A stretch of 64,000 nucleotides of DNA. Origin: Phoronis australis (lineage: Eukaryota > Animalia > Phoronida). Within the stretch, counting starts at the first letter, position 1. Every line of letters starts with the position of its first letter. Positions 1 to 64,000 of this stretch are shown here, one piece after another. The notes under the pieces are model-generated. The model did not search any database. It saw only the letters and a list, made by a program, of their open reading frames with translations, and had not been told where the DNA came from. The DNA lies in the NCBI GenBank assembly GCA_002633005.1, contig NMRA01000624.1, forward strand, positions 111,109-175,108. Reading direction: 5' to 3'. A program made the position numbers and the translations under genes.

Positions 1-2064
1 CACCATGCATTTTCCTAGTTTTTTAGGTTTCAGTGAGCTAATATGAAATAAATACCATGAACGCTAACTAAATAAGCACTTTGAATGCCAAATAGTTGCG
101 ATGTTTTTAATTTTGAAGAAAAATAAATTATTTAAATGTTTCCCAACAAATAATGAAATGGGTTGAAGATGTTTGATCACTTGACAATCAGTTGCAATGG
201 CGGAAGGTCAGAAGACGAAGACGAGTTGGAGCGATCAGTGGGCAATTCCTTTGCAGACAGAGAAGAGACTAAATACCGGCATCAAACTCAGGTACTTGAA
301 AAATAAGACAATAAATTCGATTTCCCACTTAGCGAACTTGAATCGGCTTTGAGACCGCATGAAATCGGCCCACTTGCCCAACAGATTCTGGAGACATATG
401 TGAGCTACAACCTATGTAACCCACAGGCCTCCTCAGCTTCTGATCGTCCCCAATACACTATATAATACCCTACAAGGTATGACACTCCGTCCTAGAAATT
501 CCACGGGTGCTTCACTTCAGCCGTCCATAGCAAACGCAAAACTCAACAACAAATTTTCAAAAAACAGAGGTTCAACACCATGAGAGGAGCTCCTATGTTC
601 CACTTTAACGATATTGCGAGCAACGTCTTGACAGCTGTGGATGCAGAGTAGGCTTTTTTGGAAACGAGCAGGCTGAGATTTAAAATCTTGTTTAGACGTG
701 CACCAACTTCAATTGATTATTTCTGAACTATCAGTAAGCGCTATTACTTGTAAATATACAAATGTAACTATATTCAGTAGTTTACCACAAAGAACTGAAT
801 TCAGACCTCAATATTGTCTCTGACTTGTTAAAAACTTTCCTTGTCAAAGAACTGGGGATCGTTCCACGAAAATGTGTAAGTTCAAAAACTGCGTTAAGTT
901 GAACTCTGGAGGCAGACGTTTCTTGACAATTAAAGACTAATCGGCTGCGGTCACCGGGTCATTAGAATAGCTGGTAACTCAATATTTTTAGAAAAACGCA
1001 TTGTTTTAGCACAATGAATTGAACTAGGTTTCCTTGAAAGTGGATCGCATGGAACAAAAACCGGAAACGTCGATGCCAGTGATGTTTAATATGAGCATTT
1101 GATGCAATGCATCAAAAGGATAAATATGCCAAATTTCCTTATCTGCGAGCTGAAACACAAAAAAGTGGCTCCTCATGAGACACGTGACTTCACGTCCAGT
1201 CAGCTTCTTTAAATTATCGAACTACACCAGGTTTGAGCAAAATGATTATGTCCTTTCAGAGTGCAAAATATTTTATATTTCCCCAGCTAGGCATCCCATT
1301 TTACGTATACACGTCACAGTTTCATTTGTTGTTACCACCGCTATTTCAGGCAGGTTAGACATCATAGGAAATTTCTTTCAGCGTTCTAGCTGTAGAACAC
1401 ACGTTACTATGACGCCTCTCTTTTACACTATTGGCTCGCTGTGCTCAAAGGCGGTATTTTGCTGTTGCTGTGGAAAAGCCTGTTAGCCTGCCGGCAAATA
1501 AACACGTGCTTTTATTTCCTTCCATCACAATGTGGTTAAGAAATAAGCTATCGTGGACTAAAACCGGTCTATTTTCTATTTAAGTGGACTCCGCAATTAA
1601 ATTCTTCATGAAACATTTTGTTATTGTCGTTCGTTCCCGAAGAAATACGATACATATTAGCCAAATACGATGTCATTATCAATCATACTAAGGGAAGTGT
1701 GTTTACTGTAATGTCGCATACACAATTGGTTTATGAGCGCCAACAAAAGATTGCAAGAACAATTAAACGATAAAAACTTGTTACCCGATCATTTAAAACT
1801 CCTTTCGTGTGGAGTTGAAACTGTAGGCTGAACATTTTTGACAGTACTATAAAACTACTCATGTTGAAAAATGGAAAGTGCATAGGGACACATCTGCCAA
1901 GTCGACGTGGCACATTTGATAGCATTTCATTCACACTATCCGAGAAAGAAGGCGTTAAGTGTGTCAACGGTTTTCCTCCGTGTGACAAATACCATGGAAA
2001 CTCATAAAATATTACGTAGCTTTCGTAAAATGCAACAATGGTACATTTCTCGCATGTGCATTGG

Positions 2065-2200
2065 ACGTAAATTGTAACAACTACTTAAAATGTAACAACT
2101 TGTTACATTTTAGGAGAGGCCTAGCAACGTAAAATGTAACAATGACATAAAATGTAACAATTGTTACATTTTACGAAATTGTTACATTTTACGGCGCATC
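2065..2200. repeat. Cluster of direct and inverted AAATGTAACAA / TTGTTACATTT motifs, probably a DNA transposon subterminal region
   Basis: About 7 copies in both orientations within 135 bp. Confidence 0.55.
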
Positions 2201-5200
2201 AGTGCCCCCCCCCCAAAAAAAAGTGGATACCTACAGTTTGTAACCTGATGAAGTCTGCTAATGTCACTATATATCGGGCCATGGATACCTCCATGCCTTT
2301 GAAGATATCTGTCGTCTTAGTTTCTTGGATTTTATTCAAAATAAGTACTTGTTACAACTACATGTACTACAAGAATCTAAAAGAATGTTTAACGAATTGC
2401 GATCACGCATATTCCTTAATTCTCAAATATGTCAACGTAATTTTCAAGATGTGTCAAATGTTCGTAAATGTGGTTCCTTGAATAGTTTTAACTATTTATT
2501 GTAAAATGTCCCGTCAATCAAATATATCGTGTCCATCTCTTTCATGCCCTTGGTTCACTTAATGACGCCACCTAACTTTAGCACACCTTACCTTAAAATC
2601 AACAAGATTCGTGTTTACTTTATGGTTCGCATCAACTTATGTATTTTAGGTCTGGATATTTAACTATAATGACCAATTAACTTTATACCGTAATATCAAA
2701 TTTAAAATTTAACTACTCAGTATTATTTTTTCTGTGTGTCTGTCTGTGTTTTTGAACAAGATCGCAGTATGTTGTTACATCTTAGAATTGCCTCTTGTAA
2801 TTTTGATATCTGTTAATAATTATCCTTTTTATATTTACTTGTTTGTATAAATAGTGTTATTGTTATTGTTATTGTGATTGTTAGCCCGCCTGTATGTAAT
2901 GTTATGGATTTGCAGGCAGTAATTGCGTCACTTTTTGTTTTTTTAATGTAGTCATCAGTTGTTTACCACCAAAATTCGTCACACGAACGTCACCAAAATA
3001 TGGCAGTCGTCGATTTTCCAAAGTTGTACATGCATTTATTTTGGATAGCTCTGACAGGTTAGTCTTTTATTATACAACTATATGTATATTCAGACTCAAG
3101 TGACACAAGCGGAATCGAGCATACTTTAGAAGAACCCTCTGTAAAATGGGTAAAACGTGGTACGCGATACAAACTGCTCAAGCATACGCAAAATTTACTT
3201 AGGAAACGGACTGTTGTTACGCGAGTACAGTAAATTTGAGACTTTGTCGACATAGTGTTGCAAAATGGCTGCCAAAAATGTCAACCTTTCCAATTTGTAT
3301 ATGTGCACCAGAAGCTGGGAACGTTTGGTATTGGTTTCTACAACACCATACCAGTACGGTGTGTTGAGTTTATGTATGAGTACTAGAGTGGACAATAGGA
3401 AAAATGTCTGTAAGTCCGGCTAAGGATTTTGACTATCACTTACACCTGATAGCACAGCGGTAAATAATTTGCATAAATAAGACAAGTAATGAGTGTCTAT
3501 TCTGCCTCCATCTGAAGAGGTCTTAAACAATTTTAGTAAAATTGTCTGTGTTTTTCTAGTCATTCATCTTTCAAAAATGTCATAACTTTTTGTGTTGTAA
3601 ATAATTTATTATTTAATGTTAATGTAAAGCAAATTCTGATTAATTAAATATAAACTATTTTATTCAAATACAATTTTCAAGTTCTCTTTTTCTACTAATG
3701 TACATGTACTGTAAATGCGAGCCCGCGTTTGCAGACGTTTCATTGGCTAACCGTTGCGGCCAATTTTGCAAATTTTCGGATTCGCCGAAATAAGTTTCTG
3801 CCACTGCACAACACGTGAAAAAGCGTCAAAAACAGAAATGGTTCTACTAATTCTTAAGCATTCAACTTACCAAACTTTGTGGTGGACAAATATATTTATC
3901 TTTTGCGTAAGATGTCATTATTACATGTACAAAATATCCACGACAATATCCCTGATCACACAGCGGCACTGCCGGTCGGTCTCGTTGTTAGTGCGCAAGC
4001 GGTTCAATGATTTGACGTGTATCTCGTTCTTATCGCGTAAGACAGTCAAAGTGATAATGGCAACCCAATTAATTGCCAACCGACGGCCACGTCTTTACTT
4101 TCAGTTGCCAAGAACTTCTCAAACCCCTTTACTTGTTTTTGATTTTTTTCTTTCACACGTTGTTGCCAACATAAAGTGTTCGCCTACTACAGCGATTCAA
4201 GTGCGTGAACTCACGCGTGCGCACCACTTCAAAGCTGCTCATCAAAAGAGAAGAGCGACAGTCCAAAATGAAAGAGTTTACCGGCTTGGCTCTGTTGATC
4301 ACCTGGGTGCCAGTGGTTTATTTGAAAATGAACTCATAGATATTTGGGATCGACATAACCCAGAATTGATATTTTCCTGTTCGGATGTTTGCCGAGGTCG
4401 ATTTTCTCTAAACCTTATATTCTATGCTCGTAGTCAGGTATTGCAACAAAATGGGTACTAGATGCAAAATTCTGGTTAGCGAAGTTTTTATTCTTCTCTT
4501 CAAACACCCNGTCGCCGTAAAATGTTCAGGCTCCAACAGAAACAATCTTGTTCCGGCTGAAACGGGCAATTGAAAAAATATTCCGGGTGGCTAAAAAGGG
4601 TACAGTGTAGGTGGTAACGATATCCAGAAAGTAACACCTACTAGATGGAGTTTGCCTCACGACATCGTATTATTATAACGTTTCTTGCCATTGCAGTCTT
4701 TTAATATCTTATCATCGCAAACACTCGATCAGGTTATTGATTATGCTCACGCACAAGCCTACTCCCTACCGTTGAAGTGTTTCATAGTAAGCACTTACTA
4801 AGCTACTAAGCGTTCCCCCTCAACTTGTGAGAATTTCCAATTAAGCGCCCACAGTTCAGGCTAGCCTCGATCATTGCGCACTACAAACTACCGCGCGTGG
4901 TTTAAAACTAACACGCAGCCTATACGTTGTGTCACTCTCATTTTACCGGGGAGTTGCTCGTGCCCAAATTTGGCGAATTGGGCAAAAAGGTCGCCCCAGT
5001 GAAATAAGTGAACGAGACAAAAGTCCACAAAGTCCACAGGAATCCGGCGCGGATTCACGGTTGGCAGACCTGAATCTAGTGGCCCCGTTTTTTTTCGTCC
5101 TCCTTGATTTTTTCAGTAAAATGTCCACATATCGAAGAATTCGACCCCCCTATATTTTAGGCTGAGTGCGCGCATAATCACACAATAAATTAAAGTTTTC

Positions 5201-5939
5201 AAAAAACGTCTTTTCTCAATAAGTAAAACCAAATCCCAGGTTCGTTTTATACCTCCGAAAGAAAGTTAACACTAGTGACATGCTTATCGTTTTGTGACTG
5301 ACCTTATTTTCTGTACGTAGAAGGAGCCATTACCCGATGGAAACCCGCACGGAGGGAGTCGGTAATTATTTTGAGGCTATTGATTTCATGGAAAACAAAT
5401 TGTTGAGTACATAAAAAGCACAAGTCCCACTTTCTTGATGTGAAATTTGCACTGGACTGTTCCCTCGCATCCAAATACGACATTCGGTTAGTGCATTGTT
5501 TCACGGATTTTTTTCGTCAGATGTTTTTCAAACGTCGAGTTAAGTGGCAAAATTTGGGCTGGGAACAAAAAGTGGAGAGAAGTTGCACCCCGAGTTAGTT
5601 TGGACCTTTAATGACTTTGACGAAAGCCAGTAGCAGACCAGACCTAGCAAAATACTTTTTCAACGGCCATTTTCTCCCATTTTACATTACTAACTTAGCT
5701 ACTCGAATGCAAGTGTCAGTTAGAAAGCACTGATTCAACTTTCACGTCGTCATCTTGCTTTGCGCTCTAGAGCCTTTCAATAGCTGTCGTGAAGTACAGT
5801 AACGCCGTACCTAAATGAACGAATTCAATTTTGCGATCGATCTGAAATGTGTGAATATTTAACGCTGCAGGTAAGAGCATAATCTAAACTTTTTTATCGA
5901 TAATCTAAAAATCAATTTTGGCGGGGAAAATGGAGAGAA

Positions 5940-6049
5940 AATTTTGCGACCTGGCATTTATGAATGCGAGTTGGATTTTGAAAATGCGACCTGGAATTTT
6001 GGTTAGTTCGCAAAATGCGACCTGGCGATTTTGATAGCGTCGAGCCCTG
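5940..6049. mobile_element. hAT-like transposon terminus (single end)
   Basis: Ends ...gcgtcgagccctg (reverse complement CAGGGCTCGACGC), with three subterminal tgcgacctgg repeats. The partner end was not found. Confidence 0.4.
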
Positions 6050-6072
6050 ATTGGTATTAGATTTGATCGCAG

Positions 6073-6332
6073 GTGAAGTTGTCTTTCATTCCGCTCATAA
6101 AGCTTACGACGATGACGTCTGCTCGATTACTCGTAGTGTGGGGTGTCCCAATGACAACTTGAACCCTCAGCGTTTCACATTTGGGCCTGCCGTCGCCGTA
6201 AAGCTGGCAAAAGTCTATCCTCCCTCTAAAGTTGCTTCTGTGATGAACACCGCGGCATCCTGCAGATGCACGATTGAACACACGTACATGTATAACGCTC
6301 AAATCTTAATTAGTCCAGTTATACCAGTTTAA
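6073..6332 (+). other. Possible exon or exon relic, paralogous to 15584-15780
   Basis: Follows acceptor-like gatttgatcgcag|. It shares acgatgac, tcccaatgaca, gattgaacacacg and tataacgc with 15584-15800 and is open to a stop at 6332. The reading frame is not conserved between the two copies. Confidence 0.3.
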
Positions 6333-8247
6333 ATTTAAACTATGCTTATTAATTCGATAGATTATGTTCATTTTGACCCGACGAGTCCATTTTCACTTCT
6401 TGAGTCCACTTTAAGTCACAAAAACAATGTTAAGTCACTTTTGAACCACATATAGGCGTTTCAGTAAGGAGTATTTCGCAAGGTGTTTTGCACTTAACTG
6501 GCAGTTTGCTCCAATGGCACATTTTTTTCTATATCATTTTTCGGACCACCGCGCAATCAACTAGTGTGTTTTCCATCACTTAGCCACTGTAGATACAATA
6601 GAAACCAGGTGTCACTCTCTCTGGAGATTTTTGCACTATACGCACAAATCGTGGAATAGTGTCATATGTAAGAAATCAGGCATTTGCATGTAGGTTCAGT
6701 ATGATCACCAATCCGAAACTAGGTCCCAAGCTGGTCGCACATAGAACGGGAGATTGGCAGGTTTAATGTTCACTTTGCTTTTTGTTGTAATGAAAATAAT
6801 TGCAAGCTTTTATAATACATGTAACCAGCTGATGTGTGCTGAATGTAATGTACCCATGTAACCTGTGTTAGTGTATCTAACCGAGATGCAACAAGGAAAA
6901 CAATGGTCGTGTCCCAAATGCGATATCAATCCGAAGAGCTTTCACCCACCGCAAGGATGTCGCAAGTAAAGCGATACCTGGTGGCCTCCACGCGACATCA
7001 TTCGGCTATTAAAGTTCTGAAAGGTTAATTCACAGCTACGTGAACAAATACTGTCTGCTCGTTATGTGGACGGTCATGAGATGGCTTGAAACTATGCCGT
7101 GTGCATCATTTTGCATGCTCAGTTGAGAGCGATTCATACATGTACAAGATTTGCCAGGACATATATGTCAGGCAATGGCGACTAATGTTCAATACTATTT
7201 TAGGTTTCTAAGCAACATGATATTAAAGTTGAACTTGAATGTTTTTACATATAGTTTTCGGAATAAGAAAATACAGTGACTACTAGCTGTAATTAATTTT
7301 ATGGTTACATATTTCGCTTCAGTTGCTGCAACAATACCTACAAGTAAGTAAAAAGAATTTACTCTTATTGTGATCGAAATTGTAACATCCCACGGATGTT
7401 TCCTTGCATAGCAGTTACTTGGTTTATTATTAACCGATACGTTTGCCAAATATGTTGCTGACTGCCATATATGATTTTTGCTACATTATTCCTTGAAAGT
7501 TTGTACACCACAAGTGGCATTTCTCATCTGATTGGCCTGAATATTACAAAACCATTTATGTTGAACGTTTTTCGAGACCTCCTGGTTTTTATTAAAATCT
7601 ATTGCAAAATTATGATTCGGTGGTTATTTTTCTCTCAGTTGAAACAAAACTTCAAAAACATCTGAGTGAATGTGCACCAGTCTCCTCAGTGATCATACGA
7701 GGTATGATATCCGTTTCTCACTACAGTGTACACTTGTCATTCTTGTGATAGTCGAGATATCGCGGTGGATTTTCATTTATTGACTGGTTCCTTGATTTAT
7801 GGTCGTTGTATTTCCAATGACCGTACAAAGACGTTTTAAACGATTTCTGCCATCAGCGAATCACGTTTTTGCATCTAAAGACTGGTATATTAAAGTACAT
7901 GTTGTACGCTCTGCGCACTCACGTATTGTACAGATAACATGAGATTTCTGTGCTGGTCCAATGGGTCACTTTTAAGGTACTGTTGTCCATTCTGATCCAT
8001 TGTATCCATTTTTATTCACATTGGCTTTATTTCTCACACTTTCCAAAACCGTATTCATCGTTGGCGTTGTCATTTCCATATGTGTGTATGATTGTTGTAT
8101 TCGGTAGATTATGTCCACTTTGATCCTTTTTGTCCTTCAGAGAAGGCGGTGCTAAGACGAGCTCGAGACTACCATAACTTCATACGAGTTTTCCCTGAAT
8201 TCATAATTTATGTGATCCCATAGTGCTCAACTGATGACGTTTTACAG

Positions 8248-8388
8248 CACCCCGTCTGTGTAAGGATGTAATCGAAAACTGTGATGCTTTCGCGCGCCTC
8301 AGCCACTGGTGCACGGCGTATAAAAGTTTGGCAAGTAAATACTGCGAAGCTTATTGCGGCTTTTGTACAGGACAGTCAACAAGGACAG
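8248..8388 (+). CDS. ShKT-domain exon 1 (internal exon, phase 1-1)
   Basis: Acceptor tttacag|CA and donor ACAG|gtaagt bound a 141-nt exon. It translates as (A)PRLCKDVIENCDAFARLSHWCTAYKSLASKYCEAYCGFCTGQSTRT, with the ShKT pattern CxDxxxxC...C...CxxxCGFC. It is missing from the ORF track. Confidence 0.88.
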
Positions 8389-8573
8389 GTAAGTGTGAGG
8401 ACATCAACTGTGTCGTGAATTGAAACGGAATCTTGAATAGCCTGGTAACCTATACGATTAGAAACGATGACCAAGTTAGTATTAACCTCAGGTTTGGCCA
8501 ACTTCTCAAACCAAGCACGTGTTTAGGCCTCTGTGCCAATATCCGAAATCAAGCGTTTTTATGAAAACTAATT

Positions 8574-9330
8574 GTTACTTGGCAAATTAAATTTTAGCCA
8601 AGTATATTGTTCTGACACTACGTTTGTTTCTTTTTTGTATGTTCGCACTCCACAGGTCGCATTTTTCGTTCTATTTTCACGAAGTTTTCACACCACCTGT
8701 AGTCTCAATTCCTCTTGTGTTTTTGGTCATGATCGGAATCAAAATGGCGGACGGGGCGGCCATTTTGCTTTCGAATTCAGATTCAAGTGCTCATAGAAGA
8801 CGCAATTTGTGGCGTAAACAAATGTTAGTCGAAGGTCATTGCTGCAGACATTTACTTCAAATTTACTGAAAATCGTTCACTTCCGGTTAAAGGTGGCGGA
8901 AGTATCGGCCATTGCGAATGCGCACCTCAATTTCGAGGTGAAAACGCTTTGTCTTGAGAGTGCGTTTTGTAGGTAGAATTGCATCGAAATTTTTCAGGTT
9001 TTAGTTTCTTGTAAGTGGCTATTGTGAAATGTAAGTGACCGAAAGTTGCTTTCAAGATGGCAGATCTGGCGCATTTCACCCATTTTCAGTCGTGTTGAGC
9101 TGCCATATTGAACGGGAAGAGAAAATGACGTGAATTTTTGCATGTGAATTCTCTGAGGTATGATGCTCTTTCAAATGGCCTGTGACTGTGACCAGCAAGT
9201 GCACTGTCACATTACAGTGTGTGTAGTTCAAAGATTCACTAAAAGGAGTGTCATCCAACAAGTGGAGAGTCCTTCAGCTTGGATAGCAGATATATTATTT
9301 CGGTTGATTGACTGGGCGCCAGCGTAGTTT
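8574..9330 (-). mobile_element. Probable Helentron-like non-autonomous element in the intron after ShKT exon 1
   Basis: Starts with the hairpin tacttggc-aaattaaatttta-gccaagta exactly where homology to the other units breaks off, and contains aa(a/g)atggc motifs. The right boundary is a guess. Confidence 0.35.
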
Positions 9331-11413
9331 CTCTTCTTTGTATTTGATTTGTTAATGAACAACATGTTTAACTTGTCTAATTAGTGATTGTCATATAATA
9401 AATTAATTACTGTATTTACTCATTCTCTATCCCTTACGTTAAATTGTCGTGAGAGACCTCCGGAGTTGGTATATGATGCAACTCCGGACGGTCTGGGGTC
9501 AACAGAAAACCACAGTTCAACTGCGAGTCTACACCAATGTAACAAACGAGAGTAGTTCTACTTGCTACGTCAGCTGCAGGTATGCTTTTCTCTTTTATGA
9601 CATACAATTTGTGAGTGGGCAAAGCGTTTTCAAAATAATGTGGATAAATCAGCGGAGTGTGAGACCCCTGAGGTTCCTGTCAACTCCTCACGACAATTCT
9701 ACGTTATGCATCTACGCACAATCTTAAAGCATAGCTACATGTATCTTTTAAACAAACCCACCGTCAATTTCTGACATTCATCAAGGCCACTATCATCATC
9801 GTCATCATCATCCCCATTAAGGTTGTTTCAGTTAATTTCGCCAGGTTTCGCTCCTCCGAGCGCTTTCATTTGAGTGTTGTTCTACGTTTCACTCGTATGT
9901 GCATTCTGGTGTCATTTGTACAGGAGCACTCTCAGTTGAGGATGCAGGGCGATTGAATGTCCATGTACAGCGGTAGTATTTACATGTACGACTGGGGAGC
10001 GATCTTCCTAAATGATATTTCAAATGAGATTTCTTGTACTTCTTGACTCACTTGTGCAGCAATTGTACTGTACTGTAACTAGTACTAAGGATCTGTAACA
10101 AGCAACATTCCAATACAGTGACGATCTGATACAAACTTAACGTATCTCTATAAATAAGTGAGCACATTAGTAACTGAATCGAACCTGAATACTGTATAAA
10201 TTTTGAAAACGATTGTTTGACATCAATCATTTATTCAAAATTCCCAGTGAAGTCTGTGAGACCGAGATCTTCAACTCAGTCATATGTTATGAACAGGAAC
10301 CATGTAAACTTGTGTCCTAATAGCATATCAGACGAATATATTTCTATTCTTTTATTATTGGTATGGAAAATGGTATTCGAGAAAAACATTCCTTGGTAGC
10401 TATTGTAAGGTACATTAACTTTTTATTCGACGATAATAAAATTTAACAGAGAGATATTCAACATTTGCCTGACAAACGGTAAAGTCCAAATACATATTAC
10501 CATGGATAAAGATGTAAAGGAGATGCAGTAGAGACGGATCGACCAGTGCACGTTAGTTTGCAGAAGAGGGTCAAAACGACATTCAATAATTATATGTACA
10601 TGTATCGTTTGTACTGTGTCCTGAATTTGTCTACTTCAGAAGTTGGATTGGTTGATGAAAAATACTGCTTCACATCTCCATTTTTTCACCTTCACCGCTG
10701 TCGTCGTTGTGTATCATTCTAACTCGGGAGATGACCTATCCCTTGCGGGTATATTTTTACCACCTTCACAGCATTGCCTCAACTACTTTTACCGTAGGAT
10801 AGGCCTACAGTGTTTCGCATAATTAGTTTTCATCATAATGCGTCTTAGTCGTTGTTGTCGTAAGCTGAACATTTTTCTAGAGCCCCGGTTAACCTGGTGT
10901 TGTTCGTGTCCTCTAAGAACGACAATGTTCAAAGTTCAGATGTGTTTCCTTTATATCACTTAAATCAATCATTTACATAGGGTCCTTAATATGGATAGCT
11001 TTAACTGCTTTACAAGTGACATTTGGTTTAGTTGTTCTTGTTACTTGTGGCCATGCTTGTGGTGGTTGGATATTATCCTTGAGAATGGTGAAGTGAGTTT
11101 TATCGAAACTTTGGCATGCATAACATCAATAAATGTTAACAAAGATTGGGCTAAAATTCTTATTTTAGTTATCGGATTTAGAATATACAGTACCGACCAG
11201 ATGCAATTCACTACCCGGATACATATATTACAATAACATTCAAAACAATAATAATGAAAATTTTGGTTACACTTCTTAAGGAATCAAACATCGCAACTTG
11301 TTCTTTCAATACACCCGAGAAGGTGAAGCTGAGGTAAGCTCTTGGCTATCGCGAGTTTTCATTGGATTAACAGTAAATTTTATCATGAAGCGATTATTTG
11401 ATGATCTTTGCAG

Positions 11414-11557
11414 CACCCCAACCGTGTGTGAATAAAGAAAACAAATGTGCTGCTCTCGTCGGAAGCGACAACGACTTCTGCGTGATGCATCAACCTTGGG
11501 CAAGAGAAAGGTGCGAAGCTTCCTGCGGCTTTTGCGTAGACCTGTCAACAACTTCAG
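11414..11557 (+). CDS. ShKT-domain exon 2 (phase 1-1)
   Basis: tttgcag|CA ... TCAG|gtacgt, 144 nt. Translates as (A)PQPCVNKENKCAALVGSDNDFCVMHQPWARERCEASCGFCVDLSTTS, with six Cys. Lies inside ORF 11398..11724. Confidence 0.88.
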
Positions 11558-12575
11558 GTACGTGTGAGGAGATCACCTACGTTTTGAATGGAAACGGAAT
11601 CTTGATTCCTCTGGTAATTTTCACGGACGGAAACCGCAGCCATAGCCAGATTTCCCAAATGTGCACGTATTTACGACCGCGTGCCAATATCCGTAATCAA
11701 GCGTTTTCTTTATTATATGAGTGATTCACGATGAGGGGCATGGTGGCAAATTTTACTAGTTTGTGAATGTCGGTGTCCTTTATAGATGCGTATTCCTTGT
11801 TGACGCTGGAGGACCATCCAGTGTCCGTGGAAATATGGGACTTAATAGCGATTTTCCTAAACGACATCTCAGATGAGATATTCCATCCCGCTTGTCTCAC
11901 GTGCGCACTAATTTGTAACTACCTAAGAGGTTACAGGCAACAGTCCTGTTCAGTGACGATTTCTTGCCAGTTTAATATTTCATATTCGTGAAAGATAAAC
12001 AAATTCGTATATTATCAACTGAATCGGCCATGAATAGAGTAAAATTTTGGAAAAATTTTCAACTGGAAATGACTGTGCTTAGAATTAAGTTACGTCGAAA
12101 GCTTGGGTATATGCACTTGACCTAAGTTCTTTTCTGAATCCGTTTTGCAAGACTGCTGTAACTGACAACCAATATTCCAGAAGTCCGTTCAAAATTTCAT
12201 GTCTGTTGATTTTTAGCTCTTCGTTTTCCTTTGAGCGTCTATTGGCTCCATCGGCCGTTTTGCTTGCATAGTCTATCGACTGCGCTACCGTCATCAACTC
12301 GCTTCTAATTAAGTCCAGCTTGATCCTGAACGTCGCAAGCCACGAGGGTTCGGTGGTCGGGAATTTTGCAAACAAATTCAGAAAGCGACGTACAACTCTT
12401 TTCGCTGTTACCCCCACATACATTTTCTAACGCCAGGGTCATACTTCTAGTTTGTCGGGCCTACATTTGAGTTCGTAACAAGGGAAACTGGTCAGGAGCA
12501 CTGCGAGCAACGATCTTACTGTCTCGCCATTTTAACCGGAAGTCCGACCTTACGACAATCTTTGTTCAAAATCAG

Positions 12576-12725
12576 GCGTGCGTTCAGTAACGCGAGGACC
12601 TACGCTAGGACCTAGCTGAGATCTAGACAGAGTCACGTGTTTCTATTAAAAATATACGGCAATATCTCGCGTAATCTCGCGAAGTCTTGCTTTTTAGCGA
12701 GGTCCTAGCGTTACTGAACAGGAGG
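12576..12725. mobile_element. 150-bp PIF/Harbinger-type MITE
   Basis: Inverted repeats gttcagtaacgcgaggacct / aggtcctagcgttactgaac, flanked by CAG at 12573-12575 and 12726-12728 (CWG-type 3-bp TSD). Confidence 0.7.
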
Positions 12726-12747
12726 CAGATTTCAACCAGAAAGAAAA

Positions 12748-12775
12748 GCAGTCAGTCAGTCAGTCAGTCAGTCAG
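12748..12775. repeat. (CAGT)n microsatellite
   Basis: gcagtcagtcagtcagtcagtcagtcag, next to the 3' end of the Penelope element. Confidence 0.95.
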
Positions 12776-12809
12776 GGTACTATGAGTGTAGTAATTTGGT
12801 AGCACTGCC

Positions 12810-14070
12810 ATCAATAATTTTATACATAGTACATATTTGTGTGTGTATATTTGGGCAGCAGACCTTCTTTTATACATGTTTCATTGAAAAGTAAGCTGTT
12901 CTTAGCCTTAGATAGTTCGTTCAACAAACTTTCGTATTGTCTATATAAATGTCTTTCTTCAGATGGCAGTTGAAATAGTAGATCACCGAGTGTGAGTGGC
13001 ATCACAAACCCAAACGCATGAGTATATATGAAATAAAACGCCATGCAAAACATTTCATAGTAAAACAGTTGCTGTACAGTGTACTGCGACTAGAATTCAG
13101 TCATCCAATTCAAATAAATTTATAATAATATATATTGTGTATGATAGGTGAAACAAGAACAATGACATTAAACACGAATATAAGGTAGCATATATAATAA
13201 GAGCGCATATACAGAAGGAATTGTCATGGAAATTAGTGTACTATAAAACGTGTAAAATTTTAAAAAGTACATGCAGATGTCGCAACATATGGACATTATT
13301 TATATAACGACAAGGTGCAATGGAACCCCGTATCTTGGAAATTTATGTCAGGAGTTTCAGTTTTTATTATTGAAGCTTCAAGAATTTTCAAACGAAAGGA
13401 TTTTGTCAACAATTTCAGGACGGGAAATTTTCTGTTTGTGGAGTGTTTGAACGAGATCTTTGATGGATCCATTTCGTAAATGTATTGATAACCGGCGAGA
13501 TAAAGTGCAAGTTGTATGACCAACATACCTTGAGCAATCAGTGTTTGAACTAATACATTCATTGTGTAGGCAATTGAACTGATAAGTCAAGTCAGTTTTG
13601 GCTAATATTCGGACAGACTTTGTGCACATATTTTTTTAACCACAAGATCTTTAGTTTTACGGTTTTTGTAATGAATAATTAACGAAAGGCTATCTTCTGG
13701 CTTAACGGTCTTCACATTATTATGTATATTCCGTTTTAAAACTATTTCATCTTCAATATAACGTGAATAGAATTGGTTGCGGCAGAATAGTTTCTTGGTA
13801 AAGCCAACTATTTGTTTTAAACGCACGGGTTTCTGAAAATTGCTTCTAAAAAGCTTCATATTCTCATCAACAAACTAATTACTGTAACCGTTATTTATCA
13901 TAATTTGCTTGATGCGCTTTCACTCAGTTTTAAAGATTTCCCAATCTGAACAAGCAGAATATGCTCTTTTCATTGGCTGGTTTCATGTAAACAAACCCCA
14001 TCAAAAGTTGGTTTCTTATATACAGAGGTTTGAATGGCAGATTCATCATAATGAACCAATAGCGTCTAAG
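12810..14070 (-). mobile_element. 5'-truncated, decayed Penelope-like retroelement (RT thumb, GIY-YIG endonuclease, pseudo-LTR)
   Basis: Minus-strand peptides RAYSACSDWEIFKTE..RIKQIMINNGYS, YQFNC..C..RYVGHTTCTLSRRLSIH and RLKILEASIIKTETPDINFQ. These are followed downstream by an N-terminal-type piece (NSLLFNETCIKEGLLPKYT), as in Penelope partial tandems. Stops and frameshifts are present. Confidence 0.88.
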
Positions 14071-15583
14071 ATAACTGACCTTACGCCAGCAGAAGATCGC
14101 TGCGCCCATGATGTCACGTGATGCGGAAGTCCGACATCGCAGAATGGTTTCGTCAAACAAGACCGGTGTGCTAACTGATATTCACGCACACTTGACGACT
14201 TCGGAATGTTGCCAGTCTGTTGTTTTATATCTGAGTTATATACTACATACATGTCAACCAATACGGGAGTGACTGCGTATTTGCTCAGTAGGCCTACGTG
14301 CTTGCCGTTTCTATAGCGCCACGGCGTAGCGCCAAGATGCTACGTATTTTCAGTAATTAATGTGCGTTTTTTCCGATGTTTATAATAAACTCTTCAATTC
14401 TTCGCTTTGGCTTTTACTGACGATATTTGTCGAGATAATAACTTATCTCGAGCCTTGCTGAGGAGTTACGAAGGAATAGGAATAGACCTATAACAAAACT
14501 CACATTCATTATAGATACAAGAGCCTCTAATAGGTATGTATACATGTAGGTAGGCATGCAATGCATTTTGACTCTTGATTGACTATATTTTAACTCCTTT
14601 TCGTCAGTGCTATGAAAATGGTTGTCATGGTTATAATGAACCAGAAAGTGATCACAACTGCGGCGGGTCACACACTTAACAAAGACTGTAATCCAGAGCC
14701 AAAATTCCGATATTGGGAAGAAATATTGAAAAGTATGCATACCTTAAAACATACTTGTGTTTAGCTTTCGAGTGGTCAAACAGTGTTGACAGGCGCTGCT
14801 CATGCGGGAGTACCCACAGTTTAATTAATCCACCGTTTGCTCATTACAACGTCACTTTTAGGCATTGGAAAAAAACAGAAATTGACAGGACTTTCATCTT
14901 TGTCGGTATAACGACTGTCTGAATTACACACACCACAACACCTCTTGGCCATTTAAAATGCACATTGCAGTTGAACGTGCTTTGTCCTACAGCCGCTAAT
15001 GTTTGTCGGACAAGATGGCGACTTGAACTGTAGTCTGGAGGAGTGTCCGGAATGCAGCATTCTGATTGGTCAATCACACCTGGCATTCGTTTTCTGGCGT
15101 AAGGCCAATTTCTAGAGTTTCGACAACAGGGACATTACTTAATAGACTTTCAACATCGAAAGATGCAGGATAGGAATTTGGTGTTGCGTCAATAGATCGC
15201 AATAAATCTAAAAACTCATCACGAGATTTGACATTGTACTTACATGTAGGATAAGCACTGTTTGGTGATTTTATCTAATATTTTAGCAACTTCGTAGGTA
15301 GAGGTTAAAATTAAAGAAATTATGGGTCTCAGTGGATATCCAAGCTTATGTGTTTAAGGGTTACCGTAACACTATCCTTCTGAAAAATCACCATTAGCAG
15401 TTTGGCAATACCTCTATTGGCCATTAGCTAGCTTAATTAACGAGTTAGTTCTTTCCGGGCTTAAGACTTAAACCAGTACGGGTTTTTCTCTGTGCGGACT
15501 AAGGATTGTGATAAATGAGCCACCGGGACAATAGTAGTTGGAATTCAGAAAGAAAAATGAAATAGTTTTTGATTTCATCGCAG

Positions 15584-15780
15584 ATGATGTTGCCCCGTCC
15601 CTAACGTCTACCACGATGACATCTACACGTGCAATGGAATTTTGTTGTATCCCAATGACATTTTCGAAACTGAACTGTCTGCGTTTGTGTCTAAATCATC
15701 GAAAAGCTGAAATTAGTCCATCCTCCCTGCAAAATTACGTAGCTGATGCACATTTCCGCGTCGTGTACATGTATGATTGA
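15584..15780 (+). other. Possible Ser/Thr-rich exon downstream of ShKT exon 2, paralogous to 6073-6332
   Basis: gatttcatcgcag|AT is a phase-1 acceptor compatible with the exon 2 donor. It reads DDVAPSLTSTTMTSTRAMEFCC... to a stop at 15780. Confidence 0.3.
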
Positions 15781-17291
15781 ACACACGACGTATAACGCAC
15801 ACATCCTTATCTGGGTTCAAAATACATTTAAATGTAGCTCGGAGCAGGTCCAAAGATTAACCTGATTTCAGATCTAAAGAATGTAAACTAATGTATTTTC
15901 CATTACGTGTACCTCGACAGCGTGTAGCTACATGTACAACACGCCTTTGTGCCAATTTCAGTGCAGATTTCTGCACAACGTTCAAATCGTGAACAAATAT
16001 CGGATGTAAGAAAACCTTGCTGCACTTGCTCATATTTACTATCACATAGTTGTGAAATGTAAAATCTGAAATGTAATTTTACGGAAGCACAACATATACG
16101 TGTATATTACTTACTCTCGGTGTCAAAATTTTATGTTATGTGAAATCTCACTTTGTAATGGTGAAATATAGATCAATTGGCATGCTCTGTTCAAAATCTC
16201 TCGTGCACATACATGTATACAACATGAGCCACGACCTGGGCCCATGTTCTTATCTTTTTACTCGAAAGTTCGTTTGGCATTGTCGACTCTACTTTTGTGC
16301 GCACCCTATTATTCTATGCTCGAGTGCATCATGACTTTTGTCCTAGTTTGATAAACCCAGCATTAAGGCTAAAAGCTCGTATTTGAACTCGAAATCTCAG
16401 TATTTACTCGAGTTTGTAGTACGAATATCAGGGTCATCAAGTGCAAACATGGAGTAGAAACTCTTAAGCGTAACAATAACGTAGATGTAGTCAAGCAAAG
16501 TCTAATAACCCTTTATATTGAGTTCGCACAAAAGTAATATAGAAATTGCCAAAAATAATTTCAAGTTCGTTTCGAGTACAAAGATTAAATTCTCGATATA
16601 ACTTAATGTTCTTGTGATATATATTCCAGTGTATTCTTATTTACATGTACAGTGTATTGACTTGATTCTTCGCTTCACTGTGCTTGGTTTGCCGTTTTAT
16701 GCACGATGTGGTTTTAATCGTTTATGCCATCAAAGATACAGGTTTTCACGTCTAGAGCCCATATCTAAATTGCATGTACGTTCTAATAATTCAGCAGACG
16801 TCTAAGATATCTGCCTGACCCATTAGAGGCATTGCTGACCACTTTGATTTAGTATTTTTGTTTTGATGCACTTTGTTTTTTCACATATTCACAACTATTT
16901 GCATCACTGGCGTCATCATTGCCGTCTTAGCTGTGGTATTTTGCCACGTCTCGCTCTCTCAAGTTATCTAATTTTGATGTCTGCCGTTACATGTAAATTG
17001 CTGCATGTAATTACTAGACGATATCTGTTTACTGTAAAAATGTGTTAACAAGTAAGAAACGCTTGACTACGATCAAACATAAAGTAAGGAATTCAAAAGG
17101 ATACTGTCAACGAAAGATTGAATTCAATATTAAGTAAACATTTTCTCATGTTAGTCTTCCCTACCAATTACAATACATCAAAACATTGCGCCTAATTATG
17201 TAGATTGCGCCTTTTTGACCAAGTATTTCCAGCTTGATGAATGTTTACATGTTCACCCAATATGTCCATTGTAATCGTAATAACAATAAAA

Positions 17292-19662
17292 GTAACTGGA
17301 ATTATTATGGGAACTTACTGACAGCAACCCGTTTACCAATATGAAAAGGATTTTTTTAAAACTGTAGGAGAAATTACATATTTTTTGATGACCTTTCCAC
17401 TAATTGACCCCTTCCGGTGCATTGTGAGCCCCGATGAGGGAATAATTGTTAACTCTATAAAAGTGTGGTTAATGCTAATAATCACAGATGTTTTACTTTA
17501 AGCACTTCAGAATACAAGATGAATGAAGCGGTCAAACTTTCAGAAGAAAAATGCACCTAATGACCCCATGGATGCTCCAAATGACCTGAAAATTGAGAAT
17601 TCAAACTCAATGGCACTTAGTAAACAGATATGTAATTCTAAAGTCTCTCGTGCAAAATTTTAGTTTGCACTGAATGACCTTTGAACTATTTTTTCTGACA
17701 GGTTAGGCCTATTGCAAAGTAAAGTAGGGTACTCAAGTGGCATGTTGATTTACATCAGTGTGCTGAAATTGAAAAGAATTCCTTGAAAAACGTAAGAGAT
17801 ATAACATTTTGAACGTTACACGACCTTTGTACTAATTGATCATATCCGGTGTATTATAAGCGTCTGTACAAGAATTATTGCAAAGCCCATGGAAAATGTG
17901 TTTAACGCTGAGAATCACGTTTGTCTAACGGTTGATACATCAGAATACATGTACCTTTTGCTTGAAAAAGTCAAATTTTCTGAAGAAAATTGCACCTAAT
18001 GACCCCATGTTTGCAATAAATGACCTGAAACTTTGGATTCCGATTTGATTTACCTGTGGCAATCAGACCTGTCAATTTGGAGTGTCTAGCTCAAAATTTT
18101 AGTTTGCACCTAATGACCTTTGACCAATTTCACCTGATTGGATTACCTGATTACTTAAAAAAATAACTTTTTAATACGCCTTATTAAAATATACCTGTGT
18201 AACGAATTTGAAAAGAATAGCTTTTAAAATAAAGGAGTAGCATTTTGAAAATTACATGACCTTTGCACCAAATGACCTTTTCCGGTGCATTATGGAATAT
18301 GAATATATAATTAATCAAAATTTATATACTGACTAACATTAAATTTTAAATTTGAGAAACATACCTACAACCATTTTGGAGTTATTAAGTGTCAAAGTTG
18401 GTCGGAAGAAGAATATGAATAAGAATAAGAAGAACTAGAAAGATTGTTGTCACGCTGACTCTGCGCGTGCGTATTTAAGGAATTATTATGGGAAGTTGTT
18501 GACAGCAAACCGTTTACCAATATGAAAAGGAATTCTTTAAAATTGTAGGAGAAATTACATGTTATTATTTTGATGACCTTTCCACTAACTGACCTCTTCT
18601 GGTGCATTATGAACCCCGATGAGGGAATAATTGTAAAACCAATTCAAAGTATGGTTAATGCTAAGAAACACAGATGTTTTACTTTAAGCACTTAAGAAAA
18701 CAACATGAATGAATTGATCAAACTTTCAGAAGAAAAATGCACCTAATGACCCCATGAGTCCACCAAATGACCCAAAAATATAAAATTCAAACTCAATCGG
18801 ATTTAGTAAACAGATATGTAATTTTGAAGTCTCTAGCTCAAAATTTTAATTTTGCACTCAATGACCTTTGACCTATTATTTCTGATTGGTTAGGCCTATT
18901 GCGTAGTTAAGTATGTTGTTCAATTGGCATGTTGACTTACATGTACACTAGTGTGCTGAAATTGAAAAGAATTCCTTGAAAAACGTGAGATATAACATTT
19001 TGAACGTTACATGACCTTTGCAATAATTGACCCTATCCGGTGGATTATGACCATTTTAAAAAAAATATTACAAAGCCCGTGAAAAGTGTGCTTATGCTGA
19101 GAATCACAGTTGTCTGACGGTTGACACATCAGAATGAAAAGGACTAATTTTCTGAAGAAAAATGCACCTAATGACTCCATGGTTGCACTAAATGAACTGA
19201 AAGTTTGTATTTCGAATTGAATTAGACGTACGAATCAGACTTGCGAATTTGAAGTATCTTGCTCAAAACTTTAGTTTGCACCTAATGACCTTTGACCTGT
19301 TTTGTCTGATTGGATGATTCGATTACTTAGAAAAGTAATTTTTTAACTTGTCATGTTGACTTATGCCTCTGCATCGAATTTGTGAAAAAAATCAGTTTAA
19401 AACTGAAGGAGTAGCATTTTGAAAATTATATGACGTTTGCACCTCTTCCGGTGCAATATGGAATATGATTATATAACGATTCAAAATTTATGTACTGCCA
19501 AAAATCACATTTAAAGAACATACATGTATCTGCACACATTATGGAGTTATTAAGCCTCGAAGTTGGTCGGAAAAAGAATAAGAATAATAAGAATAAGAAT
19601 AAGAATAAAATTGAAGAAAACCCAGGAACAACAGTTCTCTGCTCTTACACGCGCAGAGTAAT
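17292..19662 (+). mobile_element. Two tandem Helentron-associated (HINE/DINE-1-like) non-autonomous elements (~17292-18431 and ~18432-19662)
   Basis: Two ~1.2-kb direct copies, each with ~430-bp internal repeats rich in TGACCTTTG and an (AAGAAT)n tract. Sub-terminal inverted repeat actctgcgcgtg (~18459) / cacgcgcagagt (~19648) and a 3' hairpin. Absent from paralogous unit 4 near 33080. Confidence 0.7.
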
Positions 19663-20196
19663 AACAATAAAAATAATTATAATAATGACAATTATAATTA
19701 GAACAAATTCAACATATTATTTCACATATCCATATAAACAATGGAAATTCAAAAATGTATTTCTTCATCAGCACTCCACTATTGCGAGGGGTTTTGTTAC
19801 ACTTCAGGGAAGGTGGCGCTAAGGTGAACCTTAGGCCACCTTACGTTACGATGAATATTTAACGAATTAAAGTAATCCACATTAAGGTGATGTTATGGTG
19901 GCTTTGAGCATTTGGATTTATGTTTATATTGAATTAGTGCTTAGTTAGTATGTCCTTACGATCAGGTGACGTCGAGTCGGACATCCATGGGTCAAAAGGT
20001 AGTCACCGGAACCCCAACAATAATTTAATCAATAGTTGTAACTGTATACCTACAAACAGAACCTATTAAAATATTGAATCTTGATATTCGTGTAATTGGC
20101 CGTGTATCTGTGTGACCCTCTGTTTTAATTCACATACTTTTCCTGAATTAACGATAAACTGTATACTATGTAACGTCAACTGGTGGCGTTTTGCAG

Positions 20197-20337
20197 CACC
20201 AAGAGCGTGTGTGGATGAAATCCAAGACTGCGATAAGGTTGAAGGAGGCAAAACAGTCTGCCTCAAATATGAATCGTGGGCAAGGGAATACTGCAAAGTC
20301 TACTGCGGCTTTTGTGCACCACCGTCGACCACCACAG
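20197..20337 (+). CDS. ShKT-domain exon 3 (phase 1-1)
   Basis: ttttgcag|CA ... ACAG|gtgagt, 141 nt. Translates as (A)PRACVDEIQDCDKVEGGKTVCLKYESWAREYCKVYCGFCAPPSTTT. Confidence 0.9.
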
Positions 20338-20668
20338 GTGAGTGGGAGGCGATCACCTGGGCTCTGAATGAAAAAGTTATCTTGAATCATATAGTAACGT
20401 ATACTGTGAGAAACAATGATATCCAGGTTCTCTATATTGTATACACTATTTAGGACTACGTGGCCATATTCGAAATCGTAAGTTTTTTTATGAAAACTGT
20501 TTATTGTATTTCTTCGCAATGATGCGCTTGTTGTTAAATTTCATTCATTTGTACAGGTTGGTGATGTTTGTTCAGGCATATTCTTTGTTGCGAATTCCGT
20601 GGAATATTCTCTATTCACGCTTGCGCCATAGCATTTCGAAAACGAGGCTGGGTTAGCGCGAAAACAAA

Positions 20669-23583
20669 ATGGCGGGTGTTAGCAGTGCAGCGTGGTCGCT
20701 GAGTTTAGAATATGTTTGTAAAATTTCTCAAGATGTTATCGATCGTTGGGCTGATGAAGTATGCAGAATCCCAAGCAGAAAGCAACAGAAAGGTCACAGC
20801 AACTGGATTGAAGGCTATTTTCATGACATAGAAGGTATTTATATTTCATTAAACGTTGGGATTTTCCAGGCATTTCCTCCTGTTCAGTTTCCTTTGGGCT
20901 TGGATATTGACAAAATCACTTCGTTTTTGTGTTCGATCTCTTGCTTATTATTCGTTCATAAAACTTGATATTTTATATTGAATTCATGCGAGTAACGTAC
21001 GCATTCTTCGCTACTCTTGTTAAGTATTGAACTGCGAGAAATCCACGTCCGGATTGTCCAGAGTGAACTGTGCTGGCTTGGCGAAAGCGACTCACGGCCT
21101 ATTGTCGGCATGGCAACCTATACATGTATGAGCTCAGCTGATTGTAGTAGCTTGAGGTCGACTGTGCCGCTAAGTTCTAAAAAGTTGCCAACCTACAGTG
21201 CAAGTTATACCATGGGCCACTATTCTGTAATTTTTGGTGACAGGTTAGAAGCCAGCAGCTTGACATTCTTTACTCGTAAATGCAACAAATATTTCCTTTT
21301 AAGTTTACATGTAGTAGTAAGTGGCCTACTGACAGTGCCACGCTAACATTAAAAATGCTTATGGATTACATTATAAAAAGATTGCGTGCAGTAAATGCTG
21401 ATGAGGCTTTCAAACCTTTAAGTAATTCCGAAAATTTTGGACTGAAGTCTGGTGGATCTAGGGGGTGAACATGCCCCCACCCCCTTCCAAACATCATCTC
21501 CCACTGTAAAACAAAATGTGGTCCATGTAAATTTTTGAAGAACATAAATTTCCTGGAATTAAATTACTCTAAATCGTAAATGCTTTATTTTCAGTGAAGC
21601 AGGACCAGGATTGCTAAAAGCAAAGTGTAACCATTCCATGCGAAAGAATAATGCTCCATACATGTATATTTCACAGGTAAACATACTTTACTTAAGTGCA
21701 AATTCTGCCTCGGCTCACGGTGGCTAATCCATTTAAAGTAGTTGTGACTTCAAAAAAGAAACATTTTTTGGATAACTGCCTCCTTTAATACCTTAACTTT
21801 GATTTACCGTTTTATATAAATCGAAATAAATTCAAAGGCAGGCATATTGAGAGATTCTTCACCAACCACTTCCCACTTTCCGACATTATGCCGAATGTGC
21901 GTCATTGTCAATTTCTCGCGTTGCAATTTTGGATTTATTTCAAGTTTTGAATATCGATTTCTCGACGATGCGCGAACAGATTGCTATGAAATTTTGAATA
22001 CTTGTTATTTGATACATTTCGAAGGGAAGTAACCGTGGTTACTAGTTTTGGATTTCATTAGTTAAGCCAATGTTGACTAATAGGTGGACATCCGAGACCA
22101 TGTCAGCCTGTCACTTCCCTTTACTAACAAAATCCAAATACCCATGATTAGACATTTCAACTTTATCTGGTATTTAAGTTGTTCATTTGTAACTAAAATG
22201 TTGAATAACAAAGATTGATATTGCAGATAGAATGTCAATTTGATTGGTCTAACATATGCCTTATGTCATTTCCAGGTTAAAGTCAAGCAGGGTGCAACAG
22301 TCGAGATCGGGGAGTCCTTGTGTACCTGTAAGGCAGGCAACGGCCAATGCAGCCACGTGATAGGTCTCCTCTATACTCTTTATCACTTCAAGAAGATGGG
22401 TTTTAAGAGCGTTCCACCCATCTTCGCAAAAACCTCCCTGCCCCAGGCATGGCATGTACCCCACAGGCAAGATGGGATAATGGTAAATCCTGTTGATGTC
22501 ATGGTTGTAAACAAAGTGTAGCCAGTGAAGACCAAGAAAAAATACAGGAAAGTGGTAGAAGGAGTTGTTCCAAAAATATTTTGCCCGGTGGAACAGCCAA
22601 TTACACCTGTAACTTTCACACGTCAGCTCGTATATAACCTTACCTCTATTAAATGTGACTCACATGCTCTCATTCTGCTGAGTAACTTGAGTGAACTCGA
22701 ACTGTCCGACTTTAAATTTGGTTAAGTACCACGAGGAAGTGTGCTATCGTTCCAACAGCCAGTGCCAGAGAAAATCATGGGGGACATTATTCATATTGAT
22801 TCTCCAGATCTGTCTATGTTTGACTTGTTGTCACTGTCAAATATGTACATGCCAACTTTGACAAAACGCAGATGGACAAACACAAAGGTTTGCACATTGA
22901 TAAAGACACTGCAATGCTTCTTGAGCAGTAGACGATGCTTCAGTCAGAATGCCAACAGTGAAGAGCAGCTAGAGCGGAACGACTGACTTCTAGTGTTTTT
23001 AAACGCATCGTCTCCAGAAGGAAAGTCTTTGAGAAATTAGCCAGTTACTTGACCACTACTAAGCGGTTGACCACTCAAGCTATGCAGCATGGGATTGATC
23101 ATGAACCTATCGCAGCCAAGAATTATGCAGACATGATGCATACCAGTGTCTATCTATGTAGGTTTGTGGTCTATCCCTATGCTCCATATCTTGGTGCGTC
23201 ACCGGAGAGAAGAGTGTATGACCCGTTGGCTAATCCACAGTTTTGTGTGCTCGAAATAAAATGTCCAGTTGTGCAGTCATTTAAAGAAAAAAGTACTTGA
23301 AGGAGAGAGAGATAGTGAATACAAGCTGTCAAAGCACCACGACTACTACCATCAGGTCATGGGCCAGATGGCCATCACAGGGTCGGCATGGTGGGATTTC
23401 TTTGGTCAGGCCAAAGCAGACTATCATTTGGAACGCATCTACTTTGATGCCTCATTGTGGGAAGTGATGAAAGTGAAACTGGACAAATTCATTTTGAGTA
23501 TTTCCTGTAGTTACTATTATGTGAATTTTAAATCGAACTGTCTGAAATTGACCATTTACTGTGTGCTAACACGTTCGTTGTAA
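20669..23583 (+). pseudogene. SWIM zinc finger + YqaJ (lambda-exonuclease-like) gene of the ISL2EU element; exons ~20669-20834, 21595-21676, 22276-23583
   Basis: SWIM motif CTCKAGNGQCSHV. YqaJ motifs RLTSSVFKRI, AMQHGIDHEPIA, YLGASPERRVYD...LEIKCP and HDYYHQVMGQMAITG. GT-AG introns are present, along with several stops and frameshifts. Confidence 0.9.
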
Positions 23584-23640
23584 TGTGCAGCGTGTTTTTA
23601 AATATAAGTATGTATTGATGATACGATATCTTTATATTAC

Positions 23641-26600
23641 CAGGAAGAGATAACCAGGAAGGGACAACTAGCTAAACCGGCGTTTTTGGCCTCCTTCCCC
23701 GAATTAATTTCAGGACTTATGTTTTGTTTAAAAGGAAACAGATGATTTTATCAGAGAGATTAAAGCTTTTTCTATAGAAGAATATAAAAAAACTCACTTT
23801 GCAACCTTAAACAGTGGTGTAATTGTACTTTGAAAATATCGACTTCAGCGCACTCAATCGCAACTTCCCACACGCAGTCACGTGTATTTAGCTTTTCCGT
23901 CGATGTATAGATGGCGCAGTAGTCAAGTACTCCCTCATTTGCATATCAAATTTGCATGTGGGAGTTCTGAGACTCTCGTCAGTTGTTGGTCGAGCCCTTG
24001 GGTGAATAAAGCGGTGACCTTCCGCTGAGAGCACCAGCTGATGAAGATATCACAGCGAACTCGATCGCTTCGCACTCAGGAGGTGAAAACACTCTCATGA
24101 CCGCAGTTTTGAATTCCAGCTAAGCAAGCCCTATTTCGAGGAGCGGACTTTGAATTGTTTTCGTCCCCTGACAGTGGACAGCAGAGAAGATTAAAATGAG
24201 GTCAACATCGAACTTTCAGCGGCTACCTATCGTGTCGACAAAAGTTTGAAGTGTCAGAACCATAGACGGAGCGCGCGGGTATTCTATGATTCCTGTTCTT
24301 CTTCAGTTGACGAAAACATTGCTATCGGCATAAAAAATGACCGTGGGAAATTCTTTTTGAGGTAGATACCTGTATCCAATAATAAATATTAATACTCTGT
24401 AATATCTCACCCTCCGAGTTTCGTTTCTTTGACGTTTATTTAGGTTGCGGTATCGTGAAACAACGCCGTCGGGTGAGAGAAGTTGCACCAAATAATTGGA
24501 ATTAGCTGCAGTTCTTCCTTTAGAATGCCCGGCCTCAACTGTGCCGTTTTCTTGGCAAGTCTCTTGCCTAACGATTTTTTTCTGAGCATTGAAGACATCG
24601 GCTTTCTCCTGCGCCAAACAACCTTTTGTCTGCTACAGAAATGTTATGCCTAATTTTCTACCATTTTAGCACACTTTGTGGCTCTGCTACAATTAGCACT
24701 GCCACAATCGTATTTCTTAATTCCGCCACAGTATGCATACTGGGAAGTTAATTTTGCTAGGTGTTTTTTCAAAATTAAGCCACAACAGTAACTGTTCATC
24801 ATTAAATGCCTCAAATTCCTCGACGCCATGGACATTTCCGTCAACACAAAACGCGCCCTTGCCATTCTTAAAAAAACGTGTATATGTGCTACAATTGCTT
24901 CGAAGGACCGGCAGTAACCGTGGCTGGAATGTTGGCAGCTTCGTGACTAGGTCTACATCTAACTCCTGTTGAAATTCGCCATACTTCAAAATTCTTGTTT
25001 GCACAGGTGCTGGTGATTGCCATTCAATGGTTTTCATAATAAAAGACTAGAAATCCGAGTTGTCACACACGTCCACTGGCTTGGTGCTGCCTTACATTTT
25101 CACTGGCCTCCTTGCTACAGTCGACTTGCGCAATAGACGAATTAGTGTCCACATTTGTGGTCATTTGCCGGGTACAGGCCCATGAGACAAGTTGCAGCAA
25201 CAAATTCAGAACGAATCCTTAAACCTTTTTACACGCACAATTAAATGCGCAAAAATGCTCCTGTATTTCTTAAACCTTTAATTTAATGCTCAAGCTATAC
25301 AACGAATACGTGTTGAAGCACAACATTGACCTTGGACCAAAGATGGACTCCTTGCATCAGAACCTTAGTAAGCGGGGGGAGGGCGAGTCCAACCCCCCAA
25401 AAAATTGCATACCTCAGGGTCAAACCATGGCAACCGACAAAGGTGTGGGACTGGGGAAGGACAAAAAAGAAAGACTTCGAATACTGATCAGAGAGAAAAT
25501 TCAAGAGAACATTGACAACTCGGTATCAGTGTATGGTTTACCATTTGAGGGCCCTGTCCTGGACAATTGTCGTTAGGGTCTCCGTTTATGCAGCATAGGT
25601 CGTCTAAGCGTCCTTGAAAATGTGCACTTAATCATTCATACATGTACATGTATATCGAACATTCGCGAAAATTTGTAAAGCAACAGTTTTGCGGAGCGTA
25701 TTACTTCAGTCCAAGTTTTTCAGTGGTCCGTAGGCGGTGCACTACGGGGGGGGGGGCTGAGAGGACTTTAGCTTTCACTTTTTTTAGTACTGCGCCCTCT
25801 ATACACCTCAGGCATGACACTGCCAACTACTCACGAGGGGAAGTTGAGATTCCAAATTCATCAAAAACACAAAACATTCGTGCACAGCACAGAAGCTGTC
25901 TTGTAAGAAATGGCGATGCGTCACTGAACTTTGTTGAAGCCTGAAGGCTGACTTGCAAAAATTCGATCCATCATCAGACCACCATATCGCAAAGAAGTAC
26001 ATTAAACGATAACAGTGATATTCATGAATGTCGGGCAGCTCTAAATGCTTCATTGAATTAAAAACTAGACTAATGAAATTCAAAAATTTACAAACCGTAG
26101 ATCGAAAAAGAAGTTCAAGTCATTGCTCATCAATTTGGAAAGGTTGTCTTTGATGCTTGTAGTTCCCAGTAGTATTGTGCAATGAATTTAGGTTCTTCTA
26201 AACCGAATCGTTTGCTTGCCATTCCCGTGCATTCTGTAAAGGCTGGACACGTCGTGACTCAGTGACGCACCCACGTTAAAAATAAGGTGTAGTCATGCCG
26301 CCAGTAGCCTGCCCGCGTAGAATCCGCGCACAGTGATTGACTGGAAAAGAACTTGAACTGCACTGAGGGGTTGAAGTTGTGTCATTTTGGGACACCGCGT
26401 TCATTTTCCCCAGCCGCCCGGGAGAAGCTGGAGCAGTGGCCGTGTTTCAACAAGGAGTTTTGACACAGCTCTGTACGCCAAGGATTTCGGGATCATATCT
26501 TTCAAATAATCATCAGGAAAGGACCGTATTGAAATGAACTTTTCCCGAAACTGGGTCAAAAAAACGACCTTGGAGCCAGAACACGGGTATAGGTTCAAGT

Positions 26601-27347
26601 TAAGCCGCACGTCTCAAATGAATCATAGCGGAGCTGACCAGCGACTAGCATTAGTTCGTCGAATTGCGCATGAACCATAGCAGAGCTCACCAGCGACTAG
26701 CATTAGTTTGTCGAATTGCGTATGCATGGATCAGACTTCCCTGCGACGCCACGACACCGGCCACCGTGGCGGGAGCAGCTAATTTCTTGACTAACACCTG
26801 CTGGATTTAAGCAAAATGACGAAGTCCACGCATACACACATGCAAGCGTATCCAAATACAATTAAATGTTTTTCCATGTGAAACCATTCAATGTTCTTTG
26901 AACATTGACTTGTGTGCGTTCTTAATTTTCTTAGATCTGCCCAATCAGGTAGAACTGTGTTTCAAGTCATTCACTATAGGCAACTGAGGGTTCAAATTGG
27001 AAGCCCGCGTCGTATGATGTTGTATGACGTCATATGACGTAGGAGATGCGAGCCTCATTTGCATATATTAGTGACATCTGTTGGTTCAAAAAAGAGGATC
27101 ATGCCCGAGTACATGCCTGGGAAGAGGCATCTTTTGGAAGGGTAAAACAAGTCATGTTCAAAGCATCCTAGTGCCATTAATATGCAGTATTTGGGGACCA
27201 AAGTGGTGTCATTTTATCCCTAAAGAGTTAAGCTTTCAAACACAATGCTTGGATTCCAGACGACTTTAACATTTACTTTTGAAATCACCTTTGAAAACAC
27301 GTTAAAATGCGCTAAAACAGTTGTCCCTTCCTGGTTATCTCTTCCTG
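23641..27347. mobile_element. 3.7-kb TIR element nested in ISL2EU, possibly P-element superfamily, non-autonomous
   Basis: Perfect 29-bp TIRs caggaagagataaccaggaagggacaact (23641-23669 and 27319-27347), with the 7-bp TSD atattac at 23634-40 and 27348-54. The superfamily is inferred only from the CA.. ends and the 7-bp TSD. Confidence 0.88.
26624..26728 (+). repeat. Two-copy ~52-bp tandem repeat
   Basis: catagc(g/a)gagct(g/c)accagcgactagcattagtt(c/t)gtcgaattgcg(c/t)atg occurs twice. Confidence 0.9.
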
Positions 27348-27516
27348 ATATTACTTATAAAATTCGTCACATTTAGCACATAGTATTGCTTATGATTGAA
27401 ATATCACAGTGTAAATCTTGTGACCTGCTACATGGCATCTCATGCTTTTGAGCAGTTTACTAACAATTGTTAAATACTAACAACTCCATGAGCCCCGAGT
27501 AACACCAGTGTCAAAT

Positions 27517-29769
27517 CTAAAACAATGGACCTTTGGATATCGTCAAAAGAGCACACACCGTCCACAACTGATTGGCAGAACCAGCTAAACTCAGTGGCAA
27601 TACCCCATCAAGTATGTGGTATTCCTTTACCCTTCTGATGGCACTTTCCACGTGAATTCTTACCCTAGCTATTTCCTGAGTTTCGGTGACTTCCTTTCTG
27701 CTAAACTTTCCCTTCTCACCCAAAAAATGGTGAAATGTTCAGAGTTGCATTCCTAGCACTAAGAAGATCACTAATAAGGAAACCCTTATCGGCCATCACA
27801 TCGTCACCAGCCTCAACCACGTGCACTATACCACTCAACTTGGTGATCTCTTTATCAGAGATGCACCCTGTGTACAAAAGGCTGACAAACGCGTGGCTTC
27901 CAAAAGGACATATGCCAACAAGACCGTTAAAGTTTGGGTGGCTTTTGTAGCTTGAGTAAGTCTTTGAATTCAAAACCTTTGAACTTGGTGTCTGCACCTA
28001 TCTTTCACTTCAATCCAGTATCACCCTCGTTTTAGGATACGTCTCTTTAAAGCATGGCGGCATGTTTGCATCAATCTTCGCTCGCGAACACCAAATTGGC
28101 AAAGACACTAACATGAAATAAAGATAATTAACCCAAGTGATCAGAGTGCGACTAACAGTAGATTGGGATACATTAAACCTCACGGATAAATCCTGTTCAA
28201 TTAGGCCTTGCCTTATCCGACACAAAAATAAAACGAACTGGTCAATCAGTTTAAGAGAGTCGGATTTGAAAGCAGTACATTTCACACCATTCGTATTTCC
28301 GCTTCGTCGTCGAACTTGAGTCCACCTCAACATTCCCTGTGCAGTTGGTTCTAATGTCAAGTATAGCGTTTTCAATGTTTCGTAGTTCTTGAAGCCTGTG
28401 AAAAACAGGATGTTTGCAGAGTCCGATGAAAAACGTTGCATTGCATTCTTGGCAGCCAACTCTTCAATTTGCTTTATAGTACCTTCTTAAAGTTCTCCTT
28501 CACTTCTTGGCTTGCAGTTGTAGTCAAGTTCTTCGGATACACACGGAGTCTCAGTCAACTTGTCATATTATGGGTTGAAACATTCTGTGTAGCTCCACAC
28601 TGAAAATAATAAGTTTTTATATGACTATCATATTCACTCTGATTAACATTCAGGACATTACAAGTGCCGAACCGTCTGCATTCTCTCAACAGTTTTCTTC
28701 AGAGGCAGGTTTATAACAGCTTCAAATCGAGAAACTTGAGACCAAAGGGTAGCCACTGAGCTGACCTAACACAAGGCATGTCTTTGTTTTGTCTTGCGGC
28801 AACCTAGACCAGTGTTTTGGTCTCGTAAAACGGAATTTTTTTAAGAAAGCGAACGTTATAAGCGAGTGAAAAGAGTTTACTATGTAAGCAAAATTACCAT
28901 TTATAATGAATTAAGTGCATTCATTAAATCCTACAATATCAAGAAGCGACATCCACAGAGCAATGGGAGCAATGCTTATTTCCAAGTGTAAACTGAGAGT
29001 GAATTAAAAACAACACTACTGAAATGAATCAAATAATCTAAGGAAGAATAATCTCTTTGCAATACCTGCAAGGAACTCTTTTTTCGGCGCTTTTCTTGCC
29101 ACAGCCTTCGACCAGTCAAACTGGGATGGGACAGCACCAGGTTTAAGTTTACGCAGTCCTGCTAATATTTTGACCATGTCTTCTGCTTTAAAATGTTGAG
29201 AGCAAACTCTAGTGCCTTTAGTAATTTAAAACAAAGAAGAACAGATAATAAAGAACAAAAACTTTACTTAATCGATAAACAAAAAGAAGTTATTTTTACA
29301 AAAGTTTTTAAGAACAAACACAGCCGATGGCATGAAGCCATACAACGTGACCTAGATTTTGTAACCCGGCCGGACTGAACCAAATGCCGAGTTAGCTATG
29401 CTGAGGCAAAATAAGCAATACCGCACTTTACAAAAGTGCGATGAGTCGACCAAGTATGTCAACCATGACATGACTTGCAATACAAAATAAATGTAGAGTT
29501 TTTGCGATTGCTTTGATGGTATCATTAGAGTGACGGGGCCACAAAACGCAGCGAAGCTCGAGCGATTTGCGAGCTGAGCTCTATGAATCGATCGACGGCA
29601 GAAAAAAAAAACAACTAACCTGAAAGTGGGGGCTGATATCACGGCGAATTTTCACTACCCATTGTTTCCTGAGGTTCTCATCAGCAGGAAAATAGTGAAG
29701 TGACAATTGTTTTCCCGAGTCATAGCGTGAATCGTTCGTACAATTTGGGACACAACATTGAAGCGCCAT
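27517..29769 (-). pseudogene. THAP-HTH-DDE (DDE_Tnp_4/HARBI1-like) transposase of the ISL2EU element, intron-containing
   Basis: The THAP domain is split over two exons (MALQCCVPNC..LHYFPADENLRKQW; RVCSQHF..LKPGAVPS). HTH: LCRIRQGLIEQDLSVRFNVSQSTVSR. Catalytic motifs: TRVILD, YSSYKSH, VMADKGF, IARVRIHVESAIRRVKEY. The gene is frameshifted. Confidence 0.92.
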
Positions 29770-30539
29770 TCTCGTTGTCCTGTCCTCGATGAGCTGCTGA
29801 TCACACAGCCTCGTTTTCAACCCGGAGACATGCTAGCGTGAATAGAGTCTATAAAATATTACGCGACATTTTGGGAGCATTTTTTCTAAGTGAAGTGTCA
29901 GATGGGATGTTTTTTCATGAGTAACCCATTTTCGAACAATTAAAGAGGAATAAGCGTCCAATTTGCTGACGAATTCTAGCAAATTTAATGTTTCGAATTC
30001 TTAAAATTTACATGTAGTTGCAGAGAAAACACGTGAAAATGCAATACGTCTATGTACATTTTAACACATTTTAAGATTTTTCAGGCATTTGTAATTGACA
30101 AGCTACAAAGCTCAATGTTTTCTTGCGAAATTTCATGTTTTATGTCTTACCGAAATCAATGTTGAAGATCATGATTTTAGAAAGAAAACTCGGTCATGTG
30201 ATTACGTGTGGGCACCATTTCTGTGCCATAATAGAGTGTTACCGTCATCATTGATACTTTAATTATTCAAGAAAATTGTATTCACAAATAGATTACTTGG
30301 TAGCTAAGGTACACTTACCTAACCGCTTTATTCACCATCAATACTGGTGTAAACAAGTTCAAGTATGGGCTGACAGACGAGTGCACACTAATTTTTAGAA
30401 GAGACACGAAACGACATTCATCAAGTTCTGTTAGGACCATGAACTGCTTACAGGTGCTATTGGTTGATGAAAAATACTGCTTCACGTTATATTATTTCGA
30501 CGTCGTCGCGTCATCGTGGCCATTGCATCAAGGTGCAGG

Positions 30540-31330
30540 ATTCTAGAATTACCACAATTGTCCAAAAATATCTTCATGTAGAAGTGTCATATCCAGATAT
30601 CTCTATATTTCGCTAATTCCATCAGCAGAGATTTTTCTGTAGCGCTAATATACACCAATGTTTCTAAACGAAATGGTAGGAGATACTTGCAACAGTTACA
30701 TGTATATCCAGATATCCATAGATTAGCCACTTTAGAAGATAGCGCTCGGTTAAATAGATAATTCTAGATTAGCTAGATACTGCTAAATTAAAAAGACATT
30801 TCCAGATAATTCTAGATTTGCAAATTTGGAAGATATTAGTATTTCAGTCCACGCTATTATGCACTCCACAAACATATACCCACAGACGTTTTAATATTAT
30901 AATATAATGTTACTGCAATAGCGCTAATCAAATCTCTAAATTAGACTTTTTTTCAGCAGCACTAAAATGACTGTGTTCAGTTACTGAATTAGAGGATATT
31001 TTTATTGCAGTAGCGCCAGTAATGTCTATTAACTAGAAGATGTTTGTTCAGTAGTACTAAAATTATCTATTAGAAATAATGTTAATGCAATAGTGTTATC
31101 TTTTTAATTTAGAAGGAGTCGATAAAAAACTTTCCCACGGACATATACCCGTTATTAGCGCTTTTGCGCTATTGAAAGAGCATTGTCTTATAATTTTGCG
31201 CTATCGAAATAGCATTATCTACTAATCTAGACTGATCGAACGAGAGAGCTCTCTGACGAAGATATATCTGCTTTTGACGCTATTGCGCTATTGGATTTGC
31301 ATTATCATCTAATTTAGAAATGCCAGGCAC
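30540..31330. repeat. Degenerate minisatellite-like tract, paralog at ~36630-37040
   Basis: Recurring ctagatt.gc.aa..tagaagata / tagcgctaa motifs at roughly 40-45-bp spacing. Confidence 0.45.
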
Positions 31331-32124
31331 CATAGTTCTCTCATGAAGATCAACAAGCCATATTAATGCTAAAGATACATGTATGTCTGCTATTAAAGCT
31401 ATGGCACTTTTAGATTTGCAATATCTTCTTATTCGAAATTTTGTTGTGCACTTTAGTTTTCCTGATGAAAATACTATATGTAGTTCTATGTTTGACATAC
31501 ACTGTACAGTGTATTTATCCGCTACTGCACAGTCTAATAACCATTTATCTTGTGTTCGCACAATTAGAGAAATTTTAAAAAATAATTTCAAATTCGTTTC
31601 GAGTACAAAGATTAGATTCCGGGCCTAGGCCACATACATGTACTCGAGAAAAGACGGCTGACATTGTAACTGGAAATTATGTTTTACTTTGAGTGCTGTT
31701 ACATATAGTCTTTGGAATAAGAAGACACATGAACCAGTGGCTGTAAGTATTACCTGCGTACATGTACATACATGTATTCTCGTTTCAGTTGCCACAACAC
31801 CACCGAAAACTAAATGTAAGTATATGGAGTTACTCTTCTTGCTATCAAAATCGTAATATGCTTTAACTGTTTTTTTGCATCTTGGTTAATTTTTGAGCGA
31901 TACGTTCGTCAGTATTTTCCTGCGTCATCAATGTATGTCAATTCTTTGACAGTTTGTAAAAACAACATGTCACTTTTCTCATCTGATTGACATGAAAACT
32001 ACAAAAATCTTGGCATACTGGTAAATTGCTGATTGTAAATAACTGTCCAAAATCTCGTGTGAAAAAGGAGAAATGCCGCTCGTGAGATGTAAGACATAAT
32101 ACTTGGCTGTAAAAAGATATCGGG

Positions 32125-32196
32125 TCCTCGGTAGCTCAGCGGTAAGAGCACTAGACCGTCGATCTAGAGACATGTGGTTCGATTCCCAGTTGGAGA
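32125..32196 (+). pseudogene. tRNA-derived sequence (tRNA-Asp(GTC)-like pseudogene or SINE head)
   Basis: A box tagctcagcgg and B box ggttcgattcc are present. The stem ctaga/tctag encloses the loop ccGTCga. The acceptor and T stems pair poorly and U33 is missing. Confidence 0.65.
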
Positions 32197-33614
32197 TCCT
32201 GACATATCTGTGTTCGTTTGATACAAAAATCTTGTATCGTTTAAGTATTTCGAGCCCTGCTTTTCATTGAAATTTACCGCAAAATGATACTGTGGTGGTT
32301 GTTGTTTTCGCTGCTACTTAAAACAGAACCTTGGTAAATTTGGAATATGGACGGGTTTCACTGATCAATTTCCGACGAATGACATCCGTTTCTCGCTACA
32401 ACGAAATGTTCTTCTGATAGATATTCCGATGGATTCTCATTTATTGACTTGATACTTGGCTTCCTTGATCTTGGTTAGCCATCTAATGTACGGTGATATT
32501 TTAATCGTTTATGCGGTCAACGATGCAGGTTTTCCCGCCGAGAGCCCATATCTAATTTGCATATACGATCTCATAATTCAGCTGATGACTAAGACATCTG
32601 CCTGACCCATTAGAGGCACTTCTGACCACTTTGATTTATTATGTTCATTTTGATACACTATGTTTTTCCATATACTTGTATCCACAACTATGCGCGTCGC
32701 TGGCGTCATCATTGCTTCAGTTGTATTACGCCACGTCTCGCTCTCTCATGTTCTCTCATTTTCATGTCTGCCGTTACATGTCAATTTTTGCGGGTAATTA
32801 CTAGAAGATATCTGTTTGCGGTAAGAATGCGCTAGCAAGTAAGAAAGGCTCGACCACGATCAAACATAAAGTAAGGAATTCAAAAGGATACTGTCAACGA
32901 AAGATTGAATTCCATATTAAGTAAACATTTTCTCATCTTAGTCTTCACTACCAATTACAACACATTAAAACATTGCGCCTAATTATGTGGATTGCGCCTT
33001 TTTGACCAAGTATTTCCAGCTTAGTGACTGTTTACATGTTCATCCAATATGTCCATTGCAATCGTAATAACAATAAAAGTAACATTAATAAGATAATAAT
33101 AATAATGATTATAATAATTACAACTAATACAACATATTTCACATCTGCATATAAACAATTGAAATCAAAAATATATTTCTTCATCAGCAATCTAATATTG
33201 CTAGCGGTTTTATTACACTTCACCGAAGGTGGGGCTAAGGTGAGTCTAATTCCACCTTACGTTACGATGAACATGTAAAGGATTAAGTTAATCCACATTA
33301 AGGTGATGTTATGGTGGCTTTGAGTAAATGGAATTACTGTATGTAGTGAATAAATGCTCAGTTAGGGTGACATTTAGATCAGGTGACGTCGAGTCAGTCA
33401 CCCCAGAGGCCGAAATGTAATCACTGGAACCCCAAATTTAACTTAATCAATAGTTACTGTATACCTACAAACAAAACCTACTAAAATATACAATCTTGAT
33501 GTTCATGTAATCGGCTGTAAATCTCTTTGACTCTAGGTTCTAATCCATCTTGTCTTTTTCCTGAATTAACAATAAATTGTATCCTATGTAACGTCAAGTG
33601 ATGGTGTTTTGCAG

Positions 33615-33755
33615 CACCAGGAGCGTGTGAGAATGAACTCCAAGACTGTCATATGTATGGAGCAGGCAAAGCAGTCTGCGTCAAACATGAATCATGGGCA
33701 AGGAAATACTGCGAAGCCTACTGCGGGTTTTGTGTACCACCGTCGACCACCACAG
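33615..33755 (+). CDS. ShKT-domain exon 4 (phase 1-1)
   Basis: ttttgcag|CA ... ACAG|gtaaat, 141 nt. Translates as (A)PGACENELQDCHMYGAGKAVCVKHESWARKYCEAYCGFCVPPSTTT, in a different frame from listed ORF 33609..33851. Confidence 0.9.
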
Positions 33756-34153
33756 GTAAATACTGTAGGAGGAGTTATCTTGAATCATATAATAACGTAT
33801 ACCCTGGGAAACAATGATATCCAGGTGTTCTATATTGTATACAATATTTAGGACTACGTGGACATATTCGAAATCGTGATTTTTTCTGAAAACTGTTTAC
33901 TGTATTGCTTCGCACTAAGGCGCTTTCTCCTAAGTTTTACAAATTGGCACAGGTAAATGATGTTGGTTAAGGCATATTCCTTGTTGTGAATTCAGGAATA
34001 TGTATTGTCCGTGGAATAAAATATTATGCGACATTTTGGGAGGGATTTTTCTAAATGAAGTCTCAGATAAGATATTGTTTCATGCGTGACCCATTTGCGA
34101 ACTATTAAGGAGGATGAAGAGTCCAATTCGGTGACAAACTCTAGCAAATTTAA

Positions 34154-35848
34154 ACGAGAATGGCACCCGATTTAATTAGTCTTTTTTACCAACTGAATCG
34201 GTCTATATACACATCACCTCTTGTACGGTCGACCTCACCGTACCGAGAGGTGTCGCGTTAACCTGTGACGAAGATGAGAAACGACGCAGCGACGTCAATT
34301 ATACGTCTGCCTAGTGAATGCCGCTACATGTATATCGCGGTGCATCGTTCCGCTTGCGCGAACTATGAGGCGCTGAAAAAAGTGGGTATCTCGTTTTTTC
34401 GACACTTCCTCGAGAGCCTGAAGTCTTAGGAAATGGCTCGAGGAAGTGAAAAATGAAAGGCATGCTGTTAATAGCAAGTGTGAGGCCGTGAAACATCTCC
34501 GTTCCGTGGCCGGCATTTCGTCGACAGTGATTTCTGTGACGAATTCCGGCTTACCAAAGAAATATCCATACGTTCCGTTGCCAGTGCATGTTCACGGCGC
34601 CTCTCTATTTTTTTTTTGATCAGTGTATTCCGGTTCGAATTGATAGCCTGTGAAACCTAAGGATCACATCCGTGAAGTCTTCGTCGGATGAGCTCTTGAG
34701 TAAGTCAGGATTGGCGCGAGGCGAGTTGCCATGTAGACGTTTATTAATCTGCGTTCTGTTTCAAAATGAATTATTATCATTCTCACCAATGCTTAGGACA
34801 ATAAAAAACTGAAACAAAGTCTATCTCATTAGATACAATTTGTAATGCCTTTGCAGTATTCGTGAGTGCAATTTTTGAGAAGCCAGTAATGAATAAACCG
34901 CTGGCTTTTGATGCCGGCAATAAAGGTAATTGACCATGTACCGAGGTCGTGTGAGCGCATGCTAACATGCTAATTCAGTGTTTGCTGACAGAGAGCTGTT
35001 GTGAAACAATTACTAGATTTTATATCAATGGCCACATGCTAGGGGAATCATTATTCAGAAATACAAATACATTATTCAAATCATTGTTACTGTAAAACCT
35101 TTGCCCTGGTGGTCTGTGGAAGGGGAACCCGACTTCGCGGCCCCCAACAAGTAAGTAGATTTTCAGTTTCGTGGCTAATTTCTTTGGCTCAATATCGCAG
35201 TCTTTTCGTGACTGGAGGTTTAGTTCCCAACTCAAGCTTGTTTATGTTCGTGCCAGTCTCGGCGGCCGCGGAGGGCCTCATCGGGTTCCCAGGCACTGGC
35301 CCCGGTAATAACGAGTCAGACGGTCCGGCCGCGACCGGCCTGATCGCGTTCCGAGCCGCTGGTCGGGATAACAAGCGTTTTTGTGTGTTAAGAACTCAAA
35401 AAATCGTTAGTCTAAACGACACAGTTCTAGGCTGTCCCTTCTGTATTTCACGGAGGACTACTTCGAACAGACCCCAAACTCCTGCTATGGATATTGGTAA
35501 ATTGGCCTGCCGAACTTTGTAGGCTACGGTTATGTCCAAATATCAATAAACCCGTAAGAGCGAAATAAAACAACACGTTTCTAAAAGAACTCGGTGTATT
35601 TTTAAGGGTTTTACATCGAAGTTTGATTACTTATTGGTGTTAAGCGATAAACTCAAGCGATAACCTGACACCAGTAACCATGTTGCGAACTGCTGAACAA
35701 ACTGCCTGTGAAACCAATTACGTCATTGGGTAAGTTCAACACATCCGTCTGCCGTCAGGTGTCGGGTAACGCAACCGAACGTGCCGTTATCGAGCAGAAC
35801 TACTCGATCTAAATTGATACAAATGGGTTTTTTTGTTGGCATTCTCTT
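34154..35848. mobile_element. Kolobok-type non-autonomous element, copy A
   Basis: TTAA is duplicated at 34150-53 and 35849-52, with ends acgagaatggcacc / gttggcattctctt. The empty site ctagcaaatTTAAtgtt lies at 29985-88 in unit 3. Homologous to 53437-55017. Confidence 0.88.
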
Positions 35849-37046
35849 TTAATGTTCCGATGGCGTAAAAGTTTAGCAAACTTTTAATTGACTCTGACCC
35901 GAAGAGCGTTGAGTTTGTAGATATTTGTTTGACCTAAATCATACAGTTCAAAGTCCGAGTGGAGTGAAGTCAGTAAAATCGGTAGCAATTTACAACTGTA
36001 AATTACTTTGCTTGAACTTTATATGTAGTTGCAGAGAAAACACGTGTAAATGCAATACGTCGAGGTTTGTAACCCATTTTTAAAGATTTTTCATCAGGCA
36101 TTCGCAACTGACAAGCTACAGAGATCGATGTTTTCTTGCAAAATTTCATATTTTATGTCTTACGGGAATCAGTGTTCAAGATCATGATCTTAGAAAGAAA
36201 ACTCGGTCATGTGATTACGTGTGGGAACCATGTCTGTGCCATAATAAAGGTAGAGTTGCACTGTCATCTATGAAATTATAATTATTCAAGAGTTTAAGAA
36301 TATTGTATTCAAAAATAGATTACTTGGTAGCTTAGGTACACTTACATGTAGCTAACCGCTTTATTCACCAATAATGTAATATTCAACATATCGCCCACAA
36401 AAAGTAAAGGCTCAACCCGTATACCCATGGATACTGGTGTAAACGAGTCCAAGTATGGGCTGATAGACGAGTGCACATTAATTTGTAGAAGAGACACGAA
36501 ACGACATTCATCAAGTTTTGCTAGGACCATGAACTGCTTACAGGTGCTATTGGTTGATGAAAAATACTTCTTCACGTTATATTATTTCGTCGTCGTCGTG
36601 TCATCGTGGCCATTGCATCAAGGTGCATGATTCTAGAATTAGCACAATTGTCCAAAAATATCTTCATACAGAAGTGTCATATCCAGATATCTCTAGATTT
36701 TGCTAATTCACTAGGCAGAGATTTTCTCTAGCGCTAATATAAACCAATGTTTATAAAATACATGGTAGAAGAAACTTGCAACAGTAATATCCAGGCAGTA
36801 CTAGATTAGCTAACTTAGAAGATACTGCTAAATTGAAAAGACGTATCCAGATACTCCTACATTTGCAAATTTGGAGGATATTAGTATTTTGCAATCCACA
36901 CTTATACGCTCAAACGCTTTGATATTAGAATATAATGCTCCTGCAATAGCGCGATAGTCTCTAAATTAGAAACAATGTTTTTCAGCAGCACTAAAACAAC
37001 TGTGTTCAGTTCCTGGAGTAGACTGTTATTACAATAGCACCATTAA

Positions 37047-37940
37047 AGGAGCATGCCACCCAAAAACAACCTAATTTGTATCAATTTAGATCGAATAGTT
37101 TTAGTCCATAACCACACGTACGGTTACGTTACCTGACACCTGACGGCAGACGGAGGTGTTGAAATTATCCAATGACGTCATCGGTTTCACACGCAGTCTG
37201 TTCAGCACATCANNNNNNNNNNNNNNNNNNNNNNNNNNNNNNNNNNNNNNNNNNNNNNNNNNNNNNNNNNNNNNNNNNNNNNNNNNNNNNNNNNNNNNNN
37301 NNNNNNNNNNNNNNNNNNNNNNNNNNNNNNNNNNNNNNNNNNNNNNNNNNNNNNNNNNNNNNNNNNNNNNNNNNNNNNNNNNNNNNNNNNNNNNNNNNNN
37401 NNNNNNNNNNNNNNNNNNNNNNNGGCGCCCGATCAGGCAGGATTGACTCGATCCCGGCCAGTGGCCCGGAGATCAGACATAACGAACATAAACCAGCCAA
37501 AGTTCAGTGGAAACTAAACTTCCAGTCACGAAAATACCATATTATTGCGCCAAAGTAATGTGCACGTGATTATGATGGTGAATTAGCCACGAAACTGCAA
37601 ATCTACTTACTAGTTGGGGGCCGCGAAGTCAAGTTCCGCTTTGGCCGCAGCCCCGTCAGGGCAGAAGTTTTACATTGACAATCATTATTTCAGTAATGTA
37701 AATGTAAATAAAGATTCCCCTAACTCCTGGCCGTGGCATGGAAATTGAGTTGTTTCACAACAATTTCTGCCAGCAAACACTAAATTAGCATGAGCTCACA
37801 CGGCCTCGGTTTTTTGCACCTAAACCGGTAAGGCAGTGATTTATTCATTGCTGGCTTCTCAAATCATTTGCACTCACGAACACTCCAAAGGTATTACAAA
37901 TTGCATCTAATGAGACAGACTTTGTTTCAGTTTTATATAA
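37047..37940. mobile_element. Kolobok-type element, copy C (inverted, partial, spans the N gap)
   Basis: Starts TTAA|aggagcatgccaccc and is the reverse complement of the right part of copies A and B. It is cut off by the Academ terminus at 37941. Confidence 0.82.
37213..37423. other. Assembly gap (N run)
   Basis: 211 consecutive n. ORFs listed across it are artefacts. Confidence 0.99.
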
Positions 37941-40900
37941 TAGTCCAGTCATTCTACGGATAACACGGAAAAATTACAACAAAAGGTTTTATTGCATGAA
38001 TCGTATTCTTTCACAGCCCTTAGTGGGAAAAAAATCTACCGGAATCAGAGTGGCGGAAGTTGGTTTTTCAAGATGGCGGACAAAATGGCCCCGCCAGATT
38101 TTCTGATGCTCAAGAGGGGAATGTGATAGAGTAAAAATTCAAAAAGGTTTACCTATGTTTTTTGGGTCAACAAATCCATTGGAAATGGTTTTGCATGGCT
38201 GTGGTAACACCGTCCGCCATTTTGCAAGATGGCCGCCAAATCTACTTGAATCGCACAACTTCGCACGAACAGATTAGTGTGTCGTCTTGCTTCAAAAGTA
38301 GCATCATAGGTTTTCTGGGTCGACTAATCCATTGAGACTTATTGCATTTGGTACTAATTACTTCCACCATTTCCAAGATGGCGGACAAAATGACCGCCAG
38401 TTTTGCAGATGATCATTATAACTCGAGAGTGGAATGTGATAGAGAAAAAATTCAAAAAGGTTTACCTATCTTTTGTGGGTCAACAAATCCATTGGAAAAG
38501 TTTTACATGGCTATGGTGACACCATCAGCCATTCTCTAAGATGGCCTCCAAAACTATTTAGAATCGCACAACTTTGCACAAACGAAGAGCGTCCTGCTTC
38601 AAACATTGTATCATAGGTTTTCTGGGTCGACTAATCCATTTAGACTCATTGTGTTTGGCTCTAATGATTACATCCACCATTTTCTAAGATGGCCACCACA
38701 TAGTTGCTTCGTGTAAGAACTTCAGATTCCAGAGACACGCCACATCATGAGTTTTTAGGTCAGCACGTCCATTACAATAATTTTTGTCTGACTCGTGATG
38801 ATTACGACTACCATTTTCAAGATGGTTTAACGAATAACTTATTTGGGTCAAAAGCATCATGTTTGCCTGGACTGAAGGATCATTCTCCTCCTGAAAAAAT
38901 GTGCTGTATTGAAACTAACTCTCTGCAATTAATTCAGTGATCTACTATCCACACTGTCTGTGTCACTTCCAGTTAGTTGTAAATGCTAGTGAATCTACAC
39001 GTATACACAATCAACCAGTATTTACAAAACTAATCTCTGTCAACTGAGAATGAATTGCTGCAGCTAAAACCACGGCATTCTCCATATGCAACCGTGTACG
39101 GCAATCCTAACTTCTTGCAAGTACATCTCTTGGAACTGCAGTTGGTCTTACACGAGCATCTTACAACTTTCAGCAGGTTCTCTGCTGCTACTAACTGGTC
39201 CGTCGACGTGGGAATGAATTTTCCGCCTACCAGTATCCATCCCCAATACAGCGAGTCTAGGCCACTGCCACGCGAAACTTGACCGCTCTTGCTCTTGATA
39301 ATCCCGGCAACATGGAATTTAACTACTGAAGAAAGTTGGTGATAATGACTGCATTTGGACTGTAGCTAGTCTGGCACCTCATCCACAAATCGCCTGTATC
39401 GCAAGTCATCCAAGTTTTGGGAGCCAGTACCGCCATGGAGCACTGATAAAACTCTTACCAGCTTCAAATATGTCTTGCTTCAGCTGCATGTGTCTAGTGA
39501 ATACTCCTACTAGAGTTTTTGCAGAATTTGTCGATCACGCAGTTTCTTGAATGGGAGAGCCTTTGCTAATACCGAACAGCTGTCATGTTGTTTTGCAACC
39601 ACCTATTGCAAGCGCAAATTGCAAAACTGACCAAGTTTTGGTATCAAGAGACAACTGTAGTTCCTTGATGTCCCAGACTCTCCTCTTGCTTTAGTGCGTC
39701 TTGTCAAATATCATGAACATTGGAATTTGTTGTGAAGTAGCATGGTAACGCAAAAGAACCAACAAGTCTGTATCGTCTGCAATAAGGGTAGTTGGAACTT
39801 GTGCCGCGTTCTCTACTGCTGTTTCTACACTTAAAACATCTGCGTCACTTTGAGCTTGTACCACTGTGCAGCCAGCATTTCCTAGCAAACTTGACAAGAA
39901 GTGAATGAATCGTTGTTTGTTTTTGCTCTTTGCCAAAAATGTTTCTTTTTTACTTGATCACCATGTCACCATTGAAGTGAACTTCAGTTCCAACCACCCC
40001 ACCCAGTCTTGGAACATGAGAGACATCTTCACTTGATAGTCCATCTCAGTAACCATCAAAAACAACAGTAGTCTGGGTGCACTTGCTGATGTAATCCACA
40101 TAAGCTCTTCCAAATGACTAAAACGTTGTAACTCTAGGCCATGGAATACGGTGAAAGAGAGAACCACCGTCGATTACATGCATCACCGTGCTTTCTGGAA
40201 ATTGAAATCCTCAGGTAGTCCCCACTGGACCACAGTGCATCAGCTCATTTTGATTTATTAGCAATCCTAGGAAGACCAGATGTACCAATAAGAGTAAGGG
40301 AACCAACACACATCTCAAACTTCAAAAGGCTTGATGAACTTTTACTGTTGTCTTTTGCAGCTGTCAGGATTCGCTGAAATAGCAATTGTGTAAAATTACT
40401 ATTAGCAGCATGAATTGATTGACCTGTCATTGCCACAACCTTGTCTTTCTTTCTGAATGTGAAGTCTTTCACACTTGACCCCTCCATAGACAAGTGAACC
40501 GCCTTCCCCACTTCTCTGGCATTTCCGGCACTGACGCATATGCCTGCAGTCACACCAGTGGCGATGTTCTGTAACGTTTCTCTTTAAAATGGGTTACTGT
40601 TGTGGAGGAATTCAACAAGGCTGAGGATGTCTTTGTCGTTACGCGACTGTCTTGCCTGGGTACATTCTTTTTGCTACTGACTTGTTTCACAACTCAAGTT
40701 TGTCACTGTCTACATGGTACCATTTATACTTGAGCATGCCGGCAAGGAAAGCAGCCACAGTGCACTCTGTGTATCTCCCATTTCGCAACCTCTAGTTAAA
40801 TCCTGATGTTTTAATACTTTTCATGAACGTTTGCTCAATTACAAGATCATATCTCATTATGACAAGCCTGCCCAGAATCTGTCACTTTGTCTTATGGTGT

Positions 40901-41965
40901 GTTGGCCGTAGACATCTGGACGGGTGTCCTTTGAGTTGCTACGTCTACTTCAAGTACATGTGTGAAGATTTTGCATAAGAGTTGTGACCAAAGTAAGGCA
41001 GCATTTCAGAAACTGCTTTTAAGTGAAGCTCCCAATCTGACGTTATTTCTGCTTTTAAAAAAGTCTAAGGATGTCAGTCATCTTCATATACTGTTGCCAA
41101 AGACTAATGATTCGACTTTGCAGGGACAAGTCTGATTTATGTGCTTTGATTTTTTATGGATACCCACAAGACACTCCGACGAGCATACAATGTACATCGT
41201 CGCACACAGGCGTCATGCCAGCAATACGATCATCATACCGCTTCAGACCAGCTCTCAAATCATCATGAAGAATATCATTGGCCATTGATTCTTCTGACGA
41301 ACTATTCTCTGTCACTGCGAATTCTGAAGACCTATACTCTGATTTAGTCGTGTTTGAATATACCAATGGCAGTAGTGTCGGAAGCCAGAAGTGAACTCTC
41401 GTGAGGGCATTCCACTGTAATCCAAGGTTCAGAATCAGAAGACACTGGCTGGGCATGGCATGCCCCAGAGTATTCATGTAGTTATGTGATCAGTTGGGAT
41501 GTCTGGGATGTCTGAAGAATCTGTCTCCATATTCAGACGAGCCAAAATTTGTGTAAAAGCATTGAACTGCTCCACCTCTTGGCATGGAATCTGTGTGTTC
41601 TGTGTTGGTGACATTCCGGACTCCTGGAAATTCTGAAGAACTTCTTTCTTCAAAGGTTTTGGATCGGCGTTACTTGATCTGTCAATATTTGGAAGTGGGA
41701 TGTTCAATGTTCTGGCTTTTATGATAGCATTCAGTGCTGAGTCTACCAACAATACATATGGCCCCTCACTACTCTATCCACATTTTTTCCATTTAACAAA
41801 ATGATCACACTGTTTGATGCATGCACCGTCTCAAGAACTTCTTGGAGCCCTGTGCCTGTCATTACGTATCCAACACATCCCAGAAACCTCATCTCAGTAT
41901 GAAATCTACCAAGCCCGACTAAGAACAAGTGACTGCAGATCACTGTCGTTTTGTTTGCTGGCACT
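37941..41965 (-). mobile_element. Academ-type DNA transposon, one end plus a decayed transposase
   Basis: TAG terminus (tagtccagtcattc) and ~300-bp subterminal tandem repeats with aagatggcgg (38065-38830). Minus-strand transposase motifs: LGRFHTEMRFLGCVGYVMTGTGLQEVL, SDADVLSVETA..ADDTDLLVLL, and C-terminal CSCKTNCSSKRCTCKK..GEC. Many lesions are present and the other end was not found. Confidence 0.8.
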
Positions 41966-44900
41966 AATTTCCTCTAAAATCAGTTACACATGTTCATAAA
42001 AAGCATGCATATTAAACAAATTTTGAGTCCTAACTACTAAAATTTAATTAATAACTTTTTGTTAACACAATTCTATTTGCTTTTCATCAAATTCAGGTGA
42101 AATCAGCAGCCAAATTCTCAATACATGCCAGCAGCAGACGAAATCGATGCCTGGGAACAACTAATAATAACTCCAATGGCAGAGAATAAAGCCACTTCCT
42201 GCCCAATTTTATTAAGGGTTTGTGTAATGAATAAGCCCATAACTCCACCAGAATAGCATATCCTATTGGACCCCGCAGAGGTCCCACAAAGCTTGCTGAG
42301 AAATTTACGACTACCCACAATTTTCGTTACGCGCAGCGGTCACATTTTTAGTATCAGTGAACCTCTGTGAACTTGGGTTCAGTACCTTTGCAGAAATAAC
42401 AGACATCATTCTCAAATTCCCGGCTCTCTTTGCAGATAATTTGTAACACCAAGGTACGATTTTAATACTACAGGGTGCGACTGAAATACAGTTCTGGACA
42501 ACTTTGAACGTCGATAACCTGGTCTCAAATACCTTTCCAGAAGTTTCACACACTAAATTCCACCTCACTATGCTGTTCACTTTCTAATCCCAAAGTATGC
42601 TTAATACTACGGGATGTGGTAGAAATACTGGGCACATTTTGAGCGGCTGTTACTTGGGACTTGCGTAAACGATAAAAAAAATTGGAATGGCAACAACTTA
42701 CAAGCTTGTCAGTTATTATCAAATTGTAGCTGACAATTAAAGTGGTTTGGAACGGGAAAATGGTATAAAATAAGAAAGTAAACGTTTCTCATCTTGTATG
42801 AAACCTGCATCACGTCGTGGCGTACAAGTTTTTTTATAGGTTTCCTAAATATAATGAGCTTTAGATGAGTTTGTAAGTTGACCAAAAAGACACGCCTTCG
42901 TGCTCGTCAAGTCCAGCATTACAGTCCCAAAATGCATTGCGGTGCCTTATTTGGAAATGGCCTTATGACCTCAGAGAGGTGAAAGGTAGCCGAAAGCAAA
43001 ACAGTGATGGCTGAAGCATATCGACGCCTCGATTGGCTCGAAGAAGTCTCATTTCTGAAGTAAGTTATCGATTTATTTGTCTTTTATGCTGCCCCAAGTG
43101 TGACCTAATCTACTTTTAGCATAGGATTACATTTATGTGCATTTGTAACGGAAAACGTTATATTCATGTGTTTTTGTTTAGAGAGTGAAATCGTCTGGCA
43201 CACCGATGGGCGTTTGGTTAACATCATAGGTTATGTTGTCTATAATCTATGTTCAACAAGATCACTAACATTTTGCTAAAAACAATTCGATGCATTGTGA
43301 CTGTACGTAGGATTTATAACTACAATGTATCTCTGGGTGATTCTTACTATATGACGTCTCCATATTTACCGTTTAGTAAGTGGCCGAGTAGTGCAAGTTC
43401 AATTGGCTAAATCCCCAGCTGTTTGAAGTGGAAACAAAATGTAAGCTGAATTCCTCTGAAAACCTTCATTGCATCTTCTTGTTTACTGATACAAAAAAAA
43501 CCAAAATTTAGTACCAATTTTTTTTTTAATTCTGAGGCCAAGTGTACTCAGTGGGCCCAAAGTACATTTTAGTCAGTGCAGTTTAGGGTTCAAATGGCGA
43601 TGTTTACATTGACCAACTGCAATGGCTTCACCTACTTTTTAATTACACTAACGTTATCTCTAACCTTATTCACAAAAATTGGCTATTTTTACATTATTTC
43701 ATTTGTGTCTAGCAGAATACCTTATCTTCATTCTCGGGGAACATCAAATACAAAATATACATGTATACCACGTACGAGTGTCAGACGATTGACGGTGGGT
43801 TTGTTTAAAAGGTAGCTATGCTTTGAGATTGTGCGTAGATGGAGAGTAAATAATGAAATCCAGTAATTAATTTATTTTTCATAACCCCTAATTAGACAAG
43901 TAAAACTGATTATTAATTAAGTAATCAACTACAAAAAAGAGTAACTACGCTAGCGCCCTCTTTAAAGATTACTATAATCAATCAACCAAAATAATCAAAT
44001 GTCTTATCTGCTATCCAAGTTAGGACTCTCCACTTGTTGGATGTCTGTCGTGTTGGTGAATCTTCGAACTACAGTACACACACTGTATAGCGACAGTGTA
44101 CATGTACTTGTTGGTCACCGTCCCTTGTGATGCAACGCTTGCATGCACTTTCTTGTACCCGCGATTCTTCTTGCTGGTCACAGTCTCTTGCTGATGACGC
44201 AACACTTCAGGTAATATCTTACTACCCACAATGCAAGTGACTAGCTCTTAGTTAACTTCCTTTTCGCTAACCCCTTGCCAAGATCCTTTCTAGAATCTTC
44301 CACGAGATGACTCTGTCGTACAATTGCTTCTGTACACCGTAGTAAGTCTTTATGCTTCAACTACTATAGCGCATCTAATTATCTTGTTGATTTCAGCCCC
44401 TAATATAACATTCTACTTATCTAGTGATTGGCTAATAAAAACCACATGATCATATCCAATCATATTATTGGCTGTTACAATTTGTTCTCAGAATTTTCTA
44501 GAATCTCTAGAGTACTTTAACCCCAGAACCCAAAGTTGTAAACACCATCTAAGAATAGATTTTGACGTTAAAGTACATATCAACAAGTCTGACCCCATGA
44601 TTTAAAAGTACATATGCACAAATTTTGGGCAACTAAAAATGGATCTATTTTTACTTAATTAATCGATATTTATTCTGAAAACGAGAAAAAAAAGATTTAG
44701 CAGAACCACCTTGGAAGAGCACAACCGCAACAATTAAATCGAATCTCCCGCCAGGTACCAGAACAGCTTCGTATACCCTCTGTCCTTTCACTCACAAAGT
44801 CGCCATAATATTGAGCCAACGAGGTGTACTTACATATATGATAGAATGGTGCCGTGGAAAACGAAGACAAAGCGTAGTTTTGATCCTAAGGGACTTGTGC

Positions 44901-46588
44901 GTCTACATGCATACGACTGTTGACGTTGAAAAAGAATGCTACGAGTCGCCTCAGGTCTCTGTGGTCATGAACACAGAAAGTTGTGAAAAGAGACAAATCC
45001 TCACCCTAATTCCTCAATTCAGTTAATAAGTTGACATTTCGATGTTTTGATCTCATGTTAACAACATACTTTAACCACCGACTCGATTTTTGTAATACCC
45101 TCCTTACTTGGTTTAGCATCAGTCTCCCAGCGCATGACGTGTACAGGCTATGAACCGTGTGACCTACATGTACTTAGAAAGTATGGCGTAAACAACAGTG
45201 AACGTTGGAAACGAATAAGTCGTCGAATTAAGTTAGTTACGCACTGCAAATGAGTTGACAATGCGAGTAAACGTTGAAATGGCTAACCTAGTTAAAAATT
45301 ATATTGGTTACATGTACCGAAAACAAGTTTTCATCGAATAATTAACCGAAGAATTCGAGGTTTTCACTTGTCCCAGTTTAATCAGATTTTTCTCGGCTTC
45401 GGCAAATCAACTTTATTTGAACTTAGGAACACTTGTCTAGTTCTCAAAAACTACTGGATGGATTTCGCTGAAACTTTCTAAACTTAATATTTAGTCATTA
45501 ATGTCAAAAACAATATAAGGATTTTCGACTTAAAGGCCTAGTTTTTGCGTAATGTGACAAAGACGAATACGACTTCAAATTTTTACAAAAATACATTACG
45601 TTTTGAGAGTTGATTTGTCATAGAAACCAAACGAACAGACTAATCGAAAATTCCTAACAGTGTTTTTGAGGTAACTGGTGAAGTTTTCATTTAAAGAAGG
45701 TTTCAATAAAATCGACCGAGGGGTTATTTTGCTATGAATGCACCTTTCTTAAAAATGAAATTTTGATTTAAAAATGTTTTTAACGTAAAAATATTTATGA
45801 CACATAAATACAAAAAGTATATTTATATTCGGTGATGTTTGTTCTTTCAGAAAATATATACTTTTACTTGTTGACAAAGCTTAAATTTTTGATATACGAG
45901 TTAGAATGGAGGCCAATAAATAAGGTTGGAGATAACTTTAAATCTATGTCATAGTAATCACACAGTTATTTACAGTAATTCTAACCAATTACAAGGTGCT
46001 TCACAGACTCAGTGATTTTTTCAAATAAAACTTTAAAAATGGTACGATTTATTTTCTAATTATAAATTCTGATATCTTTTTGAACCCAAACAGTTTATCT
46101 GCTAATATCTCAAAATGTGTTAACTCCAGTCATCTGATACTTTACATTGTCATTACCGGTGTATGGAAAGATGTACATCTGTTCCAACGACTGGTGGTAA
46201 ATATATAATTGACCAAATTGTTCACCCAGTTATAGTTTGCAATATCAATGCATCATGGTGAACATTCAGTCCCAACAGCATTCAAAACGTTTTGTTTTAT
46301 ATAGCATCATCGCGATCTATATAATTATTATAATACTTTTCTTCAAAGTATGTTATGCATTTTCAATGATTGTAACAACAAGCATTTTGCAAATCAGGGA
46401 TTTGCACAAATCTGTAGTTTGCAATCAACTTTTTATGTTAGTGAGCTAACCTCCACTTTTGCACATGACTACAAAGGAAAATCAATGATGTGTGGGCTCG
46501 TGGAAGGACACAAAGTTACATAAAGCATGAAATATGAGATCATGCCATTTGAGCAACATAACTGTGTTGAGAAAGAAAATGACAGAAT

Positions 46589-49500
46589 CAATCTTCACAC
46601 CTTTGAACAAACAGAATGATAAATTGCACTTCCTGCAAAAACATCAGAAATTGCAGCAACATGAATACTAAACACTTGAAAATAACTAAAAAACTCTGGT
46701 TCAGAGAAGCATTGATGATTTGTAAAAACTACTAATGTTAAATCTTGGGAGAAAATAGGAGCCATTAGATTTTACACAGATTTTCATGTGCGTATCATTT
46801 GCCTAATGATGCAAAATAAGATGTGACATTAACTATTGAATAAAAATCCAGTTTGTTCTAGTGGTCAGCTGAGCTTGTAGCTAAGTGAATTATAGGAATA
46901 CAAGATAGGATAAATATCTCCTTTCCGTAATTGGTGAAAAATCTTTTAATTTCAGAGAAGAATAAATGGAATGACCAAATGAGCAAGCGCGACACCTTTC
47001 AGAGAAGGTGGTAGAAAGAGCATGTTGATCCTTTAACAGAAGAAGAAATCCGATCATCGCTGACATTTTTTTGCAAGGCACTATGATAAGATTTGAAATG
47101 GGAAGGAGGCTATCGTCCACAGCTGAGTGTGCATCGGCTGCATCATGAATCCTGTGGACACTACAGAAACATGTGGACAACGTGTCGTCATAGTCTTCAT
47201 CGCGGTACCTACTGATGCTATCTCCTGTAAGTTCCACCCCACCAAACTCTTCATCTCCAAATTCGACATCGCTAATATCAACATCACCAAGGATACTTTC
47301 TGGACTCCAACAAGACAAAGCGTGACGATCTTGCTCAGTAGAGTTTCGAAAAGGACACAACACCTAGCCCATGTAACGCAGTTGAACAACTTAGTAACCG
47401 GGATCGCATTGCATGTATGTGGACTGGCGAACAGTCCGTCCAGAATTCAAATGTTTTATGCATATAACGTTTGATGATGGCTCACGATGCCTTCTTTAGT
47501 TACTTTGCGGGACCTAATGAAAACTAGTGTGAAAAGATTTCTGTTCTGTCAGGGCCTCAAACCCGAGATTCATTGCTTTCCATGCACCGAGCTATTAAAG
47601 CCAGTAGTCAGTAGAAGATATATCTCCACTATATATATATTAACATTGTCAGCATTGAACAATGATGTATATTTATTAAAAATGGATAACTNCAATCTTC
47701 ACACCTTTGAACAAACAGAATGACAAATTGCACTTCCTGCAAAAACATCAGAAATTGCAGCAACATTAATAGACAATATTTTTTCTACTTTCCACGGTGC
47801 ATTTAATTATTATTTTAGACGAGAAAATAACAGAATGTCGAGGTACTGCCATATTTCACACATTATTCATTGACTCCAGCATCAGCCGTTGCAAAGTTTC
47901 AAGTGCACAGAAATTTTTCTAACACTTCACGTGTGGCTAAGGAACAAAGAGCTGTCAAAAGTAGCACGTTATTGAACCAACAATTGTAGCAGGTGCTGAA
48001 AGTGATTCATTAGTCAAGGCTTTGTAGCACTGGCTGAGCATAGAACAGACATTACGTTGTGCGTTTTGTCTGAGTGGACTTGTGAGCATACAATCAAGAT
48101 TAATGAAGTGACTAACTCGAACCCGTGCTCAGTCTACCATTGCATCAAAAACCTACTGGGACCGATCAGTGACAACCTGCGCCCACCTATCCATGGGGTA
48201 AAACGTGACAAGAGCCTAGACCAACTGACTGGAGCTGAGAACTCGCTAAGGGAATGCTGGCGTAAACAAAACGTTGTCACACATTATCAGTCCTGTTTGA
48301 ATCATTTGCTTTGGTTTGGAAACTACATCCAATGTTAGGAATGGCTTTTAATGACCTTCGATACTTTATGTGAAATTCGAAAGGCCTGTTTGTTTCCATA
48401 TGGTATGTGGGAGAGCCAGAAGAGCAAGGAAAGGGAAGTCAGTCGCTACAGCTACTCCAGGTCCAGCTTCAGTGACCCCAGCTAAACGTGATCTGAAGCT
48501 TATGCATCTCGTCAAGCTGACGTACAAGTACATTATCATGAATACTAAACACTTGAAAAATAACTAAAAAACTCTGGTTCAGAGAAGCATTGATGATTTG
48601 TAAAAAATGCAGAACATCCTATACTTAACAATCTATGTCAATGTTAAATCTTGGGAGAAAATATGAGCCATTAGATTTTACACAGATTTTCATGTGCGTA
48701 TCATTTGTCTAATGACGCAAAATAAGATGTGACATTAACTATTGAATAAAAATCCAGTTTGTATTAGTGGTCAGCTGAGCTTGTAGCTAAGTTAATTATA
48801 GGAATACAAGATATGATAAATATCTCCTTTCCGTAATTGGTGAAAAATCTTTTAATTTCAGAGAAGAATAAATGGATTGACCAAATGAGCAAGCGCGACA
48901 CCTTTCAGAGAAGGTGGTAGAAAGAGCATGTTGATCCTTTAACAGAAGAAGAAATCCGATCATCGCTTACATTTTTTGCAAGGCACTATGATAAGATTTG
49001 AAATGGGAAGGAGGCTATCGTCCACAGCTGAGTGTGCATCGGCTGCATCATGAATCCTGTTGACACTACAGAAACATGTGGACAACGTGTCGTCATAGTC
49101 TTCATCGCGGTACCTACTGATGCTATCTCCTGTAAGTTCCACCCCACCAAACTCTTCATCTCCAAATTCGACATCGCTAATATCAACATCACCAAGGATA
49201 CTTTCTGGACTCCAACAAGACAAAACGTGACGATCTTGCTCAGTAGAGTTTCGAAAAGGACACAACACCTAGCCCATGTAACGCAGTTGAACTACTTAGT
49301 AACCGGGATCGCATTGCATGTATTTGGACTGGCGAACAGTCCGTCCAGAATTCAAATGTTTTATGCATATAACGTTTGATGATGGCTCACGATGCCTTCT
49401 TTAGTTACTTTGCGGGACCTAATGAAAACTAGTGTGAAAAGATTTCTGTTCTGTCAGGGCCTCAAACCCGAGATTCATTGCTTTCCATGCACCGAGCTAT

Positions 49501-49596
49501 TAAAGCCAGTAGTCAGTAGAAGATATATCTCCACTATATATATATTAACATTGTCAGCATTGAACAATGATGTATATTTATTAAAAATGGATAACT
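46589..49596 (+). repeat. Near-identical direct duplication across a single N (46589-47691 and 47693-49596), probably uncollapsed haplotypes
   Basis: Both copies begin caatcttcacacctttgaac and end ttaaaaatggataact, and the junction is the n at 47692. Copy 2 has an extra ~775 bp (47766-48538). Confidence 0.88.
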
Positions 49597-50729
49597 CATA
49601 ATTTAAATGTGTACTCAATGGTTATTTTGCACTTACAGTCATCGTCCATGGCATCGTATGCTATGTCCTAAGAAACATCAATCGTTAGCCTGTAATATAG
49701 AAATTCAAAAATGTTCAAGTGTGTCTCTAACTTAAACTGTTTAACATTGGTCAGTCTGTATTCATTGGATTTCAGCACATATCATCTAACCACGATTAAG
49801 GTACACTGTATGATATACAGAAACCTAACCATGTACGACATGGTCTCTATACTTAGATTTCAGAAAACAGACTTGATGTCAAATAAAATATCACCACAAA
49901 TTTTATGACTTGTGTATGCTACTGATAAAAACTCCTCAAAATCCCAACTATTTCAACGTTGCCTTCGAATATAAACTTTTGAATTATGCAGCAATCAACT
50001 TCAAAAAAATATCAAATTCGATGCAAAGAAATGTAAGCTGCAGAAGCAATCAGTGAATTCAACTCTGCCGCACTGTATTCGAATAAGTTAGGAATACCAA
50101 ATTGTCACGTTAAAAACAAAAATATGACGAGATTAGTCGCAGGATGACCTACAAGACCACACCTAGCAGGTGGTACTTACTCAAAAGGGTCACCAAAATG
50201 CTGCCTATCTGCTTTTAATGCAATCACTTTTAGGTACATTTCTGGAAATTACAAATATATACAGTACATACACACAGAGTTTGCAAAATGCAGTCATGCT
50301 TAGAAGAGAAACGTGTGCACACCATTCCTGACCATACCAGACATGTAGACAATTCATTTTATGGAAAAGTACCATGAATGTTATATTCACAAAATATTTC
50401 ACAATTCAATTATCAGTTGCAACACTAAACAATTTGTTGTCAAGATAATTTATGAGCACTGACTAGTTAAAGATCAGGGGCCCGTCCCAACAAAAATGAC
50501 TTAGCTAAGACAATTTTTAAAATTTTAGTAAAATTTAAAATAAAGTTAAATTTGTCTCTAAACTAATTCAAGAAAGAAATCTTAAGTTTGACTTAAGTGT
50601 TTGGCATAGGTTTTGTCTAAATTTGGACTAACTTACAAAAATTAGAAGATTCAAATTTGGAAGTTAGGACAAAACGTAATGTTAAGTCAAAAAATAACTT
50701 TTGTTTCTTTTTCAGGTGATTATTATGGT

Positions 50730-53700
50730 TTATAAACAAGTAGAAAAAACAAACAATTTCTGCATTGAGTTAACGTGAGCAATGAAATTTTCCCATTTCG
50801 CAGAGGAGCTGGAATAAAAATTTTTGATATGTTTTAATTTTTCAGCATTATACATGTAGTACGTATAAGTACATGTATGTGTAACAAACGTGTGAAAATT
50901 AGGAATATTTTTGTGACATCTCTGCTTGTAAATGTACTGTTTGGCTATTAGAATCAATATGTTAAATACAAAATCGTGCGTCTCAGCAGGTCCAAAAATA
51001 AAACGTTCGGAAGAAAGACTGTTGGGAAGCTGAATGCGACACTTTTGCATTAGCTTTCCTAATTCCTTCCAGAAATTTTGTACAAGGCGACATTCCCAAA
51101 AAAGGTGTGGCAGCGTGCCTGGACCGTTATTACAAACATCAATTTGAATCCCGAAAACGGATTTTGGCTAAACAGGTGCATATGTACATGTATTTGTTGC
51201 AATAATCCCGTGTAATATTCTAAATTGGAACCATCTAATATTGCGATCCTTTGTAATTCCATAAGGCAATGCGTATATTTTCTTCCAATCTAAACTACAT
51301 GTATCTCCTAACTCTATTTTCCTTTCACACTCTGACTTAGAAGACTTCTTAACGTCATTAAAGACTGAACGAATATGTATACAACCCTTCAAATCTTTCC
51401 GTAGGTGAGTAATTGCTAAAGGCATGTAAGGAGGGTAGATATTAACACTTTAAATATACTTTGAATTAGACTTTTTGAAACCATCTTAGAACGGACACAA
51501 CACCATTATATTCTACAACGTTGGTTTTACATCGAACACATTTTTCTTCTTTTCAGACCAACGAAATCACTATCAGAAGTAAACATATCTCGAATAAATC
51601 TTAAGCCTTTTACAAACCAAGTCTTATAAAAAACACTTGAGCCTCCGGTCGCCAAGTCACTGCGGGCCATGGCTTAAAGCTTTGCTGAAAGTATGCGTAT
51701 AAACCATTTGAACTCCCCCTTGATCATGTCCTGAACAGGACGTGGTTCGTTTAATTTTATCATTACGACATCCAACGTCACTGATGTGTCGTCCGCATAT
51801 TGTGAAATCAAATATTACTTATTTCTTGCAACTACACCAGCAATATTTTAATTTATTATTCTTGATTAAATACGCCAAAATCTCTGCGCACAATATAAAA
51901 ATGTAGGGAGACAAAGGGCCACCTTGTCTGCAGCCACGCGAAATATTGAACGAGGAACATGGGTGACCATTTAGGACAACACAGTACTTAATATTACTGT
52001 AAAAAATTTCCATCCACCTTCTCATAGAGCAACCAAAATTAAGGAAAGATAATGTTTGTTAAATAAAACTCCACGACAATGAATCAAATGTTTTCTAAAA
52101 ATCAATCAGTGAAGCAATCCAGGTTTCTGAGCTGCATGGGCATAAAACATTAAATCATATAGCACGCGGATATTTTCGTTCATATTTCTTCCAGAAACCT
52201 GTCGGGTCCTTACCGATTAGTTTTCCCGAAACGGATTTTAACCGTTCAGCTACAGCCTATGAAGCCAATTTACATTATATGTAACATTGAGTAAGGATAT
52301 GGGTCTCCATTTTTTCAAATAAGGTTTAATTCATCTGCTCTCTTAGGGGTGCAGGCAATCACTCCCTCTTTCTGTGTTGATAACTGGCCAACTGCAAAAC
52401 CAGTATTGAGTGAGCGAACAACGAAATGTCCAATGTCAGCCTAAAAAAATAAAAAAATACACTGAAAAAACATCTTGTGGTTTTTCGTTTTTTTCAAGCA
52501 TTGTGTGGCTTCGTCAAATGTAAGAAGACCTTCTAATTTTTCTTTTTCTGTCTCATTCAGTTTGGAGATAAAAACCTTATCCAGAAGAGTTTCTGATGCA
52601 GTATTGTTAGAGTGTCTATATTTGTAAAGATTTTCATAAAACGTTTTGGTTTCCCGAATATCCTCTTCTTCACTACTGTTTTAGCATTGTCAGACTTCCA
52701 CAACAAGGTATAAACTTATTTGTGTAATGCCTATTTTCCAAGTGAAAAAATATTTGGAAGGTTTTTCACCCTCTTCAATCCATATTGCTCTCGACCTAGT
52801 CATAAGACCTCTTAACTAATTTTGCCTTAGCTCGGCATATCTATTTTTTGTTCAAGTAGTTCCCTATCAATGCTTCGACTTTTTTCAATAGGCTTATTTT
52901 TTCGATAAGTTGTTGTACAGCTCTATCATTTTTTCTAAGTAAGTAGCAAATCTCCATCAATATCGTTTCAAGAAAAAGTGGATCATTTATAGACCATTGT
53001 AGATCTGATATACTTGAACTATCAACTGTCTGAATATCGTCAGTCATATACTGTTGTTTACCTAAATTAATAGTACCTTTGTCTGCGGCAATATACTCAG
53101 AGTTTTTTAGGAGAGAGTCATTTAACTTCCAACCTGATTTCCTACTCCTGAATACATCATTTTAAAAACAATCGTTAGAATTGAATGATCGGTAAGAGAA
53201 TTCTATTATGGAGCCTTCAATATCTGCTAAAAGGTTTTCAGAAATATGAAAAAAATCTAGTCTGAATTATTTACTTCCAGCTCCCCAAGTGCGTTCTTTA
53301 CTATTGGAGTTTAGTTCCCGCCACACATCACCAACACACAATTCTGCACAAATCTCCATCAACTTAATCCGTGACTTCAGGTTATTAACCTGCCGATAAT
53401 TAAGCGTGTCCTTATACTGATCGAGAGCAAGATTAAAGGAAAATGCCACCCGATTTAATTAGTCTTTTTTACCGTCTTAATCGGTCTATATCCACATCGC
53501 CTCGCATACGGTCGACATTACCTTTCCGAGAGGTGTCGCGTTAACCTGTGTGGAAGATGAGAAACGACGATGCGACGTCAGTGGTTCATTAGCAGAGTGA
53601 ATGCCGCTATGTTGCCGTGCATCGTTCACGCTTGTCCGAACTATGAAGCTGAGATGAGAGCGGGTACATCGTTTTTTCGACTTCTTCGAGAGTTCAAAGT

Positions 53701-55410
53701 GCTTAGGAAAGGAAACGCGGTAGTGAAGAATAAAAAGTACGCTGTTAATAGCAAGTATGAGGCCTTGAAACCTCTCCGTGTCTGAATGCCGGCTTACCAA
53801 ACAAATTTCCATACGTTACGTTGTATGTGCATTTTCACGGCGCCTCTCTAGTATTTCTTGATCACTGTATTCTGCTTCGAACTGATAGCCTGTGAAAATT
53901 AACAATCCACATGTGAAGTCTTCGTCGGATGAAATCTGGTCTAGATGTCGAGATTCTATTGACAATCTGCGTTCTGTTTCAAAATAAAACATTCTTGCCC
54001 TAACCAATGCTTATATAAAACTGGTGCTTTAGATGCAATTTGTAATGGCTTTGGAGTATTTGTGAGTGCAAATGTTTTAAGAAGCCAGCAATGAATAAAC
54101 CGCTGCGTTACCGGCTTCAGATGCAATAAAGGTAATTGACAGGGCACCGAGGCTGTGTGAGCGCATGCTAATTCAGTGCTTGATGACGGAAACTGTTGTG
54201 AAACAATAACTCGATTCTCTATCCCACGGTCAGGTGTTAGGGGAACCTTTATTTACAAATACATTACTCAAATAATGATTGCCAATGTATAACTTCTGCC
54301 CTGACGGTTCTCTCGCCAAAGGAAAACCCTGAATTCGCGGACCGCGACGAGTAAGTAGATTTGCACTTTCGTGACTAATTCACCAACATAATCACGTGCA
54401 CATTACTTCTTTGGCTCACTAATATAGTATTTCCTTGAATGGATGTTTAGTTTCCAAATTTGGCTGGTTTATGTTCGGGTTCCGAACCACTGGCCGGGAT
54501 AACGAGTCAGTCCGGCCGCGATGGCCCTGATCGGGTTCCGAGTCACTTGCCGGGAAATGTATTTAGAACTCAAAAAGTCAAGCAGCACAGATCTACGTTC
54601 TCCTGTCTGTATTTCATGGAAGAATAGAGAACAGACCCCAAACTCAAGCTACGGACCTTTGTAAATTGATGACCTTCCGAAATTTGTAGACTCCGGTGCG
54701 TCCTAAAACCAATAAATGCGTAACAGTGCAACTAAACAACACGTTTTTATAAGATCTCGGTGTATTTTAAGGGTTTTACATCGAAAGTTGACGATTTATT
54801 GTTGTTGAACGATGAATTCAAGCGATAACCTGACACCAGTAACCTGTGTTGTGAACTGCTGAACAGACTGCGTGTGAAACCAATGACCTCATTGGATAAT
54901 TTTAACACCTCTGTTTGCCGTCAGGTGTCAGGTAACGCAACCGAACGTGCCGTTATCGAGTAGAATTACTTGATCTAAATTGATACAAAATAGGTTGTTT
55001 TTGGATGGCATGCTCCTTTAAAATCGCCTTCCCAAATAACAGAGAAATTTCGTATATCTTGAATATCTTTCATTCGTTCAAAAGAATCAGCGACTCCCTA
55101 TTTGGACTATAAGTGTTAATTAACGTTATTCTTGTCTCATTAGTAATAATATCCGAAATTAGTATAATGCCATTGTTGTCTTGAATAATGTTATGTAATT
55201 TATACTCAAAAATGCTCTTAAAAGGATCGGCACTCCACTGGAGTTTTGATCTAATATCGTTTTATTCTCTCTCAGTGAAGTGTGTGTGCTGCACGCAATA
55301 AATGGAGTACTGTTTTTCTTCTAAATAATTAAGAACATCTTTTCGTTTTTCACGGATATCCCAGTCCTCTGCAGTTCAGTGAGATTACTTTAAGTTCACC
55401 TGTCATCATT
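50730..55410 (-). mobile_element. Decayed L1/Tx1-clade LINE ORF2 (endonuclease-RT-C-terminal domain), interrupted by Kolobok copy B
   Basis: EN start LKVISLNCRGLG..YCVQHTH, with GDFN split at the TTAA. RT motifs GCRQGGPLSPYIFILCAEIL and SQYADDT (~51790). Downstream RWFQFRILH and NILILIAKQYIYKQR. Confidence 0.9.
53437..55017. mobile_element. Kolobok-type non-autonomous element, copy B, with THAP and accessory-gene relics
   Basis: TTAA at 53433-36 and 55018-21, with ends aggaaaatgccacc / gatggcatgctcct. Removing it restores the LINE GDFNLALD motif. The + strand has THAP-like PCIVHACPNY..SFFRL and the - strand has GYQFEAEYSDQE. Confidence 0.9.
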
Positions 55411-57499
55411 ATAACGCATATGCACATACATCAAATGACAATCAAATAATAGTGGTATAATCCTGACCCATTCACGCAACCTACACACAAAAGAAAACAA
55501 AATCAATACAAACACATCCACAAGTCCAACAAAGATTTCACAGAGTACAATATCAATGTGAAATTTGATGTAACACATAATAGAAAACACATGAAAACTG
55601 ATCCTCATGGTAAGGCTCATTTTCCCAGTATTTGTGATAAAGAGACTATAACTAAAACATTTAGAAACACTGTCCATGCGGTTCTCATACATAAAAAAGT
55701 AGAACGAAATTTAAGCATAACTACACTTCAATAAAGTGACTCGGCTTTTTTGTATGCGTCTGGGACTTGTCGGGAGATCTGCACTGAGCAGATCACACAC
55801 ATAAATAATAAGGTTGCCTGCACTCCTTGCCTACACGCAATAAAGAGCCCTCTCATAAGTAGCCCCCCAGATAGATTGCCCAGCGTGAAGCTATGACGCT
55901 TAGACCAAAATAGAACAAAATAGAACACAGCTAGAGCAATAAAACTAAGCGAAACGGTTGTCAAGAACTTTGACATAACCTCTGAATAATTTGCTTTGAA
56001 GACAATGTGTTTTTCACAACGGCTAAAACTATGTTATAACTTGAAGGAAAATAGGCTAATTATATACACAGTAATGGCTACCGAAAGTACGGGAAGTGCG
56101 TTTTGTACTGAGGTCTCCCAATACGGTCCCAAACAACCTGACAATTATGGTACGCTACACTGAATTCAAGACGTTAGAAACTATTGCACTATTGTACTAT
56201 GTTCTGGCTTGCTTGTATAATGTTGAGCTGACAGAGAGTCAGATGCCTAGCAAATCTCCCATGCTGCTCACCGGTTTGATTTCATTGGTTCTTGTAATAA
56301 ATTCTCCCATCATATGTTCAGAAACTGTGAATCCTAGAGCCCAGATCTCTACAATCCTTGTACAATTGTGCTCGTTTTTTGACAGATTCTCATTTACGTA
56401 AATCTTGCATCATTCGGAAGATTACTTTATTCATGCATACAAACCACAACATGATGTGTACAAACAAAAAGTCATGCACAAGAACTAACAAATCAAGCAT
56501 ATTAACAAAATGAGGCATACATGAAAGAACATACATTTAATGTTGCTATTTTTACTTAGTGCTGGGATCGATGGGAAAATAATGATTACGACCACCACTA
56601 GAGGATGTTTATTAGTGTGATTTTTTACCACACACCTGATTTTTGTTTTTATATGTGCTTCTTTGGTTTACATGTACTGTATGACTTTTTGTTTCATACA
56701 TTTGATATGGTTTGTACCTGCAATTCAAGTGTCACTACGAATGAGGAAGTGATTCGTATTGATGATTTAAAATTTGTACGTTTGATTGCCTTGTTCGCCC
56801 TTAACTGGGGTATTTCAATCGGATGATATAACCTAGGTCTTACTTTGCAATTTAGAAGCACATATTAGTCAGAGTTATAGTCAAATGACTATAAAATTTA
56901 AGAGTCTCGACACCCCATATTCCGAAAAAACTGTCAGCAACTAATTCAGTAATGAAGTGTACAAGTATTCACCCTGAATAACACATTTATACCAGAGTAA
57001 TAATGTCAGTGAATACAAACCAATAGGTGTTGGTGGGACTAGTTTTGAGGTCACAGGCTTCTCAACAACAAGCACAGTCATACATAGTATCCTGTAAAAA
57101 TAACACCACAAAAATTTGTTTTAATGTTGCTTTTCAACATGTTTTATTGATAATGCGCAGCGAGTAAGTCCAGTGTCAGTTCAGTTACACAAGTTACAAT
57201 TATCGCACAAGAAATCATGAGCTACTTAGGTAGAGATCAGTAATATTTCAAACAATGGCAAGGTGGAATGATTGGATTTAAATTGGTGACACTCACTAAA
57301 ATTGAGTTTCAACTACGACAAAATTCCATCTCATATATTGTCGTAGCCACAATTACGGACCTGAGGTCTTGGATATTTAAAGGAGTTTTTCTCAGTTTTT
57401 ACAACAACGCAGACATATTTGTGTTCTTTGGTGAATGGTATTCTAGATGCGTGGCTGGGTTTATTAACTTCTCAGCTCTTTAAATCTGGCACACAATGT

Positions 57500-57568
57500 C
57501 AAAATATTAAAAAAAAACTAAAATGATACAAACATTTTATTCGGTCTCACAAATTCGTGGACACCCCG
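57500..57568. mobile_element. Tc1/mariner-like terminus (single end)
   Basis: ...gtggacaccccg|TA; the reverse complement TA|CGGGGTGTCCAC resembles mariner-type TIR starts. The partner end was not found. Confidence 0.35.
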
Positions 57569-59364
57569 TACTAGTAGGTGAAGATATGTCGACTACACAC
57601 ATCCATTAAAAAAATTATTTCTACAGTAGAATACCTGGGAACAAACTGGGAAGATGCAGTTGTTGCAGATACAGCTTTTGGTTCAGACCCCCTGGACAGT
57701 TCTCTGGACATTGTTACCACTTCAAAACTACATGTACATTGCAAACATTAAATTACAGTAAGCTTATTAACCATGGGTAAACATGTCAAAGCATAAAGGT
57801 GGTACAATTAACCATGGTGATAATAACTAAACGATATGAATCACCGTCACAAACATTGTGAGTGCAATTCATAAGTTGTTTTTGCTGTGGATTGGAATTT
57901 GTAACCAAAAAAATTCATCAATTGATGTATTTGGAAATTTAAAAATCGATCAACAAACATTTGTGCTTTAACTTTGTAAACCCTTACAGGGCAACGGAAC
58001 TGTGATTGCTTAGACTAGATACCACATGTGCAACGTACATGGTGTATCAGATAAAGCACAAGCATAATATTGTGGTTTCAATTTCATCAATGACATTTTG
58101 GAAGTGGATTTTCAAATTTTGCACAATTTCTTTCATGAAGGTAGGCTCTTGATCTCTCATATTATAATACGACTTTACGTCAAAATACATGAACAAATGT
58201 CTGCAGTGATATAAGGTGAAAAAGGCAAACAAGGCTTCCAGTCCATAAGACTTGACTTTACTTACTTTGTAAGTGCTCAATGTACCCTAAGTGTAAAATT
58301 CACGGTTTGCCAGTACAATAGAACCACCGATTGAACTGAGCCACCACAGCAGGCCCGGACTGTCTTATAGGGGCAGCGGGAAGCACATCATGCCTCACAC
58401 AGACTATATCATCAAATAGATGGACACCTTAGGAGGTTGTATGGGAGATGCAACCCTGGCGGTCAAGTTTCAAGCGCTAGCGAACTCTGGTGGATCACCA
58501 GTGTAGTGCGTTACTGATTGGTTTACTCCGTCACAGAGGTCGACCTCAATGTGATTGCAAGATGTTTTATCAGTCATCCAATCAAAATCCAAATGGGTCA
58601 GATCCCAGAAATAGTCAGTTCATGACTTTGTTTACTTCTTTGAAGGACAGTTAGAAAAAAACTCTCACTGTCGGAGTATTTGTTCAAACTGGGAAGAGTT
58701 AGACATCAACGACCTTCTAGGTATCCCTCTATGCGCAAAAGCAACATGAATTTAATGGCCTTATCAGTGTGGCACAATTTGTCATAAGGCTTCTGGCATA
58801 CGGAGGGTCTATGGGACAACTACTGTCTCTACTGTTGGAGGTTGGGACGGTGGTACTATCTTCAAGTAACACGGATTCGAAATTTCTGTTAGCGTTTCAA
58901 GAAATCAACCCACAAGACGTCAATATAAGTAGTAATTTCGATGACTTTTGCAAAGAAAATACTGTAATGGAAACAAGCTTTCATATTATGAAAGATCTAG
59001 CAAAGTTTATTCAACTTCCTGAAGTTATGTTGTCGCATTTCCCCCAAAACAAATCAACGTTTGTGTTTTAGGGCGAAGGTTAGGTCACTAGCCAAATGAG
59101 GAGGATCTACATGTATAGCTACTGTGAATACAGACAATGAGACTGATAAATAGGTCACTTGCCAAATGAGGTGCATAAAGCTAGTAATGTCAACAGGCAA
59201 TGAAATTCGATGAATTTTTGTCAGAACTTAACTTTCAGACAAATAATTTTCGCAATGAATTCTCGGACCACTACTCCATGGGTTTAAGGTGATTTTAATG
59301 CCGGGGCCGCCATGTCGCAATAGCTACCCAGGTATATAATCAGGACAGAACAAACTACTATTCA

Positions 59365-59590
59365 CTAGTAGTAATACGCATCAAGCAGGCGTTTGGCCTG
59401 CTCGGAATTAGTGACCGATGGCTCACTTTTGAGAGATTCCCAGGGATAGTACTTAATGGCCAAAGCAATGCGCCAGCTTTTATTTACTTTCAGTTGCACG
59501 TCTTTCCTTCTTTTCTTGCTGTCTGAGTCGTTTAGTTTGGGCAAAGGTCCTGTTATCTTGCCCACCTTCTCCCTGTCAGCCATCTTGTCT
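59365..59590 (-). pseudogene. Relic resembling the N-terminal module of Kolobok-associated proteins
   Basis: GPLPKLNDSDSKKRRKDVQLKVNKSWRIAL...WESLK...TNSEQAKRLLDAY fits the remembered pattern 'basic stretch, TRVxIG, WxxLK, D/E-AxxLLDxY'. The element ends were not defined. Confidence 0.45.
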
Positions 59591-60250
59591 TGTCGTGCAC
59601 CTCTTTTATTTATACCTGCTGTTACTGAACGCAGCATCTTCCTCAGTGTCAATCGGTAATTAGTTCAGGTCAGGCATATGCGGGTCAAATCTCCAGTATT
59701 GGCCCAACCATGACAGGTCACAGTGGCAGGCACAAACCACATACATAGCACAGTTATGTTCAGGCAAAATAATCGCAAAAAACATGAAGAAGTGCCCACA
59801 CCACAATACGCTCAAGCCACAGCCGCTCAAGAACCCAGTTAGATGTTACCGAGTATATGTAATACAAAAAAAATCCATCACGGCACGACCGAGTTACAAA
59901 GCACAGTGGGTGGCAAGTTATTCACGCCACAGCATGCACTGTACCGTACTATCCTATATGTAAATCTTGTCACTGGGTCAATTGTTTGTCAAATTGACTG
60001 TTAGTGTATGCACGCATTTATCACAAGCGGGGGAGATTAGGTTACAGATTTACATGTGGTTACCATTAGAACATTTCTTCGGCAAAAACCCGTAAATTGT
60101 GTGATTTGTCCTCACACGGGAAAGTGAATGAGTCGATAGTAGAGGTTGCAAGAGGGTACTTTCGTTAGGGATAGCTTAAAACATATTTTCACGAGTTTTC
60201 GAGGTCCATGCCATTTTAACGCGCGCACCTCAGATGGGTGATTTTCAACA

Positions 60251-62461
60251 TAGTCAGGTTTGTTGTGTAATTTTGTTGGTATTTTGGGGGGAAAGTGGAA
60301 ACTATACATTTTTGGAAACCCTCCTGAATGACAAATCAGAAAATAATTGATTCCATTTTTGGCGGCCATCTTGGGGCCATGTTGGAATTTTCAAAAATGA
60401 CACCAGTAAAACGGATTTTGTCAAATATCTCCGGTTTTGGGTCATTTAGAATGTTGGTTTTTATAGCTACACCTGCATTTTTCAGGTCAAGGAATTATAA
60501 ATTTTATCTTTTTGGTCGCCATCTTGGCGGCCATTGGAATTTTAAGAATGGCGTCCGGAAAATATATTTACATCAGTATCTTTGCTCTTGGGTAACTTAA
60601 ACTGTTAGTTTTAATGGCTGCACCCATATTTTTAAGGTCAAGAAATCTGAAATGCAACTTATTAAATGAGAAACATAGTCAAAACCCATTTATTAGCAGC
60701 CACATTCTCTAAATGCATTCTTCATGTAATCCAACACATATCACTATCTTACTTTCTTGTATATTTTGTTCGGATCTTGTTTCCTTCAAGACGCTTAAAA
60801 CTAAACCAATACCTAAACAATTTATTTATTTACGTTAGAAGAACACGAAAGTATGTTTTTTGTAGTGTCAATAGTCTTTGAAATCAGTCTATAGATCATT
60901 ACTATAGCCATCACTGTCACTGGGAATCACATCATCATCACCATTCTGACATTCTGCACTATACTGACATAGATCTGTGTAAGATACATGTATGTCCTTT
61001 GGACGACAAGAGCATCTTTGAAAAGAATTATTTTTGCACTGGTATCTAACCATCTCAATGACAGCCTCCGTCCCCGGATATCCTGAGTTGTGAGGGTTTC
61101 AGTTGCTCATCTTTGTCCTTGTAAATTCATTCTGCAATGACTCAAGGAACTCCTGTCGAGCAATGACTGCCTGACCCCACACTCTGGCTTGAATAATCAC
61201 CCTCAGCACATGTATGTCGAAGTACCAATGGTTGGTGGACGTTTGTTGCTGTCAGCCATATGTTTACAGGAGAGGTACCATCTCAGCTCTGGGATGCTAT
61301 TTGTGTCTATAACCTGTGGTGAGTTTGCATGTATGTAAAAGGGGCTAATGTGAAAAGAGGTTCATTTGTTACTTCATAAGCAGTACAAAAAGTCTGCTAT
61401 GCATTGATATCATCGGTGTTTACCTTCAAATATATATTCAACTTACAGAATTGACCAGTGTTTTCTGTCCATATAAAAATATGGAAAGCAGGAAGAGCCG
61501 TTTCCCGGACAGCACCTAATATTGTCCATATTGGATTCACGTCCACAATCCCAGATGCCATGGGGACTGAAGTATTTCTGAGTAGCCTGTCATAATAGGC
61601 AATGACGAGGAACAAAAATCTATGTCAGGTGAAAAAAAATCAGCTGAGAATCAGGGACCTTTTGATGTGATGCCAGAACTGCAATATGTGCAGTGTATTA
61701 GCAATGCCTATGCTTTTTCGTGATCGTTTTCTTCTAAGCGTAGATCACCTCGGTTACTCTTTGTGCATCCTGAAGCTGAAGTAATGGCTATCTTGGCAGA
61801 GTCTTTATTATATTCAAGTGTCTTTGTAGACAGATATTCAGTAAGTTGAGCCTTTTCGTTCATGGGAGAGGAAACGGCTCAGTGCGATGTTCTTTATGTA
61901 AATCTCATTTCCTATCTGGTACTGTACTTGACCCTACATGTGTATCTCTGCCTCCTTTTTTCTCTTGTAACTTGTTTCAAAGAGTTGTCTCTGTGGGTGT
62001 CAAAAACCAGAATGTTGTCGTTATAGCCTTTAGTTAAGAAAATCACCTCCATACTATATACAAGTGCATTTTTTGGCTTGGGTGAACATACTTATTGGAT
62101 GTTGTTTACATGCTTTCTAGGTCTAAAACCTCTCTTGCAGCTTGAGGACTGTCCTTTTCTAAGACTTCTGCTTCGGAAAGTTTTTGCAGAAGGTGGATTC
62201 GAATTGATTTTTCAGTGCATGACAGCATTGCACCGCTGGCAGCAAAGATTGGTCTTAGTGTTTGGATGAATTCATAGTGGCCGATAGCATGTTTCTGGTC
62301 GATTTGCCCAGCAGGCTAAAACTCCTGTTGTTCTCATCATTGATCCTCAGCCTGGTTATTGCCAAACTTATCTGCCATCCGACTGTCAACGGCAAAATGC
62401 ATTTCCATTGAGTAGTTGAGAACTGGATTCCAGAGTGAACAGTGAAAATAATAACGAAATC

Positions 62462-62502
<41 letters not shown>

Positions 62503-63193
62503 TGTACGTATATAATCATGTATATAGACTTCTTTGTATTTTTTTACCCAGATCTAATGCCTCTTGGTGTTTTCTGGGTTATGTATATTCATTGTATTCT
62601 GAAGATTTCATAATAAACATTAAAAAAATATGTCTAAAATGTCTTTTCATAAAAAATACATATACACTGTAAATATAGGTTAATCTGCGTTTCTGTGATT
62701 CCTTTAAATATTCTGGGGTTCGTATCTGCTATTAAAATCTTTTAGATTTTTGCATCATTTTAGAAATAGTGTTTTTCAGTTGTTTAGCCCACAAAATGTG
62801 GTTGCAGCCATTAAAACTAACATTCTACTGTAAGTGACCCAAGAGCAGATATACTGAGCAAAATTGATTTTACGAGCGCCATTTCTGAAATTTCAAGATG
62901 GCCACCAAGATGGCCGCCAGTAAAATTTAAATTTCCTATTCATCAACCCCAGAACTGCAGGTGAAACCATAAAAAATATCATTCTCAGTGACCCAAGGGC
63001 GGATATGTTAGGCAAAATCCATTTTACCGGTGCCATTTTTGAAAAACCAAGATGGCAGCCACGATGGCCACCGAAAAATGGAATCAATTATTTTCTAATA
63101 CGTCATTCCATGAGCTTTCTAAAAATGTATAGTTTCCACTTTCCCTAAAAAATTCCAACGAATGTCAAACTTTGGACATAGTGAACCTGACTA
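60251..63193 (-). mobile_element. Internally deleted Academ-type transposon with long imperfect TIRs
   Basis: Ends tagtcaggtt / aacctgacta, with ~430-bp inverted arms (60251-60700 vs 62770-63193) rich in aagatggc(c/g)gcc. Flanks are aca / gca (imperfect 3-bp TSD). Minus-strand relics include ALPAFHIFIWTENTGQF. Confidence 0.75.
62466..62501. repeat. (AT)n microsatellite
   Basis: About 18 AT units. Confidence 0.97.
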
Positions 63194-63639
63194 GCATGCA
63201 ATTTTTCAATGACATCCAATGCATCTTAGAGAGTGAACAAAATGCGACCAGCTTAGAGTCATTTCACCTGAAAAGTCACAATTTCCTTCAGAAAGTCAGA
63301 AAGCACCATTTTCAAGAGCAGTTTGACAGAAATGGCACCATTGGGCAAACCGTGCGTGTCCTGCCTGTTTGCTAGAGTAAAGCGATCTCATATATGTAGG
63401 TCTACTTCCAAAAAATGTTTCAAGCTCATGGGCGCTTTAATTATGGTTTATTTTGCATTACTCATTTCTATGTATACATGTAGCTTCAAGGGCCTACTTT
63501 TGTATTCATAAATTTCTCTATGCGCCACCTAATTGGTCGCCTATATCTCCTTTGTTCAGTTCAACGTGATCTCTCTCATTCAGCCACCTACCTCGTCGTC
63601 TACAAGACCTACGTTCGTTCTCTGCATATTTCCCAACAC

Positions 63640-64000
63640 CGGTAAAAGTAAGCAAACTTAAACCTCTCCTTTCAGGTTATGACTCCCTATCGACTACGGA
63701 GCTTATCAGTGGTTTCTCTTTTGGTTTCAGACTCGGCGCCTCCCCGATCTGGCAATCCAATCCCCCCATCAACCACCCATCCGTAATCCTGAAGTTACCT
63801 TTCAGAAAATGCATACTGAGGTTCAGCTGGGTCGCTATGCTGTTCCCTTCGCATCCCCTCCATTCCCCCTATTCTCTTCGTCACCCTTTTCCCTCATCCC
63901 TAAATCTCACCCTATCAATTTTCGACTCATTCATAACTTGTCATATCCATCTCGTTACTCTAACTCACTTAACTCCCTCATACCCCTTCAGTTCTCCCTA
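63640..64000 (+). mobile_element. DIRS/Ngaro-type retrotransposon RT N-terminal fragment, decayed, running off the window
   Basis: Frameshifted peptides LISGFSFGFRLG, EVQLGRYAVPFASPPFP and SPFSLIPKSHPINFRLIHNLSYP..SLNSLIP match the usual start of tyrosine-recombinase retroelement RTs. Confidence 0.78.

What the first reader, a model, noticed from the sequence alone, without database searches (positions are those of the whole stretch)
8248..33755. Array of diversified, single-exon ShK-toxin-domain cassettes built by tandem duplication
Seen: four 141-144-nt exons on the same strand, all phase 1-1 and stop-free. All start CACC and end in a Ser/Thr tail, and each has homologous intron flanks. Cysteines and CGFC are fixed while the loops vary strongly. 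Established: ShKT domains occur in K+-channel-blocking peptides and in secreted or mucin-like proteins, and symmetric exons can be added or skipped in frame. Inference: this is either one multi-ShKT precursor, a cassette array for combinatorial or mutually exclusive splicing of a peptide repertoire, or a cluster of small genes. Start and stop exons are not established.
Basis: partly seen in the sequence, partly recalled or inferred. Interest (0 to 1): 0.85.

Follow-up and report, generated by a model that had tools for sequence, protein, structure and literature searches.

The report
One gene, serial ShKT domain exons
Four look-alike exons in this animal genome are spliced one after another into a single messenger RNA that encodes at least four ShK-toxin-fold domains on threonine-rich linkers, likely an ordinary secreted mucus- or matrix-type protein of a mollusc-like animal rather than a toxin library made by alternative splicing.

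Summary
The four exons are real: 141-144 nt, phase 1-1, Pfam ShK matches, ShKT-like fold. No skipping joint was among those listed, and reads entering exon 3 agree fully with exon 2's end. A third run has no reads on the three exons it was laid on. So this is one gene grown by tandem duplication of a micro-exon + ShKT-exon unit; units 2 and 3 lost the micro-exon. It is not a gene cluster, and not a cassette array in these samples. The K-channel Lys-Tyr dyad and dibasic sites between domains are absent. All 12 named relatives are mollusc multi-ShKT proteins, and domain divergence (44%) equals their median. Overall dN/dS is about 1.2; positive selection is not shown. Start and stop exons were not found. 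The scan's look-ups showed no earlier ShKT finding.

The parts
5321..5361 (+). Probable upstream coding exon (41 nt, phase 2 to 1); no signal peptide in it
   Evidence: 6 reads in X1 join 5359 through the micro-exon letters to exon 1 (table 5c); AG/GT ends and an open frame into the ShKT exons. Weak support.
7323..7343 (+). Micro-exon 1, 21 nt, phase 1-1, Thr/Pro/Ala linker
   Evidence: Joint 7343>8248 GT..AG, 35+28 reads, plus 24+15 listed as 7338>8243; ends
8248..8388 (+). ShKT exon 1
   Evidence: Pfam ShK 22 bits; joint to exon 2, 43+54 reads
11133..11297 (+). Decayed copy of the micro-exon region in unit 2; acceptor and donor lost, not spliced in
   Evidence: Alignment to 7217-7386; nhmmer E 0.0036; exon 1 joins exon 2 directly
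11414..11557 (+). ShKT exon 2
   Evidence: Pfam ShK 19.5 bits; joint to exon 3, 47+54 reads
20197..20337 (+). ShKT exon 3; its unit lacks about 770 bp that hold the micro-exon in unit 4
   Evidence: Pfam ShK 21.2 bits; 16495-16592 matches 31527-31619 and 16590-17296 matches 32390-33083; joint to 31789, 78+81 reads
20608..29850 (.). About 9.2-kb insertion in the intron after exon 3, ISL2EU-like DNA transposon, decayed; not part of the protein
   Evidence: Absent from unit 4; inverted-repeat-like ends; YqaJ at 22962-23297 (+) and HTH_Tnp_4 at 28013-28486 (-)
31789..31815 (+). Micro-exon of unit 4, 27 nt, phase 1-1, Thr/Pro/Lys linker
   Evidence: Joints 20337>31789 (78+81 reads) and 31815>33615 (77+83 reads)
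33615..33755 (+). ShKT exon 4; spliced onward to a further micro-exon-like sequence that is not in the window
   Evidence: Pfam ShK 18.5 bits; loose ends behind 33755, 105+90 reads; no match in the window
192..291 (+). Untested candidate for a further upstream exon (100 nt, 49% GC, open in a phase that fits 5321; an inner acceptor near 257 would also fit)
   Evidence: Sequence only; not covered by either read lay

Best explanation
The four exons belong to one gene and are spliced in series, with two threonine-rich micro-exons, into one mRNA for a chain of at least four ShKT domains, which likely is a secreted, uncleaved mucus- or matrix-type protein rather than a toxin precursor. Shown: serial splicing, one open frame, ShKT sequence pattern, reads in two of three raw-read runs. 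Inferred from flank homology: the array grew by tandem duplication of a phase 1-1 unit (micro-exon + ShKT exon with introns), giving the pairs 1/2 and 3/4; unit 2 lost its micro-exon by decay of the splice sites and unit 3 by a deletion; transposons later widened the introns. Inferred from relatives: secretion, O-glycosylated Ser/Thr/Pro linkers, and a role as a multivalent disulfide-stabilised binding or cross-linking protein at an epithelial surface. A fifth unit likely lies past the window or in an assembly gap.
For: Junction reads in X1/X2: micro-exon 1 > exon 1 59/43, 1>2 43/54, 2>3 47/54; 3 > micro-exon 78/81, micro-exon > 4 77/83, onward from 4 105/90. All five joints within the window are GT..AG, on one strand, and the joined frame has no stop. 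Loose ends before exon 3 are exon 2's end at agreement 1 (63 and 56 reads). The RNA path matches the genomic anatomy: micro-exons are used only where their splice sites survive. Linkers of 11, 11 and 20 aa are rich in Ser/Thr/Pro with no dibasic site. 12 of 20 looked-up relatives carry names, all 12 mollusc, several named mucin-like, matrilin-like or VWA proteins. 110 of the 150 best hits have three or more such domains; their median within-protein identity is 0.44 and this gene's is 0.44 (rank 60 of 110). Lys plus Tyr/Phe at the dyad position: 0 of 4 here, 2 of 510 in relatives. Level is moderate, roughly 54-62 RPKM.
Against: No signal peptide, start or stop exon was found, so secretion and the full domain list are untested; relatives also carry VWA (12 of 60), TSP1, reprolysin, lectin or astacin domains, so this may be the tail of a larger protein. 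Only two expressing samples of one study, tissue unknown, about 18-19% of each run read. dN/dS is about 1.2 overall and pN exceeds pS for domains 1-2 (P 0.003, 1 of 6 pairs), faster than a purely structural protein would suggest. No read on exons 1-3 in X3 fits a gland-specific product as well as an epithelial one. PMC6409789 notes that lack of the dyad does not exclude channel activity.
Confidence: 0.75

Rival explanations
1. One gene spliced in series, but the product is a venom, salivary or defence effector whose domains diversify under selection, as in Cumia multiShKL proteins or Nematostella NEP3.
For: All-or-none difference between runs (X1, X2 versus X3). pN 0.43 versus pS 0.20 for domains 1-2, bootstrap P 0.003; pN 0.16 versus pS 0.09 for 3-4, P 0.15. 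No close relative of 84-2000 aa found. Best structural matches are channel-active or antimicrobial ShKT peptides.
Against: Site test M1a versus M2a not significant, p 0.18; omega 1.18 does not differ from 1. In 4 of 6 pairs pN is below pS. No dyad and no dibasic sites between domains, whereas NEP3 has Lys-Arg cleavage sites (PMC5832418, passages). Level is moderate. Divergence is at the median for relatives.
Confidence: 0.17
2. The exons are alternative cassettes, combined or mutually exclusive, giving a peptide repertoire in some tissue or stage.
For: All exons are phase 1-1, so skipping keeps the frame. One of six Mytilus isoform pairs swaps its ending and has one more ShKT-pattern match. 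One search shows only 15 of 55 joints, so rare skips may be hidden.
Against: Every consecutive junction has 43-105 reads per run; no skip among 15 of 55 joints shown or 15 of 18 (smallest shown 3 reads); exon 3's upstream partner is exon 2 at agreement 1. Five of six Mytilus isoform pairs differ only in linker stretches outside the ShKT domains.
Confidence: 0.06
3. A cluster of separate small single-ShKT genes.
For: Units are spaced 3-13 kb apart and share several hundred bases of flank.
Against: Direct exon-to-exon splicing across all units; the shared flank holds only a micro-exon; no start or stop exon per unit was seen.
Confidence: 0.02

Closest known systems
Molluscan multi-ShKT proteins with Thr/Pro linkers (Mytilus trossulus XP_063433373.1 'mucin-2-like'; Crassostrea XP_011454420.2 / XP_052705181.1; Haliotis XP_046372059.2; Dreissena XP_052221273.1; Mercenaria and Mactra VWA + ShKT proteins), names
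   Same: Several ShKT domains of the W-A-x-x-x-C-x-x-x-C-G-F-C type (Trp at that place in 402 of 510 domains, and in 3 of 4 here), Thr-rich spacers, no dyad, about 44% identity between repeats.
   Different: No orthologue found: identity at most 52% in the 25 best-scoring rows. Ends and accessory domains of this gene are unknown. Exon structure of the relatives was not examined.
Cumia reticulata multiShKL, CAP-ShK and M12-ShK proteins (PMC6409789; abstract, introduction, first part of discussion and passages read)
   Same: Mollusc ShKT repeats from internal domain duplication; dyad mostly lacking.
   Different: Those are mostly salivary-gland products of a blood-feeding snail; tissue here is unknown.
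Nematostella NEP3 family (PMC5832418; passages read)
   Same: Several ShKT domains in one precursor.
   Different: NEP3 has a signal peptide and Lys-Arg cleavage sites and is a shown toxin; no dibasic site lies between the domains here.
Toxocara Tc-MUC-1 to 4 and limpet P-vulgata_14 (as described in PMC7333891; passages read); C. elegans MUL-1 (PMC13273113; abstract read)
   Same: Dyad-less ShKT/SXC domains in mucin-type or mucus proteins; MUL-1 is a non-venom ShKT protein.
   Different: Different architecture and lineages; shared function not tested.
ShK-type Kv blockers and ShKT structures (PDB 2mcr, 2k72, 6dri, 7l2g, 2lg4, 7od2)
   Same: Six-cysteine ShKT fold; best Z 4.3, rmsd 1.6 over 35 residues.
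   Different: Mostly single free peptides; the Lys-Tyr pair seen in 2mcr aligns to Ser/Pro and Trp/Leu here.

Membership tests
ShKT domain (PF01549) | Profile match and six cysteines ending C-x3-C-x2-C | tested here: met
   4 of 4 match with E at most 3e-3, 2 of 4 above the curated cut-off; spacing
ShKT domain (PF01549) | ShKT fold with short helices | tested here: met
   Model of domain 3, pLDDT 76, only 2 of 5 models above 70; all 10 of 48,161 chains with Z of 2 or more are ShKT or CRISP cysteine-rich domains, but best Z is only 4.3; Foldseek gave no match
ShKT domain (PF01549) | Disulfide pairing C1-C6, C2-C4, C3-C5 | not tested
   Pairing taken from PMC6409789; model coordinates were not inspected
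ShK-type Kv channel toxins | Lys-Tyr dyad between the third and fourth cysteine | tested here: not met
   0 of 4 domains have Lys at the place aligned to the 2mcr Lys-Tyr
ShK-type Kv channel toxins | Release as a free peptide from a precursor | tested here: not met
   No dibasic site in the three inter-domain linkers; the only one lies inside domain 4. Other proteases are not excluded.
ShK-type Kv channel toxins | Channel block; venom tissue expression | not testable with these tools
   Needs electrophysiology and tissue-labelled RNA
Multi-ShKT secreted proteins of molluscs | Three or more ShKT domains in one frame with Ser/Thr/Pro linkers | tested here: met
Multi-ShKT secreted proteins of molluscs | N-terminal signal peptide | tested here: inconclusive
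   5' end not reached; hydrophobic ATG candidates in 1-7322 have no read support
Mutually exclusive or combinatorial exon arrays | Reads that skip copies, and no joints between neighbouring copies | tested here: not met
   Neighbouring copies are joined by 43-83 reads per joint per run; no skip joint among those listed; two expressing samples only

The most novel reading that the evidence does not exclude
A tissue-restricted, lineage-specific multi-ShKT defence or venom protein still growing by exon-unit duplication, whose inter-cysteine loops are under conotoxin-like diversifying selection and act on targets without the classical dyad.
Probability: 0.15. Interest if true: 0.5.

Novelty: new member of a known kind. 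Interest (0 to 1): 0.18.

Why it matters
As it stands it is a clean example of a domain repeat growing by duplication of a symmetric micro-exon + domain-exon unit, with linker length set by loss of micro-exons. That mechanism and multi-ShKT proteins are both known. It would matter more if the fast amino-acid change proved to be selection on a venom or immune effector, since ShKT domains are drug leads and few molluscan ones are characterised (PMC6409789).

Tried and rejected
No whole genome is held, so the gene could not be followed past the window. No RNA holder was listed by the run index; the runs laid came by species label. Homologue search with the four-domain alignment, longer proteins: 0 of 259 candidates scored (weak evidence). 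tblastn of 150 relatives found no further convincing exon in the window. The next micro-exon was not found with up to 3 mismatches; the best looser matches had 4-6 mismatches in 17. Foldseek: no match. PDB sequence search: only 2mcr as a relevant row, E 8.2. ESM Atlas: first hit a nematode ShK cluster, score 0.90, adds nothing. Circular RNA considered for the 'goes back' joint 33752>31786 (6+7 reads) and judged a likely mapping artefact: reads carry a variant at 20317 that makes the last 28 nt of exons 3 and 4 identical. The 0.88 agreement of loose ends behind exon 3 likely comes from exon-4 reads laid there, since one search lists no micro-exon skip. Positive selection by site model: not significant. 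Paper searches with no hits: 'ShKT + alternative splicing + intron phase', 'ShKT + exon duplication', 'NEP3 + ShKT domains + exon + Nematostella'; the library lacks most subscription papers. No supplements were read.
Full report
Observation. A six-frame scan found four cysteine arrays ending in CGFC on the + strand. They sit in exons 8248-8388, 11414-11557, 20197-20337 and 33615-33755, each with an AG acceptor, a GT donor, phase 1-1 and no stop. All four match Pfam ShK, two above the curated cut-off. DNA and protein profiles made from them find no fifth copy in the window. A model of domain 3 (pLDDT 76; 2 of 5 models good) matched 10 of 48,161 solved chains at Z 2 or more, all ShKT or CRISP cysteine-rich domains, though the best Z is only 4.3.

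Splicing. Three raw RNA runs and one contig set were laid on 4600-24500, and the two expressing runs on 20100-37200; about 18-19% of each raw run was read. X1 and X2 cover the exons almost only with first mates on the minus strand, which in the usual stranded library means a + strand RNA. X4's contigs gave nothing on exons 1 and 2. Joints, X1/X2: 7343>8248 59/43 (two listings summed), 8388>11414 43/54, 11557>20197 47/54, 20337>31789 78/81, 31815>33615 77/83, all GT..AG. Behind 33755, 105/90 reads go on into a 27-letter micro-exon-like sequence followed by CAC, the start of every ShKT exon here, so a fifth unit is likely (three letters only). That sequence is not in the window. No skip joint is among the 15 of 55 joints shown or the 15 of 18, and reads entering exon 3 agree fully with exon 2's end (63 and 56 reads). 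Skipping of exon 3 alone is less tightly bounded, as only 12 of 270 loose ends were shown. Six reads in X1 point to a further upstream exon at 5321-5361. The joined frame is open.

How the array was built. Flank homology shows that the duplicated unit held a micro-exon, the ShKT exon and introns. Units 3 and 4 are the closest pair (86% in the exon, 80-84% in flanks); an unrooted four-taxon tree without support values pairs 1 with 2 and 3 with 4, so the order of events is inferred, not tested. Unit 2 keeps a decayed micro-exon region without acceptor or donor. Unit 3 lacks about 770 bp that hold the micro-exon in unit 4. The RNA uses micro-exons exactly where they survive. A 9.2-kb insertion with inverted-repeat-like ends and YqaJ and HTH_Tnp_4 remnants follows exon 3, the gene pair of ISL2EU transposons (PMC4482050, two passages read).

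What the protein resembles. A profile search of 1.84 billion representatives gave 207 hits at E 0.001 or better, 150 listed. Of these, 110 have three or more such domains. Of 20 looked up, 12 carry names and all 12 are molluscan; that suggests, but does not show, a mollusc-like host. Of the top 60, 54 match ShK, 12 VWA, 6 TSP1, 4 reprolysin, 3 C-type lectin, 1 astacin and 1 chitin-binding domain. Identity between repeats here (0.44) is the median for relatives, so the 'strongly varying loops' are ordinary for this class. The Lys-Tyr dyad, described as key for Kv block (PMC6409789), is absent in 4 of 4 domains by alignment to 2mcr; that paper also warns that absence does not exclude activity. 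The linkers carry no dibasic site, unlike NEP3 (PMC5832418, passages). Of nine pairs of cluster members compared, five of six Mytilus trossulus isoform pairs differ only in linker stretches outside the ShKT domains, one swaps its ending and has one more ShKT-pattern match, two pairs differ at a terminus, and one pair appears to be two genes.

Against the plain reading. Amino-acid change is fast: omega 1.18 overall despite six fixed cysteines, and pN exceeds pS for domains 1-2 (P 0.003; 0.018 after correcting for six pairs). But four pairs go the other way and the site test is not significant (p 0.18; my own codon-model script, four sequences of 47 codons, low power). With the all-or-none expression, this leaves a defence or venom role open at about one in six. 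Secretion is inferred only from relatives; the 5' and 3' ends were not found, and 192-291 is an untested candidate exon.

Verdict. One gene with serially spliced ShKT exons, a new member of a known kind: multi-ShKT proteins from internal duplication are described in molluscs (PMC6409789; abstract, introduction, first part of the discussion and passages read). Three searches found no paper on ShKT exon structure, which is weak evidence of absence. The scan's own look-ups showed no earlier ShKT finding. O-glycosylation of Thr-rich linkers, dibasic processing and the strand convention rest on my general knowledge. Interest 0.18.

Noticed in passing
window 20608-29850: ISL2EU-like DNA transposon remnant (YqaJ at 22962-23297 +, HTH_Tnp_4 at 28013-28486 -, inverted-repeat-like ends), with a nested repeat bounded by inverted arms at 23618-23669 and 27319-27372.
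   Followed up: partly
window 17298-19605: Insertion in the intron before exon 3, absent from unit 4, made of nested tandem copies (periods about 430 and 1180 bp); reads with first mate on + pile up here, most in X3 (depth up to 211), probably from copies elsewhere.
   Followed up: no
window 33752 to 31786: 'Goes back' joint in 6+7 reads that looks like a circular RNA of micro-exon plus exon 4; likely mis-laid exon-3 reads.
   Followed up: partly
window 34143-35852, 37041-37938, 53426-55021: Dispersed repeat of about 1.7 kb in three copies; one inverted copy spans the 211-N gap at 37213-37423, which could hide sequence.
   Followed up: no
window 46589-47691 and 47693-49596: Near-identical duplication (96-97%) beside a single N at 47692; may be an assembly join of two haplotypes.
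   Followed up: no
window 39033-41489 (-): Several ORF fragments of about 110 aa, one with a Cys-rich end, that look from recall like a broken transposon gene; no Pfam match at E 0.05.
   Followed up: partly
window 50733-51167 (-) and 63570-63998 (+): ORFs that from recall resemble a LINE C-terminal region and a retroelement fragment; no Pfam match at E 0.05.
   Followed up: partly
window 2021-2193, 12569-12732, 45446-45728: Short palindromic, MITE-like repeats; 12568-13231 draws many reads from both strands.
   Followed up: no
window 20252 and 20317: All exon-3 reads of X1 and X2 differ from the assembly at these two places, one silent and one amino-acid-changing; likely alleles, untested without matching DNA.
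   Followed up: partly
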